A stretch of DNA of 64,000 nt from a virus: positions 11,797-75,796 of the IMG/VR virus record IMGVR_UViG_3300036818_000089, one strand, 5' to 3'. The notes beneath the pieces are model-generated. The model had not been told where the DNA came from and searched no databases. It worked only from the letters and a program-made list of their open reading frames with translations. The position numbers and the translations under genes are program-made. Below, piece after piece: positions 1 to 64,000 of the stretch; within the stretch, counting starts at the first letter, position 1; each line of letters begins with the position of its first letter.

Positions 1-501
1 GCCGGGTCCCCCACGCACGCCATGGACTGGGCCGTCATGGACGAAGAACTCCGGCGGTTCCTGCGGAAGACGCCACAGGCCGAGCTGCATGTGATCGGGG
101 CGCCGGTGCAACGCTGGTCGCGGATCCCGCCCTCGCGGATGCGGTCCACCGGATGGTTCCCGTCCGTCGACGCCTACCTGCGGTCGGTGGACTTCCACAT
201 CGGGCTCGCCCCGCTCGCGCAGCACCAGTTCAACCTCAGCAAATCCCCGGTGAAAGTTTTGGAGTACGGGGCCCTCGGTATTCCCGTCATCGCCTCCGAC
301 GTCGGCCCATACCGCGACTACGTCCGCCACGGCGAAACCGGCTACCTCGTCCGCAAGCCTGGCGATTGGCTGCGGTATCTCCGCGAACTGGTCCACGACG
401 AGGCTGCCCGCACCGAGATGGGCGCCGCCGGACGCAGACAAGCCGCCGAGAACACCATCGAGAGGAACGGACACCTGTGGGAAGCAGCGATGGCAGGATG
501 A
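1..501 (+). CDS. Glycosyltransferase, GT4/GT-B fold C-terminal part (5' truncated by window)
   Basis: Frame is open from base 1 (AGSPTHAMDW...). Motifs IGLAPL..FNLSKSPVKVLEYGALGIPVIASDVGPY and HGETGYLV are typical of GT4 C-terminal domains. Confidence 0.85.
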   Translation, partial: AGSPTHAMDWAVMDEELRRFLRKTPQAELHVIGAPVQRWSRIPPSRMRSTGWFPSVDAYLRSVDFHIGLAPLAQHQFNLSKSPVKVLEYGALGIPVIASDVGPYRDYVRHGETGYLVRKPGDWLRYLRELVHDEAARTEMGAAGRRQAAENTIERNGHLWEAAMAG

Positions 502-1001
502 CCACAGTTGATCTGGTGGTTCGCCTGAAGGCAGCGATCGAGGCGAAGGCAGCCAAGGCGCGAGCAGCGACACCCGGACCGTGGTTCACTCCCGAACCCG
601 GCGATATCGCGGAGTGGACGGTGTACGGGGCGCTCAGCGCCGACCGCCGCCGGGGCTGGGCCATCTTGGAGACGCGCCAGTTCCCGCGAGAGTGCATGTA
701 CAACGAGGCATCGGGCCTGAGGATGCCCGCCATGGTCGTTGAGCACGCGAACGCGAATGCCGAGCACATCGCCGACAACGACCCGGCCGACGTGCTGCGC
801 GGGTGCGACGCGGACATGCATATGGTCCAGCTTCACGCCGACCAGCACGAGTGCGCTGGGTACGGGCCCCGCGCATACGGCTTCCCCTACCAGGGTTGCG
901 ACACGCTGAGGCTGATGGCCGCCCGGTACAAGATCGACGGCTGGCCAATCGATGTGGACGAGCACGGCGAGCCCCTACCGACCGACGAGGAGGACGCGTG
1001 A
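498..1001 (+). CDS. Phage protein, DUF6221/Ead-like
   Basis: ATGA overlap with the previous stop. ARAATPGPW, HIADNDPADVLR and CDTLRLMA pattern seen in actinophage accessory proteins. Confidence 0.55.
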   Translation: MTTVDLVVRLKAAIEAKAAKARAATPGPWFTPEPGDIAEWTVYGALSADRRRGWAILETRQFPRECMYNEASGLRMPAMVVEHANANAEHIADNDPADVLRGCDADMHMVQLHADQHECAGYGPRAYGFPYQGCDTLRLMAARYKIDGWPIDVDEHGEPLPTDEEDA

Positions 1002-1240
1002 CGACGAGCATCAGCGACGAGCAGGTCGTCCAAGCCTGCCGCGAATGGGCCGAGGAACCCCACACAGGGTCACTCGACCGGCTGCAGCACATCACCGGCC
1101 AGTCGGAGGAAGCCTGCGCGGCCGCGATGCACGCCACCCGCGAGCACGGCCTGATCGAGTGGGGTATCGGCATGGACACCGCGTGGCCCACGCCAGCGGG
1201 CGAGCACCTGTTCGGGCCGTCACACGACACCGCGACGTAA
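998..1240 (+). CDS. Small hypothetical phage protein
   Basis: GTGA overlap with the previous gene and GAGGA RBS; 80 aa. Confidence 0.55.
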   Translation: MTTSISDEQVVQACREWAEEPHTGSLDRLQHITGQSEEACAAAMHATREHGLIEWGIGMDTAWPTPAGEHLFGPSHDTAT

Positions 1241-1275
1241 CCACCCCGCTGTCGACTGTTCGGGAGACCACCGCC

Positions 1276-1938
1276 ATGACCATCTCCACACCACCCGCCG
1301 TAGACGACGCCATGCCGCCACGTATCGCGAAACTGCCCCGATACCGGGCCTACCCGGTCCCGTGGTTCGTCGAATGGTTCGACGGCACACCCGACTTTCG
1401 CGTAGCTGACTCGGCGAAACAGGCCGACGCAACCCGGTTCCACCTGTGCTGGGTGTGCGGCGAACGCACCGGCCGGCACGTCGCGTTCGTCATCGGCCCG
1501 ATGTGCGCGGTGAACCGGGTGTCAGCCGAGCCGCCCTGCCACACCGACTGCGCCGTGTACTCGGCCACGCACTGCCCGTTCCTGGCCAACCCGAACATGA
1601 CGCGCCGCGAACGCGGGCTGCCCGCTGACTATGTCGATCCGGCCGGGGTGATGCTGCTCCGCAACCCTGGCGTGGCGTTGGTGTGGGCGACCCGCGCATG
1701 GTCCACGTTCCGCGCGCCCGGCGGCTACCTGTACGACATCGGCGAGCCGACGCAGGTGTCGTGGTTCGCCCACGGCCGACCGGCCACCCGCGACGAGGTG
1801 TTGGCGTCGATCGACACGGGGTTGCCGGCGTTGCGGGAGATGGCCGACGAGGACGGCGAGTTGGGTCGGCGGGAACTGGACAAACAACTCGCGGCGGCGA
1901 TGCAACTCGTGCCAGCGGCGACTGGGGCGACGCGGTGA
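1276..1938 (+). CDS. Conserved Cys-rich hypothetical phage protein
   Basis: GGAGA RBS; PVPWF, CWVCG and EPPCHTDCAVYSATHCPFL motifs. Confidence 0.6.
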   Translation: MTISTPPAVDDAMPPRIAKLPRYRAYPVPWFVEWFDGTPDFRVADSAKQADATRFHLCWVCGERTGRHVAFVIGPMCAVNRVSAEPPCHTDCAVYSATHCPFLANPNMTRRERGLPADYVDPAGVMLLRNPGVALVWATRAWSTFRAPGGYLYDIGEPTQVSWFAHGRPATRDEVLASIDTGLPALREMADEDGELGRRELDKQLAAAMQLVPAATGATR

Positions 1939-2627
1939 TCGACAGTTTGTGTGTGTTCGTTCCGTCCAGGGGCAGGCCCGTGTCCGCGTTGGAACTCGCC
2001 GACCAGATCCGGGCCACCGCCACCGGGTACACGTGGCCTGTTCTGGTGGTGGACGAGGACGACCCGAAACGCGACGAATACATGACAACCGAAACCACCG
2101 TGCAGGTCGTCCCGCCCGGATCGGAAGGCATGGTCGGCGCCCTGAACCGGGCAGTCGCCGAGTACGCGCTCGGCGACGGCACTGCTGTTGCTTTCATGGG
2201 CGACGACCACCGGCCACGCACGCCAGGGTGGGACACCGCCTACCTCGACGCCCTCAACCAGTTCGGCACCGGCCTGGTGTACGGCAACGACCTGATCCAC
2301 GGCGCCGCACTGCCCACCCAGGTCGCGATGACCGCCGACATTCCCCGCGCACTCGGGTTCATGGCCCCGCCAGCCCTGGGTCACCTGTACGTGGACAACT
2401 TCTGGCACGAACTCGGCTCGACACTCGACCGGATGCGGTACCTGCCCGGTGTGATCGTCGAGCACATGCACCCGCTCGTCGGGAAAGCCCCAGACGACGA
2501 CGGGTATCGGCGGGTCAACGCACCCGAGCGGGTGGAAGCGGACCGGCTGGCGTTCGAGCGGTACATGCACGGCCAGTTCACCGAGGACGTCGCGAAGGTG
2601 CGGAAGGTGATGGCGCCGCGTGGGTGA
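1935..2627 (+). CDS. Glycosyltransferase, GT2/GT-A fold
   Basis: GTGA overlap; VPSRGRP, VVDEDD and FMGDDHRP (DxD-like) motifs. Confidence 0.75.
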   Translation: MIDSLCVFVPSRGRPVSALELADQIRATATGYTWPVLVVDEDDPKRDEYMTTETTVQVVPPGSEGMVGALNRAVAEYALGDGTAVAFMGDDHRPRTPGWDTAYLDALNQFGTGLVYGNDLIHGAALPTQVAMTADIPRALGFMAPPALGHLYVDNFWHELGSTLDRMRYLPGVIVEHMHPLVGKAPDDDGYRRVNAPERVEADRLAFERYMHGQFTEDVAKVRKVMAPRG

Positions 2628-3237
2628 GTGGCAGTTGTTCGAGCCCGGCACGGTGCCGGCGCACACCACACCGGAGTGGTACGCCAGCCGGGAGCGGGCG
2701 CCGCACGTGGACCAGGCCGAGCACCGCGGGCGCCTGGACATCGCCGCCGGGTTCGTCGGCGAAGTGGTCCGCGAGTTCGGGGTGGTGTCGCTGGCCGACT
2801 TGGGCGCCGGCGATGGTGGGCTTCTGTCGCTGGTGGTGGAGCGGATGCCGGAGATGCGCGGCGCCGTGTGGGGTTACGACCTTCAGCAGAGCAACGTCGA
2901 CGGTGCCCGCGAACGCGGGATGAACGTGTTTTACGGCGACGTCGTTGACCCCGACAACGGTGGCCGCGCTCCGACCACGTGGGGCGACATCGCGGTGGCG
3001 ACGGAGATGCTGGAGCACCTGGTCGACCCGCACGCTTTCGTGCGCAGGATCCGGCGGCACGCGACGTGGCTGATCGCCTCCTCCCCGCACAGCGAGCGGC
3101 CCGGCGCGGCGTACGAGTTCCACACGTGGGCATGGGACCTGGACGGCTACCGGGCACTCGTCGAACAGGGCGGGTTCGCGGTGCAGCGGCAGGAGACGTG
3201 GGGCCCGTTCCAGGTGATCCTCGCCCACCGCGCCTGA
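2620..3237 (+). CDS. Class I SAM-dependent methyltransferase
   Basis: DLGAGDGG motif I and EMLEHLVDP motif. Confidence 0.85.
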   Translation: MGEWQLFEPGTVPAHTTPEWYASRERAPHVDQAEHRGRLDIAAGFVGEVVREFGVVSLADLGAGDGGLLSLVVERMPEMRGAVWGYDLQQSNVDGARERGMNVFYGDVVDPDNGGRAPTTWGDIAVATEMLEHLVDPHAFVRRIRRHATWLIASSPHSERPGAAYEFHTWAWDLDGYRALVEQGGFAVQRQETWGPFQVILAHRA

Positions 3238-3283
3238 CGCGGGATGGCTGTGGCGGAGGGGTCGTGCACGGTGACGCCAGCCT

Positions 3284-3297
3284 CATCCGTCACCACA
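3284..3297 (+). promoter_or_regulatory. Dispersed start-associated motif CATCCGTCACCACA (exact copy)
   Basis: Exact copy 15 nt upstream of GTG 3313; see findings for all copies. Confidence 0.75.
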
Positions 3298-3312
3298 AGC
3301 CGGGAGCGCACC

Positions 3313-4218
3313 GTGCACGTCCTCATCACCGGCCACCGCGGTTTCGTCGGGCGTCACGTGTGGCGCGCGTGCGAAGCCCGCGGGGACAGTCTCGTCGGGG
3401 TCGACCTGGTCGACGGGCTGGACTGCCGCGAGTATTTCCGCCACGCCGCCCCGGATCGGTTCGACCTGGTCGTGCACTGCGCGGCGACGGTCGGCGGCCG
3501 CGGCATGATCGAAGGTGCCCAGTTGCGAGTCGCCACGAACCTGTCTCTCGATTCGGAGATGTTCGCGTGGGCGGCGCGGACCCGGCAGCGGCGGGTCGTG
3601 TACCTGTCGTCCAGTGCCGTCTACCCGGTCAAACTGCAGGTCTCGCACAGCATCGGATGGCGGCTCACCGAGTCTGACCTCGACCTGCAGCGCGCCACCG
3701 AACACGGTCTGGGTGGGATGCCGGACGCCACCTACGGGTGGGCGAAACTGTCGGGCGAAGTCCTCGCGCAGTATGCCCGCGACGCTGGGGTGCGGGTGCT
3801 GGTGGTGCGCCCGTTCTCCGGGTACGGCGAGGACCAGCACACTGACTATCCGTTCCCCGCGTTCATCCAGCGCGCCGGCCGCCGCGACCCCCAGTTCACG
3901 GTGTGGGGTGACGGCCAGCAGACGAGGGACTTCATTCACGTCGACGATGTCGTCGCAGGCATGTTGGAGATGGTCGCGCAGGACGTCGACGGTCCAGTGA
4001 ACTTGTGCACCGGGCGGCCGACCTCGATGGACGACCTCGCCCGGCTAGCCTGCGCCACTGCGGGATACGAGCCTGCGCTATGGCATATACGTGATGCGCC
4101 CAGCGGCGTCGCCTACCGGGTCGGGAACCCTGCGGTGATGTCCGGCTGGTACGAGCCGAAAGTCACCCTGGAGGAAGGCGTCACGCGCGCGTTGCGGCGT
4201 TTGGGTCTGGACGTGTGA
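3313..4218 (+). CDS. NAD-dependent epimerase/dehydratase (extended SDR)
   Basis: ITGHRGFVG Rossmann motif, SSSAVY, catalytic YGWAK, RPFSGYG and RDFIHVDD. Confidence 0.9.
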   Translation: MHVLITGHRGFVGRHVWRACEARGDSLVGVDLVDGLDCREYFRHAAPDRFDLVVHCAATVGGRGMIEGAQLRVATNLSLDSEMFAWAARTRQRRVVYLSSSAVYPVKLQVSHSIGWRLTESDLDLQRATEHGLGGMPDATYGWAKLSGEVLAQYARDAGVRVLVVRPFSGYGEDQHTDYPFPAFIQRAGRRDPQFTVWGDGQQTRDFIHVDDVVAGMLEMVAQDVDGPVNLCTGRPTSMDDLARLACATAGYEPALWHIRDAPSGVAYRVGNPAVMSGWYEPKVTLEEGVTRALRRLGLDV

Positions 4219-4444
4219 CGGGACCACCGTGGTGGTCCGGTGGCCCCGCGCGGCGGTTGTGGGAGGGGTAGCGATCCGAGCGAGTATGCCTCTACGTCAC
4301 GCGAAGTCGCGGGGGTTTGTGGGTGTTTCACGCTCGCCAAAACGCGATCGACCCGGATGGAGCAGTCCCCCCGCTTCGCCCCGCCTACCTACTCGCTCTT
4401 AAAACAGCGACCGTAGCGTAGTGCTACCCGTAACCGCCACGTGG

Positions 4445-4672
4445 CTACAGAGTCCACCCCCTAGGGGGATACACCACACTGTCATCCCCCCACTCCGGGG
4501 GCACCCGCATCACCTCGTCGGCGACCGTGACCGCCAGGTGCTGGCCAGCAGGTGACTGGGGGCCGCGTTTGCCCGCCGCCTTCGCCACACCCGCCACCAC
4601 GAGCCACATCAACAGCCACAACACCGCCGCAGAGACCAGCCACGGCCACCAATCGTGCACGAACACCTCCAC
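4445..4672 (-). CDS. Small membrane protein
   Basis: One strongly hydrophobic N-terminal helix. Confidence 0.5.
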   Translation of the reverse strand: MEVFVHDWWPWLVSAAVLWLLMWLVVAGVAKAAGKRGPQSPAGQHLAVTVADEVMRVPPEWGDDSVVYPPRGWTL

Positions 4673-4673
4673 C

Positions 4674-4924
4674 TCACGAACCCCCTTCCGGGTCGATCAC
4701 GACGGTGCACACCGGGCGACGCCAGTGATAGCCGACGGGTATGCCAACGGCGATGTCCAGCGCGAATCCGACACCAGCGGCGGCGAGGTGGGATCCGCTG
4801 GCCGCGACAACGTCCACGAGCAACGCCGCCAGGCACAGGGCCAGCAGCGCGAACGCCGCGGCGGCAGCGCGGGCTAACGCCACGACATCCGACGTGACAC
4901 CCGAACGGACATGGATGGTGCTCA
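4674..4924 (-). CDS. Small membrane protein (start uncertain)
   Basis: Two hydrophobic segments in the C-terminal part of ORF 4674..5144. Confidence 0.4.
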
Positions 4925-5091
4925 CAACCAGCCTCACAGGACATTGAGGCTGGCCGGACGCACACGGCCTGGGGGGAAGGACCGCGGCGCCCGGCCAGCG
5001 GGAAGCGGCACCCGGATCAACCAGGCCAGCGCCGCTCAGCCACAAGCGGACACAGGCCCTCACCAGGGCCGCGGGTAACAGGAGGGTCGGG

Positions 5092-5427
5092 TCAGGCGAC
5101 GCGGCGGTAGCCGGCAGCGAACGCGGCCGCCGCGACCTGGACACCGATGCCGTCGGTCAGCACACGGCTCGGGCTGTCGGCGCCGGCGAGAGCGTCCGAC
5201 GCGACCTGTGCGAGTCCGATGACCTCGTCCCGGTAGTAGCCGACCTTCCCGCGGTGGTATTCACGCGGGTCGATCTGCTCGGTGCTGTCGTCGGCGTCGA
5301 AGCGCACGTGGTGGTCGGCGGGGCGGCCGCAGGTGGGGAAGGTGCAGCGGCCGCGGTCGTCGATGGCGGGTGCGGCGCCGAGGCATCGTTTGTCGGTAAT
5401 CACGATGCGGTCAAATACGGTGTCCAT
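5092..5427 (-). CDS. Hypothetical protein with Cys/His motif
   Basis: CTFPTCGRPADHH; preceded by a variant of the dispersed motif at 5448..5461. Confidence 0.55.
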   Translation of the reverse strand: MDTVFDRIVITDKRCLGAAPAIDDRGRCTFPTCGRPADHHVRFDADDSTEQIDPREYHRGKVGYYRDEVIGLAQVASDALAGADSPSRVLTDGIGVQVAAAAFAAGYRRVA

Positions 5428-5571
5428 GTTTTGGCCTGCCTGGTCCGTGTGGTGACGGTTTGTACAGGCAGAACGCTACGCCCCGCACCCGACAGTGGCA
5501 ACCACCAATTTTAGGTCACATGACCGGCCACATGGCTTGCTGTCGCGAGCTAGAATCGTTAGCGTGACAAC

Positions 5572-5823
5572 ATGCCACCCAAGCCCGAACACGTCGCCAA
5601 GATCCGCGAGTGGACCACCCCCCGCGGCGGCGATCCGTCCCTCGCCAAGCAGTGGCGCGCAGCGGCCGGTCTGACCGCCACCAGCGCCGCCGGAGCGTTG
5701 GGGGTGGGCATACGGACACTCACCAGGTGGGAGACCGGCCGCGCGCAACCTCAAGGCCGCTACCTCGCCGACTACTACCGGTTCCTCAACCGGATCCGAC
5801 CGAAGGAAGGTGAAAGCCAGTGA
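5572..5823 (+). CDS. XRE/Cro-like HTH protein
   Basis: AAGALGVGIRTLTRWETGRAQP HTH; TAGAAT -10-like box at 5551..5556. Confidence 0.8.
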   Translation: MPPKPEHVAKIREWTTPRGGDPSLAKQWRAAAGLTATSAAGALGVGIRTLTRWETGRAQPQGRYLADYYRFLNRIRPKEGESQ

Positions 5824-6857
5824 CCGCTACGCTCCCGGCGCCGCGCGAGGAGGCGTGGGACTGCCCAGCCGCCACCCTGGTGTTGCCTGCGGACGCGCCC
5901 GAAGCCGAGTGGCTCGCCGCGCGCCGCCGCGGTCTGGGTGGGTCGGACGCCTCCACGATCGCCGGACTCGCCAACCCCAACTACACGAGCCTCTACACGC
6001 TGTGGATGGACAAGACCGGCCGCAGGAAGGCGGAACGGAGCACCCGGCAGATGCGCATGGGCAAACTGATGGAACCGGTGCTCGCGCAGCTGTTCACAGA
6101 GGACACCGGACTGGAGATCCGCAGGCAGGGGTTGATGCGGTCGAAGGCGCTTCCGTGGATGCAGGTCACCCTCGACGGGCTGACCAGCGACGGCGGGATC
6201 ATGGAGTTCAAGACGACCAACTGGCGCACCGACGACGCCCGGATCTGGCTGGGCGGCGACATCCCCGACCACGCCGAGTGTCAGAGCCAGTGGGGCATGG
6301 CCGTCACCGGCCGGTCCCACTCGTATGCGATGGGCATGGTCGACAGCGGGTGGACGTACCAGTGGAAGCGGGTCGAGCGGGACGACCAGCTGATTGACCT
6401 GCTCATCGAGATGGGGTACCGGTTGTGGCACCACCATGTCGTCCCGGACGTCGCCCCGCCGGTGGACTCGTCGGAAGCCACTCTGACTGCGCTGAAGGCG
6501 CTGTATGGGCAGGCCGACGAGGGCACCGAGGCGACCGGTGACGCCGGTGTCCTGGCGAAGTACCTGGAGTGGCGAGTAGCGAAGGCGGATGAGGCTGATG
6601 GGCGTGCCCGAGCCAGGGATCTGGAAGGGGTGCTGATCGACGCGTTCGGCACGGCCGACCACCTTCTGGTGCAAGGCGAAGAGATCGCCTCCCGCAAGCA
6701 GAACGGCAAGCTCATCGAGTCTGTGTTCCGCGAGCTGTACCCCGGCCTGGCCGCCGAGTGTGTCACCACCGCACTCGACGTCGATCGCATCAAGAAGGAA
6801 CACCCAGCCGCCTATGCGGCGTGCAGGGCCCGCGTCCTGCGGCCCGTCAAGAAGTAG
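5820..6857 (+). CDS. YqaJ-family viral recombinase (lambda-exonuclease-like)
   Basis: WLAARRRGLGGSD, GKLMEP, TLDG..EFKT and QSQWGM motifs. Confidence 0.9.
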   Translation: MTATLPAPREEAWDCPAATLVLPADAPEAEWLAARRRGLGGSDASTIAGLANPNYTSLYTLWMDKTGRRKAERSTRQMRMGKLMEPVLAQLFTEDTGLEIRRQGLMRSKALPWMQVTLDGLTSDGGIMEFKTTNWRTDDARIWLGGDIPDHAECQSQWGMAVTGRSHSYAMGMVDSGWTYQWKRVERDDQLIDLLIEMGYRLWHHHVVPDVAPPVDSSEATLTALKALYGQADEGTEATGDAGVLAKYLEWRVAKADEADGRARARDLEGVLIDAFGTADHLLVQGEEIASRKQNGKLIESVFRELYPGLAAECVTTALDVDRIKKEHPAAYAACRARVLRPVKK

Positions 6858-6860
6858 CCC

Positions 6861-6874
6861 CATCCGTCACCACA
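6861..6874 (+). promoter_or_regulatory. Dispersed motif CATCCGTCACCACA (exact copy)
   Basis: Intergenic, 27 nt upstream of ATG 6902. Confidence 0.75.
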
Positions 6875-6901
6875 CGGTAAAGAACGGACAATCGAACAGT
6901 C

Positions 6902-8050
6902 ATGGCACAAGGCATGCGTGAGCGCGTCGAAGAACAGCGCGACCAGCAGCAGACCCCCAACCGCCCCGCGAGCCGGCCCAACCGCGGCGAACAGCGCCGC
7001 ACCGACGCCCAACGCGCCGCGTTCGTCCAGGCACCCACCATCCCCACGCTGAAGACCCGCAGGCCCACCGGTCGTGTCCCGCTGCCCCTCGTGCTGTGGG
7101 AGGGCGAGGAGAAGGCCGGGAAGTCCTGGGCGATCGCCGAACTCTCCGGCAACGAGCGTGTCGGCCGCACGTACTGGCTCGACGCCGGCGAAGGGTCCGC
7201 CGACGAGTACGGCGCCGTCCCGGGCGCTGACTTCGAGATCATCGACCACGACGGCACGTGGGGCGACATCCTCGCCCAGGTCGAAGCCGTCCGCACGGTC
7301 GCCCAAGCCGCCGCTGCGGCCGGTGAACCCCCTGTGGTGCTGGCTATCGACTCAATGACCGACCTGTGGGAGATGCTCACCGTCTGGGCCTATGAGAGAG
7401 CAGCCCGGACCGACTCGAACAAGGCCAAGCTGGCGAAGAACCGCGACGCCGAGGTCACCGTGCACCCGACTTTCTGGAATGCAGCGAACCGGCGCCACGA
7501 CCGGCTGATGACGATGCTGCGCGCGTTCCCCGGGATCGTGGTCATGACCGCGCTCGGCAAGGAGGTCGCGGTCATGGACGACCGGGGCAACCCGATCGAG
7601 GGCCGCAAGGAGTATCGGGTCGAGGCGCAGAAGAAGGTCGCCGCGAAAGCGTCGCTGTGGGTGCGGGTGTCGCGCACCGAGGAGCCGCTGGTGATCGGGG
7701 CCCGGTCGGTGAAGCACGGCGTGCGGCCCGGGAAAGATCGGCCGAAGCCGGCGCCCGGTCTCACCCTGGCCGGGGCGATCTTCGACGTGCTGGGCTGCGA
7801 CCCGGCCACCGCCACCGTGCGGGATGTCCGCGAACTCACCCCGGACGACGGCCAGGAACAGCTCGCCGCGGCCCGTGACGCCGTGTGGGAGTCCGCGCAG
7901 GAGCTCGGCTGGGACAGCGGCCAGTTGGAGGCCGATTACGTCTCCTGGTGCAAGGAACCGATCCGGGGGGCCACCGCGCAGGACCTGGACAACTACTTCG
8001 ACCAGATGCCGGTGCCCGACCACGGAGACGGTGAGGGGGCGCAGCAGTGA
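6902..8050 (+). CDS. AAA ATPase, Sak4-like recombination protein
   Basis: Walker A GEEKAGKS and Walker B LAIDS; adjacent to the YqaJ exonuclease. Confidence 0.7.
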   Translation: MAQGMRERVEEQRDQQQTPNRPASRPNRGEQRRTDAQRAAFVQAPTIPTLKTRRPTGRVPLPLVLWEGEEKAGKSWAIAELSGNERVGRTYWLDAGEGSADEYGAVPGADFEIIDHDGTWGDILAQVEAVRTVAQAAAAAGEPPVVLAIDSMTDLWEMLTVWAYERAARTDSNKAKLAKNRDAEVTVHPTFWNAANRRHDRLMTMLRAFPGIVVMTALGKEVAVMDDRGNPIEGRKEYRVEAQKKVAAKASLWVRVSRTEEPLVIGARSVKHGVRPGKDRPKPAPGLTLAGAIFDVLGCDPATATVRDVRELTPDDGQEQLAAARDAVWESAQELGWDSGQLEADYVSWCKEPIRGATAQDLDNYFDQMPVPDHGDGEGAQQ

Positions 8051-8421
8051 ATGGGTGCCCCGAAGTGCGAGAAAGGTCGTCCGGTGTGTCGCGTCTACCC
8101 GTGTGGCAAGCATGCGCGTCGGGTGTGACATCTCACGAGCTCCCCGCGCCGCCGCTGAGCAACCGGCGCGTCGAACCGACCGTCGCCGAACTGGTCGGCC
8201 AGGTGCACCGCACCGGTCTCGCCGCGAGTGACGTCCGCATCCTCCAGTTGATCGCGGACGGCCACCGCTACAGCGAGATCGGTCGGCTGGTGCACCTGTC
8301 GGCCAGCGCGGTCGGCAAGCATGCCCGCGCGATCACCGAACGGCTCGGCGGCCGGAACCTGACCCACGCTGTAGCCATCGCCTACCGGTGCGGGCTGCTG
8401 ACCGCGGCGGAGGTGGCCTGA
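8047..8421 (+). CDS. LuxR C-terminal HTH regulator (start uncertain)
   Basis: ILQLIADGHRYSEIGRLVHLSASAVGKH..RLGGRNLTHAVAIAYRCGLL. Confidence 0.8.
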   Translation: MNGCPEVRERSSGVSRLPVWQACASGVTSHELPAPPLSNRRVEPTVAELVGQVHRTGLAASDVRILQLIADGHRYSEIGRLVHLSASAVGKHARAITERLGGRNLTHAVAIAYRCGLLTAAEVA

Positions 8422-8542
8422 TGGGTAAGCGACGCTTCTACCTACCCCGTCATCTCGGCCGCGGGTGGCTTGTCCTGCTGTACGTGGCGGTCGGGCTGGC
8501 CACCGCGACGATCACCGCTGTCCTGATGTCTGGAGGTTCCCG

Positions 8543-9622
8543 GTGAGCACCGGAATCGAGTGGACCGACGAGACGTGGAACCCAACCACCGGATGTGACC
8601 GGGTCTCCCCCGGCTGCGACCACTGCTACGCCTTGACCATGGCGAAGCGGCTCAAAGGCATGGGGTCGTCGAAGTACCAGACCGACGGCGACCCGCGCAC
8701 CAGCGGCCCAGGGTTCGGTGTCGCCGTGCACCCGGGGTCGCTGGACGCGCCGCTGCACTGGCGGAAGCCGCGACGGATCTTCGTCAACTCCATGGCCGAC
8801 CTGTTCCACGACAAGGTGTCGGACGAGTTCATCGCCGACGTGTTCGCCGTGATGGCGCTGGCCAGCCAGCACACGTTCCAGGTGCTCACCAAACGCCACG
8901 CGAGGATGCGGAACCTGCTGTCGCGGGCTTCGTTCGTCGAGATGGTCGCCGACCGCGTGCAGGTCCGAGACGGGATCTCCTCGCGCGACATCGCCAGTTG
9001 GCCGCTTCCGAACGTGTGGCTGGGTGTGAGCGTCGAGAACCAGCCGTGGGCGGACATCCGCATCCCGGCGCTGCTCGACACGCCGGCAGCGGTGCGGTGG
9101 CTGTCCTGTGAGCCGCTGCTGAGCCCGGTCGACCTGACCAGATGGCTGCACGAGTCGACGTGCGCACTGGCCACGGAGGGGATGTGCACCTGCTTCGAGC
9201 CGCGTGAAGTGCGCCCGGACTGGGTTGTGGTGGGCGGCGAGTCCGGGCCTGGCGCGCGGCCGATGCATCCAGACTGGGCCCGGTCGTTGCGTGATCAGTG
9301 CCAGGCCGCTGACCTGCCATTTCTGTTCAAACAGTGGGGTGATTGGGGACCGGCGCCGTGGGCGATCCGGATCTGCGACCCCGCTGTCGGATGGCAGGGC
9401 ACCGAGGAGGAGTTGGAGGCTGCGAAGCGGGACGCGGAGGCGCATGCGGCGACTCACCTGATCCAGCCTTGGGGGCACCTGCACCGGCCGGTGCACAAGG
9501 CGTGGTCGATGGAGCGTGACGTGGTCGGTGACTACCCGGGTGCGATCCGCAGGTGGGGTAAGGGCGCTGCTGGTCGGGTGCTGGACGGGCGTACGTGGGA
9601 TGGGTACCCGGCGGTGGGTTGA
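8543..9622 (+). CDS. Phage Gp37/Gp68 (DUF5131) family protein, radical-SAM-like
   Basis: IEWTDETWNP, CDRVSPGCDHCYA, FVNSMADLFH, LTKR, WVVVGGESG and FLFKQWG; GGAGG RBS. Confidence 0.92.
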   Translation: MSTGIEWTDETWNPTTGCDRVSPGCDHCYALTMAKRLKGMGSSKYQTDGDPRTSGPGFGVAVHPGSLDAPLHWRKPRRIFVNSMADLFHDKVSDEFIADVFAVMALASQHTFQVLTKRHARMRNLLSRASFVEMVADRVQVRDGISSRDIASWPLPNVWLGVSVENQPWADIRIPALLDTPAAVRWLSCEPLLSPVDLTRWLHESTCALATEGMCTCFEPREVRPDWVVVGGESGPGARPMHPDWARSLRDQCQAADLPFLFKQWGDWGPAPWAIRICDPAVGWQGTEEELEAAKRDAEAHAATHLIQPWGHLHRPVHKAWSMERDVVGDYPGAIRRWGKGAAGRVLDGRTWDGYPAVG

Positions 9623-9637
9623 CAGGTTGTTCGCCGC

Positions 9638-9678
9638 GATTAGGGGGACGTTTGCATGATGCAAACGTCCCCCTAATC
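9638..9678. repeat. Perfect 41-bp palindrome (20-1-20)
   Basis: GATTAGGGGGACGTTTGCAT-G-ATGCAAACGTCCCCCTAATC just after the Gp37/Gp68 stop. Confidence 0.9.
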
Positions 9679-9831
9679 CGTTTGGGGGGAGTCGTCTACC
9701 CAACGGAGGTAACAGCTGCAGTCGCCTTGACGACGAACCACAGAGGACAGACCGTGAACCGGTAGCGCGAGCTGTGACCAGCGGCGACGCGTCCTCGAAC
9801 GACCACAACTCAACATCGAGAGGAGTCGGTC

Positions 9832-10911
9832 ATGTGTAGTGACATGCCGACACCCCGCGTAGCTGCCCGCCAACAGTTGCGCATCGTGGGGTCACCCCAC
9901 CGGGCAGCCGCGAGGCCACCCGCAGGGCCGTTCGACCGCGGCGCGTGCGGCGCCACCCGCCATGGGGACTATCTGGCGTACTCGAACCATGGATGTTTGT
10001 GTCCGGATGCGCGGTGGGACATGCGCTGCTACCGGGCGGCGTGCGCTGGGCGTGGGCTGGGTGTGGTGGTCGACGGGGTAGGCGCCGAGCGTCGGTTGCG
10101 GGGGCTTGCCCGGCAGTGGTGGGCTACCACGGACCTGTCCGCGCGGGCTCGGCTGCGTCCGCAGACGTTGTGGATGATCCGTGCTGGTGGTCGGCTGCGG
10201 GTGAAGGCCAGCACGCACCGGCAGATCGCGGACACGGCTGTTCATTTGGCGTGTGAGTCGGGCCGTTCGGGGCCTGCGTGGCGCAGCGCGCGGGATCATG
10301 CCTGGTTCCCGCAGGACGCGTGGGGTGCGTGGATCGATGATCCGTGTGCGCGACCGTATGGGGGGCATCGGCGCCGGTTGGAGGCGTTGGCGCGGTCTGG
10401 GTGGCCGTTGTGGGCGATTCATGCGGCTCACCCGGCGGTGTCGGTTGAGGATCTTGTGGAGATTTGGTTTGGGCGGCCGGCGTCGGTGGGTGCTGGTGTT
10501 GGTGTTGTGTGCGCGTATGAGGCGTTGTCGATGTCGCCGGGCCCGTCGGTTGAGTGTCGGGATTGGGCGATTTTCCGTCGTTTTGCTCCCGCTTTGGCGT
10601 GGGATGACGACGACATCGACAACCCATTCGCCGTCGCATCTGTCGACGGGCCGGCGCTGGAAGATGAGGGCTGGGTGGATCCGATCATGGTGGAGCGGCT
10701 GCGGCTCGGGGTGAGTCATTTGGGTCCGTGGACGATTCCGCAGCGCCAGTGGCTTGTCGCGGACTTGACGGACCGGGGCCGGTCAGCTGCGGAGATCGTC
10801 AAGTTGTTGGGGGTGTCCGTTCGAACTGTGGAACGTGACCGCGCCGTTATTCAGTCGGGCCATTTGAGACAGGGGTGCCCGGCCCTGGGATCAGCGGTAA
10901 TGGCTAGTTGA
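9832..10911 (+). CDS. Phage DNA-binding protein with an internally duplicated domain and C-terminal HTH
   Basis: GAGGAG RBS; two RRL.xLA..W...W..IDD/NP units; GRSAAEIVKLLGVSVRTVERDR HTH. Confidence 0.6.
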   Translation: MCSDMPTPRVAARQQLRIVGSPHRAAARPPAGPFDRGACGATRHGDYLAYSNHGCLCPDARWDMRCYRAACAGRGLGVVVDGVGAERRLRGLARQWWATTDLSARARLRPQTLWMIRAGGRLRVKASTHRQIADTAVHLACESGRSGPAWRSARDHAWFPQDAWGAWIDDPCARPYGGHRRRLEALARSGWPLWAIHAAHPAVSVEDLVEIWFGRPASVGAGVGVVCAYEALSMSPGPSVECRDWAIFRRFAPALAWDDDDIDNPFAVASVDGPALEDEGWVDPIMVERLRLGVSHLGPWTIPQRQWLVADLTDRGRSAAEIVKLLGVSVRTVERDRAVIQSGHLRQGCPALGSAVMAS

Positions 10912-11025
10912 CATTTTGGTGACACCAAAGTTCCCATTTTTAGGACACGGGCGTTTTGGTGTAGATGCGTGCGTCCCGACCATCAACCAGCACGTTCCGT
11001 AGTACGGTCGCGGACGCGCCAACCT

Positions 11026-11049
11026 CACGGTGACCACGTGGTCACCGTG
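11026..11049. repeat. Perfect 24-bp palindrome
   Basis: CACGGTGACCACGTGGTCACCGTG in a long intergenic region. Confidence 0.85.
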
Positions 11050-11555
11050 TCGCCAAGGACGGCCGCAAGTCAGTTGGTGACGCACAGTCGAAATCCGTAG
11101 GGGCAGATCGACTGGCCGCGAACACCGACACCCCGATCCGCCGCCCCCCGGCGGATCACCGGGGCGCCGGCCGGGGGGTGGTAGTGCACCCTCCGGCCGG
11201 CTGCACCCCTCCCTCAACCGCCAAGCTGTGACAAGGGTGCGCCCGCCATAGTTGCGCATCCGGCAGCGGATTACACGACCAACCTGGGTGTTGTGACCGG
11301 AACAGTGGCGGCTGGCCACCTCCGGCGACACCCATCCGGCCTATCCGATGGACTAAATGGCCGCTTTGGGTGCTCTTGTCTACCTGCCTGCACCATCAGG
11401 GGCACCGAGCAACGGCACGCAGCACCCGTCCAGACGACTCGAAACCGCCCGACCCGTAGCACACAGTCACACCCACACCGCATACGCGGCCCATCACCCA
11501 CGCCACCACACAAAACATCTATACCCACCCAGGGTACCCGTGGCACCCTTAGCAC

Positions 11556-11831
11556 ATGCTGGAGTGGCGAGCAACCCCCGCCCCGGGCACAGGCAAAGTC
11601 CTCCGCTGGACACCAGCCGGCCCGGAGCTCGTCGGCACATCCCCCCTCCGAGTCGCCTGCCCCGTCGAATCCTGCCGGGCCGCCATCGGCGAACACTGCC
11701 GCCGGCCAGTCCCACGCCGTGGCCGCATCCGCTGCACCACCCACCAGCCGCGCATCGACGACGCAGCGGCGCTGACCGACGACCCCGTGCACCAGCCCGG
11801 CAGACCAGCGCCGCAGCGAATCTCGGCCTAA
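11556..11831 (+). CDS. Small zinc-finger-like phage protein
   Basis: CPVESCRAAIGEHC...HQPR motif. Confidence 0.5.
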   Translation: MLEWRATPAPGTGKVLRWTPAGPELVGTSPLRVACPVESCRAAIGEHCRRPVPRRGRIRCTTHQPRIDDAAALTDDPVHQPGRPAPQRISA

Positions 11832-11962
11832 CCCACCCGGCCGCGCCTCGTTGACCAGCCCCACCTGTGGTGCCAAAATCTTGGCTACCACAGACAGAAC
11901 GGGGCCATTGCTATGCCCAAATACGGTGCGCCCGTACGCGCCCGAACCCGCCAGACGATCGC

Positions 11963-12325
11963 ATGACCGGGCCCGCACGCAGCGCACCCGGCCCACACGA
12001 CACCGCGATCCTCAACCTCATCGCCGGCAAACAATCCCTCGCCGCCATCTACCAGGCCGGCGGCGGCCGGTGGAACAGCCTCGACGTCGCCGACGTCCTA
12101 CACCGCTACCAGCTCACCATCAACCAGGGCGGCTCGATCGTCCGCGCCGACGTGCCCGCCGACCGGGTCCTGTCCGCTGGGCTGCGATCGACCAACCAGA
12201 AGATCCGCAGCACAGCGCTGCGGGCCGAGCAGATGCTCATCGCACTGTCCCGCGAGCTGGGTGCTGAGTCCGCGCGCGCCCAGTTGCGGGTGCTGCGGGA
12301 AGGCAACGCCGGGGGTGGCCGGTGA
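11963..12325 (+). CDS. Hypothetical phage protein
   Basis: Good codon usage; GTGA coupling with the next gene. Confidence 0.5.
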   Translation: MTGPARSAPGPHDTAILNLIAGKQSLAAIYQAGGGRWNSLDVADVLHRYQLTINQGGSIVRADVPADRVLSAGLRSTNQKIRSTALRAEQMLIALSRELGAESARAQLRVLREGNAGGGR

Positions 12326-12864
12326 GGCGCTCCGGGCCGCTCCCCCGCCGCACCGAACTCAAGCGGACGACCGAACTGCCGCGCGGTGTCGACCTGGTGC
12401 GGGTCACACCGCTGCGCCAGCGCGCTGTGCCGGCCACGCCCCACGCGAAACTCGCCGCGTCCGCCGAACGGGCCGCCGAGAAACTGGCCCGCGAGATCGT
12501 GGGTGAGCGGTCCGGGGGCTGGTGCGAGATCCGCATCCCCGGCGAATGCCTGGGCCGCATGTCGAACTGGTGCCACCGGATCGCCGAAGGCCAGGGCGGC
12601 CGGTGGCTCGCCTCCAACGGCGTCGGCGGGTGCGGCTCAGGCACCACCGGCTGCCACGGCTGGACCCACCGCAACCCGGCGCTGGCCGAGGCGCACGGCT
12701 GGATCGTCGCCCCGACCTACCAGGTCGTCGATGGCCTGCGTGTCCGGCTGGACGCTGACGCGTTCCCCGCCTACCTGTGGCGGCCCGGATCCTCGGCGCC
12801 GGACTGGATGTGGCTGGACAACCACGGCGGCGCGGTGACCGTGGACCAGGTCGACGCGGTTTGA
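12322..12864 (+). CDS. HNH-like endonuclease
   Basis: CEIRIPGEC..HR....GG....N...CGSGTTGCHGWTH pattern. Confidence 0.7.
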   Translation: MRRSGPLPRRTELKRTTELPRGVDLVRVTPLRQRAVPATPHAKLAASAERAAEKLAREIVGERSGGWCEIRIPGECLGRMSNWCHRIAEGQGGRWLASNGVGGCGSGTTGCHGWTHRNPALAEAHGWIVAPTYQVVDGLRVRLDADAFPAYLWRPGSSAPDWMWLDNHGGAVTVDQVDAV

Positions 12865-12978
12865 ACTGGTGGAGATCGTCCAGCGGGACGGTGACCTGTG
12901 GCTCGTCTGACCCGGGGCGCCGCGACTGGCGGACCCCTTCGGAGGATCAGATGGTGCAGAACTGGACGGAGAAGCAGC

Positions 12979-13170
12979 GTGGGTGACTTCGTGACGACGA
13001 TCGGCGTGATCCACGAACCAGGCACACCGGCAGAGCAGCGGGACGCCATCATCCGTGTCGCGCGCCGGTTCCCGCTCACCAGTCAACGGGCGGAACGGCG
13101 TCACGTGCTGGAAGTGCTGGGTCTGCTGGATCGGATCCCGGACCTGTTCGACGTCCAGAACATCGAGTAG
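12979..13170 (+). CDS. Small hypothetical protein
   Basis: GGAGA RBS before GTG; followed by a terminator. Confidence 0.4.
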   Translation: MGDFVTTIGVIHEPGTPAEQRDAIIRVARRFPLTSQRAERRHVLEVLGLLDRIPDLFDVQNIE

Positions 13171-13188
13171 CCGCACCGGCCCGCTCGT

Positions 13189-13230
13189 CAGCGGAGAGCC
13201 CCCGAGATTGGGGTGCTCTCCGCTGTTCTG
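13189..13230 (+). terminator. Intrinsic terminator hairpin
   Basis: CAGCGGAGAGC...GCTCTCCGCTG followed by TTCTG. Confidence 0.65.
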
Positions 13231-13298
13231 TGTGCCGACATGCCGGACGGCGGTCGCCGGGTGGGAACGTTTAACGTTTGTGCGATAGCGTTCCCGCC

Positions 13299-13541
13299 AT
13301 GCCGCGACAAGCCCCCTCACCTGCGTGTGTGTCGCACTCTGACCGCCGTGATCGGCTGCTCGGCTTCCGGGTGTCCGCGCAATGGCTGGCCCGCTGGCAC
13401 CGCGAACTGGCCCGGATCAAAGCCGACACGGGTATCCATCCGCGCGCCCTGTCGCTGATCGTGCTCGACGTGCTGCGTGACTCGGTGCCAGCGATCCGGG
13501 CCCGCGCGATCAGCGAGTCCGATGTGTCCTCGCCACCCTGA
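13299..13541 (+). CDS. Putative RHH-like DNA-binding protein, paralogue of the ParB-like protein
   Basis: Aligns gap-free to 14466..14876 (8 identities in 42 aa); TAGCGT -10-like box 7 nt before ATG suggests a leaderless mRNA. Confidence 0.5.
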   Translation: MPRQAPSPACVSHSDRRDRLLGFRVSAQWLARWHRELARIKADTGIHPRALSLIVLDVLRDSVPAIRARAISESDVSSPP

Positions 13542-13549
13542 CATTTGCT

Positions 13550-13608
13550 GTGCACTTGTGCACAAGTGCACCTGTTGTGTCCGCCCGTGTACTTGTGCAC
13601 AAGTACAC
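13550..13608. promoter_or_regulatory. Two 22-bp perfect palindromes, putative parS centromere/operator
   Basis: GTGCACTTGTGCACAAGTGCAC (13550..13571) and GTGTACTTGTGCACAAGTACAC (13587..13608) directly upstream of parA. Confidence 0.7.
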
Positions 13609-13629
13609 ATAGATGGGAGACCACCGCCC

Positions 13630-14469
13630 ATGGCACGCAGATACGCGTTCTGCAACAACAAGGGCGGTGTCGGGAAATCCACCGAGGTCACCGACACCGC
13701 CGCCGCGCTCGCCATGCGAGACCGCAACGTCCTCGTCGTCGACTTCGACCCACAAGCCGACGCCAGCCGCCGCATGGGATTCGAGGTCAACACTGACGAG
13801 GACTGCGACACCATCGCCGACGTCATCCGCGAAGTGCACTCCAGTCGCGGCGGCGCCGTGAAAGAAGGTCTAGCGGCGAAGGTCATCCAGCAATGCCGCT
13901 GGCAGTTGCCCTACGCGCCGCGGATCCACTTCATTCCCTCCCGGTTCGACCTGGAAGACAGCGCCGCCGACACCAGCAGCGCGAATTCGTTCTTCCGGCT
14001 CGCCGACGCGCTCAAGGGCGTCGACGACCAGTACGACTACTGCCTGATCGACCTGCCGCCGTCGCTCGGCCCGCTCGCGCAGATGGGTTGGGCAGCGTGC
14101 GGAGACCGCCAGGACGGGTTGATCGTCGTCACCCAGCCCACGTTCCCCGCGATCCGCGGTGCACGCCGCACCGTCGAACGGGTCTACGCCCGACGTTCCC
14201 GGCTGGACGTGCCCGACCTCGACGTCGTCGGCGCGGTCATCAACATGACCCGAAACACCCGCCACCACGCCCAACGCATCGCCGAGATCCGCAGCCTGTT
14301 CGGTGATCGGGTGTGGGTCGAGCAGCCGATGCGCACCGCGTTCTCCGAGCAGGACGACAAGAGCCTGCCCATCACCGCATTGCCGCCTGGCTACCCGGAC
14401 CGGGAGGCCCTGTCTCGGATACCGGCGATCGTCGCCGACAAACTGATCGAGCGTGGAGAGGCAGCATGA
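13630..14469 (+). CDS. parA: ParA-family partition ATPase
   Basis: NNKGGVGKST deviant Walker A, VDFDPQ and IDLPPSLG; no N-terminal HTH (type Ib-like). Confidence 0.92.
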   Translation: MARRYAFCNNKGGVGKSTEVTDTAAALAMRDRNVLVVDFDPQADASRRMGFEVNTDEDCDTIADVIREVHSSRGGAVKEGLAAKVIQQCRWQLPYAPRIHFIPSRFDLEDSAADTSSANSFFRLADALKGVDDQYDYCLIDLPPSLGPLAQMGWAACGDRQDGLIVVTQPTFPAIRGARRTVERVYARRSRLDVPDLDVVGAVINMTRNTRHHAQRIAEIRSLFGDRVWVEQPMRTAFSEQDDKSLPITALPPGYPDREALSRIPAIVADKLIERGEAA

Positions 14470-14876
14470 CCAGCGAGGGAATCACCCCAGAGATCCGGCC
14501 ACTGCCCGAACCGCCGTCCAGCACGGCGCCCCCGAGCCGCCCGAGCCGTAGTCAGCGCATGGCCGGCGAGTCACGGGACCAGCCAGCGGCGCCCCCAGTC
14601 CGCGGCGCGCTGGTGCCTCCCGAACTGGACCTGGTCGACCCGGACGCAGGCAACGCCACGGACACGGTGACGCTGCGGATGCGCAAGCAGCACTGCGACT
14701 ACCTGGGTGGTCTACGTGAGGCCATCTCGATCCGATATGGGGTGTCGAAACGGGTCATCGACGAAGCGGTGGTGGTGCTGCTGCGTCAGCACAGAGGTGA
14801 CCTGATCGAACTGGTGTCGCCGATGTCGAAGCCAGACAAGGTGGTCGACGTGGACCGGTTCCTCGGCGACCAGTAG
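14466..14876 (+). CDS. Putative type Ib ParB-like centromere-binding protein
   Basis: ATGA-coupled to parA; Pro-rich disordered N-terminus plus short beta-helix-helix C-terminus. Confidence 0.6.
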   Translation: MTSEGITPEIRPLPEPPSSTAPPSRPSRSQRMAGESRDQPAAPPVRGALVPPELDLVDPDAGNATDTVTLRMRKQHCDYLGGLREAISIRYGVSKRVIDEAVVVLLRQHRGDLIELVSPMSKPDKVVDVDRFLGDQ

Positions 14877-14885
14877 GCGTCGACG

Positions 14886-14904
14886 CGATTTACGCCGTAA
14901 ATCG
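14886..14904. repeat. 19-bp palindrome between convergent genes
   Basis: CGATTTACG-C-CGTAAATCG. Confidence 0.6.
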
Positions 14905-14912
14905 GTGGGGGG

Positions 14913-15506
14913 TCAGGTGCAGAGGTAGGCGTGCATCGCGTGGACCACCTTCGGCGCCAGACCGGAACGGACCTGCGTTGAGTTGCGTGTCTCCCTGGCC
15001 TGTAGCAACGCGAGGGCGACGTACGCGCGTTCGATAAGGGTCAGATCGCGGATCCGCAGGCGGCCAGCGAGTCGGGCCCGCACTCGCTGGGCCATCCACG
15101 GGTCCGGTCGGCGGTGACACAGCACGTGCTGGACAGCGATCGACGTCGCCGGATCCATCACCGGGTTCGCCCACGGGTCGTCGATCGGCAGGTCCGTCCA
15201 GGCTGCCGCTGTCACCCACCGGTGGCGGATCACCCGCGCCTCGTCCGCGGGCGACAAGGGAAGCGAATGGCCGCACAGACCTAGGAACAGTTCCTCAACC
15301 ACGCGGGCGGCTGCGACGGTGACCGGGCGACCGCAATGCAGCATCCGGTCGAGGTGGAACTGCGGGACCCCTGCCGCATAGAGCGCCTGCAGTCGGCGCG
15401 CCGAACCGAGCGACGGGACCGCCCGGTTGGCGCATTGGAAGTGGCGGCGGCGCTGGTCGAGGATGGCTGCCATCGCGCTACCTACCCGTTCCGTCCACGA
15501 ACCCAC
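14913..15506 (-). CDS. Hypothetical protein paralogous to 9832..10911 (start uncertain)
   Basis: GSARRLQALYAAG...AAAWTDLPIDDPWANP resembles the units in 9832..10911. Confidence 0.55.
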   Translation of the reverse strand: MGSWTERVGSAMAAILDQRRRHFQCANRAVPSLGSARRLQALYAAGVPQFHLDRMLHCGRPVTVAAARVVEELFLGLCGHSLPLSPADEARVIRHRWVTAAAWTDLPIDDPWANPVMDPATSIAVQHVLCHRRPDPWMAQRVRARLAGRLRIRDLTLIERAYVALALLQARETRNSTQVRSGLAPKVVHAMHAYLCT

Positions 15507-15534
15507 TGGTCATCGAACAGATCATCGACCTCCA

Positions 15535-15807
15535 TCACACACCGATCATGGGACTCATGTGACTGATACCAGTGATGACGACCATGACCACGACGACGAG
15601 GCCCACGACGACAAGTACCACCGGGAACCGGTTGCGGGGGCCGTGGTCAGCTCTGCTGGACCACTGGTCGTCGTCCAGGATGTCCGGGTCCGGGTAGGCG
15701 ATCGTGTCGTCGTCGTCCGGGTGGTCGGCTGCTTCTCCGATCCGGTTCCGTGGCACCGCTGGGGTGCCCCACTCCTCATCACCCGACCGTCTGCTACGCA
15801 ATCCCAT
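15535..15807 (-). CDS. Small membrane protein downstream of traB
   Basis: Acidic N-terminus and one C-terminal Val-rich helix. Confidence 0.55.
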   Translation of the reverse strand: MGLRSRRSGDEEWGTPAVPRNRIGEAADHPDDDDTIAYPDPDILDDDQWSSRADHGPRNRFPVVLVVVGLVVVVMVVITGISHMSPMIGV

Positions 15808-18319
15808 CCGTAAGCCCTCTTTCGGTGTTGTTTTGTTGCACGCGGGAAGAACCCTCCCCGTTTAGTCCTCGCCTGGCGTTGTGCTCATCGGTCCCATCCA
15901 TGTCAGACAGTGCGACGTACCGCTGGCCCGCCTCGCCGTCGACGCGGCCCGCCCGGATCTCGACCTGCCCATCCCGCAGCGCCTGTGCCAGTTGCTGCGC
16001 CGACCAGCCGCCGTACACGCTCGGCCACTGGGTGCGCAGCCGAGTCAGCACGTCACTGGACTTGACCTTCGGCCGGCCGCCCATCACCGTGATCACGTCC
16101 TCACGGAATCCGTCCGATGAGTTGCCGCCATGGCCGCCGTACAGTTCCACCGCGCGGCGGGTGACCCGATGCAGGTCCTCGACCGACAGGTAGAAGAACC
16201 GCAGTAGCTCGGGGGTGGCGGTGAACCCTCGCGTCATCGCCGTCCCGACGTCACCCAGGCTCAGGTCGGTTTTCGGACGCAACCCGACGGCAGTCACCCC
16301 GGCGCGGTGGGATCCGGTGCCCAGGGTGGCGTCGTTGCTGGTGTGGTCACCGGTCGAGAAGCACGCCTTGTTCGAGGCGACGGACACCAGTTGCCGCGGG
16401 AGACCGCCGTTGGTCGGCTCCGGCGTGGCCATGATGATGGTGTCGCCGTACTTACGGGCCGCGCTCATTAGCAGCACGATCCGTTCCTCGGCCAACTTGC
16501 CGTACTTGGCGTGCAGGAACAGCGCCTGGCACTCGTCGATCACCAGGACCTGCGGGCGCAGCCTGCTGTCGACCTCGGCGATCTCGCGGGTCGCGGCCCG
16601 TTCACCGCCGTGTTCCTTCAGCGCACGGCCGCGCTCTTCGAGATTGTCGTACATGGTCTGGATTCGGTCCATGCACGCACGGACGGTGTCCTCGCCGATC
16701 CCGGTTTTCAGGGTGGCCAGGCGGGGTTCTGCGGGGTCGTAATCGGCGTTGGTGGCCATGACGAAGACGTGGATGTCGACTAGCGGGTCGAGCATCGCGC
16801 CCGCGAGCAGGGCGAGGATCAGCGTCGATTTGCCACCGCCCATGATCCCGCTGAGCACGTAGTTGGCCTCGAACAGGCGAGCGTTGATCACGTTCGCGCG
16901 GATGCCGATACCGACCGGGACACCCCGGAAATAATCGGTGACGACAGTGTTGAGGTTAGCCAATAGCGGATAGGGGGGGACGGGACGGTTGAGACTGCCG
17001 CGGTCGGCGATCCACAGGTCCAGGACACTGGCCTTGTCGTCGGGTTCGGTAGCCCACACCTCCTGCTGCTTGCGTTCCAGGTTGTGGGCCAGCACGACCC
17101 GCTTGCCGACGATCATTTCGACGGGCACACCGCGTGGTAGGCGGATCTGGCAACGCCATCCGTCGCCGTCGCGGGTCGGGCGCATCGGCCACAGGCCACG
17201 GCGGGCGTATTCCTGGTCGCCCGGGTCGAGGTCCTCGGCTGGCCAGCCCTCCCGGTCCTCCCGGCCCTCCCGGGCGGCGGCGAGTTTGGGGATTCCCAGT
17301 TCCTGCAGGGAACCGATGATGGCCGCCTCGTCCGGGTCGAGGCCGGGGCGTGGCAGCAGACGGCGTCGGGGCTGCCGGGGCGCGGGAACAATCGCGGGGT
17401 CGGCCGGGGTATACGTGTCGTCGTGGTCGACACCCTCGGCGTCGACCACGGTGGCCGTGTCGTGGGGGTCCTGGTCCTCGTAGCCGGTGTCGGTGTAGTA
17501 GGTCAGGCCCTCCTCGTTGGGGCCGGTGATCGCGGGCGGCGAGGTGGTCCAGCGGCGGGTGGCGTCCGCCCTCGCCGCGGGGGCGTTGTCGTCGCTGTTC
17601 TCCTGGGCCTGCCACGCGGGGGTGGTGGCGCGGGCACGGCCCACAGCCCACAACACGATCCACACCGCCACCACGGCGACCAGCAGGAACGACGCCCACA
17701 CCAGCGTGACGATCCGCACCAGGTCGGCGATGAACGCGAACACCGCGGTGAAGGGGGCGAAGATCGCGGCGGCGTCGCGGGACATGACCGACAGGGCGAC
17801 CCCAACAACCAGCAGGACCCCGGCCACGCAGCCGATGCCCAGGCCGAACGCCTTGGTCCACGCCCACGGCATGGTGGACCACCACTCGACGCGGTGGCGG
17901 TGCCGCTGCTCCCGGGCATCTTTGGCGCGGGATTCCCACTCCAGCAGGGCTTTGTTGTCGCCGCACTGTTCGGCGCGGCGTTGCATCCGCTCGTAGCGGG
18001 CGCCGCTGCGGGAGTCCCACACGCGTTGTGCCAGCACCATGGCGCCAGCGATGGGGTAGCCGATCGCGTGGCGGGCGGCGGCACCGAGGATGGCGCGGGT
18101 GCGGTGGTGGGTGGCGACGGTGCGGGTGAGACGGCCCAGGGCGGCGGCGTCGGTGACGTAGCCGTCGAGGCGGGCGCCGCGCTGGCCACGCTGGGATTCC
18201 AGTTGCGTGTAGAGCGCGACCGCGGCGGGGTCGGGCGCCGCGTCGGGGCCGATGTGGGGCAGGTGGTGCACGCTGGCCAACTCGTCTGGCCGGCCGCAGT
18301 CGGGTGGGGTTGGCATCAC
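15794..18319 (-). CDS. traB: FtsK/SpoIIIE-like plasmid transfer DNA translocase (TraB-type)
   Basis: N-terminal TM helices, Walker A GIMGGGKS, Walker B LVIDECQ, and a C-terminal winged-helix-like domain (SSDVLTRL...WSAQQLAQAL), matching actinomycete TraB architecture. Confidence 0.85.
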   Translation of the reverse strand: MMPTPPDCGRPDELASVHHLPHIGPDAAPDPAAVALYTQLESQRGQRGARLDGYVTDAAALGRLTRTVATHHRTRAILGAAARHAIGYPIAGAMVLAQRVWDSRSGARYERMQRRAEQCGDNKALLEWESRAKDAREQRHRHRVEWWSTMPWAWTKAFGLGIGCVAGVLLVVGVALSVMSRDAAAIFAPFTAVFAFIADLVRIVTLVWASFLLVAVVAVWIVLWAVGRARATTPAWQAQENSDDNAPAARADATRRWTTSPPAITGPNEEGLTYYTDTGYEDQDPHDTATVVDAEGVDHDDTYTPADPAIVPAPRQPRRRLLPRPGLDPDEAAIIGSLQELGIPKLAAAREGREDREGWPAEDLDPGDQEYARRGLWPMRPTRDGDGWRCQIRLPRGVPVEMIVGKRVVLAHNLERKQQEVWATEPDDKASVLDLWIADRGSLNRPVPPYPLLANLNTVVTDYFRGVPVGIGIRANVINARLFEANYVLSGIMGGGKSTLILALLAGAMLDPLVDIHVFVMATNADYDPAEPRLATLKTGIGEDTVRACMDRIQTMYDNLEERGRALKEHGGERAATREIAEVDSRLRPQVLVIDECQALFLHAKYGKLAEERIVLLMSAARKYGDTIIMATPEPTNGGLPRQLVSVASNKACFSTGDHTSNDATLGTGSHRAGVTAVGLRPKTDLSLGDVGTAMTRGFTATPELLRFFYLSVEDLHRVTRRAVELYGGHGGNSSDGFREDVITVMGGRPKVKSSDVLTRLRTQWPSVYGGWSAQQLAQALRDGQVEIRAGRVDGEAGQRYVALSDMDGTDEHNARRGLNGEGSSRVQQNNTERGLTDGIA

Positions 18320-18379
18320 GGTGGTCCAATCACCTGCGAAGGGATCACCCCCTTCCCGGGGGTTCGGGTTGGGCTGGGC

Positions 18380-18410
18380 GCCGGGGGAGCCCCGCCGGGG
18401 CTCCCCCGGC
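18380..18410. terminator. 14-bp-stem hairpin upstream of traB (terminator or attenuator)
   Basis: GCCGGGGGAGCCCC-GCC-GGGGCTCCCCCGGC. Confidence 0.55.
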
Positions 18411-18414
18411 GGGG

Positions 18415-18582
18415 TCAGTCCTGCGCCGGGCCGGGCACGGCGGGGGCGCTGAACACGTGGAAGTGGATGCCCTGCGTCGGCAGGTACTGGCCGATGATGT
18501 ACGCGACCACGAACAGCACGCCAACCGCGACGATCAGGGACGGCATGGACATTTTCGTGCCCTTGGGCCTGGTTCCAGCCAT
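18415..18582 (-). CDS. 55-aa single-TM protein (Spd-like)
   Basis: MAGTRPKGTKMSMPSLIVAVGVLFVVAYIIGQY...; GAGG RBS; below the ORF-track cut-off. Confidence 0.6.
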   Translation of the reverse strand: MAGTRPKGTKMSMPSLIVAVGVLFVVAYIIGQYLPTQGIHFHVFSAPAVPGPAQD

Positions 18583-18639
18583 GGTGTTTACCTCGTTCTC
18601 TGTTGTCGTTGCTGGGGTTGCGCTGCGGGTATTGGGGGG

Positions 18640-18849
18640 TCAGATCCGCTGCGAGTGGACGGCGGCGGGGGCGGCCTCGATGTGGTAGGCGTGCTGCATG
18701 TTCACGCCGAACGCGATGGACATCATCACGACGAGTACCGCGCCAGCGGCCCAGAGGGTCACGGCCAGTGGCGTGTTCTTCGGGCGCTTCGTCGTCGACG
18801 ACCTAGTGGTGGACCGGGTGGGGACGCTGCTACCGGGCATGTTTTCCAT
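18640..18849 (-). CDS. Small single-TM protein (Spd-like)
   Basis: Basic N-terminus plus hydrophobic helix; inside the transfer operon. Confidence 0.6.
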   Translation of the reverse strand: MENMPGSSVPTRSTTRSSTTKRPKNTPLAVTLWAAGAVLVVMMSIAFGVNMQHAYHIEAAPAAVHSQRI

Positions 18850-18895
18850 GATTGGCTTCCTGCCTTTTCTCTGGACGGTTTCAGGGTTCCTGATT

Positions 18896-19078
18896 TCAGG
18901 AGGTCACTTTGAATTCTTGCTTGGCGTGGATGTAGCCGCCGTCGCCGTTGCTGAACTCCACGAAGACTCCGTTGTCATCTGTGAAGGCCTCGTCCACGGT
19001 GGCCGTTCGGCCGTTGCTGAACTTCACCTCGTCACCGGCGTGCAGTTCGCTGGCTTTCACCACGGCATATTTGGCCAT
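18896..19078 (-). CDS. 60-aa beta-rich hypothetical protein
   Basis: AAGGA RBS; MAKYAVVKASELHAGDEV... Confidence 0.6.
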   Translation of the reverse strand: MAKYAVVKASELHAGDEVKFSNGRTATVDEAFTDDNGVFVEFSNGDGGYIHAKQEFKVTS

Positions 19079-19098
19079 GTCGGTAATTCCTTTCGTTG

Positions 19099-19686
19099 TC
19101 AGGCTTCTGCGCGGTAGCGGGCGGCGCGGGCCTCGACCTCGCGCACGTACCAGCCAGCGTGGTTGTAGGCGAAGTACGCCCGGTAGGGGCTGTGGGAGAA
19201 CCCGTCGTCGCACAACTTGTGGGCGGCGGCGTGGATGGCGTCGTGGAGGCTGTAGATGTTCGGGCCGATGTCGGGGTGGCGGTAGCGGACTGCGGCGAAC
19301 GTGCCGGGCTCGAACTGCATCGGGCCGCGGGCGCCCGCGTAGTTCGCGCCGGAGTGCACCCCGGGCAGGTGGGACTGGCCGTGGTTGGTTTCCACCGCGC
19401 CGATCCCGGCGAGGGCGGCCCAGTCCAGGCCTGGGCAAGTGCGCCCGTATTCGCGGTAGTAGGCCAGCGCTGTCGCGGGGATGCCGGGCATCGACGACGG
19501 GCCCAACCCGGACGTTCGGTGTGTGGCGGGCCCGGCACCCAGGGCGGGACCGATGGCGTCCTCGGTGATTCCGCTGTTGCCGAGCGCCTCGACCACGGCG
19601 GGCCGGTAGGTGATGTACGCGCCCAGCGCGGCCATCACGACCGTGCCGCACACGGCGGCGCAGGCCACGTTGACGATGCGAGACAA
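19099..19686 (-). CDS. Membrane-anchored lytic transglycosylase (SLT-like)
   Basis: N-terminal TM, catalytic VETNHG, GPMQF and AYNHAGWYV motifs. Confidence 0.8.
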   Translation of the reverse strand: MSRIVNVACAAVCGTVVMAALGAYITYRPAVVEALGNSGITEDAIGPALGAGPATHRTSGLGPSSMPGIPATALAYYREYGRTCPGLDWAALAGIGAVETNHGQSHLPGVHSGANYAGARGPMQFEPGTFAAVRYRHPDIGPNIYSLHDAIHAAAHKLCDDGFSHSPYRAYFAYNHAGWYVREVEARAARYRAEA

Positions 19687-19788
19687 TGTGGTTCTCCCGG
19701 TTCCCGAGGTGTTGTGGGTGCTGGGTGGGTCCGGTCGGTGGCGGGGTGCAACTTGGCAAGGTGGCGCCGCCCCGGCCGGACGTTTGTG

Positions 19789-20094
19789 TCAGGCGGTGAC
19801 CTGGCTGGCCTCCTCGCCTTCGGTGGGCTGCTCGACGACGGGCCGGTCGGTGGTGCCGGCGGTGATGCACAGCGCGCGGCGCGCGGCGCGGCGGCGGCGG
19901 GCCAGCCGCCATTCGTGCAGCGCCCACCACGCGGCGACCAGGATCGCCACGAAGGTGAAGACCGGGGAGACCGTGACGCCTAGGACCGCGGGGACTGTGA
20001 CGCCAGCCAGTTCGATCAGGTGGTAGCCGACCCACTCGACGACACCGTTGGTGTCGCGTTGGGTCGGGTTGATGGTGTCAGGCGGCGTAGGCAT
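19789..20094 (-). CDS. Membrane protein (Spd-like)
   Basis: AGGAGG RBS; two hydrophobic segments. Confidence 0.6.
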   Translation of the reverse strand: MPTPPDTINPTQRDTNGVVEWVGYHLIELAGVTVPAVLGVTVSPVFTFVAILVAAWWALHEWRLARRRRAARRALCITAGTTDRPVVEQPTEGEEASQVTA

Positions 20095-20356
20095 GGACGC
20101 GGTCCTCCTGTCGAACGGGTGCGGCGATGAATTCGGGTGCAGTGGCGTAGGTATTGACGCGACGCATCGAGGCCTCGATGACGCGGACCGCAAGCAGTAG
20201 CGGCGCCCGGATCAGGTGCAGCGCGAGGAACAGCAGCAGCGTCCCGGCGAACCGCGCCATGGCTGGCATGCCTTGGCTGTTGAGGATGTCGAACAGGTTC
20301 ACCATCGGTGTCGTTTCGTGGTCGATAGGCGCTGTCGCTGTATTCTGGGTGGGCAC
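20078..20356 (-). CDS. Membrane protein (Spd-like)
   Basis: AGGAGG RBS before GTG 20356; hydrophobic core. Confidence 0.6.
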   Translation of the reverse strand: MPTQNTATAPIDHETTPMVNLFDILNSQGMPAMARFAGTLLLFLALHLIRAPLLLAVRVIEASMRRVNTYATAPEFIAAPVRQEDRVHAYAA

Positions 20357-20473
20357 GTCGGGCCTCCTAGAAGGGCTCGGTGTTGGAGGCCCTGCCGGGT
20401 GTAAGCCGGTGGGGCCTCGTTCTGTGTCGGGTACGTGCGGGATCGTTACGTGCGACCAGGGGAAACGGGTGGT

Positions 20474-20699
20474 GTGGAGCATCGGATCGGTGATCTGCTC
20501 CACAGCGGGTTTGCTGCTCCACCGCAGGTCAGGTCGCGTAGCAGACGTGGAGCAGCAGCGGAGCATGTGGTGACGTGGGCGGCTGGCTGCTACGTAGGTG
20601 CTCCACCGTCCGCTCCTATCTGCAGCAGACGTGTTTTGGCTGGTCAGCGTAGTAATCACCGCGGCCACCTCCCCGCTGATGCACTGGCCACTGCTTCAC
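20474..20699. repeat. Cluster of 8-bp GTGGAGCA/TGCTCCAC repeats (candidate clt or operator array)
   Basis: Exact copies at 20474, 20496, 20515, 20547 and 20599; near copies at 20558 and 20692. Confidence 0.65.
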
Positions 20700-20973
20700 C
20701 GGTGTTTTCGCTGTTCAGGGCCGATATCGCCTGGCGGCAGTAGTCCACGAGCCCCTGAGCGATGCGGGCGGCGAGGTCAGGGTTCACCGACCGCAAAATC
20801 AGGATGCTGCGGAGCTGCGCCGAGGAGACCGCCACCAGATCAACTGGCGTGCACGCGACGGCTAACTCCTCCTCGAAGCGTGCGGCCCGCCGGGCAAGCC
20901 TCTGCATGGCTTGGGTCGGCACCACGGCCGTCCCCATGGCCGCTGCGGTCCGTGCCCGCTGGCCTGCCATCAC
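20656..20973 (-). CDS. Hypothetical protein
   Basis: GTGA coupling with the upstream gene. Confidence 0.5.
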   Translation of the reverse strand: MMAGQRARTAAAMGTAVVPTQAMQRLARRAARFEEELAVACTPVDLVAVSSAQLRSILILRSVNPDLAARIAQGLVDYCRQAISALNSENTGEAVASASAGRWPR

Positions 20974-21248
20974 GACACCGCCCAGGCGCCGTCGGTGGCG
21001 CTACTAGCGCTTGTGGCGGGAGGCGCTACTAGCGGTGTGGCGGTGGCGCAAGTAGCGGCGCCAGTAGCGCCACCGTTTGCGGCGCCAGTAGCGGCCGGTA
21101 GCGGCGTAGCGGTAGCGCCCGGACGTAGCGCCTCAGCAGCGCTACCCCGAACCGCGTCCGCTACCCACTCGGCGACATCCTGGCCCGCCACTAGCGCGGA
21201 GATGCGCGCGACGAGATAAACGTCGCCGGACAGGTTGACGGCGGTCAT
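20970..21248 (-). CDS. Putative RHH (CopG-like) protein with Ala/Thr repeat tail
   Basis: AVNLSGDVYLVARISALVAGQDVAEWVADAVR fits an RHH pattern; ATGA coupling. Confidence 0.5.
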   Translation of the reverse strand: MTAVNLSGDVYLVARISALVAGQDVAEWVADAVRGSAAEALRPGATATPLPAATGAANGGATGAATCATATPLVAPPATSASSATDGAWAVS

Positions 21249-21721
21249 CGGGTGCCCTCCGTCCGCTGCTCGGACAGGTCGCCGCTCCACTCGGCGAGCT
21301 TGGCCCGCCCGAAACTGGCAGTCGCCCCAGCCGCCCTGGCCAGCGCCGCACCGGTCAGCTGGTGAACGGTGCCGTCCTTGACGGCCCGGTCGAACATGTG
21401 GCGCATGACCGCTGTCTTGTCGCCAGCCGCTGTCTTGGCCGCTACGCCAGCGAGCGGACGGGTGCGGCGGCGGTGCTGCTGGATGCGCGCTACTGGCGCT
21501 GGCGCTACCCGCAACTGGCGCGCTACCTCGACGGGTTCGGGTAGCGCTTCCGGGGCGCTAGTAGCGGGGGCTAGTGGCGCCTGTTCGGTGGCGCCAGTGG
21601 CGCTGGTCGGCTCCCACGGGGAGCGCAGCGGTAGCGCCGCCAGTAGCGCTGCCGATCGCTGCACCGCCAGCTCGGCCAACAGGCGCTCGCGCAGTTCGGG
21701 GTCGTGCGCTACTCGCGCTAC
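20999..21721. repeat. About 25 (G)TAGCG/CGCTA(C) repeats embedded in two coding sequences
   Basis: About 14 copies in 20999..21196 and about 11 in 21440..21721, counted by eye. Confidence 0.7.
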
Positions 21722-22429
21722 CCGAAGCGCCCGCGACAGGCGGCCGGTGCGCCACAGTGCGCGGTCCGCCAGCGCCAGCCGGGCGGCGCGGGTGACTGCC
21801 CGCTCCCGGGTGCGGGTGACAGCGTCCCGGTCGTCGTCGGCCAGGCCGAGCCGGGACAACCCACGCTCCCGAAGCTCACCGGTGACGCGTGCCCACAGGC
21901 CGGTCTGGATGCCGGCGCGGCGGCGGATCTCGATACCGAGCGCCAGGTGCAGCATGACCAGGCTGAGGATCGGGCCCAGTGCTACGCGGGCGGCGCCGTC
22001 GACCGGGCCGGACAGCACCACCGCGGCGTAGCCGGACAGGCCACACAGTGCCCACGCGACCAGACGAGGTGCGCCCGGCGAACCAGGCCGGCCGGTCGCG
22101 GGGTCGAGGTGGCGGACGTTGGCGCGCATACCGACCGCGCACGCGATCAAGGCCAGTTCGACCACCGAGAACATGACCACCCGCTCGGCGCCGGTGACAC
22201 CGAGCCGGTCCCCGAAGAACCGCCACGACGTGTTCAAGCTGACCGACAGGCCACCTGCGGCGCCGGCGTAGTACCACCACGGCGTGCCCTGGGGCAGTCG
22301 CCGGGCGAACCGGACAGCGAGCGTTCCGAGCGCCACGACCACCAGAAGCGCCACCAGCGCGGCCGCGACCAGCGTCGGGCTCACGGTGGATGTCCAGGCG
22401 ATGGACTGGGCTTGGTTGCCGGGCTGCAT
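21245..22429 (-). CDS. SpdB/DUF2637-like multi-TM spread protein
   Basis: Several TM helices, a coiled-coil, a low-complexity linker and a C-terminal HTH-like segment; located in the traB operon. Confidence 0.65.
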   Translation of the reverse strand: MQPGNQAQSIAWTSTVSPTLVAAALVALLVVVALGTLAVRFARRLPQGTPWWYYAGAAGGLSVSLNTSWRFFGDRLGVTGAERVVMFSVVELALIACAVGMRANVRHLDPATGRPGSPGAPRLVAWALCGLSGYAAVVLSGPVDGAARVALGPILSLVMLHLALGIEIRRRAGIQTGLWARVTGELRERGLSRLGLADDDRDAVTRTRERAVTRAARLALADRALWRTGRLSRALRVARVAHDPELRERLLAELAVQRSAALLAALPLRSPWEPTSATGATEQAPLAPATSAPEALPEPVEVARQLRVAPAPVARIQQHRRRTRPLAGVAAKTAAGDKTAVMRHMFDRAVKDGTVHQLTGAALARAAGATASFGRAKLAEWSGDLSEQRTEGTR

Positions 22430-22464
22430 CTGTCTGCGTCCTTCGGGGGTTCGTACTGCGGTGG

Positions 22465-22653
22465 TCAGTTCGAGTGGCCGGGTTCGGTGGCGGCGTCGGC
22501 GATGCCGTCCCACGCGGCGCGGATCGCAGGCTCGTCGGCGCGCTGTTCGGCGTCGCGCAGCGCCGGGATCAGCAGCGCCAACCGGTGGCTGGTGGTGGAA
22601 GCGGGCTGGGCGCTGGTGACGGCACAGCGTCCAGCCCGGGTCTGTGCGGACAT
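22465..22653 (-). CDS. Small hypothetical protein
   Basis: Coupled to the upstream gene. Confidence 0.4.
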   Translation of the reverse strand: MSAQTRAGRCAVTSAQPASTTSHRLALLIPALRDAEQRADEPAIRAAWDGIADAATEPGHSN

Positions 22654-22958
22654 CACTGCAATCCCGCCATCCGCAGAGCCAGGCGGCCCTTGTCGGTGAT
22701 GGTGTTGCCGGCCATCAGTTCGTAGCGGCGCAGTTCGGCCAGCGGCTCGGCAGTCCACGGGTCGGACTGGTCGGGCTGGTACGGGGTTCGGCGGGTGGCT
22801 TTGGCTGCTGCGACGAGGACGTCCCAGTGGAACGAGTTCAGTTCCAGCACCGGGACCGCTACGACGACGAACGGGGTGCCGTTGTCCTGGACAGAGACGA
22901 GGACGGATGCGGCAGCGGTGGGCGTGTGACGTGCTGGCCGCTGATTGGACCTGCTCAT
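22653..22958 (-). CDS. Hypothetical protein
   Basis: ATGA coupling; GAGG RBS. Confidence 0.5.
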   Translation of the reverse strand: MSRSNQRPARHTPTAAASVLVSVQDNGTPFVVVAVPVLELNSFHWDVLVAAAKATRRTPYQPDQSDPWTAEPLAELRRYELMAGNTITDKGRLALRMAGLQ

Positions 22959-23146
22959 GACGCCTCGTCCAGGTCGCTGAGTGCCTCGGGTGCGGTGATC
23001 ACGCGGGCGGCGTACCGCTCGCGGGCGGCGATGAGCTTCTTGCGGTTGCGGGAGCTGGGCCTCTCGCGGACCGCGAACTCGGCGTAGATGAGGACGGTCT
23101 GCGGGTCGGCGGCCTTCCGGGACCGCGCGTTGCGTCGGCTGGCCAT
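22955..23146 (-). CDS. Small basic hypothetical protein
   Basis: GGAGG RBS; dispersed motif at 23170..23183. Confidence 0.55.
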   Translation of the reverse strand: MASRRNARSRKAADPQTVLIYAEFAVRERPSSRNRKKLIAARERYAARVITAPEALSDLDEAS

Positions 23147-23205
23147 TGCTGGCCTCCGTTCAGGTTTCCGGTGGTGACGGATGGGGTGGAGCGGTGAGCG
23201 GTGGG

Positions 23206-23511
23206 TCAGGTCTGTCGCTTGAGGTTGCGGCGCTGCCGTTCGGACAGGCCGCCCCAGATCCCGAACCGTTCGTCATGGGTCAGGGCGTAGGCGAGGCAGT
23301 CCGCCCGGACGTCGCAGCCCTGGCAGATGCGTTTCGCTTCGCGCGTTGAGCCGCCCTTTTCGGGGAAGAACTCCTCGGGGTCGGTTTGCGCGCACAGCGC
23401 CCGGTCCTGCCATTCCTCGACGTCGGAGGGCACGAGATGTTCGACGAAGTCGGCGAACGCCTGCGCACGGGTGGGGATGGTGTTGACGGGGGCGGCCGTG
23501 GTGATGGTCAT
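23206..23511 (-). CDS. whiB: WhiB-family Fe-S regulator, WhiB2/WhiB-like
   Basis: WQDRALCAQTDPEEFFPEKGGSTREAKRICQGCDVRADCLAYAL..DERFGIWGGLSERQRR, with four Cys and the GIWGG turn. Confidence 0.93.
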   Translation of the reverse strand: MTITTAAPVNTIPTRAQAFADFVEHLVPSDVEEWQDRALCAQTDPEEFFPEKGGSTREAKRICQGCDVRADCLAYALTHDERFGIWGGLSERQRRNLKRQT

Positions 23512-23535
23512 TGGCGTGGCCTCCGTTGTGTGCCG

Positions 23536-23582
23536 TGTGGTGACGGATGGGGCTGGGGGTGCTCGTGTTGTGGTGACGGACG
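23536..23582 (-). promoter_or_regulatory. Two tandem copies of the dispersed motif upstream of whiB
   Basis: TGTGGTGACGGATG 23536..23549 and TGTGGTGACGGACG 23569..23582. Confidence 0.75.
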
Positions 23583-23590
23583 GGTGATCT

Positions 23591-23713
23591 TGTTGACTCT
23601 CACGGTTTTCAGTGAGTGGGGTCAACATCGAGATCGAACGTAGCACGCGGACGACCTCCCATCAACCCCCAGCAACACTCCACCTTGCGGAACCCCCCTC
23701 AACCTTGCATGAT
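23591..23713. promoter_or_regulatory. Divergent promoter region for the transfer operon and its regulator
   Basis: Minus strand TTGATG-17-TACGTT (23665..23637); plus strand TTGCGG-17-CATGAT (23685..23713), 7 nt before ATG 23721; inverted repeat TGTTGAC...GTCAACA at 23591..23627. Confidence 0.55.
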
Positions 23714-23720
23714 GTGGGGC

Positions 23721-24563
23721 ATGCCCGACATTGAGGAGGTCCAGGCCCTTGACGACCCGTGGGAGCGGATGCGTCGCGCACACGAGCAGGTCGTCTATCA
23801 CCAGACGCAGGGCGGCGAGTACGCGAGGATCCGGCGTGAAGCGATCGAGGACCTGATCGGCCGGAAGGTCAAGCAGGCCGACATCGCTCGGATGCTGGGA
23901 GTGAGCTCGTCGCGGATCAGCCGCCTGCTGTCCTCGGCCCCCAAGGTCGAGCGTGCGCTACTGGGCACCGGGCCTGTCACGATCTCCGTCGGCGGCAAGT
24001 GGGAAGCGGCCAAGGAAAAGCCTGAGGCGGTTGTGTCGCGGCCCATGATGCGGGCCTGCACGCTGCTGGGTTCCATGTGCGTCGACTACGAACTGGGGTT
24101 GGCGGCCGAGGACTACGAGGTCGTCCCGCCGCCGGGTCACGTGCGTTTGAACAGGGACAACTTGATCGTGATGGGCAGCCCGCGGATCCTGCCGCTAGTC
24201 GGCCAGGTCCTCGAAAGCGACGAACACCTGGCTTTCGGGTGTGGCCCCGACGGCTGGTACCTGGTCGACCAGGACAGCGACACCCCTTACCGCTCGCCCA
24301 GCGACCGCGGTGAGGCAGCGGACTACGGCTACATCGGACGCCTGCCCCGCCCGGACGGTCGGGGAACGTTCCTGTACCTGGCCGGCATCCACGCGATGGG
24401 CACCCTCGGAACCGTGCAGTACCTGGTCAGCAACATCGAGGACCTGTATCGCGAGGTCAAGACCCACCGATGGTCAACGATCGTCGAGACCAGATACAAC
24501 CCCGCCGACGGCACGATCGTCGCTGCTGAACGCGTCACACCCATCCACGTCGTTCGACAGTAA
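23721..24563 (+). CDS. HTH transcriptional regulator with C-terminal effector-like domain (candidate Kor-type repressor)
   Basis: KQADIARMLGVSSSRISRL HTH; divergent from the transfer operon. Confidence 0.7.
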   Translation: MPDIEEVQALDDPWERMRRAHEQVVYHQTQGGEYARIRREAIEDLIGRKVKQADIARMLGVSSSRISRLLSSAPKVERALLGTGPVTISVGGKWEAAKEKPEAVVSRPMMRACTLLGSMCVDYELGLAAEDYEVVPPPGHVRLNRDNLIVMGSPRILPLVGQVLESDEHLAFGCGPDGWYLVDQDSDTPYRSPSDRGEAADYGYIGRLPRPDGRGTFLYLAGIHAMGTLGTVQYLVSNIEDLYREVKTHRWSTIVETRYNPADGTIVAAERVTPIHVVRQ

Positions 24564-24578
24564 AAGGGGGCAACTTGC

Positions 24579-25529
24579 GTGTTCTTCACCGGAGTAACTG
24601 ATGCCGGCCAGCCGGGCAACCCAAACGAGGACTGGGTGTCGGTGACGTCCGATCTTGTCGTGGTGCTGGACGGGGCGACCGTCCGCACCGACACCGGCTG
24701 TCTACACGGAGTCGCCTGGTACACGAGGCACCTGGGCATGGCCATCCTCGCGGCCGCATCGGACCACACGCTTCCCCTGCGCAGCATGCTGGCCGCCGCG
24801 ATCGATCACGTCGCGGGCCTGCACCCGGAGTGCGACCTTGCCCATCCGGGGACGCCGTCCGCCGCGGTGGCCATCGTTCGGATCGATGTAGACGCGGTGC
24901 GGTACGCCGTACTCGGCGACGCCACCGTCGTCCTCGAGTCGACCGCCGGGATCGCAACGGTCAGCGACGACCGCATCTCCCGGACCGCCGCCCTCGAGCG
25001 CGCCGCGGTCGACAAGCACCCGATCGGCTCACCCGAGAAGCGGGACGCGATGGTCGCGATGAAGCACGCCGAGCTGGCAGCCCGCAACAAACCGGACGGC
25101 TATTGGATCGCAGCCGCCGACCCTGCCGCCGCAGCGCACGCGCTCGAGGGTGAGGTGCCGCTCGAGGAGGTGCGGCGGATGGCTGTGATGACAGACGGCG
25201 CAGCTCGGATTGTCGACATGTTCCACCTGGGGGACTGGCTGCATGTCCTCGACCTGCTGGGGCACCGCGGGCCGGGTGCGCTCATCCACCGGGTGCGGAA
25301 AGCGGAAGCGGACGACCCGGACGGCGAGTTCTACCGGCGAAACAAGACCTCCGACGACGCCACCGTGGTGTACGCCGCAGCTGGTGTCTGTGCTGCGCCG
25401 CGCAGCCGCGTTGAAGCCAGGGGCGCAGCAGACATGCCTGCCCTGGAGATGTTCGAACTGGTCAACTCAGGACGGCTGTACGGATCCTGCCCGACGGTCG
25501 ACGGTCGATATTTCGGAGGCAGACGATGA
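24579..25529 (+). CDS. PP2C-like protein phosphatase domain protein
   Basis: NEDW, VLDGAT, LGD, MTDGA and SDDAT metal-binding motifs. Confidence 0.8.
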   Translation: MFFTGVTDAGQPGNPNEDWVSVTSDLVVVLDGATVRTDTGCLHGVAWYTRHLGMAILAAASDHTLPLRSMLAAAIDHVAGLHPECDLAHPGTPSAAVAIVRIDVDAVRYAVLGDATVVLESTAGIATVSDDRISRTAALERAAVDKHPIGSPEKRDAMVAMKHAELAARNKPDGYWIAAADPAAAAHALEGEVPLEEVRRMAVMTDGAARIVDMFHLGDWLHVLDLLGHRGPGALIHRVRKAEADDPDGEFYRRNKTSDDATVVYAAAGVCAAPRSRVEARGAADMPALEMFELVNSGRLYGSCPTVDGRYFGGRR

Positions 25530-25693
25530 CCATCACGGAGTGGGAGTAGCTGGGCACTCGGTGACGGGTCAGGGTGCTATCCAGATCGTCCAGGACATCG
25601 CCGCCCAGATGCGCCGGCCACGGGGAGATCGGCGACACGCGGCCCAGCCTGGACCAGAGGAACCGGAGGAAGGGGAACACTCCTAGAGACACC

Positions 25694-25724
25694 TCAGGCC
25701 CGGAGATGTCATCTCCGGGCCTGA
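25694..25724. terminator. Perfect 31-bp palindrome (15-1-15), terminator or operator
   Basis: TCAGGCCCGGAGATG-T-CATCTCCGGGCCTGA. Confidence 0.6.
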
Positions 25725-25935
25725 TACGAGGCGCCGCTTAACCGGAACCACCACGAACCAGTTCAGCCAAGGCGATCAGTCAGCCCTACAAGCAACCAAC
25801 TAGCTCACTAACTCACTAACTCACGCGGCCTAAGGCAAGGCCCCGCAACTAACTTCACGCGACATGGCGAGTGTACTGGGCGCCGCTGACGTCCACCAGC
25901 GCCCTGCCGCGTGTCGAGAGGAATGACACGCCGCT

Positions 25936-27036
25936 ATGAGCCAATCGGGCCCCCGCCGCAAGGCGAACGCCGCCTACGTCCGCAAGGACCCCGCCCAGTG
26001 GATGCACGCCGGCTGGACCAGCACACCGAACTCCATCACCCGCGACCCGGACGTCCCGCCCGATGAATGCTGGGCCTGGACGTGGTTGGCCAGCATGGAC
26101 GGCGAGTTCGAGGTCAGCGGCAAGAAGCTGTGGGAGGCGAAGAAGTCCCTCGCTCGCAACCGGGCCTACGACCTGCTGAACGCGTTGGAGAAGCGCGGCC
26201 TGCTGCTGCGCACCAACGAGTACGACCCGGTCGCGCAAGTGCCCTACGTCCAGTACGACCTGCAGCCGGTGCCGGTACCGGAGGAGGAGCGGACGTGGAA
26301 GCCGACCAAGGCGACCCCCCGGCGCCGCGGCCCGCATCCGGGTTCGAAGGCGGCCCGCGAGGCGACTTCGACCTCTGCTGAAGCTGTGGACAACCCCGAA
26401 ACCGCAGGTCAGGGCGGATTCCCGGCAGGGCGGGAATCCGCAGGTCGGCAGCGGACTCCCGACAGGCCGGGAATCCCTTCTGACCAGGACTTTCCCGCCC
26501 TGCCGGGAAGTAGGGTGGATTCCCGACAGGCCGGTTCCCGACAGGCCGGGAATCCCTATAAGGAAGAGAAGAAAAGTAGAGAAGAAAATCCATCTATCGA
26601 GGCGGCGGGCCACGGGCAGGCGATGGACGGATCGACGGAATCGTCGAACGAACGGGAACCGAGCCCGGCGGCGCTGGACCTGGTCCTCGGCCTGTCGTAC
26701 GGGTCGCACACGCACCCCACCCAGGGCCAGGCGCGTCAGCTGGCGCTGCTCGTCGATGCGGCCCTCGCTGGCGGGCATGATCTGCGGTCGATCCGGCGTC
26801 ACGCTCAGGGCAAGGTCAACCAAGCGAGGCGCAACGCTGTCGCCTACCTCACGTGCGGCCTGAGCGCCGATCAGCTCCCAGCGGTCCGGATGGACTCCCC
26901 ACAGCCCGCTAGGCCCGTCACGGCGCCGTCAGGGGCCAAACCGGCGACCCTGATCGAGTCGCAGGACGACCTTTTGGCCCGTGGACTGCCCACCCAGTTC
27001 CTGCCGACCCGGCTGAAGGCAGCTGCGGGTGCGTAG
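25936..27036 (+). CDS. Putative replication initiator protein (lambda O-like architecture)
   Basis: N-terminal winged HTH (WLASMDGEFEVS...AYDLLNALEKRGLL), a central linker encoded by iterons followed by an A-rich tract, and a C-terminal helical domain. Confidence 0.7.
   Translation: MSQSGPRRKANAAYVRKDPAQWMHAGWTSTPNSITRDPDVPPDECWAWTWLASMDGEFEVSGKKLWEAKKSLARNRAYDLLNALEKRGLLLRTNEYDPVAQVPYVQYDLQPVPVPEEERTWKPTKATPRRRGPHPGSKAAREATSTSAEAVDNPETAGQGGFPAGRESAGRQRTPDRPGIPSDQDFPALPGSRVDSRQAGSRQAGNPYKEEKKSREENPSIEAAGHGQAMDGSTESSNEREPSPAALDLVLGLSYGSHTHPTQGQARQLALLVDAALAGGHDLRSIRRHAQGKVNQARRNAVAYLTCGLSADQLPAVRMDSPQPARPVTAPSGAKPATLIESQDDLLARGLPTQFLPTRLKAAAGA
26416..26595. promoter_or_regulatory. Putative replication origin: five iterons plus A-rich tract
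   Basis: TCCCG(A/G)CAGG(C/G)CGG units at 26416, 26453, 26492 (inverted), 26517 and 26535, then TATAAGGAAGAGAAGAAAAGTAGAGAAGAAAA. Confidence 0.7.
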
Positions 27037-27353
27037 CGGCGATGGGATCCTCCCGAACCGGCACCTCGGCGGTCGCCCGGCAGGTCGGCGGCTAATAGCC
27101 GCCAGGCGGCTGAACGTAAACCCGCAGGTCGGACCCAAACAGCCGCGAGGCGGCCGGACGGTGAGCCCAGCGGCAGCGGTGATGGATCTTCAGGTCGCGC
27201 TATGCTGTCCACGCCGCCTTATCTGCGGCCTTTCGGGGCCGACGCTCGGGTTTGATGACCCGTTCTGTTTGTGGTGACGGATGGGATGGCAATGGCGGCC
27301 CCAGCGAGCGAACCTAGGCGCTGGGGCCGCTCCCACGCCCACCGTGTGCGGGA

Positions 27354-27968
27354 TCAGTCGGTGGCGTCTCCCTGACCGTGCATGCCGCTGGTGTTGCGGC
27401 CGTGGTGGTACCACCACCATGTGCGTTGCGGCACGTGCACGATGCGGGCGTTTTTGGCGACGCAGCCGAGCGTGAAGGCGAAATCCTCGCCGTACCGCTG
27501 GCCGCCGATCGACTCGTCGACGGGCGGCGGGTGGAACCCGACGGCTTGGGCGAGCTCGGTGCGGACCAGGGTGGTGATGGTGGTTTGGTGCGGGTCGCTC
27601 GGGTCGAACGGTTTCCCGAAATGGCCGAGCGGGTCGGCTGTGCTGTCGCGGCCGGAGGCGTCGCGCACCTGGTAGTAGGAATACACGTAATCGGCGCCCT
27701 GCTGGGCTGTCCCGGCGAGCGCCTCAAGGTGGTCTCTCATCCATTCGTCATCGGAGTCAAGAAACGCCACCCACGGCGCCCGAACAGCCTGCAGGCCCTG
27801 GTCTCTCGTGCGCCACGCGCCGGCGCGGTGCCGGTCAACCACCACATGCAGCTCGGCCGGCTGAAGGGTCTGCGCCCACACCGACGCCACCGCCCGATCG
27901 AGCATCCCGTTGCGGACGCGCGCCGGGTGGGCGGGGATGACAACAGCGATGTCTCCGATGTCCAACAC
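27354..27968 (-). CDS. Glycosyltransferase, GT2 family
   Basis: IAVVIPAH, SVWAQT, AFLDSDDEW (DxD) and GED motifs. Confidence 0.85.
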   Translation of the reverse strand: MLDIGDIAVVIPAHPARVRNGMLDRAVASVWAQTLQPAELHVVVDRHRAGAWRTRDQGLQAVRAPWVAFLDSDDEWMRDHLEALAGTAQQGADYVYSYYQVRDASGRDSTADPLGHFGKPFDPSDPHQTTITTLVRTELAQAVGFHPPPVDESIGGQRYGEDFAFTLGCVAKNARIVHVPQRTWWWYHHGRNTSGMHGQGDATD

Positions 27969-28136
27969 GTCGTGCCCTTCTGTCCGGTGTCGGGTACAGA
28001 ACGGTCCCGCGTCCGACGGAAGGGGACGCGGGACCGTGTGTCGCCCTGGAGGGGCGGTCCGTGTGGTGACGGATGCAGCTGTGGTGGTTCCTGGACTGAG
28101 CCAATCACGGCGGTCCGCCACCGGTCAGGGTGCTGG

Positions 28137-28475
28137 TCAGATCGCGTCGTAGGTGCGGTGCCAGCAGGCGGGGTGTGCGTAGAGCTGCTCTCGTGTGCCG
28201 TCCAGACCCGAGGGCATCATGGGCTTGCCCTTCCGGATCAGGTCGGGGCATTCGGAGCAGGGCATGTCGCGAGGTGCGGCGGGCGCATCACCGGGGGTGT
28301 TTGACGCGCCCGCCGCGGTCTCGGATCGGCTCACGCAGCGGCCGAGCAGGGTAAGCGCGGGCGCGCGGTGTGCCGCCAAAGCGGCGAAGGCAACATGGGG
28401 CGAGGCCTCCCGGCAGGCGTCGGCTGTGGTGGTTCCTGTAACCAGTCTTCGGTTACGGATACACCCTGTCAACAC
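28137..28475 (-). CDS. Small protein with C-terminal CxxC...HxxC motif (start uncertain)
   Basis: CSECPDL...AHPAC; divergent from the XRE gene. Confidence 0.4.
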   Translation of the reverse strand: MLTGCIRNRRLVTGTTTADACREASPHVAFAALAAHRAPALTLLGRCVSRSETAAGASNTPGDAPAAPRDMPCSECPDLIRKGKPMMPSGLDGTREQLYAHPACWHRTYDAI

Positions 28476-28524
28476 TCCACGCGAGGGATCTTTACGGATA
28501 GCGGGGAGCGGCTACGCTGGTTAC

Positions 28525-29364
28525 ATGGCTGGAACCGGTGACACACCCCGCGCGCATCAGCTAGGTGCGGAAATACGGGATCTGAGGCTTGTCGCCGGTA
28601 TCGGCTTCCGCGAGCTAGCCAGACAATTGGGCTACACCCACACAAAACTCAGCCACATTGAATCCGGGCGTCGAGCACCAACACCTGAAGACACCGCCAC
28701 AATCCTCGCCCACCTCGGCGTCACCGACGACAAACGTGAAGAACTCCTGGCCCTGGCCCGCGCAGCAGCCGACCCCGACTGGGTAGCGCCCGGCGTCGGC
28801 AAAACACTGGCCGCGCTGCTGGAATACGAACGCACCGCGAAACTGATCACCGAAGCCAACCAGGCCCTCATCCCCGGTCTCCTGCAAACCAGGGACTACG
28901 CCCGCTCGATCATGCTCAGTTCAGGTGCCACCACCGGGGAGGCCGACCATCGGGTAGCGATCAGGATGAGCCGCCGCGACGTCCTCGACCGCGCCGACCC
29001 GGTCACGCTCCGCGCACTGGTCGGCGAGTACGCTCTGCGCTACCCCGCCTGCGACGCATCGGTCATGTCCGACCAGATGCGGCATCTACTCAAATGGGGA
29101 GAACGGGAAAACGTAGAAATACGTGTCATCCCGATCGCCAGCCAATGGACACCCGTCCACAACGGGCCATTCGTGCTGATCGAATTCGAACGCCCCAACC
29201 CTGTGGTCCACCTCGAAAACTACAGGTCAGCTGTCTTCGTCACCGACAAGCGTGACGTGCGCGATTACCAGAACGCGGCGGAGAACCTCCGCCGGGCGGC
29301 GATGAACCCCGCAGCCACAACGGGGCTCATCACCGAATTGCTGAACCGATGGGAGGAGCAATAA
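28525..29364 (+). CDS. XRE-family regulator with DUF5753 domain (WhiJ/Scr1-like)
   Basis: LGAEIRDLR..LSHIESGRR HTH, IPGLLQTRDYAR and RMSRR motifs; paired with DUF397. Confidence 0.9.
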   Translation: MAGTGDTPRAHQLGAEIRDLRLVAGIGFRELARQLGYTHTKLSHIESGRRAPTPEDTATILAHLGVTDDKREELLALARAAADPDWVAPGVGKTLAALLEYERTAKLITEANQALIPGLLQTRDYARSIMLSSGATTGEADHRVAIRMSRRDVLDRADPVTLRALVGEYALRYPACDASVMSDQMRHLLKWGERENVEIRVIPIASQWTPVHNGPFVLIEFERPNPVVHLENYRSAVFVTDKRDVRDYQNAAENLRRAAMNPAATTGLITELLNRWEEQ

Positions 29365-29366
29365 GG

Positions 29367-29537
29367 GTGACAGACACAATACGCTGGCGTAAGTCCACGT
29401 GTAGCAACTCCACGTCATCATGCGTCGAACTGGCACCGGAAGGTCTCGTGCGGGACAGCAAGAACCCGCACGGCCCGATACTGAAGATCCGGTGGGATGG
29501 TCTGATCGTGGCCATCCAGAACGGCACGATCAGCTAG
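29367..29537 (+). CDS. DUF397 family protein (BldB/Scr2-like)
   Basis: WRKSTCS...CVELA...VRDSKNP signature. Confidence 0.92.
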   Translation: MTDTIRWRKSTCSNSTSSCVELAPEGLVRDSKNPHGPILKIRWDGLIVAIQNGTIS

Positions 29538-29543
29538 GACGAA

Positions 29544-29579
29544 ACGGCGCCCCCGGCCGATGCTGGCCGGGGGCACCGT
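29544..29579. terminator. Bidirectional terminator hairpin between convergent genes
   Basis: ACGGCGCCCCCGGCC...GGCCGGGGGCACCGT. Confidence 0.6.
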
Positions 29580-29595
29580 GTTCGAGTACAGACGG

Positions 29596-30885
29596 TCACC
29601 CGCTCGGCCCATAGTTGACCATGTCGACCTGGCCCGGGATCGACTCCGACCCCCACACGTGCGCACCCTGAATCAGGAACATCAGCGAGAACGACCCATC
29701 CACTGCCAGGTCGGTTTCCTGCACGATCCACCGTGCGCTGGGTCCGTGAACGTGCCCGAAATCGCCGGACACATAGAAGCCGGAGTGCCCGTTCGGGTCC
29801 TGGCTGGGACCGTAACCGTCGGACAGATAGTTCACCAGGGCACCGTCGACCAGGCTGGCCAGATCGCATTGCGAGTCACTCCCAGTGGAGATCATGTTCA
29901 GGTCCCACACCACCAGATGGCCAGCCGCGACCTTCCCCGCGGGCAGTGTCAGCACCGTCCACGACGGCGCCTGAGTCGTCGGGGTAAGACCGCCGCCGGC
30001 AGGCCCGAACGTCAGCTTCTGCGGGCCGCTCGTCACGAACACCGGGGAGAAACCCGAACCACCGCCGCCGGCGTCCCGCCAGTCGACCCCGTCCGGGGCG
30101 GCCGCGTTGGCGGTGAGCACCTGGTTGTCGGAGCCCACCGGCAGCCGGGCCACAGTGCCTGCCCCGGACGCGACGACCAGGTCACCTTTGGTGGTGACCG
30201 TGTCGAGCGGAACCAGGCCCGCTTCGGCTGCCTCGGCACGGTCGGTCTCGGACGTCAGGTCGCCTGTGCTGGCTTTCCCGGCCAACGCAGTGGCTGTGGA
30301 CGACGCGAGCACGGCGAGGTCTGCGGCGTTCGCCTTATCTGCCTCGGCTGCCTCCGCGCGAGCGACCTCCCCTGCCAGGTCAGCCGCGGTGGCCTTGTCG
30401 CCCAGCGCGGCCGTCAAGCCGGCGACCGCAGCTTGCGGCAGCGTGCCGTCCTCGCCCAACGGCCCGGCCGGGCCGCCTGGCTGGCCGACAGAGGTCAGCG
30501 GCACATACAACGTGGCCGGTGGCGGCGGGTTGGGGACAGCCAAGCTGTGGATCCGGGCCAGCGTGGTCGTCGACGGGCTGGCCGGCAGAGGCGCGTGGAA
30601 CCGCTCCGTCCACACATCGGTTTGGATCGACCACTCGTACAGCCAGTTTTGCTGGCTGAAGTCGGGGTCGTCCGTGGCGGGCAGGCTCGGCGGGTCACCG
30701 ACGAACACGCCGTCGCTGATGACGAACGTCACGGCTTCGCCCGGGCCGAGGACGTACCCGTCGACGGGCACGTCCAAGGCCACGGGGATCGCGGCCCGCG
30801 CGGTGCCGGTAGCCAAAGCACCGGTCACCGGGTGGGCGATGATGCCGCCCACGGTGACCCGGGAGATCGACGGTGGCTCCGACAC
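29596..30885 (-). CDS. Putative virion fibre or minor tail protein
   Basis: AGEVARAEAAE coiled-coil repeats and a TTKGDLVVASGAGTVARLPVGSDNQVLTA fibre-like motif. Confidence 0.55.
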   Translation of the reverse strand: MSEPPSISRVTVGGIIAHPVTGALATGTARAAIPVALDVPVDGYVLGPGEAVTFVISDGVFVGDPPSLPATDDPDFSQQNWLYEWSIQTDVWTERFHAPLPASPSTTTLARIHSLAVPNPPPPATLYVPLTSVGQPGGPAGPLGEDGTLPQAAVAGLTAALGDKATAADLAGEVARAEAAEADKANAADLAVLASSTATALAGKASTGDLTSETDRAEAAEAGLVPLDTVTTKGDLVVASGAGTVARLPVGSDNQVLTANAAAPDGVDWRDAGGGGSGFSPVFVTSGPQKLTFGPAGGGLTPTTQAPSWTVLTLPAGKVAAGHLVVWDLNMISTGSDSQCDLASLVDGALVNYLSDGYGPSQDPNGHSGFYVSGDFGHVHGPSARWIVQETDLAVDGSFSLMFLIQGAHVWGSESIPGQVDMVNYGPSG

Positions 30886-30966
30886 GGCGGCCTGCCCTTC
30901 CTTATGCGACGTCGGGGTCTTGTGGTGGCCAGTCCGGGGCGACGCGCCGCAGGCTGGGTAACCGTG

Positions 30967-31377
30967 CTAGCGCTGGTCGGGGATCTCGTCCCCACCGGAC
31001 AGGCGGGATCCGGCGGGTGGAGTCGACGTCGATCGGGACCCAGGTACCGGAGATGCTTCGATACCCGGGCCCGGTCGGTCCGACCGTGCTGCGGTGTAGA
31101 CGGGTGCGGCCGCGTAACCCAACGCGAGGGTGATGAGCCATCCCGGGACGCGGGGTTCCAGCCACCGCCACAGCCCGTACCACCCGGCGGTAAGGACCGC
31201 CGTCATCGCGGCGACGACCAGGTCGTGCACGCGGGCCAACACGATCAGCGGCAGGCCGAGCCCGACCAGCCACGACACGGCGAAACCCCACGCCACTGGA
31301 ACGACGGTGCGGATGAGGCTGATGGCCCCATCGGACAGCGGCTGGTCCGGGTCCGGCCCGGCGATGTGCTGCGACAT
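30967..31377 (-). CDS. Holin-like membrane protein
   Basis: SLIRTVVP and two TM helices; directly after the endolysin. Confidence 0.65.
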   Translation of the reverse strand: MSQHIAGPDPDQPLSDGAISLIRTVVPVAWGFAVSWLVGLGLPLIVLARVHDLVVAAMTAVLTAGWYGLWRWLEPRVPGWLITLALGYAAAPVYTAARSDRPGPGIEASPVPGSRSTSTPPAGSRLSGGDEIPDQR

Positions 31378-32381
31378 CACGACGCTCCCTTCGGGGTGAC
31401 CAACACGTTGAACCCGTTTCCGAGGTAGACCTCCATGTCCTTCGCGACCTCGTCGGCCATCGCCGCGACCTGCGCGTCGGATACCTCAACGTCGGGCGCG
31501 GCGAGCGCGGCCTGTAGGGCAGCGACCTTGGTTGCCAGATCAGCCAGCGCGTTCTGCTGGGACTGGTCGAGGGCGATGTCCTGCTTGATCAGCGTCGACA
31601 GCGTGGACACGGCGGAGGCGAGTAGGCCGCGGAACGCGAAGATCTCGGCGTTCGTGCGTCCCTGCGGGTTGCCGCCTGGGGTGGAGTTGCCGACCAGCAG
31701 GTCGTGTGCGGCCGATGCGATCTCGGCGGACTGCTGCGCGGTGAGCTTGTTGATGGGACTGGTCACGGTTGGCTCCAGAGTGAATAGTCGGTTGGACAGG
31801 TCGCAGGTGACGCCGCCGATCACGCGGGTGACGGGTGTCGCCGGGCCGTCGGCTGCGGTAGCGGGTCCGCCCTGGCGCTGCCAGAAGGTGGCGACGTCAG
31901 CGGTGCCGGTGCGCGAGGGCGCGGGCCCGGCCTGCCAGGCGATCGGCGCGAGCCCGGCCTTGGCGCACGCGGCGAGGAACGCCCCGAACCCGTACGGGCC
32001 GACCGTGAACCGGAACGGGGTGAGGACGTCGTGGAAGCCCTTCACGTACTCGATGTCGGCTTGGTTGAACCCGGGCTTGTCGTTGGCGGCGAACACCATC
32101 GTGACGGGTGGCTGTCCGGCAGTGATGTTCCGCAGGTCGGTCAGGGCGATCGCTGCGTTGGCCCGCCCGGTGGCGTACCCGCCGTCGGCGTCGGTGGTGG
32201 TGCGTTCGACAACGGCGATGGTTTTGCGGCCGTGCGCGAGGTGGTCGGCGTACTCGGCGTGGGTGAGGCGTTTGCCGCTGCCGCCGAGCCCGACGTAGCG
32301 GATGGCGCCTTCGATCCCGGCCGCCCGCATGGACGCGCCGGACACGGTGCCGCCGCTGTAGTCGATCCACACTGTGGTCAC
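31377..32381 (-). CDS. Endolysin, DUF1906 (GH25-like TIM barrel) domain
   Basis: IDYSGG, GAIRYV, FAAND, GPYG and WQ motifs; lysis-cassette position. Confidence 0.75.
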   Translation of the reverse strand: MTTVWIDYSGGTVSGASMRAAGIEGAIRYVGLGGSGKRLTHAEYADHLAHGRKTIAVVERTTTDADGGYATGRANAAIALTDLRNITAGQPPVTMVFAANDKPGFNQADIEYVKGFHDVLTPFRFTVGPYGFGAFLAACAKAGLAPIAWQAGPAPSRTGTADVATFWQRQGGPATAADGPATPVTRVIGGVTCDLSNRLFTLEPTVTSPINKLTAQQSAEIASAAHDLLVGNSTPGGNPQGRTNAEIFAFRGLLASAVSTLSTLIKQDIALDQSQQNALADLATKVAALQAALAAPDVEVSDAQVAAMADEVAKDMEVYLGNGFNVLVTPKGAS

Positions 32382-32512
32382 GGCGCCTCCCGTGCGGGAG
32401 CGCGACGCCAGGAGACACGGCCGTCGAGGAATTCGAACGCCAGCCAGTCCGGGCCTTCGGCGTGCACGAGCACGTCGTGCCCGTCCTCGCGGCGGATCGT
32501 CGGCGCGGCCAT
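32378..32512 (-). CDS. 44-aa hypothetical protein
   Basis: Translationally coupled on both sides. Confidence 0.4.
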   Translation of the reverse strand: MAAPTIRREDGHDVLVHAEGPDWLAFEFLDGRVSWRRAPAREAP

Positions 32513-33312
32513 CAGCTCACCCGCTTCACGGTCCAGAAGTCCGAGGACAGCCGCGAGTCGGTCAGGTAGGCGTAGGGCAGCGTGAACAGCCCGCCCTTGC
32601 CCCACCCGGTGCCCCACGAGTTGCGGCAGATCCACCGCTGGATCGCGTCGTCGTAGCCCACCGCGACAACGCAGTGCCCGCCGAGCTGCTCCTCATCCCG
32701 GCTGGGCATCGGGACGGTGCCGGTTTCGGCGACCTGCCGGGACTCGAAACTGGCGTACACAGTGAACCCGAACACGACCGGTGTGCCACCGGCCAGCACC
32801 GCCTTGATCTGGTCCGCCTGCTGCGGCACGCGTTCGTACACGACAGCCTCGGTGCCCGATGCGGCCGCGTAGCACGCCGAGGTCGGCTTCTGGCCGGCGC
32901 GGTGCCCAGCCGGCCACGACCCGTCGCTGTTGGCCGCCTCGCCGTCGTAGGGCCACTCGGCTTCTGGGCACACGCCCTGCTTCGCGACCGAGCGGACACC
33001 ATCGCGGATCTGCGCGCCGGAGTCCGAGCCGACGCTCTTCTCCATCGCGCGCTCGTTGTAGTAGATGAACAGGCGCGACGGCATGAAGTCGGCGAGGTTC
33101 TGCTTGCGCATCTCGTACTCGACTGCCGCGCCGATGCCGTTCGCCGTGCACGACCCGATCTGCTGCTGGTCGTAGATCGGCGGCATCGCAGGGTCGGTGG
33201 ACAGGTCCGCCGCTGCGGGCAGGTGGGCCAGCGTCTCTGGCGCTGCCGTGCGTACGCGGTCGCGGTGGTCGGGTAGATCCGCGACCCAGCCGTATCGTCT
33301 GTCGGTTCGCAT
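32512..33312 (-). CDS. Papain-family (C1A) cysteine peptidase
   Basis: DQQQIGSCTAN (oxyanion Gln and catalytic Cys), SRLFIYYNER, GGHCVVAVGYD and RNSWG. Confidence 0.92.
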   Translation of the reverse strand: MRTDRRYGWVADLPDHRDRVRTAAPETLAHLPAAADLSTDPAMPPIYDQQQIGSCTANGIGAAVEYEMRKQNLADFMPSRLFIYYNERAMEKSVGSDSGAQIRDGVRSVAKQGVCPEAEWPYDGEAANSDGSWPAGHRAGQKPTSACYAAASGTEAVVYERVPQQADQIKAVLAGGTPVVFGFTVYASFESRQVAETGTVPMPSRDEEQLGGHCVVAVGYDDAIQRWICRNSWGTGWGKGGLFTLPYAYLTDSRLSSDFWTVKRVS

Positions 33313-33344
33313 GCCTGGTGTCCTTTGGTGGTTGTGGTGACGGA

Positions 33345-33704
33345 TCAGGGGGATGGGGGTAACTGCTGGGACATCGTCTTGACCTGCAGGCGCAGGAAGT
33401 TCAGTTCGGTCTGGGCGTCGGCCAGCTTCGAGTTCAAGTCCTCGGCTCTGGCGTTCGCGGACCGCAGTTGGCCGGTCATGTCGCGGATGGTGCGTTCGGC
33501 GCCGGAGAGCTTCGACTCCAACTCCTCCACCCGCTCCCGGTAGGGCTTGAGGAGTTCCACCGCCGACTTGACCACAAGGCGGTCGCCTTCGTCGGCCTGC
33601 TGGTCCCGCTCGGCGCGGCGTTTACGCCAGCCGTCGACGATGCCCCACAGGCCGGGGATCCACGCGGCCGCGCCGATCAGGCCGATCAGCAGCACGGCGT
33701 TCAC
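33345..33704 (-). CDS. Single-TM coiled-coil protein (lysis-associated)
   Basis: N-terminal TM plus a long heptad region. Confidence 0.65.
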   Translation of the reverse strand: MNAVLLIGLIGAAAWIPGLWGIVDGWRKRRAERDQQADEGDRLVVKSAVELLKPYRERVEELESKLSGAERTIRDMTGQLRSANARAEDLNSKLADAQTELNFLRLQVKTMSQQLPPSP

Positions 33705-34114
33705 GGCTTGTTCTCGCTTAGCGTGCGTCTGATGTCGCCGCTGATCTGCCGGTACCGCGCAGTGCAGGCGATCGCGAGCCCGACGATGACCGCGGTACCT
33801 GGCGAAGATGTCCAGCCGGCCACGACCACGACCTCAGCCTCGTAGGCGACCAGGAGGATGCCGATCATCAGGACGGCGCCTCGTTCGACGTACAGCGACC
33901 ACAGCCACTTTGTGAGCGCGCCCGTGAGGCACAGTGCCAGCCCGAACGAGATGCTGGCCGCCCACACGTACACGTTCCACCGCGGCATCGCGTTGAGCGC
34001 CTTCGACCCGGACGTCGAGGGGCTGATGATGATGCTGAGGCAGCCGACCAGAAGCGCCGTGAGAATCCATATCTCGAACGGCGACTTGCTGGTGTGCACG
34101 ATGTTGCGTGTCAC
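33701..34114 (-). CDS. 4-TM membrane protein (holin-like)
   Basis: Four hydrophobic helices; located between tail and lysis genes. Confidence 0.6.
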   Translation of the reverse strand: MTRNIVHTSKSPFEIWILTALLVGCLSIIISPSTSGSKALNAMPRWNVYVWAASISFGLALCLTGALTKWLWSLYVERGAVLMIGILLVAYEAEVVVVAGWTSSPGTAVIVGLAIACTARYRQISGDIRRTLSENKP

Positions 34115-34183
34115 GGTGTTTGGACCCCTGTCGCTGTGGTTGCGGCAGCCGCTGCGTGCACCTTCGCAGCGACCTCCGCCACG

Positions 34184-35446
34184 TCAGATCGCTTGGTAGG
34201 TGCCGGACAGCGGGTACGAGTACTGGTCGCTGGTGTTGCCGTAGTCGAGGCGCAGCGTGCCGTCCGTGTCCACGTTGAGCACCCCGACACCGGCCGCCGG
34301 GTTGGATCCGTGGGTGACCGCGTAGAAGCGCCGCTTCGGTGGCCACGCCGCGGCGACGGGCAGCGAACCGACCACCTGGTGCCCGTTGGCCACCAGGATG
34401 CCGCCGGCCGGTGGGATCACGTCGCCGTCCACCGTGACGGAGTTGCCGTCCACGGTGAAGGTCGGCGGGAACGCGGAGTTCGCGGTCCATCCGCCGGTGA
34501 GGGTGACCGGTGTTGCGGCCACGTGCGCCCGCGAGTTGTTGGCGACCGTCGTGTTGGTGCGGTCCCACGTGATCGTGGAGATCGGCTGCTGCCCGGTCCC
34601 GTCGTAGCCGCGGATCGTGTTGCCGGTGACCGTCGCCGACGCGCCCGACGCCCCGATCCCGGCCAGGAAGATCCCGATGTCCGCAGGGACCCGGCAGCCG
34701 GTCGAGTCGATGGCGTTCCCGGTGACCGTGCACCCGGTGGGTACCGTCAGCCGCCCCGCCGCCCCCGTCACCAGGGCGATCGACCGACGGGTCGCGGTCA
34801 CCGTGTTGCCTGCGACGGTGATGCCCAGGCCGCCGTGCGTGTCGATGCCCTCCCAGTCGATCTGGTGGACGCGGTTGCCGATCGCGGTGCAGTACCGGGA
34901 GCGGGCTGCCTCAGCGGCTACCGGGTTGGTGTTGGGGTCCAGGTCGGTGAAGGCGATGCCGTACACGGACACCCCGCCGCCCGGCACCAGGTGACCGTCG
35001 GAGATGGAGTTGTGGGACACATCGACCCGGTTTCCGGAGATCACGGTGACACCGGAGTCGATGTAGTCGCTGATCGCGTTGCCGCGGGCTGCCGAGTCGA
35101 CGCACCATTCGAGCCAGATGTTGATGCCGCGTGACCCGGACAGGGTGCAGTCCTTGACGCGCACACCGGACAGCGGCGCGGACTGGGTGCCCAGGGCGTA
35201 GATCAGCTTCTGGTTGTTGTCGCTGACCGCGTCACCCGGCCCGGCCGCGGTGACGTGTTCGATAGTGACGTCCGACGTACCGATCTCGAACAGCGGGCTC
35301 GTGGGGCACACGAACGTGCCGCCCCGAAGCCACGTCGGCAGGCCCACGGACAGCGGCGAGTCGACCTCGATGGTGACGGTCGGGTCGACGTCGATGACAC
35401 CGCCGTCGAGCAGGGCTGCCTGCAGATCCGCCAAATTAGTGATCAC
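34184..35446 (-). CDS. Right-handed beta-helix (pectate-lyase-like) tail spike or depolymerase
   Basis: Repeated (V/I)xGNxI units and a GIDTHGG motif; last gene of the tail block. Confidence 0.7.
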   Translation of the reverse strand: MITNLADLQAALLDGGVIDVDPTVTIEVDSPLSVGLPTWLRGGTFVCPTSPLFEIGTSDVTIEHVTAAGPGDAVSDNNQKLIYALGTQSAPLSGVRVKDCTLSGSRGINIWLEWCVDSAARGNAISDYIDSGVTVISGNRVDVSHNSISDGHLVPGGGVSVYGIAFTDLDPNTNPVAAEAARSRYCTAIGNRVHQIDWEGIDTHGGLGITVAGNTVTATRRSIALVTGAAGRLTVPTGCTVTGNAIDSTGCRVPADIGIFLAGIGASGASATVTGNTIRGYDGTGQQPISTITWDRTNTTVANNSRAHVAATPVTLTGGWTANSAFPPTFTVDGNSVTVDGDVIPPAGGILVANGHQVVGSLPVAAAWPPKRRFYAVTHGSNPAAGVGVLNVDTDGTLRLDYGNTSDQYSYPLSGTYQAI

Positions 35447-35462
35447 GATTCGCTCCCCGTCT

Positions 35463-36140
35463 TTACCGGCCGCACATGAAGACGCCGACACATGTACAGG
35501 CGATCTGATCGGTCGAAGTTGTGTTCACCTGGGCCGTGAGACTGACCCCCACGTTTTCGGAGCCGAATACCGTGACCGCTGTGACATCAAGTTGGCCCGT
35601 ATCGAACGTGCCGAAAGTGGTCTGCGAAAAGGTGTCCACCAGAGCACCGTTCACATACAGCCGATACGTGGGTGTCGACGTGGCGCCGCTGGCCCTGCCG
35701 ATGACGCAGCGCATACCGATGTTCGGGTGCAACACCTGGGGGATGATGCCCCTCCACAGCTCCGTTTCCGTGGTGATGTGCGAGGCGCCGATCAGGTACT
35801 CGCCCAGGCCATCGGTGCCGCCACGGATACCGCCGCCGTTCCAGTCAGCCATCATCGGGACAGACAGGAACGGTGTGGACAGGCCTTCACCGGTTGTGCC
35901 GTCAGCCGAGAAGACGATGTTTCCGTTGCCGTCCCTGATGTGGCCGCCAGTAGCGAGATTGATGTCACCGCCGTTTTGAAAAGTGATGCTGCCGCCGTCG
36001 ATGGTGATGCCACCCGAGCCGATCGCAGCGGCCGCAAGGGTCCTGTTGGAAAGGTTCGCGAGCGCTTTTTCCAGCCTGGCTACTCGCTGCTGGAGAGCAT
36101 CATACTGTGACCCGGGGATATGCGGCGGTGTGGTAACCAT
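35463..36140 (-). CDS. Minor tail protein
   Basis: N-terminal coiled coil plus Gly-rich beta region; synteny. Confidence 0.65.
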   Translation of the reverse strand: MVTTPPHIPGSQYDALQQRVARLEKALANLSNRTLAAAAIGSGGITIDGGSITFQNGGDINLATGGHIRDGNGNIVFSADGTTGEGLSTPFLSVPMMADWNGGGIRGGTDGLGEYLIGASHITTETELWRGIIPQVLHPNIGMRCVIGRASGATSTPTYRLYVNGALVDTFSQTTFGTFDTGQLDVTAVTVFGSENVGVSLTAQVNTTSTDQIACTCVGVFMCGR

Positions 36141-37294
36141 CAGTCCTCCATTGTTTGGAGAAGGTGAACGACCTGTCCCTGCTCGGACCCGTTCTGCAGA
36201 CCCAAAATGCGCTGCGTGTACAGGCCGTCGAGCAGCCAGCAGTGCTCCTGCACGTTGTAGATGCCGGTGGCGCCCGCGTCGTAGCTGCCGAACGGGTAGT
36301 CGGCGTCGTCTTGGGCGACAGCCACAGCCCAGGTGGCGATCGGGCGGCCGGTGAGGGCTTGGGTGCCGTCTGACCAGGACTGGAGGGTCGCTTGGACGGT
36401 TTCACCGGAGTGGCTGGTATCCACGTTCTCCAACAGCGGCCAGCCGTCGTCGGTGAGGCTGGGGTCGCTGGACCGTGCCCAGAGGGTGGCGTACTCGATA
36501 CCGCCACCCTTTTCGTAGGTGGTGGTCGACAGATTCGAGCCGTCGTCTGTGGGCAAGATCGATACCGCGTTACCTGGATAGTCGAACACCAACGGGCGCC
36601 CGGATGTGGCCAGCGTGGGGTTGCCGATCAGCGCCTGGTGGCGGACATGCCCGTCGCCGGTCAGGTAGGGCTTGAGCAGGATGTCCGGGCCACCTTCGCC
36701 CTGGGTGAGTTCCTGCAGGCGTTGACCAGCCGAGATCAGTTCGTAGCCGAAGTAGGTTTGGGTGGCCGTCCCGCCGATCGGGCCCGGCAGGTCCAGCGGA
36801 TAGGGCTGCCGGGCGAGTGCGTTGGTGAGGATCGCGACGGCGATGCCCTGCAAACTGGACGTGTAGGTGGTGTCCGCGCCGCCGGCCTGCGCCAACGACA
36901 CCCCCGGCCAGGTCGATGCGATCTGCGCGAGCTTCCGCAGCAGCGGCCAAAACCCGGTGCCCCCGATTTTCAGGATCGGTGGCTGCTCACTCACCAACTG
37001 GCAGGCCGTGAGCGGCCCGGCCTGGCACACATAGTCGGTGCCCGACCCGTCGCCCCAGCAGATCGCTACGGAATGACGCCACTTGTCGGTGACCGCATGC
37101 AACTCGGTCTTAGTTTTGCCTGACGAGCCGTCGTCCGGGCCGATCTGGGTGGTGATCGACCAGGTGCCGTCCGCGTCGATGGTCTGGTTCCACTGCGGCA
37201 TGGCCTGCAACGGGATCTCGTCCACGATCCGGCCGCTGACAGTGAGGTAGACCAGGGCGTAGTAGCCGACCTCGACGTCGATGGCGGAGGTCAC
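36140..37294 (-). CDS. Minor tail protein (baseplate hub, Gp37-like)
   Basis: Size and position after Dit; RLQELT..EGGPD motif typical of actinophage minor tails. Confidence 0.65.
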   Translation of the reverse strand: MTSAIDVEVGYYALVYLTVSGRIVDEIPLQAMPQWNQTIDADGTWSITTQIGPDDGSSGKTKTELHAVTDKWRHSVAICWGDGSGTDYVCQAGPLTACQLVSEQPPILKIGGTGFWPLLRKLAQIASTWPGVSLAQAGGADTTYTSSLQGIAVAILTNALARQPYPLDLPGPIGGTATQTYFGYELISAGQRLQELTQGEGGPDILLKPYLTGDGHVRHQALIGNPTLATSGRPLVFDYPGNAVSILPTDDGSNLSTTTYEKGGGIEYATLWARSSDPSLTDDGWPLLENVDTSHSGETVQATLQSWSDGTQALTGRPIATWAVAVAQDDADYPFGSYDAGATGIYNVQEHCWLLDGLYTQRILGLQNGSEQGQVVHLLQTMED

Positions 37295-38427
37295 GCCGGT
37301 TGCGATTCGGTGTAGGGATTGGCAGCCGTCGCGGTGCCACCGCCGGACTCATGCCACAGCAGGAACATGTTGTATGTCGACCCGGGTGTCAAACCGGTCA
37401 CGGTCCTGGACCTGTAGCCGGGCAGCACAGATTGGCCGTTGGCCTGCAGGCTTGACGCGTCTGTGATGGCGGACACCACTGTCCCGGACCCGACCGTTGA
37501 ACCCTGAGCGACAGATGCGCCGATGAACATCGTGGAACCGCTGGCCAGCGAGTGGAAACAGTTGGCGCCCCACCCGATGCGCACGGTGCCCGAAGCAGGC
37601 GCGATGAACGAGTGGCCGACTACTGCGGCGCTCACCGTCATTGCCGCGTTGGCAGAGTTCGTGGTGGTGGCGTTCCCGCTCACCGGAACGTTGTGCACCG
37701 ACGCGCCGGTCAGGTCGGTGACGCGCACCCAAACGCGGTTGGCGGCGTCCCACCGGTCGATGGTGAAGCCGCCGATCGCTACGGTGTCGCGCATCTCGCC
37801 GACCATGAACCCAGGGTCGGTGAGCAGATCCCCTTCCAGCAGGGGCCGTATCGTGCCGCGCAACGCGGTCGACTTCCGCTTGAAACTGATCATGCCGGTG
37901 GTCACGGTCGAGGTGGTCGCCGGGAGCAGCACCTGCGCCAAGGGAATCGAGTTGGCAGGCGCAGCCGGCACCGCAGGTGTCCCGGACGCCACCCCGGTGG
38001 TCACCACGATCTGGGTCAGCGACACGCCACCGTTATCGCCGAGCGCGCCGTCCAACACCTGCAAGTCGACCCGGTCGATGCGAGAGTTGGTGGCGTCGGC
38101 CGTCGCGAGCGTGACCGGCACCGAGGTTTCGCTGACTACCACGTACGAGCCGACCTTCGTGGTCCGCTCAACCACGGCGACACCGGCGCGCACAGTGCAG
38201 GTCAAACCGCTGGACGGTTCCAGCACCCAGCAGGTCGGGTTAGGGAATCCGCTGTCGGACGGCCCGACCAGGCAGCCGGGTCGGGAGGTCGCCATATTGG
38301 TGAGCGACCCCTCCGCCAGGAATCCGAGGTCGTGGAACCGGCCGCCCTGCGCGGAGTTGGTGGATTGGATGGTCCACGTGACACCGGGGTGCGTGCTGCC
38401 GATTACCCCGTTGACTGCGCCTGCCAT
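37291..38427 (-). CDS. Minor tail protein
   Basis: ADATNSRIDRV and GVASGTPAVPAAPANSIPLAQV motifs typical of actinophage minor tails. Confidence 0.7.
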   Translation of the reverse strand: MAGAVNGVIGSTHPGVTWTIQSTNSAQGGRFHDLGFLAEGSLTNMATSRPGCLVGPSDSGFPNPTCWVLEPSSGLTCTVRAGVAVVERTTKVGSYVVVSETSVPVTLATADATNSRIDRVDLQVLDGALGDNGGVSLTQIVVTTGVASGTPAVPAAPANSIPLAQVLLPATTSTVTTGMISFKRKSTALRGTIRPLLEGDLLTDPGFMVGEMRDTVAIGGFTIDRWDAANRVWVRVTDLTGASVHNVPVSGNATTTNSANAAMTVSAAVVGHSFIAPASGTVRIGWGANCFHSLASGSTMFIGASVAQGSTVGSGTVVSAITDASSLQANGQSVLPGYRSRTVTGLTPGSTYNMFLLWHESGGGTATAANPYTESQPA

Positions 38428-38442
38428 GCGTTTTCCCCCGGC

Positions 38443-39342
38443 TTAGTAGGCGTCCGATGCGGACACGGTGAGGGTGGGTGTACCGGCCGATGTGCCCTGG
38501 AACTGCACTGTCACGGAGGACTGCGCAGGCAGTGACCACCATTGGGCGACGGTCAGGTTGGGGCGGAACGGCACGTTGTTTTTGGTGACGGCCCGGTTGA
38601 TCGGGTTGGACCGCAGCACGACCGTGTCGCTGGCCGCGAGGGTGTCGGTGAACACCAGTTGGCGGCCGTCGGGTCCGACGATGGTCGGGTTGGTGACCGG
38701 CCCGACGATCGTGAAGGTGGGCCACGTCTTGACTTGGCCGTTGTTGGTCAAGGTGATCAGGCCGAGCGACGTGACCGTCCCCCAGTCCAGGCCGCCCGTG
38801 CTGCCACCGGTCCAGTCGAGGCCGCCGCCGGTGGACCAGTCCAGGCCACCCGACCCGGACGGCAGCCCCGTGGACTGGCTCACCAGCGCCCCGTACAGCG
38901 ACGGGTCGACGGCAGACAGGGTGAGTTGCCAGTCGAACTCGCCCGCCGACGCCGGCGTCGCCTTAGGCTGCCCGGCGCGTTCAACCAGCGCAGTGAGAGT
39001 CAGGCCGTCCAGGTAGGTGACGGTCAGCGTGTCCTGGCCGCCGTTGACCAGCAGATTCACAAAAGCGCGGCGGGACGCCTCGGTGCCGGCGACCGACGAA
39101 CCGCGGGCCCACCCGGAGATGGTCATCTGGCGGGGGATGCGGAAGTTCCGGGACCGTTGGGCGCCGTCAGCGTTCGGGAACGGCGACTGGTTGAGCCGCA
39201 CATCGGGGCCGTCGAAGATCCCGGTGGTGCCGGGCCGCACAGCCCATGTGGTGCCGTTCGCGTCCGTCACACCCGTGTCGCCGGCGGACCAGGCGCCGAG
39301 CACGTAGAGCGGACTGGACAAGGCCACGGTCATGTCAGCCAC
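38443..39342 (-). CDS. Distal tail protein (Dit)
   Basis: Immediately after the tape measure; LSAVDP and NNGQVKTWPTFTIVGPVTNP motifs. Confidence 0.75.
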   Translation of the reverse strand: MADMTVALSSPLYVLGAWSAGDTGVTDANGTTWAVRPGTTGIFDGPDVRLNQSPFPNADGAQRSRNFRIPRQMTISGWARGSSVAGTEASRRAFVNLLVNGGQDTLTVTYLDGLTLTALVERAGQPKATPASAGEFDWQLTLSAVDPSLYGALVSQSTGLPSGSGGLDWSTGGGLDWTGGSTGGLDWGTVTSLGLITLTNNGQVKTWPTFTIVGPVTNPTIVGPDGRQLVFTDTLAASDTVVLRSNPINRAVTKNNVPFRPNLTVAQWWSLPAQSSVTVQFQGTSAGTPTLTVSASDAY

Positions 39343-42300
39343 CCACCGACGTCATCAGGTCCCACTGGGTCTGCGCAGATACGCGGTGCGCCAGCTCGTA
39401 GGCGGAGTCGTTGTCCCGCACCGAGATGTGGTTGTGGATCTCTACCGAGGTCGTCTTCGTCGTGCCGGTCGAGACGCCCTGGTTCGCGGCGGCTGCGGCG
39501 ATCAGCGACCGGGAGCGTTGCGACCCGTCCAGCGGGGCGAAAAGTTCCGGTTTGGTCATGTTGTCGCCGATGACGCGCCACGTGTCCGGCGGCACCACCG
39601 TGGCCACCGACCCGGACATGGGGGTCAGGCCCTGCGCTGGGACGTCAACGTTGCCGACAGCGTTGGGCTGGATCAGGCCGCCGTGCGCGAACCCCGAGCC
39701 GGGACCGGCGTGGATCTGCCCGGTCGACACGTTCACCCGGATCGTTTTGCCTGAGTTGGTGCGGATGATCTGGTTGACCGCTGAGGTGACCGCGTCATGC
39801 GCGGTGACTGTGACCGTGCCGTTGGGCAGGTGGGTCACGTCGAACCCGAGCGTCTTGAGCCGTGCTTCAGCGGCCGCAGTCAGTCCGGTCACAGTGACCG
39901 GTGTGTTCGGCGGCAGGTTCTCCAAGGACCGCTGGACCTGCCCAATGTTCTGGAACGCCAGCGTCGCACCGGGAGTGGTGATAGCGGTAGCGACCTGGGA
40001 GGGGATCCCGCCGTAGGCTTCGATCAGGTCGAGCGCATGCTGCCTGGATATCCCCAGGCTCTTGGCCAGCGGGCCGACCAGCTCGTTCACCAGGTCCTGC
40101 GTCTTGGAGGTGACCTGTTGCTGCGTGTCGCCCTGGTTGGCCAGGGCCGATGCGTAGGTGCCGATCTGGTCCACGACCTGCTTGATCGCGTCCCGAGCGA
40201 CCTGGCCCTTCTGCGACCACAGGTCCAGGCCACCCTGAGCGTTGAACAGTGGCCCCTTAGTGCCGGACAGTTGCGTCGACAGATCCTGTACGGCTTTCGC
40301 CGCGCCCTCGATCGCGTCGTCGGCGGTCTCGGCGCCGCCCTCGGCCATCTGGTGCATCTGGTCCAGCAGCGCCTGCAGCTTCGCCGACGCCGTCGACGAA
40401 TCGTCGCCGAGGACCTTGGTGTCCGCGCCGATCTGCTCGATCTGCCCGGACAGACCAGGCAGGAACCCGGTCTGCTGCTCCCAGATGGCGGTCTGAATCT
40501 GTTGCGCGGCTGCCGACCCGAGGAACGCGTTCCGCAGGCCACCGAGGTGGTTGGCCAGCACGTCCGCCGCCTGCGAGTTGGCCTGCTGGGCGTCGGTGCT
40601 GTTACCGGTCGCGTTGTACTGCTGCTGCACGCCGGCGATGTAGTCCTGCAGTCGCCCCTTCACCGAGTCCAGCGCGGTCCCGCCCTGTTCAACGGCGGAC
40701 GCGAACGTGGCCTGTGAAATCCCGGACGCGGCGAGCACGTTGGCCAACTGGACGTGCGTGAAAATCTGGTCACCCGTGGCCGCGGTGTTGAGCACCGTCT
40801 GGGTGTGCTGCAGCACCGCCGAGTTGATCTGTGTTGTGGTGGCGTCCTCAACGCCTCGCAGCGCGGTGTCCAGGTCGTCGCTGGACGATGCCTGCTTCTG
40901 TGTGGCGGCTGCGGCCTTGTCCTGCTGATCGGACAACACCCCGGTCAACGCGGACAGGCCAGCCACGGCGATACCGACATAGGGCAGGCCGCGGGCCAGC
41001 CCACCCAGGCCGCCGGTGATGCCGGTCGTGGACTCGATCAACCGGTTCGCGCCGCCCAGCAATGCGCTGGACTCCAACGACACAGCCCAGCCCTCTGTCG
41101 CGGTCTGCAGCGCCCGAAACACGGGCACACCGATCGCGGCGGCCGCGGCCATCGCACCGACTTCGGGTCCGATCGGGCCCAGCACCGATTCGGCGTCGTC
41201 GAGGGTGCCGACCACCGTGTGCAGGACACCGTCCAGCGCGGGCAACGCGCCCTGCGCCAAGTTCGCGGTGATCCCGACGAGGTCGCCGATGCCGTGACCG
41301 ACCGTGCCGACGATCTGCCCTACTTCTGACAGGTCGGAGCCGATAGCGCCCGACGACGACGCCGTCTGGTTAGCGACGTCCGCGATCGCGTTACCGATGC
41401 TGCGTTCGACATCGGCGAGGCCCTGCGCGATCGGCTGCGACCGGGCCAGCGCGTTGTCCAGCGCCGGCAGCGTGGTCTGCGCCAGTCCGACGAGGCCGTC
41501 GGTGAGCGGCTTCACATCTTGCGCGGCGTGCTCGAACATCGACGACAACCGCGGCTGCTCACCGACAACGAGATCATCGATCCGTGTCAACGCGCCCTGG
41601 ATCGGGGGCACCATCGACGTGGCGGCATCCGTGGCCGCCGACTTCGCGTCCTGGGACAGTGATTGCCACCCGGCCTGGATCTGGGTGTTGCCCTTCTCCA
41701 GGTAGGCACCCAGCGCGGTCAGCCCGATCGACGTGCCGGCGATCAGCGCGCCACCAATGAGGGGGCCGCCTGCGATGACGGCCAGCCCGATCGCGGAGGC
41801 CAGGGCAGATCCTGTGGCGGAGCCGGTCTTCTTCACAGCGTCCTGGTCCAGCACGGGTTCGACGGGGATCTGGGCCTGGACCTCGGCTCGGACCTCCTCC
41901 GCGAGCGCCAGCACCTCTGTTTTGAACCGGTCACCTGCAGCCATCTGGACCGGGATGTCCTGGTGCACGGCGGATTCGATCTCGCCGATCGCGATCAGAA
42001 CCTGCTCGCGGTACTCCGCCATCTCCGGGTTGACCGGAAGGTTCACCGCGTCAGCGGAAATCCCTTTCAGTTCGGCTTTGACCCTCGCCCGCCACGCCTC
42101 GGTGATCGGATCCTCGGCCTCGGTTGGTACCTCAACCGCGGGCAGGTTCTCGATCATTTCGCGGGCCTTCTCGTACCGCACTTCCCACGAGTCCGTGGAC
42201 AGCACGGTCGGCACCAAGATCGGCACACCGGTCGAGATCCGAACCCTGGCCTCGTCGACCTTCCGCTGGCCAGGCTCGCCGAGCTCCGTGGGCACATCCG

Positions 42301-42988
42301 CGGGGTCTTCGCCCTCCAACGCCGCGCGGGCACGATCCACCGGCGTCTCGGAAGGCCGTTCAAGCTGGGTCGGCACCTGGAACGCTGGCTCGGCTTGGAG
42401 GGCCGCCCGTTCGGTCTGGATAGCGGCCTGCGACGGCGTACCAAGCTCGGTCGGCAGTTGCAGAGGAGGCTCGCGGTCCAGGTCAGACTGCAGGTCCCGG
42501 ACCTCGGACTCGGTGGGTGCGCCGAGCTCCGTGGGGATCGACAGCGGCCCCGAGCCGGAGACGCTGCTGCGGGCTTCCTCCACCACCTGCCCGCCTGGGG
42601 TGCCCATGGAGGTGGGGATCTGGATCGGCGGTTCATGCTGTACCTGCTCACGGATCGCATCCAGGCCGGCCGTGTCCGGCAGGTCCAGTTGGGTGCGCAC
42701 GTCGAGCGGCGCTTCACCTTCGATCTCGGCGCGGACCTCGGTCAGCCGCACCGTGTCGGGGAGTTGAAGTTCGGTGCCGAGTTCGATCGGTGCTTCGTCG
42801 GACAGCCGGGTGCGTACGGCGTCGATCTGGGCGGTGTCGGGGTCGGACAGCGACGTCCGCAACTGGATCGCCGGTTTCGCGGCGAGTTCGTCGTGGATGC
42901 GTTCGTAGTCGGTCTCGGTGCTGTCTTCGAGCCGGATCTCCACATAGCCTTCGGCGATCTTGAACCCGTCTGGCATGTGTGCTGTCAC
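39335..42988 (-). CDS. Tape measure protein
   Basis: 1217 aa, Ala/Gly-rich helical, N-terminal IAEGYVEI, C-terminal FAHGG...GDN...PELFAPL; follows the tail chaperones. Confidence 0.88.
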   Translation of the reverse strand: MTAHMPDGFKIAEGYVEIRLEDSTETDYERIHDELAAKPAIQLRTSLSDPDTAQIDAVRTRLSDEAPIELGTELQLPDTVRLTEVRAEIEGEAPLDVRTQLDLPDTAGLDAIREQVQHEPPIQIPTSMGTPGGQVVEEARSSVSGSGPLSIPTELGAPTESEVRDLQSDLDREPPLQLPTELGTPSQAAIQTERAALQAEPAFQVPTQLERPSETPVDRARAALEGEDPADVPTELGEPGQRKVDEARVRISTGVPILVPTVLSTDSWEVRYEKAREMIENLPAVEVPTEAEDPITEAWRARVKAELKGISADAVNLPVNPEMAEYREQVLIAIGEIESAVHQDIPVQMAAGDRFKTEVLALAEEVRAEVQAQIPVEPVLDQDAVKKTGSATGSALASAIGLAVIAGGPLIGGALIAGTSIGLTALGAYLEKGNTQIQAGWQSLSQDAKSAATDAATSMVPPIQGALTRIDDLVVGEQPRLSSMFEHAAQDVKPLTDGLVGLAQTTLPALDNALARSQPIAQGLADVERSIGNAIADVANQTASSSGAIGSDLSEVGQIVGTVGHGIGDLVGITANLAQGALPALDGVLHTVVGTLDDAESVLGPIGPEVGAMAAAAAIGVPVFRALQTATEGWAVSLESSALLGGANRLIESTTGITGGLGGLARGLPYVGIAVAGLSALTGVLSDQQDKAAAATQKQASSSDDLDTALRGVEDATTTQINSAVLQHTQTVLNTAATGDQIFTHVQLANVLAASGISQATFASAVEQGGTALDSVKGRLQDYIAGVQQQYNATGNSTDAQQANSQAADVLANHLGGLRNAFLGSAAAQQIQTAIWEQQTGFLPGLSGQIEQIGADTKVLGDDSSTASAKLQALLDQMHQMAEGGAETADDAIEGAAKAVQDLSTQLSGTKGPLFNAQGGLDLWSQKGQVARDAIKQVVDQIGTYASALANQGDTQQQVTSKTQDLVNELVGPLAKSLGISRQHALDLIEAYGGIPSQVATAITTPGATLAFQNIGQVQRSLENLPPNTPVTVTGLTAAAEARLKTLGFDVTHLPNGTVTVTAHDAVTSAVNQIIRTNSGKTIRVNVSTGQIHAGPGSGFAHGGLIQPNAVGNVDVPAQGLTPMSGSVATVVPPDTWRVIGDNMTKPELFAPLDGSQRSRSLIAAAAANQGVSTGTTKTTSVEIHNHISVRDNDSAYELAHRVSAQTQWDLMTSVGG

Positions 42989-43314
42989 CCCCTCCCGAAG
43001 CTGATGACCGTGGACAGGACCGGGTCGGCCGCTACCGCAGCCGCCGTGGCGGGCACCTCACGGACCGCCGGATCGCGTGGTGCCGCAGGCTGCGGCACCG
43101 GTTGGGCTGGCGCAGGCGCCGCGTTGGCGACGTGTTGGGCATGCCCGGCCGCACGCACCGCGCCCGGGTAGTGGACGAGCAACTCGGCCAACATCACGAG
43201 CCGTACCGCCTCGACGTCCTCGATCCGGTCGATGCGGTGCAGCACGGAGAAGTCGGACCGCAGTTCGTCCAGGTGCCCCACGAACAGCGGCAGCAGCTGC
43301 TGCAGCCGCTGCAC
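42985..43314 (-). CDS. Tail assembly chaperone, C-terminal (-1 frameshift) part
   Basis: In the -1 frame of the slippery site C CCA AAA at 43332..43326. Confidence 0.75.
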   Translation of the reverse strand: MQRLQQLLPLFVGHLDELRSDFSVLHRIDRIEDVEAVRLVMLAELLVHYPGAVRAAGHAQHVANAAPAPAQPVPQPAAPRDPAVREVPATAAAVAADPVLSTVISFGRG

Positions 43315-43319
43315 GAGGG

Positions 43320-43730
43320 CTACGCTTTTGGGTCCGTGCGCCGCAGAATCCGGGCCAGGATCTGGTCGCGGATCCAGTGCATCTGCTGGTCGGTGAGGTT
43401 GCGCACCTTCCGCAGGTCCCGGTAGCTGCGCTCACCCAGCCCAGCCGAGAACGCGAAGTCGATGGCGGCCTCCGTGCCGGCCCGCGCCGCGAGGTAGTTG
43501 AACTCCAGGGTGATCGATCCGGGGAACGCCAGGGGGATCGTGTATGCGTTGCCGTCGATGAAGAACAGCGGCTCGCGGGTGGTGAACCGCGGGTCGGTGT
43601 CCTGCGAGGTGTCCAGCTGCAGCGGGACGAGCCCCGCGGTCTGTACCGGGGGCACTGTCTCGTCGACGTCGCTGTCCGGAACCACAGCGGGTTCGCTTGG
43701 CTTGGCCTTTTTCCGTGTGGCGGTGGTCAT
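43320..43730 (-). CDS. Tail assembly chaperone (gpG-like)
   Basis: Between tail tube and tape measure; ends DPKA with a slippery heptamer. Confidence 0.8.
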   Translation of the reverse strand: MTTATRKKAKPSEPAVVPDSDVDETVPPVQTAGLVPLQLDTSQDTDPRFTTREPLFFIDGNAYTIPLAFPGSITLEFNYLAARAGTEAAIDFAFSAGLGERSYRDLRKVRNLTDQQMHWIRDQILARILRRTDPKA

Positions 43731-43815
43731 CTACTGACCCCTTCTTTCGAATGGGCGGTGGTCAGCGGGCCAGCCGCAGCGCTCTACACGCCACGGCTGG
43801 CCTGCCGTGTCGCGG

Positions 43816-44388
43816 TTACGCGGTCTGGTCGACGACGTGAATGGGCGCGGTCGTGGGTGACACGTAGTGGGCGCCGAGCACTACGGGCACGAATGTCTGC
43901 TTGTCCTTGGCGTAGGTCATGTCGACTTTGCCGGTGTTCAGCACCCGCCTCATGATCACGCGCCGTCGGGCGTTGGGCACGGATGCGGGGGCGAAACCGT
44001 CGAGCATCGCCGCGATGTACGGAAGCTGGCTGGTCGCAGTGCCGGAGAACACTGGCTCGTAGACGGCGAAGTTCGCGCCCGTCGCCCCCACCGTGCTGTT
44101 GAGCGACAACGCCAAGTTCGCCAGGGTCGGCTCGGCGAGGTTGGAGGTGAGCGTGATGTCCCGGGCCGTGAGGCGGCGTCCGACGGTGTCGACGACCTGG
44201 TCGCACGACAGCACGGTCAGGGTCTGGTCGACCTCCAACATCAGCCCGGAGTCCGTGGCGCCGGCGTCGGTCCACGCCGACGCGGCGGGCGCGGCGTTGA
44301 CGGCGGCATCGGCCGGTTCGGTGGCGCCGAACGCGCCGGTGTACAGCACACCCGGACCCATGATCAGGTTCGCGACGGTGACGGACAC
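43816..44388 (-). CDS. Major tail (tube) protein
   Basis: NLIMGPGVLYTGAFGATEP and LAEPTLANL motifs; synteny. Confidence 0.8.
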   Translation of the reverse strand: MSVTVANLIMGPGVLYTGAFGATEPADAAVNAAPAASAWTDAGATDSGLMLEVDQTLTVLSCDQVVDTVGRRLTARDITLTSNLAEPTLANLALSLNSTVGATGANFAVYEPVFSGTATSQLPYIAAMLDGFAPASVPNARRRVIMRRVLNTGKVDMTYAKDKQTFVPVVLGAHYVSPTTAPIHVVDQTA

Positions 44389-44438
44389 GAGGTCCCTCCC
44401 TCTGTGTGGCCCAGGCGTCTACCGCCCGGGCGCGGTGA

Positions 44439-44819
44439 TCACTTCTTCTTGCCCCGGGTGGTGCGGGTGACAGCGATGCCCGGGTAGCGAGCCGCTACCC
44501 GGCCTTGGACCTGCTTCTTCTGCGCGGGCGTCCCGTTTTGTGCGACGCGGACGAGCGCGTTGCGGGCGTGGGCGGCGTCGTCGATGCGGTACTTCTTTGC
44601 GCCGGGCAGCCCGAAGTCGTTGCCGCCCATCTGGGCGCGGCCGGTTTTGGTGTTGCGGCGCCGGTTCGTCTTCGCCGACAGCCCCGACTTGCCGGTGGGC
44701 GCCGGGCTTTTGCCCTTCGCCGCCGTGGTCTTCTTCGCGCTGCCCGACGACTTGCCGCCGCTGCGGTTCGCGGTCAGGCGCTTGTCGGCGCCCGTGCCGC
44801 GGCTCGGCTTGCCGCCCAT
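44439..44819 (-). CDS. Very basic protein with DUF6582-like domain
   Basis: FGLPGAKKYRIDDAAHARNALVRVAQ motif; Lys/Arg/Gly-rich N-terminus. Confidence 0.6.
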   Translation of the reverse strand: MGGKPSRGTGADKRLTANRSGGKSSGSAKKTTAAKGKSPAPTGKSGLSAKTNRRRNTKTGRAQMGGNDFGLPGAKKYRIDDAAHARNALVRVAQNGTPAQKKQVQGRVAARYPGIAVTRTTRGKKK

Positions 44820-45076
44820 CACGACCCCCTCCGCGGATCCCGGAACTGGCTGCGGTCCAGTTCGCCGTTCGGGCCCCACCGCACGGCCGCGAAGTCCGGC
44901 ATCCGATGAAGCGGGAAACACTGGTCATCCGGCACCGTGGGCGGGATCTCGCGGGCCTCGATACCGGGCACCAGGAACTCGGCCTGGCCGGCGTCGTGGT
45001 GGGCGATGATCCGACCGAAATAGGTGAGGAAGTCGCGGGTATTCCGCGGCTCGTACAGCCCGTACCGGCGGCTCAC
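44819..45076 (-). CDS. Hypothetical protein in the neck/tail block
   Basis: GTGA coupling to the tail terminator. Confidence 0.55.
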   Translation of the reverse strand: MSRRYGLYEPRNTRDFLTYFGRIIAHHDAGQAEFLVPGIEAREIPPTVPDDQCFPLHRMPDFAAVRWGPNGELDRSQFRDPRRGS

Positions 45077-45525
45077 AGCTGCACCCACTTGAGCTGCAGG
45101 TCGAGGATGAAGTGGGCGTAGTCCCCGGCGTCCGCGTAGGCGCGCCGCGGCGGGGACAGCACCCACGCGCCGCTGACACGGGCGGGCGGGTAGCTGCCGG
45201 ACAAGGTGACGTCCCGTGCTGGTGCGCTGCGGTCATGGGCGTGTAACCAGATCGCCGACGCGAGATTGTTGGCGGCGTTCCACGGCGGCCGCGCCGACGT
45301 CGCCGAATACGAGTACACGTCGACCGTGACCACCGGCCCGTTGAGCTGGTAGTCCGGGTTGTCCGCGCCGCCGACCGTGCGGGCGGTCACGAAACCCTGC
45401 TTGTCCGCCCACGCCGCCGGGGCCGGCAGGACAGCGCCGACCATGTCCGCGGTGATGCCGGGCACGGTGGCCAGCCACGCCTGCGCGACCAGGTCGGTGT
45501 TCGCGTACAGCGTCGGCGCGCTCAC
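45073..45525 (-). CDS. Tail terminator protein
   Basis: Size and synteny; RTVGG...PVVTVDVY. Confidence 0.65.
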   Translation of the reverse strand: MSAPTLYANTDLVAQAWLATVPGITADMVGAVLPAPAAWADKQGFVTARTVGGADNPDYQLNGPVVTVDVYSYSATSARPPWNAANNLASAIWLHAHDRSAPARDVTLSGSYPPARVSGAWVLSPPRRAYADAGDYAHFILDLQLKWVQL

Positions 45526-45848
45526 AGCGACCGCTCCCGGAACAACGCCGGCTTCATGTACGGCTGAGGCGGCTGGAACCGGCCGGTGCGCACCTTCACC
45601 CCGGACGTGTTGACGTAGACGATCTCGTGGCCTTCCTCCACATACACCGAGTAGTCCTTGTCGGTCGACCCGACCCGGGTGGTGGTGTCATCGGTGCGGC
45701 CCCAGGTCAGGGACTCGTCCAGCGCTCCGGTGTCGATCGGGACGAGGACGTGCATGTCGGTCAGCACGTTGCGCGACACCTGGTCCTGCTTGTCCTGGCC
45801 GATCTTCAGCACGTGGTCGTGCCAGTCGCGTTCCTCAACGATTCGCAT
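45522..45848 (-). CDS. HK97 gp10-like neck protein
   Basis: VPIDTGAL, YVEEG and PQPYMKPA motifs. Confidence 0.85.
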   Translation of the reverse strand: MRIVEERDWHDHVLKIGQDKQDQVSRNVLTDMHVLVPIDTGALDESLTWGRTDDTTTRVGSTDKDYSVYVEEGHEIVYVNTSGVKVRTGRFQPPQPYMKPALFRERSL

Positions 45849-45854
45849 GGCCAG

Positions 45855-46214
45855 TCACCCGCCCTGCTGGCTGAGGTCGATGCGCTTGAGTTCCACGTTC
45901 AGGTCGGAGGTCCAGGCCCAGCCGCCGCCCTGCGAGGAGGAGGTGACCTGGAAGGTGCGGCCGCCGGGCCCGTCTTCAACCAGGACGTCGTTGGTGCGCA
46001 GGTCCGTGTCCGACTGGACTGAGCACTCGTAGGTGCGGACCACCCGCACTGTTTGGGTGGCGGGGTCCCACGCACGTTTGGTGGTCTCCTGGATCGACAC
46101 CAGCACCCCAGCTGCGACCCGGTCGCTGGGATCGATCGACGCGACCTCGTCACCGAAAGCGGTTTCGGTGGTGCCGCGGTAGATGGCTGCGGTGCCGGTG
46201 GCGAGGGAGTACAT
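45855..46214 (-). CDS. Head-tail stopper/closure protein
   Basis: Synteny and beta-rich 119 aa. Confidence 0.6.
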   Translation of the reverse strand: MYSLATGTAAIYRGTTETAFGDEVASIDPSDRVAAGVLVSIQETTKRAWDPATQTVRVVRTYECSVQSDTDLRTNDVLVEDGPGGRTFQVTSSSQGGGWAWTSDLNVELKRIDLSQQGG

Positions 46215-46690
46215 CAGCCCCACCCCGCAGCCATCGGCGACCACGACTCGTAGGCGTCGTTCGCTGACGAGTCGGGGTCCGGGGAGATCGGGGACATACC
46301 GTCCTGGAACGGGGTCCGCACATGCAGGCTGCGGGATTTGAGCCAGGAGACGCGGCGCAGCGCCATCTTGGCCATCGGCGCGAGCATCAGCGACAAGTCC
46401 TTGACGCCGATCGACCGGCGGCCTTCGGTGATGGCCTGGACATCCAGGCGGGTGAAGAAGTCCGGCTGCCCGGTGATCCACACGGCCTCGAACACCACGG
46501 CCCGCTTCATCCACTCCAGGTCCCGTGCACCGGTGCGCGGCGCGGCGATGGAGTAGATGCGGCCACCCAAAATTTCGATGACCGTGTTGGCGGTGCCGAC
46601 GATCTCGTCGGTCACCTCCTGGCCGAGCAGGGCGAGTACGTCAGCCGGAGTCGCCCACGTCGCCTGCGTCGTCGGCTGCGTCACGGTCAC
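46214..46690 (-). CDS. Head-tail adaptor protein
   Basis: WATPADV start motif; synteny. Confidence 0.65.
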   Translation of the reverse strand: MTVTQPTTQATWATPADVLALLGQEVTDEIVGTANTVIEILGGRIYSIAAPRTGARDLEWMKRAVVFEAVWITGQPDFFTRLDVQAITEGRRSIGVKDLSLMLAPMAKMALRRVSWLKSRSLHVRTPFQDGMSPISPDPDSSANDAYESWSPMAAGWG

Positions 46691-47180
46691 CCCCCGACCG
46701 GTGGATCACCTTCGGGGTGATGGTGTCCTGCGGGGCGGTGTCGATCGACGCGGGGACCACGGCCACCTCGTAGGTGAGGTCCGTGAACTGGGAGCGCCGC
46801 ACGCCGGACGCGTTGAGCGGTTCGTCGTGCTCCTCGACGCGGGTCAGATACACGTCGCCGCGGGCGTGCAGACCGCGCTGCATCGCCTCCTGGACGACAC
46901 CGACCGCGTTCGCCGTGTGCAGCTCGTCGCCGTCCGCCGGAGCCAACCGGCCGATGCGGATCGTCTTCACGAACCGGCCCGGTGACTGGCCGTCCGGGGA
47001 CCGCTTGGCGATCTCCCGTTCGCGCCCCTCGTCGGTGCCGTCCGTGGCCGGGAACTGGCCCGGCTTCCCCTCAACCGGAAGGTTCGGCAACTCCGGTGAC
47101 ATGTCCAGGTCGTCAGCCCCACCGTCGGGCTTGGCCGTCCTGGCGCGGCTCGTACGCCGTGTGCTCCCGGTTGCTGCCAC
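46641..47180 (-). CDS. Hypothetical protein after the capsid gene
   Basis: AGGA RBS; position in the head block. Confidence 0.55.
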   Translation of the reverse strand: MAATGSTRRTSRARTAKPDGGADDLDMSPELPNLPVEGKPGQFPATDGTDEGREREIAKRSPDGQSPGRFVKTIRIGRLAPADGDELHTANAVGVVQEAMQRGLHARGDVYLTRVEEHDEPLNASGVRRSQFTDLTYEVAVVPASIDTAPQDTITPKVIHRSGGDRDAADDAGDVGDSG

Positions 47181-47219
47181 TGTCCTGGACCTTTCCGATC
47201 GTCACCGCTGGCTGGGGTG

Positions 47220-47258
47220 GTGGTGGGCGTGAGCGACCACCCCACGCACGCCCACCAC
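47220..47258 (-). terminator. Hairpin after the major capsid gene
   Basis: GTGGTGGGCGTG...CACGCCCACCAC inverted repeat. Confidence 0.55.
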
Positions 47259-47269
47259 CGCTCGGGGAT

Positions 47270-48328
47270 TCAGCTGCCGGAGTTGTCCTCGAAGATCGAG
47301 AACGCGTTTTCGTGGCCGGGCGCGAAAGCGCGGCGGGAACGCATCTTGAGGATCGATTCGTCGGTCAGCGCGGCCAAACCGTTGCGGCCGTCGATGAACA
47401 CCGACTCCGGGCCGGAACGCACGCCCAGCAGGAGGAACATCCTGTTGCAGATGATGAACAGCGGGTTCCCGGCTGGGGTGCTCGTCGGGGCGGGCGACGT
47501 GCGGGCGCCCAGCGACCAGTGGATGGTGTAGCCGAACACGCGGTCCGGGGTTGCGCCCTGGCCGCCGCCGGGGAACCCGCCGGAGCCCTCCTGGAAGATC
47601 GGGCGCCCGTTGGTGTCCTTGATGCCGCGGAGCTTCCGCTTGTAGCGGGGGTGGGCGACGACCAGCGATTCGCCCTCGTCCCAGTAGTCGCCCTCTTCGA
47701 CCTTGCCGACCGCGGTGTTCAGGCCGTCATAGCCGGTGCCCGCGCTCCCGGACTGGGTGATGTTGGCGTTGGCGGTGTAGCCGGTCGCGGAGTCGGTCTG
47801 GGAGAGGATGTAGTACAGGCTGTCGAACGCGCAGCCGGTGGTGCCCTTCGCTGCGGTGACCGCGAGACCGGCGTTGTCGAGGCCCTTGGCGTAGGCGGTG
47901 GCCCAGTCGGACATCTTGGTGTTGATGATGTCCGCCAAGCTGTCGTCGATGTCCTCCTCGGCGACGCGGACGGCCTTGCCGAACTTCTGCACCGCCAAGA
48001 TCACCTGGTCGTTGGTGGAGGTGTCCTCGCCGTACGTGCCGCCCTTCGACACGATGTCCACACCCACACCACCGCTGCGCGGGGTGGATCGGGTCTGGGT
48101 GTTCATCGACACCCGCTGCGCGTACGCCTCCAACGCGGAACTCTGGCGCACCTTCGTGATCACATCGGATCCGAACTCCTCCGGGATCCAGGCGTCGAAG
48201 TTGTCGCGGGCACCGCCGCCCACACTGCGGATCGGACGCCCGTCCGGGGTGAAACCGATGACATCCCCGGCGTCGACATCAGGGACTCGCGGGTCGAACA
48301 GGGTGCGGGAACGAAGGGTCGCGGACAC
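47270..48328 (-). CDS. Major capsid protein (HK97 fold)
   Basis: WIPEE, VAEEDIDDS, LRGIKDTNGRPIF and RVFGY motifs. Confidence 0.9.
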   Translation of the reverse strand: MSATLRSRTLFDPRVPDVDAGDVIGFTPDGRPIRSVGGGARDNFDAWIPEEFGSDVITKVRQSSALEAYAQRVSMNTQTRSTPRSGGVGVDIVSKGGTYGEDTSTNDQVILAVQKFGKAVRVAEEDIDDSLADIINTKMSDWATAYAKGLDNAGLAVTAAKGTTGCAFDSLYYILSQTDSATGYTANANITQSGSAGTGYDGLNTAVGKVEEGDYWDEGESLVVAHPRYKRKLRGIKDTNGRPIFQEGSGGFPGGGQGATPDRVFGYTIHWSLGARTSPAPTSTPAGNPLFIICNRMFLLLGVRSGPESVFIDGRNGLAALTDESILKMRSRRAFAPGHENAFSIFEDNSGS

Positions 48329-48373
48329 GGCTGGGCGCCTCTCGGGATGGTGACGGGGGACTGGCGTCCGCGT

Positions 48374-48476
48374 CCCATCCGGGGCGCCGGGCGGTTACAC
48401 GTCCCCGGCGCGTGGCCGGGGTGGTGCCCATCCGGGCGTTCAGTTGTCTTCCCCGTGCGGCGTGCCCATCCGGGCG
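48374..48476 (-). repeat. Three CCC-GGAT-GGG hairpin repeats in the capsid gene leader
   Basis: CCCATCCGGG on + at 48374, 48427 and 48465; the last two share the 15-mer GTGCCCATCCGGGCG. Confidence 0.7.
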
Positions 48477-48567
48477 GCTTGTCGGGGTTCGACTGGTGGA
48501 ACCGTAGATCGGGGTTCCGTCACGCTGCTGAGCAGCGGAAATCTATGTGCGGGTGGGGCCGGGCTGG

Positions 48568-48918
48568 CTATCCGTTGGTGTCGCGGACACCGCAGTTGTC
48601 CGGGAAGTGCCACGTGCCGCCCGCGCGGTCGTCCTCGTCCTGCTGGGCGTCGTTGAAGAACATGCCGGTCGGGTTGAGCACGACGAGCGCGCACATGGCG
48701 GGCTCGTACTCCTGGATTTCGCCGCCGGACAGCAGGCCGCCGCCCTGCTGCGGGTAGACCTCAGCCACGACCGCGGCACGGCACTGCGACGTGAATGCTT
48801 GGCCGCCGTCCGGTTGGACGGGTGTGCCGTGGGCTACGTAGTGCACGGGGGTGTTCAGCCGCAACCGGGCGGGCCGGTCGTCGGGGTCGGGTGTGGCGAC
48901 AGCGGTCGGGACGTCCAT
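48568..48918 (-). CDS. Conserved hypothetical phage protein
   Basis: GGAGG RBS; VHYV, CRAAVV, NPTG and GGTWH motifs. Confidence 0.6.
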   Translation of the reverse strand: MDVPTAVATPDPDDRPARLRLNTPVHYVAHGTPVQPDGGQAFTSQCRAAVVAEVYPQQGGGLLSGGEIQEYEPAMCALVVLNPTGMFFNDAQQDEDDRAGGTWHFPDNCGVRDTNG

Positions 48919-48997
48919 GGTGGCCTCCGGTTGTGGCGGGTCGAGGTCGTCGAGCCAAGGATCTCGACGGGCTTCTTGCGGAACGTGCGTGCGGCGC

Positions 48998-49813
48998 TCA
49001 ATGCCGTGCCCGTTCGTTCATGGCCTGGACGTGCTTGTCGCCGGTGGTCTTCGGCGCCGGCTTGTCGTTCTTGCGGTCCGCCCCCGTGATCCGCCCCGCA
49101 CGGCGACGCGGACGGTCCCGGTCCTTCGCGTCATCCTCGGCCGCTGGCTCGGTGAACAGTTCAGGGAACTCATCCACCAAGTCGGCGATCTGGTCATCGA
49201 GGCCGTCGACCTCCCCGGTCTCCAGATCGACGTCCAGGTCGTCCATTTCCAGCCGCCGGATCATGCGGGTCAGCCGGGCATCGGTCGGGTTCTGGAACTT
49301 CGCCTTGTGCAACGCCGTTGCGGCGGCCGCGCGGACCGCGACCGGCTTGAACTTGGCCATGGCTGCCTGCTCTGCCTTCTCTGCGGCTTCAGCGGCGTCG
49401 GCATCCTGCTTGTCGCCGGACTGGTCGGCGGTGCGCTGTGCGGTGCGCTTATCCCGGCGGGCTTTCTGCGCTGCCTCGCGGTGCTTCTTCGCCTCGGCGT
49501 TCGCCGACTTCAGCGCGTCCTGGACCTTGGTCCACTCCTCTTTCGACGGCGGCTTCCACTCCTCTTCGTCCTCGTCGTCGCCGTCGTCCGCGTCTTTGTC
49601 CTCGTCGTCACCATCGTCGCCATCGTCGTCGGTCTTCTTCTTGCCGCCCTTGCCGCCGCCTTCGAGGTCCATCCCGGTGTCGTCGTCATCGTCGTCCTCA
49701 GCCGCGCCCAGCACGGGCCACACCGGGCGTCCGGCGACGTAGCCGATCGCCGCTAGCCCGGTGACGGGGTGGACAGGCATCAGGCTGCCCGGTGGGAGGG
49801 TGGTGGTGGTCAT
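48998..49813 (-). CDS. Capsid scaffolding protein
   Basis: Acidic tract, ANAEAKKHR coiled coil and EFPELF; upstream of the capsid gene. Confidence 0.8.
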   Translation of the reverse strand: MTTTTLPPGSLMPVHPVTGLAAIGYVAGRPVWPVLGAAEDDDDDDTGMDLEGGGKGGKKKTDDDGDDGDDEDKDADDGDDEDEEEWKPPSKEEWTKVQDALKSANAEAKKHREAAQKARRDKRTAQRTADQSGDKQDADAAEAAEKAEQAAMAKFKPVAVRAAAATALHKAKFQNPTDARLTRMIRRLEMDDLDVDLETGEVDGLDDQIADLVDEFPELFTEPAAEDDAKDRDRPRRRAGRITGADRKNDKPAPKTTGDKHVQAMNERARH

Positions 49814-49827
49814 GGTGGGGGGCCCTT

Positions 49828-50940
49828 CTACTTCGCGGTGACGGAACGTCGGGGGCGTGGGCGGGGTTGCGGGCCGAACGCGCCGCGGGCGATGGCGATG
49901 CGGGCACGCTGCTGCACCGACTTCGGCAGATCAGTGCCGCGGGCGAGCAGGTTTCGGGCTGCGACGAGCCGCACGGATTCGGATTCGGACGGCAGCCGCC
50001 AGCCGGTGAGGATGGACCGTTCGGCTTCGCGTCGGAGCGCTGTGGGCAGGTCGGGGCCGTTGTAGCCGGGCACGGAACCGCGCCAAACCTCTGCGCGGCA
50101 TCGGCACCATGGGTGCCGCGGGGGTTGCCACAGGGCGGTGCCGGCCGGCCAGACGGCGAGCGGGCGGGTGCCGTAGGTGGCATCCCCGTCGAACGCGGCG
50201 TCGACCGACACGGTCCCTGACAGTGCCAGACAAACTACGCACGCGTTGCGTTCTGCTACCCAAACCCGCCCAAACCCCAGTCTCCGGGCAGTGTCCCTGC
50301 TGCCTTGGTTCGCGGCGTAGTTCACCACCCAATGCGCGATCCGCTCCGCCCCGGTCGCAGCCGACATCGCGCGGGTCACGATGTCCGCGACCTCCGACCA
50401 GCGGCCGATCTCACCCAGCCCATACGCTTCGTGCGCGGCTTGGGAGAGCCGGTCCCGCATGGATGGCTCGATCCGCGACAGTTCGCGGCGCACCAGCGCG
50501 TCCAACTGCTGGCCCAGATCGACGTGCCGGCGGATGTCGTCGACCTCGGCCGACAGATCCACACCCGGGTAGGCGTCGATGGCGGCCAGTTCGTCGAGGG
50601 TCTGCCGCCACCCAGTCTCCGCGGCCTTCACGGTCGCGGCCTCGACGCGCGACGCCACACCAGTCGGGTCGAGGTCCTCCAAACCGCGCAGCACATCGGC
50701 GGTGATGATGGCCATCTCGATCGGGTTGGCCTGCTCGTGCAAACCACCGGTGGTGCGGACCCAGGTGGCCATCATGCGGCGCGTGAACCGCTGCAACTGC
50801 AACCGGAACGGCGCCAACGCGCGGCGGGCGGTCTCCTCGATCGCCAGGATTTCCGCGGCACGCTCAGCGAGGTGTTCCCAGCCCGGCGGTGTACGCGGAG
50901 GCTGCGGAACAGGCTGCTGAGCGGGCGTGGTGGTTGCCAT
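49828..50940 (-). CDS. MuF-like minor head protein
   Basis: ACVVC and PPRHPWCRC motifs; follows the portal. Confidence 0.75.
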   Translation of the reverse strand: MATTTPAQQPVPQPPRTPPGWEHLAERAAEILAIEETARRALAPFRLQLQRFTRRMMATWVRTTGGLHEQANPIEMAIITADVLRGLEDLDPTGVASRVEAATVKAAETGWRQTLDELAAIDAYPGVDLSAEVDDIRRHVDLGQQLDALVRRELSRIEPSMRDRLSQAAHEAYGLGEIGRWSEVADIVTRAMSAATGAERIAHWVVNYAANQGSRDTARRLGFGRVWVAERNACVVCLALSGTVSVDAAFDGDATYGTRPLAVWPAGTALWQPPRHPWCRCRAEVWRGSVPGYNGPDLPTALRREAERSILTGWRLPSESESVRLVAARNLLARGTDLPKSVQQRARIAIARGAFGPQPRPRPRRSVTAK

Positions 50941-50943
50941 GCG

Positions 50944-52725
50944 CTACCGGCTGCCGAGGGACACGTCATCAGCCAGCGACGGAGGCGGCGCCCCTTGGCC
51001 GCTGGCGGGTTCGAACGCGGGCGACCCATCGGTCTCGCCGCCGGTGTCGATGCCGACCTCACCGAGGAACGCCACGATGACCGTGCGGATCTCTTCCTCG
51101 CTGAACATGCCGGTGGCCGCGGCCGCGGAGAACGCCTGCAGGGCGCCTGCGATCTTGATGAGCTGGTCGACCTTCTCCGGGATGTCGTCGCCCGGGTCGT
51201 CGCCGAACCACTCGTCGACCTGGTCCTTCAGATACCCGGCCTCCAGGAACGCCTGCTTGACCGGCATCCCCGCGTTGATCTTCGCGACGACGACCTGCCA
51301 GCCCTCGACATCGTCCACGATCGACGGGGACTTCCACTGCACGTCGACCTTCACGTGCTCCCACTTGCCCGGCATCTCCGGGTGGTCGGGGTTGCGGCCA
51401 GCGATCCGCAGCGCGAACTCCAACTGCTGGCGCAGGGTCGCGCCGAACGACAACTGCAGACGCCGGATCTTCTTCGTGAACGGGCCGTCCTCGCGGCGTC
51501 GCGCTTCACCGGACGGCGGGTTCTGGCCTTCCGGGTCCATCAGGTACATGGGGGTTTCGCTGATCTGGGCGCCACCCCGAAGGTAGAGTTCGATCGGCTT
51601 AAGGAACGTGTCGGGGTCGGCCTCGGCGAACTGGCCGACCGACTTGACCCGCTGCAGCCACCACAACGCCCCCGGCTCCCCAGACAACTGAGACTGGGGG
51701 TCGCCGCCGACATGGGTCGTGGCGCCCGTGTCGAGGGGGATGGCGAACTCGTCCTCGTCGAGGCTGGCGATCTCGGACGAGTCGGCGTCTTCCGCGCCGA
51801 TCGCGTACCGCTGCGGAAGCGACTGGTAGTCGACCCCCGACATGTGGCTGATGATCAGCTTGTGGATGGCGTCCTGCGCGCCGTAGAAGTCCACGTGGAC
51901 CGGCCGGCCGTAGGGGCGTGCGGTGCGGTAGTGGAAGACGGGGATCTCGCCGAACGGGTTGTCGATCGTGGAGTCCTGGTCGTCGCCGTCGAACTCCTCC
52001 AGCTCGTGCGCTTTCGGGGCCAGCACACCCGGCTTGGAGATGTAGCGTTCGATCCGGTCCGGGTAGTACAGGTCCACGCGGACTCGTTTGACGTTCGACA
52101 GCATCCACCGTTTGATCGCGAACGCCTTACGGCGCGGCTTCTCCGGGTCGTAGAACAGGCGCACCGACATCGGGGAGTTGTAGAACATGTCCACATTGAG
52201 GTAGCCGTCGTCGTCGGTGTCGGCCAGGTCCGCCGCGTTCTCGCCTTCGAAGGTGTCGGTCGCGTCGGCGCGGTAGTCGTCGTCGTGGTCGTCATCGGGC
52301 TCGGTGGGCCACACGATGACGTAGCAGTCGCCGTACTCGGATGCCTTCTCAGTGATGTCCGGCATCTCCAGGTCCATCTGGTTGTCCAACCAGACGTCCT
52401 GCAACGCGCCGTTGGCTTCCTCGTCGTCGCAGGTCACCGAGGCGACTTCCAACCGGTCGGCGACGGCACGCACCGGTGAGCGGGCGAAGTTCAAACGGAA
52501 CCGGGCACCCGTGCGGGCCATCGCCCGGCGCACACGGATCGACGCGAAATACTCGCCGTAGGTGCCCTCGTAGTATTCCTCGGCTGTCTCGTACTTCGGG
52601 AATGCCGCCGCCAGTTCATCGAGCGCGGCTTGCAGATCGGAGTCCGGTGGCGCACCGCCCTGGGCAGATTGGGCGTACAGCAGCGCTGCGGTGGTCGTTG
52701 GTGCCGCGCCGATGTCGACCGTCAC
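50944..52725 (-). CDS. Portal protein (SPP1 gp6-like)
   Basis: YYEG, NFA..V.AVADRL, NPFGEIPVFHY, QDAI and SGEARR motifs. Confidence 0.9.
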   Translation of the reverse strand: MTVDIGAAPTTTAALLYAQSAQGGAPPDSDLQAALDELAAAFPKYETAEEYYEGTYGEYFASIRVRRAMARTGARFRLNFARSPVRAVADRLEVASVTCDDEEANGALQDVWLDNQMDLEMPDITEKASEYGDCYVIVWPTEPDDDHDDDYRADATDTFEGENAADLADTDDDGYLNVDMFYNSPMSVRLFYDPEKPRRKAFAIKRWMLSNVKRVRVDLYYPDRIERYISKPGVLAPKAHELEEFDGDDQDSTIDNPFGEIPVFHYRTARPYGRPVHVDFYGAQDAIHKLIISHMSGVDYQSLPQRYAIGAEDADSSEIASLDEDEFAIPLDTGATTHVGGDPQSQLSGEPGALWWLQRVKSVGQFAEADPDTFLKPIELYLRGGAQISETPMYLMDPEGQNPPSGEARRREDGPFTKKIRRLQLSFGATLRQQLEFALRIAGRNPDHPEMPGKWEHVKVDVQWKSPSIVDDVEGWQVVVAKINAGMPVKQAFLEAGYLKDQVDEWFGDDPGDDIPEKVDQLIKIAGALQAFSAAAATGMFSEEEIRTVIVAFLGEVGIDTGGETDGSPAFEPASGQGAPPPSLADDVSLGSR

Positions 52726-52856
52726 GACACCTCCTGGGGGTATACGGGGTTGACGCGACGGACCGTAACGGCGCCTACCGCCACGCCCCCGGGGGCTGCG
52801 GGAGACCGGCCCTACGGTGACCGGGTCACCACACCCCGCAGAGAGGCCAGCCAGCC

Positions 52857-53252
52857 ATGACCAGCGCCACGTCGACCGCTGCCCTGGGCAGTTACCACCA
52901 CTACCTGCACGGCCCCGCCGAGGACGACACGGTCGAGTTGGTGACGGTCGAACACGCAGCGCGCGGACACCTCGGCGAAGGTGCCAGCGTGGAGCAGGTG
53001 ACGGCGCTTGCGGAGGGCTACCGGCGCGCCATCAACCGCGTGCTGGACGGCACCGGGATCGTGCTGCACGGCGACGACTTTTACCTGCACATCTACGCCG
53101 ACGCGTTGGAAGTTGAGCAGGCGAACGAGTTGGTGCGGCGCACATTGGATGCGATCCAGATAGCGAAGGTCGAACCCGCCGTCGACCAGCCACCCGCCCC
53201 GCCGGTCGTCACCGTCGAGGTAACGCGCGAGCTGGCCGACGGCACCCGCTGA
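52857..53252 (+). CDS. Hypothetical protein on the opposite strand (moron-like)
   Basis: GAGG RBS; degenerate dispersed motif GTCACCACA at 52825..52833. Confidence 0.55.
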   Translation: MTSATSTAALGSYHHYLHGPAEDDTVELVTVEHAARGHLGEGASVEQVTALAEGYRRAINRVLDGTGIVLHGDDFYLHIYADALEVEQANELVRRTLDAIQIAKVEPAVDQPPAPPVVTVEVTRELADGTR

Positions 53253-53268
53253 CCACAGGTGCCCACGA

Positions 53269-53304
53269 CAACGGCGCCCGGCCGGGGAGGCACGGGCGCC
53301 GTTG
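53269..53304. terminator. Bidirectional hairpin between convergent genes
   Basis: CAACGGCGCCCG...CGGGCGCCGTTG. Confidence 0.65.
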
Positions 53305-53312
53305 GGGGCGGA

Positions 53313-53657
53313 TCAGCCTTCGCGCGGGCCGCTGAACTGCGACAGCTTGACGTGGGCCGCGCGCTGCCCCTCGGCGCGCTCGATGTCCCCCACGGCCAAG
53401 CCGAGCACGTTGGCCTGCAGGCCATACCGCAGTGTTCCGGCTTTGTCTACGTACGTCGCGTTGCCTGAGTGGAAGGTGCCGGCCAGCACGCGGCCGTCTT
53501 CGGCCACTACCGCTCCCTGCGGCCGGTCCGCTCGGTCTTTCGCCATCTGTTGCTCTGCCCACGCGGCCAGATCGCCCGACAGGTCTGGGTCGCCCCCGGC
53601 GGCCGCGAATGCCTTCCTGGCCTTGCCGACGTAGTAGCCGTGCGTGGTGGTGGTCAT
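53313..53657 (-). CDS. Hypothetical protein
   Basis: AGGAGG RBS. Confidence 0.6.
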   Translation of the reverse strand: MTTTTHGYYVGKARKAFAAAGGDPDLSGDLAAWAEQQMAKDRADRPQGAVVAEDGRVLAGTFHSGNATYVDKAGTLRYGLQANVLGLAVGDIERAEGQRAAHVKLSQFSGPREG

Positions 53658-53684
53658 GCTGTTCCTCCTGCTCTCGGTGGTCGG

Positions 53685-54140
53685 TCAGTCGGCTTCGTGG
53701 GCGAGCCTGATCCAGGCGTCGAGCGTCGGCCGCGTCACGCCGAACTCGGCCGCGAGGTTTGTCTTCTCCTCGCCGTTGCCTTGATTCCAGCGGGTCTTGA
53801 TGTCCGCCCCGCGGTAGGACTCTATGGTCCGGATGGTGCGCCTCAAGTTCTCGATCTCGGCCTCGTACGCGTCGCGGCGCTGCGCCGGGTCAGACGCGAG
53901 TTTGATGACCAGCACGCCGGGCAGGTGCGCCTGGTGCGCGAGCTGCCGGACGGGGATGCCCTCCTTGAGGGCGGCGTCGACCTTCTCGCGGGCGATCCCC
54001 TCAAGCTTGGAGTGCTGCTCCATCGTGTGTCGCGGGATCTCGCCGTCGCGCAGTTCGACAGGCTGCTCGTAGAACGCGGCCAGCGCGTCGAGCGCTTCCC
54101 GCTTGACCTCGGCGTACGTCTTCCTCGGGCGGGTCTCCAT
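53685..54140 (-). CDS. HTH DNA-binding protein
   Basis: KTNLAAEFGVTRPTLDAWI HTH. Confidence 0.7.
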   Translation of the reverse strand: METRPRKTYAEVKREALDALAAFYEQPVELRDGEIPRHTMEQHSKLEGIAREKVDAALKEGIPVRQLAHQAHLPGVLVIKLASDPAQRRDAYEAEIENLRRTIRTIESYRGADIKTRWNQGNGEEKTNLAAEFGVTRPTLDAWIRLAHEAD

Positions 54141-54151
54141 GACGTTTCCCC

Positions 54152-54550
54152 TCAGGAGTTGTCCCAGATCTGGACGTTGTAGTTGCCGGAGCCGTCGTCG
54201 TACTGGGTGGCGCCCGGCTGGACGTTGTAGACGCGGCCACGCCCGTAGACGGGGCTGTAGACCTCGCGGTAGGCGTCGGTGTCGGCGGCCATGCGGGCAG
54301 GGCGCAGGTTGCGGATGTGATTGACCTCGGCGGTGGCGTAGGCGACGCCCTGCTTCTCATAGGTGCCGGTGACGTTCGTGATGTGGACCTCGGCGAGGCT
54401 TCCGTCGGCTTTGGTGACGATGACGTCCCTGCCGACCTGGATCTGGCGGGCCGGGCCGACGACGTCCCAGTACTGGGCGTTGCGGTAGAAGAGGGTTTTG
54501 CCGGCGCGGACTGCGTTGAGCATTTCCTGGGCCTTCGTACTTGCGTCCAT
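54152..54550 (-). CDS. Hypothetical protein
   Basis: AGGAGG RBS; own promoter. Confidence 0.6.
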   Translation of the reverse strand: MDASTKAQEMLNAVRAGKTLFYRNAQYWDVVGPARQIQVGRDVIVTKADGSLAEVHITNVTGTYEKQGVAYATAEVNHIRNLRPARMAADTDAYREVYSPVYGRGRVYNVQPGATQYDDGSGNYNVQIWDNS

Positions 54551-54578
54551 GTCGTCCTCCTGTCCTCGTGTAAACCTG

Positions 54579-54607
54579 ACTATACACGTGTCGAGGTGGA
54601 GCGTAAA
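54579..54607 (-). promoter_or_regulatory. Housekeeping-sigma-type promoter
   Basis: TTTACG-17 nt-TATAGT on the minus strand. Confidence 0.6.
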
Positions 54608-54630
54608 GCGGGCAATGCACGGCGTGCCGG

Positions 54631-56295
54631 TCAGTCCTCGTCGAGGTCAGCGCCGGGCAGCGAGAACCGCACACCCGACTTCTTCTTCCGGCCGAGGAAG
54701 ATGTCCGCTCCTGTGCCGACAGTGTCAACGAGGTCGTCGTGTGCGGCGTTGGGGAACCCCACCAACTGTTCCTCAAGCTGGGGGATGGCTTGTTCGTGGA
54801 CGACGTACGGGAGGTCCGCGTACGGCGATGCTGGGCCGGCCGAACTGGCAGCCACGGCCGGTGTGGTGGGTGCGCCGGGGGCACGCGCGATGCGGGGTTT
54901 GGTCTGGTACCAGTTCAACAGCCGCGCCGCCCGCACCTCCTTCGGTTCGCTTTGGTGCACGGTGCGGACCGGCACCGGCATCCCCGTCAACACCGACGCT
55001 TTCCAGGTGTCGCCGCCCTGGTTGGCTTCAACGACGATCCCGCGGGTTTCGGGGTACAGGTCGAGGATGCCGAGCATCCGTTTGCGCAATGGTTCGCCGG
55101 GTTGGATGCGGATCGCCCACGCGGCCCGCACGACTACCCGTTGGTGGTGCGCCGAGTAGCCGATCACCGCGATCGCCGTGTAGTCCGACGTGCCCTTGCT
55201 GGTGACGGCGGGGTCGACGGTGATGATCTGGTGGGTCAGCGCGGGTAGTTCGTGGTGGACGATGTCTTCTTCGTTCCAATAGACCCCGTCCCTGGCCATC
55301 GGGTCGTTCGCGTAGTTCTTCTTGTATGAGCGGGTGTGCGCGATGGACAGCAGCCACGCCAGCGACCACTTCGCCGGCCACAACGACCGCTGCTGCCCGG
55401 TGTCGTCGTCGGTGAGGATCGCCGGGTAGTAGTGCACCCGCCAGTTCTCATCCGCGATCCAGTCCGGGGCTTCCTCGCCGGGCTTGGTGATGGTTTTGAC
55501 CAAGTCGTGGACGATGCTGCCGGGCATCGTGACGGTCCCGACCAGGACGACACGTGCGAAAACCGAGAGGGGGAGCACGGCGTCGGTGAGGGTGGAAAGC
55601 CGCTTCTCCTTCTGATACGGCGAGTAGTTCGACTCGTCCGGTTCTACGTCGTCGCACAAGATCAGATCCGGGCGGCGCCGACCCACCTTCATGCCCAGAC
55701 TGCTGCTGTCGATGCCCTTCGCCCCGAACACAAACCCCGACTCGGCCATGTACATCGACTGCCGGTTCGCCACAGCCCCGCCCGAACGGGTCCGCATCGG
55801 CGTACACAGTTCGGGGAAGTCCTCGCGGAGCAGGTCGTTCTGCTCCATCTCCATCTTGAACGTCGCCAAATGCTGCTCGGCCTGGTTCCCGCTATCGGCG
55901 AACGCGGCGATGAACTTGCGGTGCCCGTGCGCCGCGGCCCATATCGGCAGGATCAGAAAGAACAGGGTCGACTTGCCCGCGTTACGCGGCGCGACATAGC
56001 AGTCGCGGTCCTGCGCGGGCAGCGCTCCCGGCACGGACCACTTGAGGGCCTCCTCGTACACGTCGAGGTGGAACTCGCTGAACGTGACCTTCTCGCCGGT
56101 CTCCGCGCCGCGCAGGTGGTGAGGCAGATAGACCAGCGCGAACAGCAGCGGATCCAGGCGCGTCAACAGCCGCCGGCACTCCGCCACCGCGAACATGCGC
56201 GGGTTGAACTGCCGCAGATAGTCGTCCAGCACGAACAGGCCGGCCCGCTCCCCGTAGAGCGGGCCGGCCGTGGGCACGTCCTGAACGGCAGTCAC
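54631..56295 (-). CDS. terL: Terminase large subunit
   Basis: Walker A APRNAGKST, Walker B LILCDDVE, and nuclease motifs VDPA, DYTA, EANQGG and HDDLVD. Confidence 0.9.
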   Translation of the reverse strand: MTAVQDVPTAGPLYGERAGLFVLDDYLRQFNPRMFAVAECRRLLTRLDPLLFALVYLPHHLRGAETGEKVTFSEFHLDVYEEALKWSVPGALPAQDRDCYVAPRNAGKSTLFFLILPIWAAAHGHRKFIAAFADSGNQAEQHLATFKMEMEQNDLLREDFPELCTPMRTRSGGAVANRQSMYMAESGFVFGAKGIDSSSLGMKVGRRRPDLILCDDVEPDESNYSPYQKEKRLSTLTDAVLPLSVFARVVLVGTVTMPGSIVHDLVKTITKPGEEAPDWIADENWRVHYYPAILTDDDTGQQRSLWPAKWSLAWLLSIAHTRSYKKNYANDPMARDGVYWNEEDIVHHELPALTHQIITVDPAVTSKGTSDYTAIAVIGYSAHHQRVVVRAAWAIRIQPGEPLRKRMLGILDLYPETRGIVVEANQGGDTWKASVLTGMPVPVRTVHQSEPKEVRAARLLNWYQTKPRIARAPGAPTTPAVAASSAGPASPYADLPYVVHEQAIPQLEEQLVGFPNAAHDDLVDTVGTGADIFLGRKKKSGVRFSLPGADLDED

Positions 56296-56299
56296 CGGG

Positions 56300-56708
56300 C
56301 TACCCGCCTGGCTCGGTGGTTCGTCGGACCAGAGTCGGCTGCGAGGACGAGCCTTCGAACTGCCAGTTGTGGCGGTCGGCTACCAGCGTGTAGGTGCGGC
56401 ACGGCCACTCCGGCGGTTCGGACTCCATACCGCCGTAGTCGCAGCCGTTGCAGATCAACCACGGGTAGGTGTTGTCGCGGACCGGGGCGTGCAGGGAGAG
56501 CACCTCACCGGCGATCGGGTGTGTGACCTCTGCGGCCAGTTCGATGTGCGCCGCGAGTTGGGCGTGGTGCCATGCCTGGCTTTCCTCGCGGCGCTGTTGG
56601 GCGGTCGCCGGGTCGGCAGGCTGGGTAGTCGGCCAGCACCTCGGCCGGGATGGAAATCGTTGCACCGAACTTGCGCACGGCCGACAGCAGAGGATCGTCG
56701 GCCATCAC
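56300..56708 (-). pseudogene. Probable frameshifted hypothetical gene
   Basis: MADDPLL...VLADY joins QPADPATAQQR...CNGC...WPC if one C is removed at 56623..56625. Confidence 0.5.
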
Positions 56709-56926
56709 GTCTCCCGCTCGGCGGCGCCCGGTGTGGCTGCGTGGATCACGTCGAGCGTGATGTCACCAGGGAACACCCACACAGCGCGCAGACCCACGGC
56801 ATCGAGGAAGCGGGACATCGCCTCCGCATCGGCCTCGCTCACGTCCTGGCCGACGTTGCCGATCGCCAGGACATCGCCCGGCTTGAGCAGCACCACCCGC
56901 ACCTCGTCCGGCTGCGCGTCGGTCAC
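56705..56926 (-). CDS. Small hypothetical protein
   Basis: GTGA coupling on both sides. Confidence 0.5.
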   Translation of the reverse strand: MTDAQPDEVRVVLLKPGDVLAIGNVGQDVSEADAEAMSRFLDAVGLRAVWVFPGDITLDVIHAATPGAAERET

Positions 56927-57297
56927 TGCGACCACCGCGCGTACAGCCCCGGCTCGTCGTCCTCTTGGTGTTCGTGGTCCCCAGCATGACCAGCGCGCAG
57001 GGTGCACAGGAGCGGGCCGCCGAGTTCCTCGGCCAGCGGCTGCGAGGCTGGACACGGGCCAGGGTAGAGCGGCATCTCGGCGAACTGGACCGGCTCGGCC
57101 AGCAGTGGTTCGAGCTGCACGGGCGCGTTGGCCCGCATCTGGTCGCCGATGTCCAGCAGCGCGTGGGTCATCGCCGCGAGCAAGCCTGCGATCGTCTGGC
57201 TGTCGCCGTCTTGCGGGTAGCCGCCCAGATTGGTGACCGATCGCAGGTTCTCCTGGGCCTCGGCCCGATGGTCGGTGGGCACGTGTTCCGTGGTCAC
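56923..57297 (-). CDS. Hypothetical protein
   Basis: GTGA coupling; C-terminal C..CTL..GH.GDH motif. Confidence 0.5.
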   Translation of the reverse strand: MTTEHVPTDHRAEAQENLRSVTNLGGYPQDGDSQTIAGLLAAMTHALLDIGDQMRANAPVQLEPLLAEPVQFAEMPLYPGPCPASQPLAEELGGPLLCTLRAGHAGDHEHQEDDEPGLYARWSQ

Positions 57298-57818
57298 TTG
57301 GACATCCCTACTACGTACCTCTGTGGCTGCGACTCGGCCTGGCAGATGAGCCACATCGCCCGGTTCCAGCGGGCGTCCGCGAGTGCGTTGTGCTCGCCGT
57401 GCTGCTCGGGTTTAGGTGGCTGCCCAACCGCGTCCCACAGTTGCATCAGCTCGCGGGTGAACATGGGGACCCCGCGCGGCAGGTCGATCATCCGCGGGCC
57501 GAGCAACTGGGCGAGGGAAACGTGGTCGTAGGCGCAGTAGTAGCCCCACAGTTCCAGGTCCTCCCAACTCGCGGTCGGGGCCAGGAACTCCAACACCCGC
57601 GCACGCATGCCGTCCAGCGGCATCCATGCCGGGTCGGAGCGGTCCGGGAGTTGGGCGAGCACGTTCTGCCGTACCCACTCGTTCGCGGTGTCGGGGTCGA
57701 AGTCGGTCGACACCGCGTACAACTCGCGGCCGGCGTCGTCGACCATGCCGACCGAGATCGGGGTGATGGTGCTGCCGTCCTCGATGAATTCGAAGTCGTA
57801 GAAGATGCGTCGGGGCAT
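57294..57818 (-). CDS. DEDDh 3'-5' exoribonuclease (RNase AS/DUF5051-like)
   Basis: FYDFEFIEDG, ISVGMV, YYCAYDHV and HNALADARW motifs. Confidence 0.85.
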   Translation of the reverse strand: MPRRIFYDFEFIEDGSTITPISVGMVDDAGRELYAVSTDFDPDTANEWVRQNVLAQLPDRSDPAWMPLDGMRARVLEFLAPTASWEDLELWGYYCAYDHVSLAQLLGPRMIDLPRGVPMFTRELMQLWDAVGQPPKPEQHGEHNALADARWNRAMWLICQAESQPQRYVVGMSK

Positions 57819-57912
57819 CGCTGGGTGGTCTCCGATCAGTGTGGTGACAGATGGGGTGGAGCGGTTCAAGATCAGTCTTGCCCGCCGGTGACGGATGGAG
57901 ACTTCCCGCAGG

Positions 57913-58524
57913 TCACGGCGATGTCCGATTCGGTTCGTCGCCGAGGCGAGAAGCGTTCGCAGCGTCCTGAGCCTTGGCCGTGTTGATGAGTTCGATGACC
58001 TCCAAGCCGAACTCGCCCGGCGACTCGGTGACCGTGGCGTCCACCTTCACCGCAGCCTTCAGCCCATGCAGATCCATCAACCGGCCGAGGATCGACTCAC
58101 CCCGCGCGATCGCAGTGAGCGTGGCCCCGTGGTCGATCAGCGGCTCCCCGTAGATCGGCTTCCCTGCGCGCGGGTTCTTCCCCCCGTCGTCCAGCTCGGC
58201 TGGTTCCTCGCCGACGACCTCCCGCACCACACGCCCGTCGGACACGACCGGATGCGGCGTCTCGATGATCTGCACGGTCCGCTTCCACAGCGCCTCGTAC
58301 CGGTCGTGCACGACCCGCTTGTACTCGTCGCGGAGCGGGTCAACGGTCTCCCGGATCTCGCACTCCAACCGCCTCGCGACGGTCGACTTGGACAGGCCGG
58401 TCTGGTCGGCGATCTGCCGAATGGTGTGCCCGGCCAGGCGGAGGGTGTAGCAGACCCGCTGCTCCTCGGCGAACCCCGCGTTGGTATAGATCGGCGTTCG
58501 CCACGGCTCAACGCCGCCGGGCAT
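57913..58524 (-). CDS. Terminase small subunit-like HTH protein
   Basis: LRLAGHTIRQIADQTGLSKSTV HTH and C-terminal R..L.GL; upstream of terL. Confidence 0.7.
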   Translation of the reverse strand: MPGGVEPWRTPIYTNAGFAEEQRVCYTLRLAGHTIRQIADQTGLSKSTVARRLECEIRETVDPLRDEYKRVVHDRYEALWKRTVQIIETPHPVVSDGRVVREVVGEEPAELDDGGKNPRAGKPIYGEPLIDHGATLTAIARGESILGRLMDLHGLKAAVKVDATVTESPGEFGLEVIELINTAKAQDAANASRLGDEPNRTSP

Positions 58525-58628
58525 GTCCCGGGTCCTTCGTCCCACGCACGGTGGTGTGGATCATGCGGTGGTTCCTCCTGGTGGTGGCCGGTGTGGTGGA
58601 CCGGCAGGGGAGCGGGGCGGGCCGTGGG

Positions 58629-58802
58629 TTACGTGGCGTCTGTGTCGATGAGGTCGGCGGCCGCGCGTAGTACCTCGGCCAGGCGGGACCGGACGATGTG
58701 CACGGTGCCCTCCGAGGTCACGGGGATCTCGATGTGGCCGACCTCGTACTCGGCGGTGTCACCGAGGCGCATGCGGATCGGGAGGCGGCTGGTGGCTGCC
58801 AT
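58629..58802 (-). CDS. Small hypothetical protein
   Basis: Coupled to the upstream gene. Confidence 0.45.
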   Translation of the reverse strand: MAATSRLPIRMRLGDTAEYEVGHIEIPVTSEGTVHIVRSRLAEVLRAAADLIDTDAT

Positions 58803-59083
58803 CAGAGGCGCCCGTTCGCTTTGGCGGCGTGCAGTTCGGCTGTGGTGTGCGGGTGGTCTTTGCCCTTCAGGCCGAGGGCTTTGGTGTGCTCTGCGGTCGA
58901 CATGCCGGTGGCCTCTTGGTGGAGGTTGCCGCACAGGCCATGCACCATCTCGGCCGGGACGTGGCGGCCCATGACGGCGAGGCAGCGGTAGTAGTCGTCA
59001 GGTGCGCCCCACCCGATCTCCGCTGCGCCCGCGCCGTGCAGCGCCCATTTCTTGAGCTGGGGTGGCATGTCGCTGTGGGCCAC
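58802..59083 (-). CDS. Conserved small actinophage protein
   Basis: GGAGG RBS; GAAEIGWG.PDD..RC...GLCGNLH..ATG motif. Confidence 0.55.
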   Translation of the reverse strand: MAHSDMPPQLKKWALHGAGAAEIGWGAPDDYYRCLAVMGRHVPAEMVHGLCGNLHQEATGMSTAEHTKALGLKGKDHPHTTAELHAAKANGRL

Positions 59084-59159
59084 GGTAGGCGCCTCCCCGC
59101 TGATCGGCGTGACGGAGCGTCACACGCCGGACCATACGAGCGGGTACCGCCACCAGCCG

Positions 59160-59507
59160 CTACGACGGCGGGTCAGCCTCGTCCCAGGTGTGGCCACACG
59201 CGCGGCACTCCCGGGCCATCACGCGACCGTGGACAGGGTCGGCGCGCTGGCCGGCGAGGTGGTGGTGCTCCACATCGCCGGGCAGCCGGCAACGCGGGCA
59301 GCGCGAGGACAGGTCGAACCGTGGCAGCCCGCCAGCCTGCTCGGCTGCGGCGCGTTCCATCTCCTCGCGTGCCTCGCGGATCGCAGCGCGGTGAGGCGCC
59401 AGACGGGCTGCCAACTGGTCAGCAGGCGACAACGGCGGGTCAGGTCGATACCACTGCCAAGGCACGCCGCAGATGCTACCGACGTGCCTTGGCAGTTTTC
59501 TGGTCAA
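59160..59507 (-). CDS. Zinc-ribbon hypothetical protein
   Basis: CSIC-like, CPRC and CRACGHTW motifs. Confidence 0.5.
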   Translation of the reverse strand: MTRKLPRHVGSICGVPWQWYRPDPPLSPADQLAARLAPHRAAIREAREEMERAAAEQAGGLPRFDLSSRCPRCRLPGDVEHHHLAGQRADPVHGRVMARECRACGHTWDEADPPS

Positions 59508-59622
59508 CGACGGCGACCAGTTCCGTTCTCGGCCGCGTACAGCATGGACCGCGCCGCGTCGAGGTGTTCGAGGGAGTGGCCGACGATCTCATTCCACGTG
59601 GGGAGTTCGTGCGCTCTCGCCA

Positions 59623-60078
59623 TCACGCCTCACCGCCGTCACTGTGGCCGAGAGCGTTGAGGTCGGAGTGCGCCCGGGCGAGGGCTGCGACGAGCCGTGC
59701 GGCGTGTTGCTGGGCTTCCTCCAGTGCGGCGTGAGCGCTCGACGCACGATTAACAGCCGCCTGGTGGCCGCCCCTGCGGTTGGTGGCGTCGTACAGCGTC
59801 GGGTCGCCAGCGAAGTCGACGCACCGCTGTTCGAACTGCCGGAACGTCTGGTCCAGCATGGCGACGGCGCCGTGGATGTTGCTGACAAGGTGGCTGGCCG
59901 TTGAGGCGTAGGGGAGTGCGGTCTGGGCTCCCTGGCCGGTGGCGTAGTTGAAGTAGCGCACGGTCTCGTAGAGCGTGCCGCCGGCGGCGTAGGTGAGGTC
60001 TTCGTTGTACGGCCCGTGGAGGGGGAAGTGCTGTCCGACGATGGTCTCCGGGTCGAGCGGTTCGGTCCGACGGTTCAT
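59623..60078 (-). CDS. Hypothetical protein
   Basis: AAGGA RBS; VRYFNYAT motif. Confidence 0.55.
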   Translation of the reverse strand: MNRRTEPLDPETIVGQHFPLHGPYNEDLTYAAGGTLYETVRYFNYATGQGAQTALPYASTASHLVSNIHGAVAMLDQTFRQFEQRCVDFAGDPTLYDATNRRGGHQAAVNRASSAHAALEEAQQHAARLVAALARAHSDLNALGHSDGGEA

Positions 60079-60103
60079 GGTGGTGGTGGTTCCTTCCTGG
60101 TGG

Positions 60104-60334
60104 TTAGCGGGTTGGGTAGCCCTGGTGGTCGTCGTACAGGTCAAGGTGCTCGGTGGTGGTGCCGTCTGTCTCGATGACGGTTGCCTCGTACCACCACGGG
60201 CGACGGTCCCGCAGTTTCGGCGAGTCCGGGCGCGGTAGCCGATCCTTGATGGTGACCCAGCGGCCCCACGCGTAGATCGGCATGCCAGCGGTCATGTCCC
60301 GCACGCGAACGCGTCTGGCATGGTCCTGGGTCAT
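60104..60334 (-). CDS. Small hypothetical protein
   Basis: ATGA coupling. Confidence 0.45.
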   Translation of the reverse strand: MTQDHARRVRVRDMTAGMPIYAWGRWVTIKDRLPRPDSPKLRDRRPWWYEATVIETDGTTTEHLDLYDDHQGYPTR

Positions 60335-61017
60335 CTCGTGTCGGGACCGCAGGTGGCGAGCATGGCGGCGAGCGCGGTCTTCTCGCTGGCGGTGACGGTC
60401 AGATGCCAGCGGGTCTTCACCAGGACCCAGCCGGTCGCGTAGGCGCAGTCCTCGCTGCGGTTCGGGGGCTCGTAGATCGGTGGCGCGTCGTCGCCTTTCG
60501 ACCGGTTCGAGTGCGCGGTGACCGCGACCAGCTCGCCGCCGTCGAGGTCGTTGGCGAACTCCTCCCGCTGCGCCGCAGTCCAGCGCGCGGCACCGTCGCG
60601 CCAGGCGTCGGCCAACGGCACCAGATGGTCGATGTCCAAGGCGTGCGGATCGGTTTCGGTGAGGCCGTCGTACAGGGACACCCACCGGCCCGCCGTCACC
60701 GTGCAGTGGTGGCGGGTGACCGTGGCGGTGGACTGGTCCACGAGAACATCGACGCGAGTCGAACAGCCATCCGGTTGGGTGGCCCACCCGTCGCCGAACC
60801 GGTCACGGCTGTAGCCGGCCATGCTGCCGTCCGCGGCGACCGGGAGCGCCCCGAGCTGGGTGGTGGCCGCGGTGGGTGTGGTGCTCGCCGACGTCGGCGA
60901 GCTGTGGGCCATGGTGTAGACGACCAAGGCGATCGCGGCGGCGATGACGGCCAGGGCCGTAGCGGTGTGGCGGCGGCGAGGCGTGCGGGTGCGGGTGCGG
61001 GTGCGGTAGTAGGGCAT
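60331..61017 (-). CDS. Secreted or membrane-anchored DUF1524 (His-Me finger) endonuclease
   Basis: Arg-rich N-terminus plus TM; YSRDRFG.GW, IDHLVPL, FAND and SNRSKGD motifs. Confidence 0.85.
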   Translation of the reverse strand: MPYYRTRTRTRTPRRRHTATALAVIAAAIALVVYTMAHSSPTSASTTPTAATTQLGALPVAADGSMAGYSRDRFGDGWATQPDGCSTRVDVLVDQSTATVTRHHCTVTAGRWVSLYDGLTETDPHALDIDHLVPLADAWRDGAARWTAAQREEFANDLDGGELVAVTAHSNRSKGDDAPPIYEPPNRSEDCAYATGWVLVKTRWHLTVTASEKTALAAMLATCGPDTR

Positions 61018-61547
61018 CAGGCCACCGCCGTCCCCACAGCCGCCACCGCGAGCCACAGCCAATGCCAGGACTGGTCCAGCGCGTACGCCCCGGTGCCGAG
61101 GGTCGGGTTGTCGATCGCGGGGACCTCGAACCCGTTCATGTCCCACAAGCTGACCAGCTGGTTGTCCTGGGTCAGCGCCTTGACCGGGCGGGGCGCGCCG
61201 AGCGTCCAGAACTCGCCCTTGCCCGCGAGGCGCGCGAGCGCGGCGAGAGTGCCGCGCCTGTCGGCCCAGTAGTGGGTGACCGCCGACACCGCCTGCCCCG
61301 CTACGAACCCGGCGGGGCTGATCGGCAGCCGGAACAGCCACCACATCGCAGCAACCGAGGCCGCGGTGACCAGCGTGTAGGAGGCGACGTGCCCAGCGCA
61401 CGCCCGGCGACCAACCCAACCGGCGTGTCCCTTGCGGATCGCCTGGCGGGAGGTTTGGACCCAGTGGTCGGCCACGTTGTGGGCGACCAGCAGTGTGGGC
61501 AGCACGACCGCGAAGGTGACGGCCGCGCCCGTTAGGGCTTGGTTCAT
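61017..61547 (-). CDS. DUF3307 family membrane protein
   Basis: HNVADHWVQT, H..SY, THYWADRR and LDQSWH motifs. Confidence 0.8.
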   Translation of the reverse strand: MNQALTGAAVTFAVVLPTLLVAHNVADHWVQTSRQAIRKGHAGWVGRRACAGHVASYTLVTAASVAAMWWLFRLPISPAGFVAGQAVSAVTHYWADRRGTLAALARLAGKGEFWTLGAPRPVKALTQDNQLVSLWDMNGFEVPAIDNPTLGTGAYALDQSWHWLWLAVAAVGTAVA

Positions 61548-61598
61548 GGAGGGTGATCTCCGTTCTGTCCGAGTGTGGTGACGGATGGGATGTGGGAC

Positions 61599-61784
61599 CT
61601 AGCGGCGGGGGATGAGGGCGGTGCGGCCGTGCCCGTTCGGACACCGCGGGGCCGGGTTTTTCTTGGCGTACCGGATCTGGACGGCGTCGCATGAGGCACA
61701 GCCGTACCGGTAGGCCCTGCTCCTGCTGCCGCCAGGGTCGGGTGGCAGCGGCGACAGGTTGAACGTCTGCGAGATGCTGGCCAT
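61599..61784 (-). CDS. Small zinc-ribbon protein
   Basis: CASC...CPNGH; dispersed motif at 61806..61819. Confidence 0.5.
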   Translation of the reverse strand: MASISQTFNLSPLPPDPGGSRSRAYRYGCASCDAVQIRYAKKNPAPRCPNGHGRTALIPRR

Positions 61785-61846
61785 ATGGGTCCTTCTCCTG
61801 TTCCTTGTGGTGACGGATGGGATTTCGTTGGTACATAAGGAAACGG

Positions 61847-62977
61847 TCACATCTTCATGTGCTTGAGCGGATTGTCGCGGATCCGGTCGGCCGCCCGGAC
61901 GTAGCCCGCTGGGACGGGGGACTGGGGGTTCCAGCGGCCGTGCCCGGCCCACAGCGGCATCGGCACGCCGTCGGACTCGGCCTGCGTGGCGAATCCGGCG
62001 CGCAGGCCGTGCGCCGAGTACTCCCACCAGCGGGCCAGACCAGCCTCACGGGCGGCGCGTTTGACGATCTCGTTGATGGCGTGGCCGCTGATCTTCGGGT
62101 AGCGGTACAGCGTGTCGTTCTGGGTGACCGAACGGAACAGATACCCGCTGGTCACACCCCGCTCGGCCAGCGCGGCGAGGTAGTCGTGAAGCAGCCCGAC
62201 CGGGTCGGTGTCCACGTGCTCGCCGGCCGGGACCGGAACCAGCTCGCCGTGGGCGTCCTTGTCTGTCTTCGACGTGCGGATGAGGACGTCCAGGTAGCGG
62301 TCCTGGACGGTGACGTCCTCGATGCGCAGCGCGGCCAGCTCGGAGCGGCGCCCGGCCAGCGCCCACCCGATGACCAGCAGCAGGCGGTCCCGTTTCCCGG
62401 CCAGTGTCGGCGGGTCGCTACAGGCCGCGGACATGAGCTGGAGGCGGTCCCGGGTGATCGGGGGTGCCTTCTTCTCGCGGCGCCCGGCGTCGACGAGGTC
62501 ACGCTGGTGGCCGCGCTGCACCAGCCGCGAGGGCAGCGTGACCTCCTTGCTGAGCGGCGGGAAGCCCTCGGCCTGGTTCAACGCGGAGATCGCGCCGCGG
62601 TGATGCTTGATCGTGTTCGTGGCGCGGCCGAGGTCGGCCAGGTGGGCGGTGTAGTCGGCCAGGGTCCCGGCCGCAGTGGGGTAGGGGACACGTCCGTTGC
62701 TCGTGCACCATGCCTCGAACTGCCGTCGCACTCCGGCGTAGGCGCGGCTCGTGTTGGCTGGCACGCCGCTGGCGATCCGCTCGGCCGTACCCGGCAGCAC
62801 CGTGTCGGCGGCGGGCACCGGCACGGCGGGGGAGCGGACGAGTTGGCGTACCCGTTCGCGGGTGACACCGAGCCCTGCACCGATCTGGTCGAATGTCCAG
62901 CCCTCGGCGTGGCGAGTGCGGGCCCACTCGCCCCGGTCCTCGCTGGCGGCCGGGGAAGTGGGAACCAGTTCGGTCAC
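61847..62977 (-). CDS. Tyrosine recombinase (Cre-like resolvase type) with N-terminal HTH
   Basis: RDRLLL...RRSEL, SKTD, HGLRAGFAT, HGRW and catalytic GY; N-terminal GWTFDQIGAGLGVTRERVRQL. Confidence 0.88.
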   Translation of the reverse strand: MTELVPTSPAASEDRGEWARTRHAEGWTFDQIGAGLGVTRERVRQLVRSPAVPVPAADTVLPGTAERIASGVPANTSRAYAGVRRQFEAWCTSNGRVPYPTAAGTLADYTAHLADLGRATNTIKHHRGAISALNQAEGFPPLSKEVTLPSRLVQRGHQRDLVDAGRREKKAPPITRDRLQLMSAACSDPPTLAGKRDRLLLVIGWALAGRRSELAALRIEDVTVQDRYLDVLIRTSKTDKDAHGELVPVPAGEHVDTDPVGLLHDYLAALAERGVTSGYLFRSVTQNDTLYRYPKISGHAINEIVKRAAREAGLARWWEYSAHGLRAGFATQAESDGVPMPLWAGHGRWNPQSPVPAGYVRAADRIRDNPLKHMKM

Positions 62978-63122
62978 GTGGTCGCCTTCCGTGGTCCGGG
63001 TACGTAGGTCATCCGATCGTGGCACTTCGGGCACTTCGCCCCCCGGGCTGGCCGCGCAGGCAGGACGCGTTCGTTGCCACACGCGCACCGGTACACGCAC
63101 TCCGGGCGGCGGCCAAGGTCGC

Positions 63123-63308
63123 TCATCGCGCCTTCCTCGTTGGCAGGGTCTCGAAGACGCCGCTCTCGTTCTCGACCTGGACCACCTCAGCGTGGACCGG
63201 GTTCTCCTGGCACGGGGTCAGAAGCGGTGAGTCCGGGTACTCGGTGGCGTCTTCGATCAGCCGCTGCGCCTCGGCGTCGTTGTTGACGCGGAGCAGGATG
63301 TACTTCAC
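63123..63308 (-). CDS. Small hypothetical protein
   Basis: GAGGAG RBS. Confidence 0.5.
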   Translation of the reverse strand: MKYILLRVNNDAEAQRLIEDATEYPDSPLLTPCQENPVHAEVVQVENESGVFETLPTRKAR

Positions 63309-63399
63309 GGCGCTGGTCTCCTCGGTGGTCGGGGACTCATTCAGGCCGGTCTCGGTTCCGGCGACGCCTCACGGCGTTTCGTCCAGACGGATGAGTGGG

Positions 63400-63828
63400 T
63401 TAGCGGCGGCGTCCCCTGCGCTGGGTCGCCTCGTCCGCGATCATCTGATCGGCGACACGCACCGCATCCGCGAAACCGCCCTCCGCAGCGACCGTGGTGT
63501 CATCATCGCGGCGGTGGTCATGGACAACCGCCCGCCCGCCGCGTTCCAACTCGACCACGGTGAAGACGTGCTCACGGGTCCAGTAGTCCATGAACGGCTG
63601 CGACCGCAGACCGATCGGGAGGTCGCCGTCGTAGGCCGCCATCCATTTGAGGTCCCCGGGCCAGTCGATGGGGTAGCCGTCGATGGCGATGCCCTGGGTG
63701 TACAGGGCGGTGATGGCGTTGACTCGTTCGGCTTCGGTGTCGCTGTGGCCGGCGAGGTACTGCCGGTTCACGGCCGCTTGGTAGTCGGTGTTCTTTTGCT
63801 CGGTCCGGCTGATTCGGTTTCGCGGCAA
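63400..63828 (-). CDS. Hypothetical protein
   Basis: GAGGA RBS before TTG 63828; dispersed motif at 63851..63864. Confidence 0.5.
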   Translation of the reverse strand: MPRNRISRTEQKNTDYQAAVNRQYLAGHSDTEAERVNAITALYTQGIAIDGYPIDWPGDLKWMAAYDGDLPIGLRSQPFMDYWTREHVFTVVELERGGRAVVHDHRRDDDTTVAAEGGFADAVRVADQMIADEATQRRGRRR

Positions 63829-64000
63829 GGCGCTGGTCCTCTCTGGTGGTTGTGGTGACGGATCAGGGTCGGTGGTCGGACTGCCAGGGCCGTGCCCGTC
63901 ACACTCGGGCACGACGCCAAGCGGTCAGGGGGTTTCGGTCAGGCCGCAGCGCTTCGCGTCACGGGCCGAGATCGACAGGACCGTCTCGCCGGCCGGGACC

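What the first reader, a model, noticed from the sequence alone, without database searches (positions are those of the whole stretch)
3284..63864. Element-wide, strictly oriented 14-bp start-associated motif CATCCGTCACCACA
Seen: 7 exact copies (3284+, 6861+, 23536-, 27270-, 28062-, 61574-, 61806-), 5 with one mismatch (23170-, 23569-, 33333-, 57840-, 63851-) and 2 looser (5448-, 57884-). Position-consistent degenerate cores also precede the capsid (48346-), scaffold (49834-), 52857 (52820+) and 59083 (59105-) genes. It is asymmetric, essentially intergenic, on the sense strand of the downstream ORF, and in 10 of the 14 main copies ends 15-27 nt before a start codon, just 5' of the RBS. It spans early, transfer, lysis and head modules, so it ties them into one unit. 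Established analogues: mycobacteriophage cluster A stoperators, cluster K start-associated sequences and phiC31 conserved promoter motifs, none with this sequence as far as I recall. Inference: a repressor stoperator, a phage-specific promoter or activator site, or an RNA processing or translation signal.
Basis: partly seen in the sequence, partly recalled or inferred. Interest (0 to 1): 0.85.

Follow-up and report, generated by a model that had tools for sequence, protein, structure and literature searches.

The report
Oriented start-anchored motif in an actinophage
A 14-letter DNA word sits, always pointing the same way as the gene, about 20 letters before the start of some 15 genes of a 76-kb circular actinobacterial phage and nowhere else in the 9-Mb genome bin; it is a real regulatory signal of a kind already seen in other actinobacterial phages, and how it works is still open.

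Summary
CATCCGTCACCACA occurs 7 times exactly and 5 times with one mismatch, all on one 75.8-kb contig with matching ends. Only 2 one-mismatch copies lie in the other 9.0 Mb.

All 13 strong sites are intergenic and co-oriented with the local genes. Ten end 15-27 nt before a start codon, always 5' of the ribosome-binding site. This anchoring to the start holds in long gaps too.

The word is not itself a standard promoter. Four copies lie just downstream of SigA-like -35/-10 pairs, in the transcribed leader. The others sit in short gaps inside operons.

A related phage from another metagenome keeps the core at orthologous places while the flanks diverge. It also shows gain, loss and shifting of sites. 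A complete 76-kb relative with 65% terminase identity has no such word.

No homologue of the L5 repressor gp71 was found by sequence.

- **Most likely (about 0.4):** a phage-specific mRNA-leader element.
- **Close rival (about 0.3):** an L5-like operator and roadblock ("stoperator") site read on DNA.
- **Less likely (about 0.1):** a factor-dependent promoter.

The closest layout is the unexplained 18-bp motif of Microbacterium Cluster EC phages. This scan has noted comparable oriented motifs, with other sequences, in at least 7 other uncultured phage genomes. I class it as a new member of a known kind, of moderate interest.

The parts
3284..3297 (+). Exact motif in a 75-nt gap inside an operon. 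It ends 15 nt before the GTG at 3313 of the NAD-dependent epimerase gene and 4 nt before GGGAG.
5448..5461 (-). AAACCGTCACCACA, 20 nt before the ATG at 5427 (111-aa protein of unknown function). It lies in the leader downstream of a SigA-like promoter (-35 TTGCCA at 5496-5501, -10 TAGCGT at 5473-5478). Core and promoter are conserved in relative L485.
6861..6874 (+). Exact motif starting 4 nt after the stop codon of the YqaJ-type exonuclease gene and ending 27 nt before the ATG at 6902 (AAA_24 ATPase). The same junction in L485 carries an exact copy.
23170..23183 (-). One-mismatch copy, 23 nt before the ATG at 23146 (63-aa gene). It shares an 11-nt 5' flank with the 57840 copy.
23536..23549 (-). 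Exact copy, 24 nt before the WhiB start at 23511. It is the second of a tandem pair spaced 33 bp apart.
23569..23582 (-). CGTCCGTCACCACA, the first of the tandem pair. It starts 13 nt after the -10 box of a SigA-like promoter (-35 TTGACC at 23620-23625, -10 GAGAGT at 23596-23601) that heads the WhiB and transfer operon.
27270..27283 (-). Exact 'orphan' copy (18-nt ATCCCATCCGTCACCACA) in the gap between two convergent genes. It lies just after a strong terminator-like hairpin and has no start codon within 50 nt. On the + strand its complement lies between hairpins.
28062..28075 (-). Exact copy 93 nt before the GTG at 27968 of a GT2 glycosyltransferase gene. A 12-bp G+C-rich hairpin lies in between.
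33333..33346 (-). GATCCGTCACCACA, 20 nt before the ATG at 33312 (papain-like peptidase). Its first two bases overlap the TGA stop of the upstream gene. It shares about 23 nt with the 63851 copy.
52820..52833 (+). Weaker copy (core GTCACCACA exact), 23 nt before the ATG at 52857. This is the only + strand gene in the head region.
57840..57853 (-). CATCTGTCACCACA, 21 nt before the ATG at 57818 (Rv2179c-like exoribonuclease). It lies in a 36-nt segment flanked by 7-nt direct repeats (ACTGATC) that is missing at the same junction in relative L251.
57884..57897 (-). CATCCGTCACCGGC, with 3 mismatches. Doubtful: the orthologous sequence in L251 is not a motif.
61574..61587 (-). Exact copy, 26 nt before the ATG at 61547 (DUF3307 protein, followed by a GmrSD-type nuclease gene).
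61806..61819 (-). Exact copy, 21 nt before the ATG at 61784 (61-aa gene) and 27 nt after the stop of the gene for the HTH-bearing tyrosine recombinase.
63851..63864 (-). GATCCGTCACCACA, 22 nt before the TTG at 63828 (142-aa gene), at the start-proximal end of a gap of about 165 nt that crosses the contig junction.
48346..48359 (-). Degenerate core (CCGTCACCATC), 17 nt before the capsid gene start. It forms the 3' arm of a leader hairpin that relatives keep with another spelling.
49834..49847 (-). Degenerate core (TCCGTCACCGCG), 24 nt before the start of the scaffold gene.

Best explanation
The word is a phage-specific cis-element carried in the 5' untranslated leader of about 15-20 messages of a 75.8-kb circular actinobacterial tailed phage (a candidate phage-plasmid).

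It is transcribed in two ways. In some cases it forms the first 5-25 nt of a primary transcript from an ordinary SigA-type promoter. In the others it lies inside a polycistronic RNA, 4-12 nt in front of the Shine-Dalgarno sequence.

My best reading is that it is read on the RNA by one phage-specific partner, a protein or a complementary RNA. That partner would set translation initiation or local message stability for this set of mainly non-structural and accessory genes.

Shown: existence, specificity to the element, strict sense orientation, anchoring to the start codon, position in transcribed leaders, conservation in a relative, and site turnover. Inferred: that recognition is on RNA rather than DNA, and that there is a dedicated partner.
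For: 1. Anchoring to the start, not the stop. In the six gaps of 51-165 nt, the motif always ends 15-26 nt before the start, while its distance from the upstream stop runs from 11 to about 130 nt. The joint chance within those gaps is below 1e-3. Over all intergenic placements P is about 7e-12.
2. It always lies 5' of the ribosome-binding site and never overlaps it.
3. L5 stoperators measured with the same script lie 11-123 nt from starts, and in long gaps 4 of 6 sit next to the upstream stop.
4. None of the 16 core copies lies in coding sequence, although 84% of the element is coding.
5. Four copies lie downstream of SigA-like promoters, so they are transcribed. Promoter boxes and core are both conserved in relative L485, while the sequence between them is not.
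6. The core is 11 contiguous invariant bases, which is more usual for pairing between nucleic acids than for a single helix-turn-helix.
7. The flanks often carry further C/A-rich CACCAC-like tracts. CGGA, the complement of the motif's UCCG, is enriched at or before the ribosome-binding site of motif genes: 7 of 11 against 11 of 61.
Against: - No RNA data exist for this element, so no RNA 5' end or expression is known.
- No RNA-binding protein was identified.
- The copy at 27270 follows a terminator-like hairpin and has no nearby gene. The copy at 28062 is 93 nt from its gene.
- The most highly expressed genes (capsid, scaffold) have only degenerate cores, which argues against a simple translational enhancer.
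- Predicted pairing with the ribosome-binding site is short (4-5 bp) and not supported by compensatory change. The CGGA enrichment is inflated by shared descent of leader subfamilies.
- Near-exact 13-14-bp asymmetric sites in many copies are exactly what the experimentally proven L5 repressor uses.
Confidence: 0.4

Rival explanations
1. A DNA operator and 'stoperator' array. One phage repressor binds the asymmetric 14-bp site as in Cluster A mycobacteriophages. At the four promoter-proximal copies it blocks initiation or promoter escape. At the intra-operon copies it stops elongating RNA polymerase in an orientation-dependent way. This would silence harmful genes (WhiB and transfer operon, recombination genes, peptidase, nucleases) while the element is carried.
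For: - The information pattern is the same as in L5: many near-identical asymmetric 13-14-bp sites, orientation locked to transcription, in promoters and in short gaps (PMC9283540).
- There is a tandem pair 33 bp apart at the head of the WhiB and transfer operon.
- The 27270 copy, behind a terminator between convergent genes, makes sense as a roadblock.
- The element looks temperate or plasmid-like and encodes at least 9 helix-turn-helix proteins.
- Relatives with other regulators lack the word.
Against: - No gp71 homologue was found by blastp, tblastn or phmmer. Two candidates match no repressor structure by sequence.
- Strict anchoring 15-31 nt before starts has no reason in a roadblock model and differs from L5.
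- No strong copies lie in the 22-kb virion operon, although it has gaps of 51-240 nt.
- The regulators shared with the motif-bearing relative are only 42-71% identical, while the core is identical.
Confidence: 0.3
2. A promoter for a phage-directed transcription class. The 14-mer would hold a -10-like element, a discriminator and the start point, with no -35 box. It would be read by host RNA polymerase carrying a phage factor, as with T4 late promoters or as proposed for the Cluster EC motif and its phage sigma factor.
For: - Anchoring to starts and short leaders are natural for promoters.
- A contiguous conserved block next to the start point is typical of phage-specific promoters.
- The copy at 27270 directly follows a terminator-like hairpin.
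- The copy at 57840 precedes the block that leads into the terminase gene.
- Authors of the Cluster EC work link their look-alike motif to a phage sigma factor (PMC9224216).
- A 98-124-aa LuxR/GerE-type protein (8047/8125-8421) weakly matches a PHROG family named 'sigma factor'.
Against: - Four copies sit 3-18 nt downstream of good SigA-like -10 boxes.
- The word is not A/T-rich (5 of 14) and has no conserved upstream partner.
- No RNA polymerase and no sigma factor with a region 2 was found.
- The LuxR-type gene is replaced by another gene in the relative that keeps the motif.
- Many copies lie in 32-60-nt gaps inside operons.
Confidence: 0.12
3. Mainly a recombination or cassette-boundary sequence, like the PeSL cassettes of T4-type phages. 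The repeated leaders would serve as short homologies for shuffling accessory genes, with no dedicated regulator.
For: - Copies fall into subfamilies that share 20-35 nt of flank: 23170 with 57840, 33333 with 63851, 6861 with 23536, 27270 with 61574 and 61806, and 5448 with the copy 1 kb left of the window.
- The GT2 gene is bracketed by two copies plus hairpins. In relative G303 it sits next to the epimerase gene instead.
- A 36-nt presence/absence difference is flanked by 7-nt direct repeats.
- In L251 an exact copy precedes an unrelated lipoprotein-like gene.
- PeSL precedent: PMC2839356.
Against: - The ends of the segments that differ between C13 and its relatives do not coincide with motif copies.
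- Recombination alone does not explain strict sense orientation, the fixed distance to starts, or conservation of the 11-nt core while the flanks diverge.
Confidence: 0.08

Closest known systems
18-bp asymmetric motif of Microbacterium phages of Cluster EC, with a similar one in Cluster EI (Jacobs-Sera et al. 2020, PMC7302621; PMC9224216)
   Same: About 12 copies per genome in small intergenic gaps. All are in one orientation, 21-30 bp before the start codon and upstream of the ribosome-binding site. They occur mostly, but not only, among non-structural genes. The function is unknown.
   Different: The sequence is unrelated (TAGaCTATaGGTgTaAgC). Those phages are lytic and carry a sigma-factor gene that the authors link to the motif. 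Here no true sigma factor was found, and four copies lie behind ordinary SigA-like promoters.
Operator and stoperator sites of Cluster A mycobacteriophages (L5 gp71, TipsytheTRex repressor; PMC9283540, PMC5559632)
   Same: Asymmetric 13-14-bp word in many near-identical copies, with orientation locked to transcription. It is present both at promoters and in short gaps inside operons. The element is temperate or plasmid-like, as some Cluster A phages with parABS are.
   Different: No gp71-type repressor was found by sequence. L5 sites are not anchored to starts (11-123 nt, often next to the upstream stop, and several overlap the ribosome-binding site) and occur in both genome arms including the virion genes. 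Here strong sites are absent from the virion operon. The sequences are unrelated.
Start-associated sequences (SAS and ESAS) of Cluster K mycobacteriophages (Pope et al. 2011, PMC3203893)
   Same: A 13-bp asymmetric word in 11-19 copies and one orientation, tied to gene starts. It is confined to non-structural genes, absent from the host genome, and associated with different gene families in related phages. The function is unknown.
   Different: SAS lie 3-8 bp from the start and contain the ribosome-binding site itself. This word lies 15-31 nt upstream and is separate from the ribosome-binding site. No ESAS-type inverted repeats accompany it.
PeSL (promoter-early stem-loop) cassettes of T4-type phages (Arbiol et al. 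2010, PMC2839356)
   Same: A repeated regulatory sequence at the 5' side of variable accessory genes. Copies share longer flanks, and related phages differ in whether a copy is present.
   Different: PeSL is a sigma-70 early promoter plus a terminator stem-loop. This word is not a standard promoter, and only 2-3 copies are next to hairpins.

Membership tests
Cluster A operator/stoperator system | Asymmetric 13-14-bp site in many near-identical copies across the genome | tested here: met
   7 exact and 5 one-mismatch copies; 13 sites at 23 bits or more
Cluster A operator/stoperator system | Orientation locked to the direction of transcription | tested here: met
   13 of 13 strong sites, and all 16 core copies that can be assigned, are in sense orientation. 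This includes 5448-, which lies between the + strand sites 3284 and 6861.
Cluster A operator/stoperator system | Sites both at promoters and in short gaps inside operons | tested here: met
   4 copies lie 3-18 nt after SigA-like -10 boxes; at least 9 lie in gaps of 32-94 nt between co-directional genes
Cluster A operator/stoperator system | gp71-type repressor (N-terminal HTH plus Stoperator domain) | tested here: not met
   L5 gp71 against all 115 called proteins and the six frames of C13: best E-values 0.11-1, all noise. Two HTH candidates match no such chain in the PDB by sequence. No structure-level comparison was run.
Cluster A operator/stoperator system | Sites distributed through both arms, including virion genes, and not anchored to start codons | tested here: not met
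   No strong copy lies between 33.4 and 56.5 kb. Distances to starts are 15-27 nt here, against 11-123 nt for L5 sites measured with the same script.
Cluster A operator/stoperator system | Repressor binding that blocks elongation in one orientation only | not testable with these tools
   Needs gel-shift and reporter assays
Cluster K start-associated sequences | Word lies 3-8 bp from the start codon and contains the Shine-Dalgarno core | tested here: not met
   The word ends 15-31 nt before starts, and GGAG-type sites lie 4-12 nt downstream of it
Cluster K start-associated sequences | One orientation, non-structural genes, absent from the host genome | tested here: met
   The 'host' here is the rest of a metagenome bin.
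Cluster K start-associated sequences | About half of the sites carry ESAS (17-bp imperfect inverted repeats) just upstream | tested here: not met
   Upstream flanks show no shared inverted repeat
Cluster EC/EI-type upstream motif (Microbacterium phages) | About 12 co-oriented copies in small gaps, 21-30 bp before starts and upstream of the ribosome-binding site | tested here: met
   13 strong copies, 10 of them 15-27 nt before starts and all 5' of the ribosome-binding site. Published description read.
Cluster EC/EI-type upstream motif (Microbacterium phages) | Sequence related to TAGaCTATaGGTgTaAgC, and a phage sigma-factor gene present | tested here: not met
   The sequence is unrelated. The only candidate is a 98-124-aa LuxR/GerE-type HTH protein with a weak match to a PHROG named 'sigma factor', and it is not kept in the motif-bearing relative.
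PeSL-type mobile regulatory cassettes | Composite of a host-type early promoter and a stem-loop flanking variable genes, with replacement end points at the repeats | tested here: inconclusive
   The GT2 gene is bracketed by copies plus hairpins, and one 36-nt indel exists. However, the word is not a standard promoter, and the end points of replaced segments are not at copies.

The most novel reading that the evidence does not exclude
The 'orphan' copy at 27270-27283 is not a target but the gene of the partner.

Read on the + strand, the 3' untranslated end of the 25936-27036 gene carries the exact 18-20-nt complement of the extended motif. This stretch lies between a small hairpin and the shared terminator hairpin, which is the usual build of a small RNA derived from a 3' untranslated region.

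One phage-made antisense RNA would then pair just upstream of the ribosome-binding site of about 15 phage messages, forming a virus-encoded small-RNA regulon that would also explain the 11-14 contiguous invariant bases.
Probability: 0.06. Interest if true: 0.8.

Novelty: new member of a known kind. Interest (0 to 1): 0.42.

Why it matters
Oriented, gene-start-linked repeats have been described in several actinobacteriophage clusters (A, K, EC, EF, EI). Only the Cluster A sites have a proven mechanism.

This case adds a clean example from an uncultured lineage whose terminase relatives lie in Pseudonocardiaceae and Streptomyces. Two features sharpen the question. The word is separate from the ribosome-binding site yet anchored to the start codon. 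And it occurs both behind ordinary promoters and inside operons.

That combination argues against the promoter reading and sets RNA-level control against DNA roadblock control in a way that one pair of reporter fusions could settle. Practically, the word is a compact signature for recognising this phage lineage and for correcting its gene starts.

It does not by itself open a long-standing problem, because the host is not cultured and no expression data exist.

Tried and rejected
- The closest terminase relatives (86-87% identity, Logan assemblies) could therefore not be fetched.
- **No expression data.** No RNA holder was listed for this DNA. Laying contigs of the two soil DNA runs showed only the source sample and low-depth fragments, with nothing at the motif sites.
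A two-copy pattern found only coding tandem repeats. A motif-plus-AACGGAG pattern found only chance hits.
- **Protein-based searches for relatives.** The portal query found none in genome contigs and only 2 distant relatives in 300 genomes of the family. No near DNA match exists in the phage or plasmid collections.
- **Analogous word in relatives.** I found none in about 60 terminase-centred loci or in the complete genome G303; the repeats seen there are iterons or coding repeats.
- **The E. coli-style promoter and terminator scan** was uninformative at 68% G+C.
- **ECF-type promoter idea** (CGTC as the -10 box): no conserved -35 box at 15-18 nt.
- **Known RNAs.** No Rfam family or tRNA lies in the window.
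- **Pairing of the motif with the ribosome-binding site.** The stems are short, and the one variant site shows no compensatory change.
- **G-poor flanks.** The shift is only modest: G 0.24 against 0.30-0.32.
- **Complement of the motif elsewhere.** None beyond the trivial opposite strand turned up on C13, and in the rest of the bin only scattered low-count hits, which I did not examine individually. The 16S rRNA 3' end is not in the bin, so pairing with rRNA could not be tested.
- **Orientation with replication** (Chi- or KOPS-like): rejected because 5448- lies between 3284+ and 6861+.
- **The 284-aa HTH protein next to the tandem pair** has no close relative in IMG/VR.
- **Literature search for the sequence strings** found only unrelated primers.
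- **Structure predictions** of candidate regulators were not run.

Full report

Yes. CATCCGTCACCACA occurs 7 times exactly, at the stated coordinates and strands, with none in 100 shuffles. Within two mismatches there are 13 sites against 0.98 expected.

The window is the minus strand of contig C13 (75,824 bp) of a 9.08-Mb assembly of 287 contigs. All 7 exact copies, and 12 of the 14 copies with at most one mismatch, lie on C13.

A weight matrix built from the sites gives a two-peaked result. Thirteen sites score 23-35 bits, and nothing else on C13 exceeds 13.8 bits. In the other 9.0 Mb only one site reaches 23 bits.

The 9-mer core GTCACCACA has 16 copies on C13. None lies inside a called gene. 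That is 26 times its density elsewhere in the assembly.

C13 has identical 23-bp ends, so it closes into a circle of 75,801 bp.

One caveat applies. The assembly is 95% complete and 8% contaminated, and its best DNA holder is a soil metagenome. 'Host' therefore means the rest of a bin.

**2. What carries it?**

I called genes with a codon-usage log-likelihood trained on long ORFs of the same assembly. Family searches then showed the following:
- a tailed-phage core: portal, major capsid and large terminase (the terminase named from homologues rather than Pfam);
- WhiB, a YqaJ-type exonuclease, an AAA_24 ATPase, a papain-like peptidase, an Rv2179c-like exoribonuclease and a GmrSD-type nuclease;
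- glycosyltransferases and an epimerase;
- ParA, an 828-aa AAA protein and a tyrosine recombinase with an N-terminal HTH;
- outside the window, a CI-like HTH protein, a MerR/Xis-like HTH protein and DpdA.

Terminase homologues place the lineage among prophages of Lentzea, Actinosynnema, Saccharothrix, Amycolatopsis and Streptomyces. Recurrent contigs are 74-77 kb long. One complete relative (G303, 76,231 bp) has direct terminal repeats.

Earlier notes of this scan call the element a candidate conjugative phage-plasmid. I did not test that beyond seeing ParA and the AAA protein.

**3. Anatomy of the sites**

*Orientation.* All 13 strong sites have the orientation of the local genes. This includes 5448-, which lies between 3284+ and 6861+, so the polarity follows genes and not replication.

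*Distance to starts.* Ten sites end 15-27 nt before a start codon chosen without reference to the motif. Only 4.4% of intergenic placements would lie 15-31 nt before a same-strand start, giving P about 7e-12.

*Anchoring in long gaps.* In the six gaps of 51-165 nt, the word always ends 15-26 nt before the start. Its distance from the upstream stop ranges from 11 to about 130 nt.

*Relation to the ribosome-binding site.* GGAG-type sites follow 4-12 nt after the word and never overlap it.

*Further copies.* Copies with the exact 9-mer core precede the + strand gene at 52857 and two genes left of the window. Degenerate CCGTCACC cores lie 17-31 nt before the capsid and scaffold genes and two others.

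*Exceptions.*
- 27270 lies in a gap between convergent genes, just after a strong hairpin, with no start codon within 50 nt.
- 28062 is 93 nt from its gene, with a 12-bp G+C-rich hairpin in between.
- A core-only copy at 20566 lies in a repeat-rich gap and may be chance.

**4. It is not itself a standard promoter**

Four copies have SigA-like -35/-10 pairs (TTGnnn, 17-19 nt, TAnnnT or GAGAGT) directly upstream. In each, the -10 box ends 3-18 nt before the 9-mer core. These are 5448, 23569 and two copies left of the window.

About 0.6 such pairs would be expected by chance in the 17 windows, by my estimate from base composition. These four are exactly the copies that head divergent or first-in-operon genes. 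They are also the copies whose first four bases depart from CATC.

For two of them, the -35 box, the -10 box and the core are all conserved in relative L485, while the sequence between -10 and core is not. The word therefore lies in the initially transcribed leader.

The remaining copies sit in gaps of 32-94 nt between co-directional genes, with no promoter-like pair. The word is not A/T-rich and has no conserved upstream partner.

**5. Relatives**

*Distant relatives.* The complete relative G303 (terminase 65% identical) has neither the word nor any other dominant repeated 10- or 12-mer. I found no start-associated word of this kind in about 60 other terminase-centred loci either.

*One close relative carries it.* Two contigs from one other metagenome (IMG/VR sample 3300036795) carry the word. 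I assume they belong to one related phage; that is an inference.
- **L251/G301** (31 kb, terminase 84% identical) has one exact copy. It lies after a stop codon, 11 nt before GGAG and 22 nt before the ATG of a lipoprotein-like gene that C13 lacks.
- At the exoribonuclease junction, L251 lacks a 36-nt segment that holds the word in C13. In C13 that segment is flanked by 7-nt direct repeats.
- **L485** (14 kb) is syntenic with window -1161 to 11042 at 69-77% nucleotide identity. It keeps an exact copy at the exonuclease/AAA_24 junction.
- L485 also keeps the exact 11-nt core in the leader of the 111-aa gene, and copies on both sides of a divergent promoter region. One of those copies sits about 25 nt away from its C13 counterpart.
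- Before the epimerase gene, L485 has only CCGTCACCGGC.

So the core is kept while the flanks diverge, and sites are gained, lost and moved. That is the behaviour of a functional cis-element.

*Subfamilies.* Copies also fall into subfamilies that share 20-35 nt of flank. This shows spread by copying, and it means the sites are not fully independent.

**6. Weighing the mechanisms**

*The roadblock reading.* I measured L5 stoperators with the same approach. Twenty-one sites lie within 2 mismatches, and they are consistently antisense as the consensus is written. Their distances to downstream starts are 11-123 nt. In long gaps, four of six sit 0-12 nt after the upstream stop, and four lie inside genes.

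The present word differs from that pattern. It is anchored to starts, it never overlaps the ribosome-binding site, it is never in coding sequence, and strong copies are absent from the virion operon.

L5 gp71 has no homologue on C13. This weakens membership of the Cluster A system. It does not rule out an unrelated two-domain repressor working the same way. The near-exact asymmetric sites, the promoter-proximal copies, the tandem pair 33 bp apart and the copy behind a terminator all fit that model.

*The promoter reading.* Start anchoring favours either a promoter or an RNA-level element. The promoter reading is weakened by section 4 and by the lack of any sigma factor or RNA polymerase. The only candidate is a LuxR/GerE-type HTH protein with a weak match to a PHROG named 'sigma factor', and the motif-bearing relative has another gene in its place.

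*The RNA-level reading.* This explains orientation, intergenic restriction, start anchoring and occurrence in both primary and internal leaders with one assumption. It has weak extra support from three things:
- 11 contiguous invariant bases;
- C/A-rich flanks (G 0.24 against 0.30-0.32);
- an excess of CGGA at or before the ribosome-binding site (7 of 11 against 11 of 61).

Predicted stems are short, and there is no compensatory evidence.

*My weights.* RNA-level leader element 0.40, DNA operator/stoperator-like 0.30, factor-dependent promoter 0.12, cassette-boundary sequence without a regulator 0.08, other 0.10.

**7. Comparison with what is known**

- **Closest in layout:** the 18-bp asymmetric motif of Microbacterium Cluster EC phages. 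It has 12 co-oriented copies, 21-30 bp before starts and upstream of the ribosome-binding site, and its function is unknown (PMC7302621). A later paper links it to a phage sigma factor (PMC9224216).
- **Cluster K SAS** share the start association, orientation, restriction to non-structural genes and absence from the host. But they contain the ribosome-binding site and lie 3-8 bp from the start (PMC3203893).
- **Cluster A stoperators** are the only proven mechanism (PMC9283540).
- **PeSL cassettes** (PMC2839356) are the precedent for repeated regulatory leaders that travel with accessory genes.
- The sequence strings themselves appear in no relevant paper in the library.
- This scan has recorded comparable oriented gene-start motifs, with other sequences, in at least 7 other uncultured phage genomes.

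**8. Verdict**

This is a real, selected, element-specific cis-signal. It is a new member of the known but mostly unexplained class of oriented start-linked repeats of actinobacteriophages, and it is not a member of the Cluster A or Cluster K systems by their defining features. The mechanism is unresolved.

The analysis does narrow the question: the word is not a standard promoter, it is transcribed, and it is anchored to the start codon. One reporter experiment could decide between RNA-level and DNA-level control. Interest is moderate.

Noticed in passing
L500:4306-7824 (C13 outside the window, about 4.3-7.8 kb left of window position 1): DpdA (E 6e-117), a Vut_1/YhhQ-like transporter and a DUF1643 protein lie in one leftward block. 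This suggests that the phage puts a 7-deazaguanine derivative into its DNA.
   Followed up: no
window 48329-48400 (-) and the same place in L251, L252, L256, L261, L265, L386: The capsid gene leader holds a conserved inverted repeat just before the ribosome-binding site (relatives: GTGATGGGG ... CCCCATCAC; C13: GGATGGGA ... CCATCC). This is a likely 5' stem-loop of the capsid message. Its 3' arm resembles the 5' part of the motif.
   Followed up: partly
window 5505-5575 (+): The 83-aa XRE-type HTH gene (ATG at 5572) starts 6 nt after a TAGCGT -10 box, so its message is probably leaderless. A palindrome, GGTCACATGACC, lies between the divergent promoters. Both features are conserved in L485.
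   Followed up: partly
window 59090-59125 (-) and L251: The 93-aa gene at 58802-59083 is 89% identical in L251, the most conserved small gene. It is preceded by the palindrome GTGACG-N3-CGTCAC, whose half-site matches the motif core CGTCAC.
   Followed up: no
window 28085-28100 and 28436-28451 (-): The 16-mer CAGGAACCACCACAGC occurs twice: once in the leader behind a SigA-like promoter (TTGACA, 17 nt, AAGACT) of a small gene, and once directly upstream of the 28062 motif copy.
   Followed up: no
window 27293-27330: A 12-bp G+C-rich hairpin between convergent genes lacks a T-run on either strand. It is probably a two-way terminator.
   Followed up: partly
P0010, P0033, P0047 (terminase relatives): Some large-terminase homologues are 890-916 aa long and carry PF14528 (LAGLIDADG-type). 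This suggests an intein or homing endonuclease inserted in the terminase of related phages.
   Followed up: no
C13 ends (window 63992-64014 and the far left end of the contig): The contig's first and last 23 bases are identical, so it closes into a circle of 75,801 bp. The complete relative G303 is classed as having direct terminal repeats.
   Followed up: partly
L341:720-960: A Rhizomonospora prophage relative has a cluster of at least 6 GCTGTCCCACGG repeats in 250 bp, which looks like an iteron or origin-type array.
   Followed up: no

What the first reader, a model, noticed from the sequence alone, without database searches (positions are those of the whole stretch)
13299..62977. Conjugative phage-plasmid: full virion module plus par, rep/ori, Cre-like resolvase and TraB/Spd transfer
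Seen: an intact-looking siphovirus morphogenesis and lysis block, a par locus, an iteron-containing initiator, a resolvase-type tyrosine recombinase, and an operon of about 8 kb encoding TraB, Spd-like membrane proteins and a transglycosylase. No relaxase, T4SS or AICE-type rolling-circle Rep is visible. The dispersed motif occurs in both phage and transfer modules, which argues for one co-evolved element over a chance insertion. Established: TraB alone moves dsDNA between hyphae, and Streptomyces plasmid-phage pZL12 is a precedent, so the concept is rare but not unprecedented. Inference: the element spreads both by virion and by hyphal conjugation.
Basis: partly seen in the sequence, partly recalled or inferred. 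Interest (0 to 1): 0.85.

Follow-up and report, generated by a model that had tools for sequence, protein, structure and literature searches.

The report
Phage-plasmid with TraB transfer operon
A 76-kb, apparently circular element from a soil actinomycete metagenome bin combines a complete tailed-phage genome with plasmid-type partition genes and the one-protein DNA pump (TraB) that mycelial actinomycetes use for conjugation, so it may spread both as virus particles and hypha to hypha; Streptomyces "plasmid-phages" such as pZL12 already set the precedent.

Summary
The window encodes an intact-looking siphovirus head, tail and lysis block. It also encodes a plasmid-type ParA with a small ParB-like partner, an initiator gene with embedded iterons, and a Cre-like tyrosine recombinase. 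An 8.2-kb operon holds a TraB (FtsK-fold) translocase, small membrane proteins and an SLT-like transglycosylase. No relaxase, T4SS, rolling-circle Rep or serine integrase was found.

The element is larger than reported: it is the whole 75.8-kb contig. The contig closes on itself through a 23-bp end overlap, an ORF restored across the junction, and synteny in a relative. A second, different phage contig (C11) shares that junction.

A 14-nt start-associated motif is almost exclusive to this contig and sits in the phage, plasmid and transfer modules. No att-like repeats bound the transfer block, and depth is uniform. It therefore reads as one element.

Caveats: the genome is a soil-metagenome bin, so plasmid state, host and copy number are inferred. 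The initiator looks phage-type.

It is not new in kind. pZL12 (plasmid, phage and tra-dependent conjugation), pFP4 and pSLE1 are precedents, although this element is nearly unrelated to pZL12 in sequence. I also found TraB relatives in 53 IMG/VR viral contigs. This scan has noted similar TraB-bearing phages in over 100 other genomes.

The parts
1..13300 (+). Left arm of the same element, outside the reported coordinates. It continues 11.8 kb beyond the window start to the contig end. Contents: GT4 glycosyltransferase (1-501), methyltransferase (2620-3237), NAD-epimerase (3244-4218), YqaJ exonuclease (5820-6857), AAA_24/Sak4-like protein (6902-8050), DUF5131 Gp37/Gp68 (8465-9622). Beyond the window: CI-like HTH_3 repressor, DUF6221, Prok-JAB, Vut_1 transporter.
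   Evidence: Pfam and PHROG hits; motif sites at 3284, 5448 and 6861.
13545..13610 (.). Two 22-bp palindromes (GTGCACTTGTGCACAAGTGCAC and GTGTACTTGTGCACAAGTACAC) directly upstream of parA. Candidate centromere/operator.
   Evidence: Read in the sequence; one also appears as a hairpin. Function is inferred.
13630..14469 (+). ParA partition ATPase, 279 aa, with the deviant Walker A KGGVGKST.
   Evidence: Pfam AAA_31 2.4e-27 and CbiA 3.6e-18. Best tblastn hits are ParA of Amycolatopsis, Saccharopolyspora and Streptomyces plasmids at 40-44% identity; hits in phages are at most 32%.
14466..14876 (+). Small ParB/ParG-like partner, 136 aa. Its start overlaps the parA stop.
   Evidence: ORF and ATGA overlap; no family hit. 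The role is inferred from position, as in type Ib par loci.
14913..23146 (-). Transfer operon, about 8.2 kb, 11-12 co-directional genes, preceded by the element motif at 23170.
   Evidence: Gene calls; TM predictions; synteny with a TraB module on contig C2 of the same bin.
15794..18319 (-). TraB-like dsDNA translocase (841-aa ORF; called as 828 aa in databases). N-terminal helical region with 2-3 TM segments (aa 153-219), an FtsK-like motor (about aa 360-720) and a C-terminal winged-helix-like domain (about aa 725-794).
   Evidence: 54 homologues, many carrying PF01580 or named FtsK/SpoIIIE. Walker A GxxGxGKS and Walker B DE are invariant. AF2 motor pLDDT is about 85-97. Top Foldseek hits are FtsK motor domains and the pCW3 protein TcpA (E 2e-12). 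No hit in 50,697 phage records.
18415..18849 (-). Two single-TM miniproteins (55 and 69 aa), Spd-like by position.
   Evidence: TM prediction; weak syntenic homologues directly upstream of the C2 TraB.
19099..19686 (-). Secreted or anchored lytic-transglycosylase-like protein, 195 aa.
   Evidence: Motifs ETNHG, GPMQF and AYNHAG in the translation. Pfam SLT is only E 0.022, below cut-off. A 66%-identical homologue lies next to a TraB in IMG/VR locus L030.
19789..20193 (-). Membrane protein, 134 aa, conserved with the C2 transfer module.
   Evidence: 53% identity to c2_30613-30918.
20990..21720 (.). Dense two-orientation cluster of GCGCTAC/GTAGCGC words (14 copies; units GGCGCTACTAGCG and GGCGCCAGTAGCG). 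Candidate clt/TRS site for TraB.
   Evidence: Tandem repeat finder; sequence; 14 copies in 0.9 kb against 0.17 per kb genome-wide. The clt role is inferred.
21245..22513 (-). Four-TM membrane protein, 422 aa. SpdB-like by architecture only.
   Evidence: TM prediction; no family hit.
23206..23646 (-). WhiB-family regulator. The true start is probably downstream of the motif sites at 23536 and 23569.
   Evidence: Pfam Whib 5e-26.
25936..27036 (+). Replication initiator candidate, 366 aa, with the origin inside the gene. Iterons (TTCCCGACAGGCCGG family) lie at 26398-26557 and an AT-rich tract at 26557-26600.
   Evidence: Repeats. Coding bias is lost over 26340-26600. In 7 homologues the same DNA word appears as FPTGR, SRQAG or PDRP, that is in all three frames, followed by a conserved KEEK tract. 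Atlas lead to viral HTH_36 clusters. No Pfam, NCBIfam, PHROG or plasmid hit.
28195..29364 (+). HTH_31 + DUF5753 regulator.
   Evidence: Pfam 3e-50.
31377..33704 (-). Lysis cassette: Rv2525c-like glycoside-hydrolase-domain protein, papain-family C1 peptidase, and a small holin/spanin-like protein.
   Evidence: Pfam; PHROG phrog_13, weak.
34184..44388 (-). Tail module: beta-helix fibre or depolymerase (34184-35491), minor tail proteins (36140-38427), Dit (38443-39342), tape measure (39335-42988), tail tube (43816-44388).
   Evidence: Pfam and PHROG.
47270..56295 (-). Head and packaging: HK97-type capsid (47270-48328), scaffold (48998-49813), MuF-like minor head protein (49828-50940), SPP1-type portal (50944-52725), large terminase (54631-56295).
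   Evidence: Pfam Phage_capsid 9.5e-18. PHROG portal 3e-63 and scaffold 4e-21. SPP1_portal 5e-13. TerL is 47% identical to Streptomyces phage Yara.
61847..63100 (-). Cre-like tyrosine recombinase, 417 aa, with an N-terminal HTH.
   Evidence: Pfam Phage_integrase 2e-10. Best solved relatives are P1 Cre, E 7e-14 over aa 91-405. Homologues at 37-39% identity occur on many Streptomyces plasmids. It is 27.5% identical to pZL12.36c.
3284..63864 (.). Thirteen copies of the oriented 14-mer. The sense strand reads CATCCGTCACCACA, about 20-30 nt before start codons. Sites: 3284, 5448, 6861, 23170, 23536, 23569, 27270, 28062, 33333, 57840, 61574, 61806, 63851.
   Evidence: 13 found against 0.9 expected. 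Genome-wide, 12 of 14 hits lie on C13 and none on C11.
63871..64000 (-). Contig-end junction. The last 23 nt equal the first 23 nt of the contig. A roughly 105-aa minus-strand ORF is restored when the ends are joined.
   Evidence: synteny across the junction in IMG/VR relative G102.

Best explanation
The whole 75.8-kb contig is one circularly closing temperate siphovirus genome that has taken up an actinomycete-plasmid toolkit.

In the prophage state it is most likely kept as a low-copy extrachromosomal circle:
- It replicates from an origin embedded in its O-like initiator gene.
- It is segregated by ParA, the small ParB-like protein and the upstream palindromes.
- Multimers are resolved by the Cre-like recombinase.

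It then has two exits:
- Lytic: terminase, portal, HK97 head, long tail, lysins.
- Without virions: the TraB hexameric pump, anchored in the membrane, binds the GCGCTAC repeat cluster and pushes the double-stranded circle into a neighbouring hyphal compartment or recipient. The SLT-like hydrolase and Spd-like membrane proteins would help.

A contig-specific start-associated motif ties the modules into one regulatory unit.

Shown here: gene content, folds, homologies, closure and motif distribution.
Inferred: plasmid state, virion production, clt identity and transfer.
For: Closure and unity:
- 23-bp end overlap, and an ORF restored across the junction.
- Relative G102 (TerL 83%) is colinear from the right-end genes into the left-end JAB gene.
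- The motif is 13 found against 0.9 expected, and 12 of 14 genome-wide hits are on C13, spread over all modules.
- No flanking direct repeats around the transfer block.
- Flat Logan depth of 7-9.5 across 13-33 kb.

Plasmid toolkit:
- ParA is closest to actinomycete plasmid ParAs, 40-44%.
- Cre is the best solved relative of the recombinase, and plasmid homologues are abundant.
- No serine integrase, and only one tyrosine recombinase, on C13.

Transfer:
- TraB family membership, invariant Walker motifs and FtsK fold.
- Synteny with a non-phage TraB module on C2.
- Repeat cluster enriched about 90-fold.

Virion module.

Recurrence and precedent:
- The same virion lineage carries a TraB-like gene in G089 and G110.
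- pZL12 transfer needs a major tra gene plus two neighbouring genes (PMC3583192).
Against: - The source is a soil-metagenome bin. A circular contig fits equally well a temperate phage caught replicating. Copy number relative to the host was not measurable.
- All four end combinations of C13 and C11 share the 23-mer, so a 136-kb cointegrate is not formally excluded.
- The initiator looks phage-type and has no plasmid homologue.
- The recombinase could be an integrase. An HTH_17/MerR-like small ORF, a possible Xis, lies in the left arm.
- The complete relatives G089, G095 and G099 carry serine integrases and no ParA, so TraB in phages does not imply a plasmid lifestyle.
- TraB misses the Pfam PF01580 threshold.
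- The Spd and SLT assignments are weak.
Confidence: 0.55

Rival explanations
1. This is an ordinary integrative or lytically replicating temperate phage sampled as a circular or terminally redundant genome. ParA, TraB and the rest are accessory genes, and there is no stable plasmid state. The tyrosine recombinase is its integrase.
For: - Metagenome origin.
- Phage-type initiator.
- CI-like repressor and an HTH_17 Xis-like ORF.
- The complete TraB-bearing relatives G089, G095 and G099 have serine integrases and lack ParA.
- Many IMG/VR TraB contigs are classed as proviruses.
Against: - The complete par locus is of plasmid affinity.
- The recombinase is closest to Cre and to plasmid homologues, not to phage integrases.
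- No attB-like match of 16 nt or more to chromosomal contigs, apart from a ribozyme-like motif.
- No tRNA in the window.
Confidence: 0.22
2. This is a recent cointegrate, a nested insertion or an assembly chimera of a conjugative plasmid or AICE with an unrelated phage. The transfer block would be a passenger that moves on its own.
For: - TraB homologues in 22 of 60 related genomes occur without this TerL.
- The TraB paralogue and its syntenic module sit in a non-phage element on C2.
- The tetranucleotide signature of the tra operon is slightly less like the virion block (r = 0.80) than like the C2 element (r = 0.86).
Against: - The contig-specific motif sits directly before the tra operon and whiB as well as the phage genes.
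- No att-like repeats, integrase or AICE Rep in 13-29 kb.
- Uniform depth.
- Independent relatives of the same virion lineage also carry a TraB-like gene.
Confidence: 0.06
3. The TraB/Spd operon serves spread within the mycelium (moving the prophage across septa so that every compartment and spore inherits it), or some other phage function such as exclusion. It would not serve transfer between strains. Alternatively, the virion genes are decaying and the element is now only a plasmid.
For: - Established knowledge of Streptomyces plasmids (pSVH1, pIJ101): TraB with the Spd proteins drives intramycelial spreading after entry.
- No experimental data exist here.
- All ORFs look intact, but function is untested.
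Against: - The same machinery performs primary transfer in every studied system.
- The virion ORFs are full length, with homologues at 65-89% identity in G102, which argues for purifying selection.
Confidence: 0.12

Closest known systems
Streptomyces plasmid-phage pZL12 / phage ZL12 (GQ919031, 90.4 kb; Zhong et al. 2010, J Bacteriol 192:3747). Relatives: pSLE1 (PMC4487206) and pFP4 (Chen et al. 2012, Plasmid 68:170, cited in PMC6950372).
   Same: - Circular element of 75-90 kb from an actinomycete.
- Siphovirus virion genes with ParA/ParB, a tyrosine recombinase and an FtsK/SpoIIIE-like tra gene flanked by membrane-protein genes.
- pZL12 conjugation needs the tra gene and two neighbouring genes (PMC3583192).
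   Different: - Almost no sequence relationship. Only about 5 proteins match weakly: recombinase 27.5%, exoribonuclease 42%, WhiB, part of the tape measure and a DUF3307-like protein.
- The TraB proteins are not detectably similar by BLAST.
- The par locus here has a small ParB rather than a 380-aa ParB.
- The initiator and iterons differ.
TraB/clt/Spd conjugation systems of Streptomyces plasmids and AICEs (pSVH1, pIJ101, pSAM2, pMEA300)
   Same: - A single membrane-associated FtsK-like hexameric pump with a C-terminal winged helix.
- Neighbouring small membrane (Spd) proteins.
- A cluster of short repeats as the candidate clt.
- No relaxase or T4SS.
   Different: - It sits inside a complete tailed-phage genome.
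- There is no AICE integrase, Xis or RepSA set.
- The repeat word (GCGCTAC) differs from the published TRS of pSVH1 (GACCCGGA, from my own knowledge).
- Spd homology to characterised proteins was not detectable.
Phage-plasmids P1 and N15, and cluster A mycobacteriophages with ParABS
   Same: - Temperate phage kept extrachromosomally by a par system.
- A Cre-type recombinase, as in P1.
- A dispersed oriented short motif, reminiscent of the stoperators of cluster A and the start-associated sequences of cluster K mycobacteriophages (from my own knowledge).
   Different: - Those phage-plasmids have no conjugation genes.
- Surveys of phage-plasmids screen for relaxase and MPF with CONJscan (PMC7969092) and would miss TraB-type transfer.
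IMG/VR contigs G089 (UViG_3300033475_000033, 51.5 kb, 127-bp end overlap) and G110 (82-kb provirus)
   Same: - Same virion lineage: TerL 48-49%, and in G089 portal 32%, capsid 35%, tail tube 39%.
- Both carry a TraB-like gene, WhiB and glycosyltransferases.
   Different: - G089 carries serine and tyrosine recombinases and no ParA, so it is probably integrative.
- Its TraB is only 33% identical.

Membership tests
TraB / FtsK-SpoIIIE-type conjugative dsDNA translocase | FtsK/HerA-type P-loop motor with Walker A and Walker B motifs | tested here: met
   Walker A G478-G481-G483-K484-S485 and Walker B D582-E583 are invariant in 23 homologues. Top Foldseek hits are FtsK motor domains (E 2e-12, TM by target 0.61-0.64) and TcpA.
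TraB / FtsK-SpoIIIE-type conjugative dsDNA translocase | Direct match to Pfam FtsK_SpoIIIE (PF01580) | tested here: not met
   Pfam gives only AAA_22 (4e-4) and Zot (3e-3), both below cut-off; NCBIfam gives none. However, many homologues at 40-50% identity carry PF01580.
TraB / FtsK-SpoIIIE-type conjugative dsDNA translocase | N-terminal membrane association and a C-terminal winged-helix DNA-recognition domain | tested here: inconclusive
   Hydrophobic segments at aa 153-219. AF2 gives a helix-helix-helix-hairpin at 725-794 with pLDDT of about 76-91. The domain was not searched on its own.
TraB / FtsK-SpoIIIE-type conjugative dsDNA translocase | Cognate clt with short TRS repeats bound by TraB | tested here: inconclusive
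   14 GCGCTAC/GTAGCGC words within the operon at 20.9-21.8 kb, about 90-fold over the genome density. Binding cannot be tested here.
TraB / FtsK-SpoIIIE-type conjugative dsDNA translocase | Mediates conjugal transfer or pock formation | not testable with these tools
   Needs mating assays.
Phage-plasmid | Complete virion, packaging and lysis gene set | tested here: met
   Intactness is judged from ORFs only.
Phage-plasmid | Plasmid partition and/or replication genes | tested here: met
   ParA with a partner and palindromes. The initiator with iterons is present but phage-like.
Phage-plasmid | Extrachromosomal maintenance in lysogens | tested here: inconclusive
   The contig closes on itself and has no chromosomal junction. 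It is a metagenome bin, and copy number is unknown.
AICE (actinomycete integrative and conjugative element) | Int (plus Xis), Rep (RepSA, RepAM or Prim-Pol) and Tra within one att-bounded element | tested here: not met
   No integrase or AICE Rep in 13-29 kb. No flanking direct repeats.
Cre/XerCD-type tyrosine recombinase acting as a multimer resolvase | Tyrosine-recombinase catalytic domain closest to Cre | tested here: met
   PF00589 2e-10; P1 Cre E 7e-14 over the full core. The target site and the resolvase-versus-integrase role were not determined.
Relaxase/T4SS conjugation | Relaxase, VirB4 and coupling protein | tested here: not met
   No such family in any ORF of 300 aa or more that was scanned.

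The most novel reading that the evidence does not exclude
TraB/Spd transfer modules may be a widespread, selected feature of temperate phages of mycelial actinomycetes, in both plasmid-borne and integrative forms. They would give these viruses a routine second transmission route, without virions and without lysis, through hyphal contacts and septa. This element would be the plasmid-state version of that strategy, assembled independently of pZL12. Phage-plasmid and conjugation surveys built on relaxase/T4SS markers would have missed the whole class.
Probability: 0.3. Interest if true: 0.75.

Novelty: new member of a known kind. Interest (0 to 1): 0.5.

Why it matters
This would be a second, evolutionarily independent example of the pZL12 lifestyle: one DNA molecule that is at once a phage, a plasmid and a conjugative element. 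That suggests the combination is a recurrent solution in mycelial actinomycetes and not a curiosity.

TraB-type transfer needs no relaxase or T4SS, so the standard mobility classifiers (MOB-suite, CONJscan) call such elements non-mobilizable. PLSDB labels the related plasmids in that way.

The 53 IMG/VR viral contigs with TraB relatives hint at an under-counted route of gene flow in soil antibiotic producers. Twenty-two of the 41 tested also carry an HK97 capsid, and 3 have terminal repeats.

The conserved in-gene iterons and the contig-specific start motif are directly testable regulatory features.

Tried and rejected
- Megablast of the phage and plasmid halves against the phage and plasmid collections: no match.
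- TraB against the PDB by sequence, and against NCBIfam: nothing.
- Single-protein scan of IMG/VR with TraB: no pattern hit. The alignment-based scan worked.
- TerL in 60 related genomes: found only in the own genome. Those genomes are a sample.
- Twelve of 13 IMG/VR TerL relatives lacked a TraB hit, but most are fragments of 25-63% completeness, so this is uninformative.
- Initiator against plasmids, and its profile against the PDB: nothing.
- Rfam at gathering threshold over the whole window: no family.
- Search for a lox-like inverted repeat near the recombinase: nothing convincing.
- Sigma-70 promoter scan over 13-30 kb: none; terminator-like sites were at chance level.
- Tetranucleotide comparison of the modules: all r values were 0.77-0.97, not discriminating.
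- The many short 'joints' and loose ends of the Logan contigs have sides of only 20-27 nt in a metagenome. I treated them as cross-matches from other organisms.
- Run X2 holds only short fragments at 95-99% identity from both the transfer and lysis regions. That is suggestive of a relative in a second soil study but gives no linkage.
- Copy number against the chromosome, and read-level proof of the C13-C13 against the C13-C11 junction, could not be obtained with one read-laying run on one stretch.

Full report
**Where the window lies.** The window is the minus strand of contig C13 (75,824 bp), positions 15-64014, in a 9.08-Mb assembly of 287 contigs at 68% GC. The assembly is a metagenome bin. 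One soil-metagenome run holds 94% of the sampled words of 22-32 kb, and a second soil study holds 25%. CheckV-style figures are 95% complete and 8% contaminated. Host assignment therefore rests on binning.

**Gene map.** Raw ORFs are noisy at this GC content, so I trained a codon log-odds caller on long ORFs of the genome and annotated the calls with Pfam, NCBIfam and PHROGs.

Virion and lysis genes are all on the minus strand:
- TerL 54631-56295, 47% identical to Streptomyces phage Yara.
- SPP1-type portal 50944-52725.
- MuF-like protein 49828-50940.
- Scaffold 48998-49813.
- HK97 capsid 47270-48328.
- Tail tube 43816-44388.
- Tape measure 39335-42988.
- Dit 38443-39342.
- Minor tail proteins 36140-38427.
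- Beta-helix protein 34184-35491.
- Lysis cassette 31377-33704: a GH-like domain protein, a C1 peptidase and a small membrane protein.

**The element is larger than reported.** Left of 13299 lie typical phage early genes: YqaJ exonuclease, a Sak4-like AAA_24 ATPase, DUF5131 (Gp37/Gp68), and glycosyltransferase, methyltransferase and epimerase genes. The 11.8 kb beyond the window holds a CI-type HTH_3 repressor, DUF6221, a JAB peptidase, an HTH_17/MerR-like ORF and a Vut_1 transporter. No housekeeping gene was seen. The element is the whole contig.

**Topology.**
- The contig's last 23 nt equal its first 23 nt.
- The same 23-mer ends both sides of C11 (60.6 kb), so the assembly graph is closed on {C13, C11} with no chromosomal link.
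- C11 is a different siphovirus-like contig. It shares only a few proteins, plus mosaic patches of 86-99% identity near the junction.
- Joining the ends restores a minus-strand ORF of about 105 aa.
- The IMG/VR contig G102 has TerL at 83% and capsid at 89% identity. It is colinear with C13 from the head genes through 59623-60144 and then, 6 kb later, into the homologue of the JAB gene that lies 1 kb inside the other end of C13. This favours C13 closing on itself.
- The C13-specific motif is absent from C11.
- A 136-kb cointegrate is unlikely but not excluded.

**Partition.**
- ParA begins at 13630 (MARRYAFCNNKGGVGKST). Pfam gives AAA_31 at 2e-27.
- Its best relatives are ParAs of Amycolatopsis, Saccharopolyspora and Streptomyces plasmids at 40-44% identity. 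Phage hits are at most 32%.
- A 136-aa ORF overlaps its stop (14466-14876) and has no family hit.
- Two 22-bp palindromes sit just upstream (13545-13610).
- This is the layout of a type Ib par locus. The centromere role is inferred.

**Initiator and origin.** ORF 25936-27036 has strong coding bias at both ends but none over 26340-26600. That stretch holds the repeats TTCCCGACAGGCCGG and GGAATCCGCAGGTC, followed by an AT-rich tract. Only seven homologues exist, none of them named. In their alignment the conserved N-terminal 140 aa are followed by a region where the peptides FPTGR, SRQAG and PDRP recur. These are the same DNA word read in three frames. A conserved KEEK tract follows. So the DNA repeat is what is conserved, not the peptide, as expected for iterons inside an initiator gene (the lambda O and SPP1 G38P arrangement, from my own knowledge). 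The protein atlas points to viral HTH_36 clusters (score 0.92, a lead only). No plasmid record encodes a homologue. 'Iteron-containing initiator' is supported, but it is phage-like and cannot by itself prove a plasmid replicon.

**Recombinase.** ORF 61847-63100 carries PF00589. Its best solved relatives are P1 Cre, at E 7e-14 over the whole core. It has homologues at 37-39% identity on many Streptomyces plasmids. C13 has no other tyrosine recombinase and no serine recombinase. 'Cre-like' is confirmed. Whether it acts as a resolvase or an integrase remains open.

**Transfer operon (23146-14913, minus strand).**
- The 841-aa protein misses PF01580 in Pfam. It nevertheless has 54 homologues of 700-800 aa in Amycolatopsis, Pseudonocardia, Kibdelosporangium, Streptomyces and others, many carrying PF01580 or named FtsK/SpoIIIE. 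It also matches plasmid Tra proteins.
- Walker A and Walker B are invariant.
- The AlphaFold model has mean pLDDT 73, with the motor at 85-97. Its best structural matches are FtsK motor domains and the conjugation protein TcpA. It ends in a winged-helix-like unit.
- Hydrophobic segments lie at aa 153-219.
- Upstream are 55-, 69-, 134- and 422-aa membrane proteins, and a 195-aa protein with the lytic transglycosylase motifs ETNHG, GPMQF and AYNHAG. Pfam SLT reaches only E 0.022.
- Three of the small proteins and TraB are syntenic with a TraB module in a non-phage element on contig C2.
- Within the operon, 14 GCGCTAC/GTAGCGC words crowd into 0.9 kb, against 0.17 per kb in the genome. This makes the stretch a plausible clt.
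- No ORF of 300 aa or more shows a relaxase, T4SS or RCR Rep family.

**One element or two?**
- The 14-mer TGTGGTGACGGATG occurs 13 times in the window against 0.9 expected. With at most one mismatch, 12 of 14 genome-wide hits lie on C13.
- It always reads CATCCGTCACCACA on the local coding strand, about 20-30 nt before a start codon.
- Sites precede the tra operon (23170), whiB, a glycosyltransferase, the lysis genes (33333), the recombination genes and the recombinase region.
- No direct repeat of 16 nt or more brackets 13-29 kb. The longest repeats are the motif itself.
- Logan contigs of the source run tile 13-33 kb at 100% identity with a flat depth of 6.9-9.5.
- Relatives of the same virion lineage also carry a TraB-like gene. 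G089 is 51.5 kb with a 127-bp end overlap, TerL 48%, portal 32% and capsid 35%. G110 is an 82-kb provirus.
- A chimera or a freshly nested AICE is therefore unlikely.

**Wider picture.**
- An alignment-based scan found TraB relatives in 53 IMG/VR viral contigs.
- Of 41 tested, 22 also encode an HK97 capsid, and three have terminal repeats.
- Those three complete genomes carry serine integrases and no ParA. TraB in actinophages is thus not tied to the plasmid state.
- None of 50,697 deposited phage genomes matches this TraB. The TerL was not found in 60 related genomes, 22 of which have TraB homologues elsewhere.
- The virion and transfer modules therefore have different histories and were joined in this lineage.

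**Comparison with the known.**
- pZL12 (GQ919031) has ParAB, an integrase/recombinase, and an FtsK/SpoIIIE-like gene with two neighbouring genes. Its conjugation requires them (PMC3583192).
- pSLE1 is a syntenic relative of pZL12 (PMC4487206). pFP4 is another described plasmid-phage (reference 75 in PMC6950372).
- C13 shares only about five weak protein matches with pZL12 or with the Streptomonospora plasmid phiM2.
- It is therefore a new, independently assembled member of a known kind.
- Earlier notes of this scan report similar TraB-bearing phages in over 100 other genomes. These are unchecked AI notes, but they agree with my IMG/VR count.

**Verdict.** This is a real, coherent element. It is best read as a TraB-equipped phage-plasmid, at about 0.55 confidence. 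The main uncertainty is whether it really lives as a plasmid. Interest is moderate, because the concept is published and appears common.

Noticed in passing
window 63332-63409 (minus strand); also G000 C11:60230-60280, C102:85410-85463, C156:28278-28355: A roughly 55-nt motif with the layout of a type II hammerhead ribozyme: GGAC-GAAAC, stem III, GUC, stem I, CUGAnGAG-UCC. It lies beside the Cre-like recombinase and has four copies in the bin. The copies show compensatory changes in stems I and III. The C11 copy scores 20 bits (E 0.3, below gathering) on Rfam Hammerhead_II. The window copy has an extra base in the CUGANGA core and gets no Rfam hit.
   Followed up: partly
G000 contig C11 (60,579 bp), whole contig: A second, different siphovirus-like contig: 1373-aa tape measure, portal, TerL and a 299-aa tyrosine recombinase, with no ParA or TraB homologue. 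It ends in the same 23-mer as C13 and shares about 440 bp across the junction at 98-99% identity, plus colinear mosaic patches of 86-99% over about 7 kb. These look like two related temperate elements exchanging an early or regulatory region.
   Followed up: partly
window 3284-63864 (13 sites): The oriented start-associated 14-mer CATCCGTCACCACA resembles the stoperators and start-associated sequences of mycobacteriophages. Its binding factor is unknown. Several called ORF starts (whiB, the GT2 gene, the epimerase gene) must lie downstream of the motif, so those N-termini are over-called.
   Followed up: partly
window 1-4218 and 27354-28121: The element encodes glycosyltransferases (GT4, GT2), a SAM methyltransferase and an NAD-dependent sugar epimerase. 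This could be a virion or cell-surface glycan modification set. The relative G089 also has GT1 and GT2 genes next to its TraB region.
   Followed up: no
window 60331-61836: Two overlapping ORFs in different frames. The C-terminal part of the 501-aa ORF carries a GmrSD_C/HNH-like nuclease domain (1.5e-12). The 176-aa ORF 61017-61547 has homologues in pZL12 and in six IMG/VR loci. The real nuclease gene is probably the shorter 60331 to about 61000.
   Followed up: no
G000 contig C2:24000-46431: A non-phage element carries the closest TraB paralogue in the bin (47-52% identity over the motor domain), together with a syntenic set of small membrane proteins and a WhiB at 68% identity. It is a likely AICE or integrated plasmid, and a possible donor pool for the transfer module of C13.
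   Followed up: partly
L015 (C13:64001-75824), 4036-4866 and neighbours: A Vut_1/YhhQ-type transporter gene lies in the phage left arm. An earlier first-reader note suggests a DpdA-like 7-deazaguanine DNA-modification cassette there. I confirmed only the Vut_1 hit.
   Followed up: no
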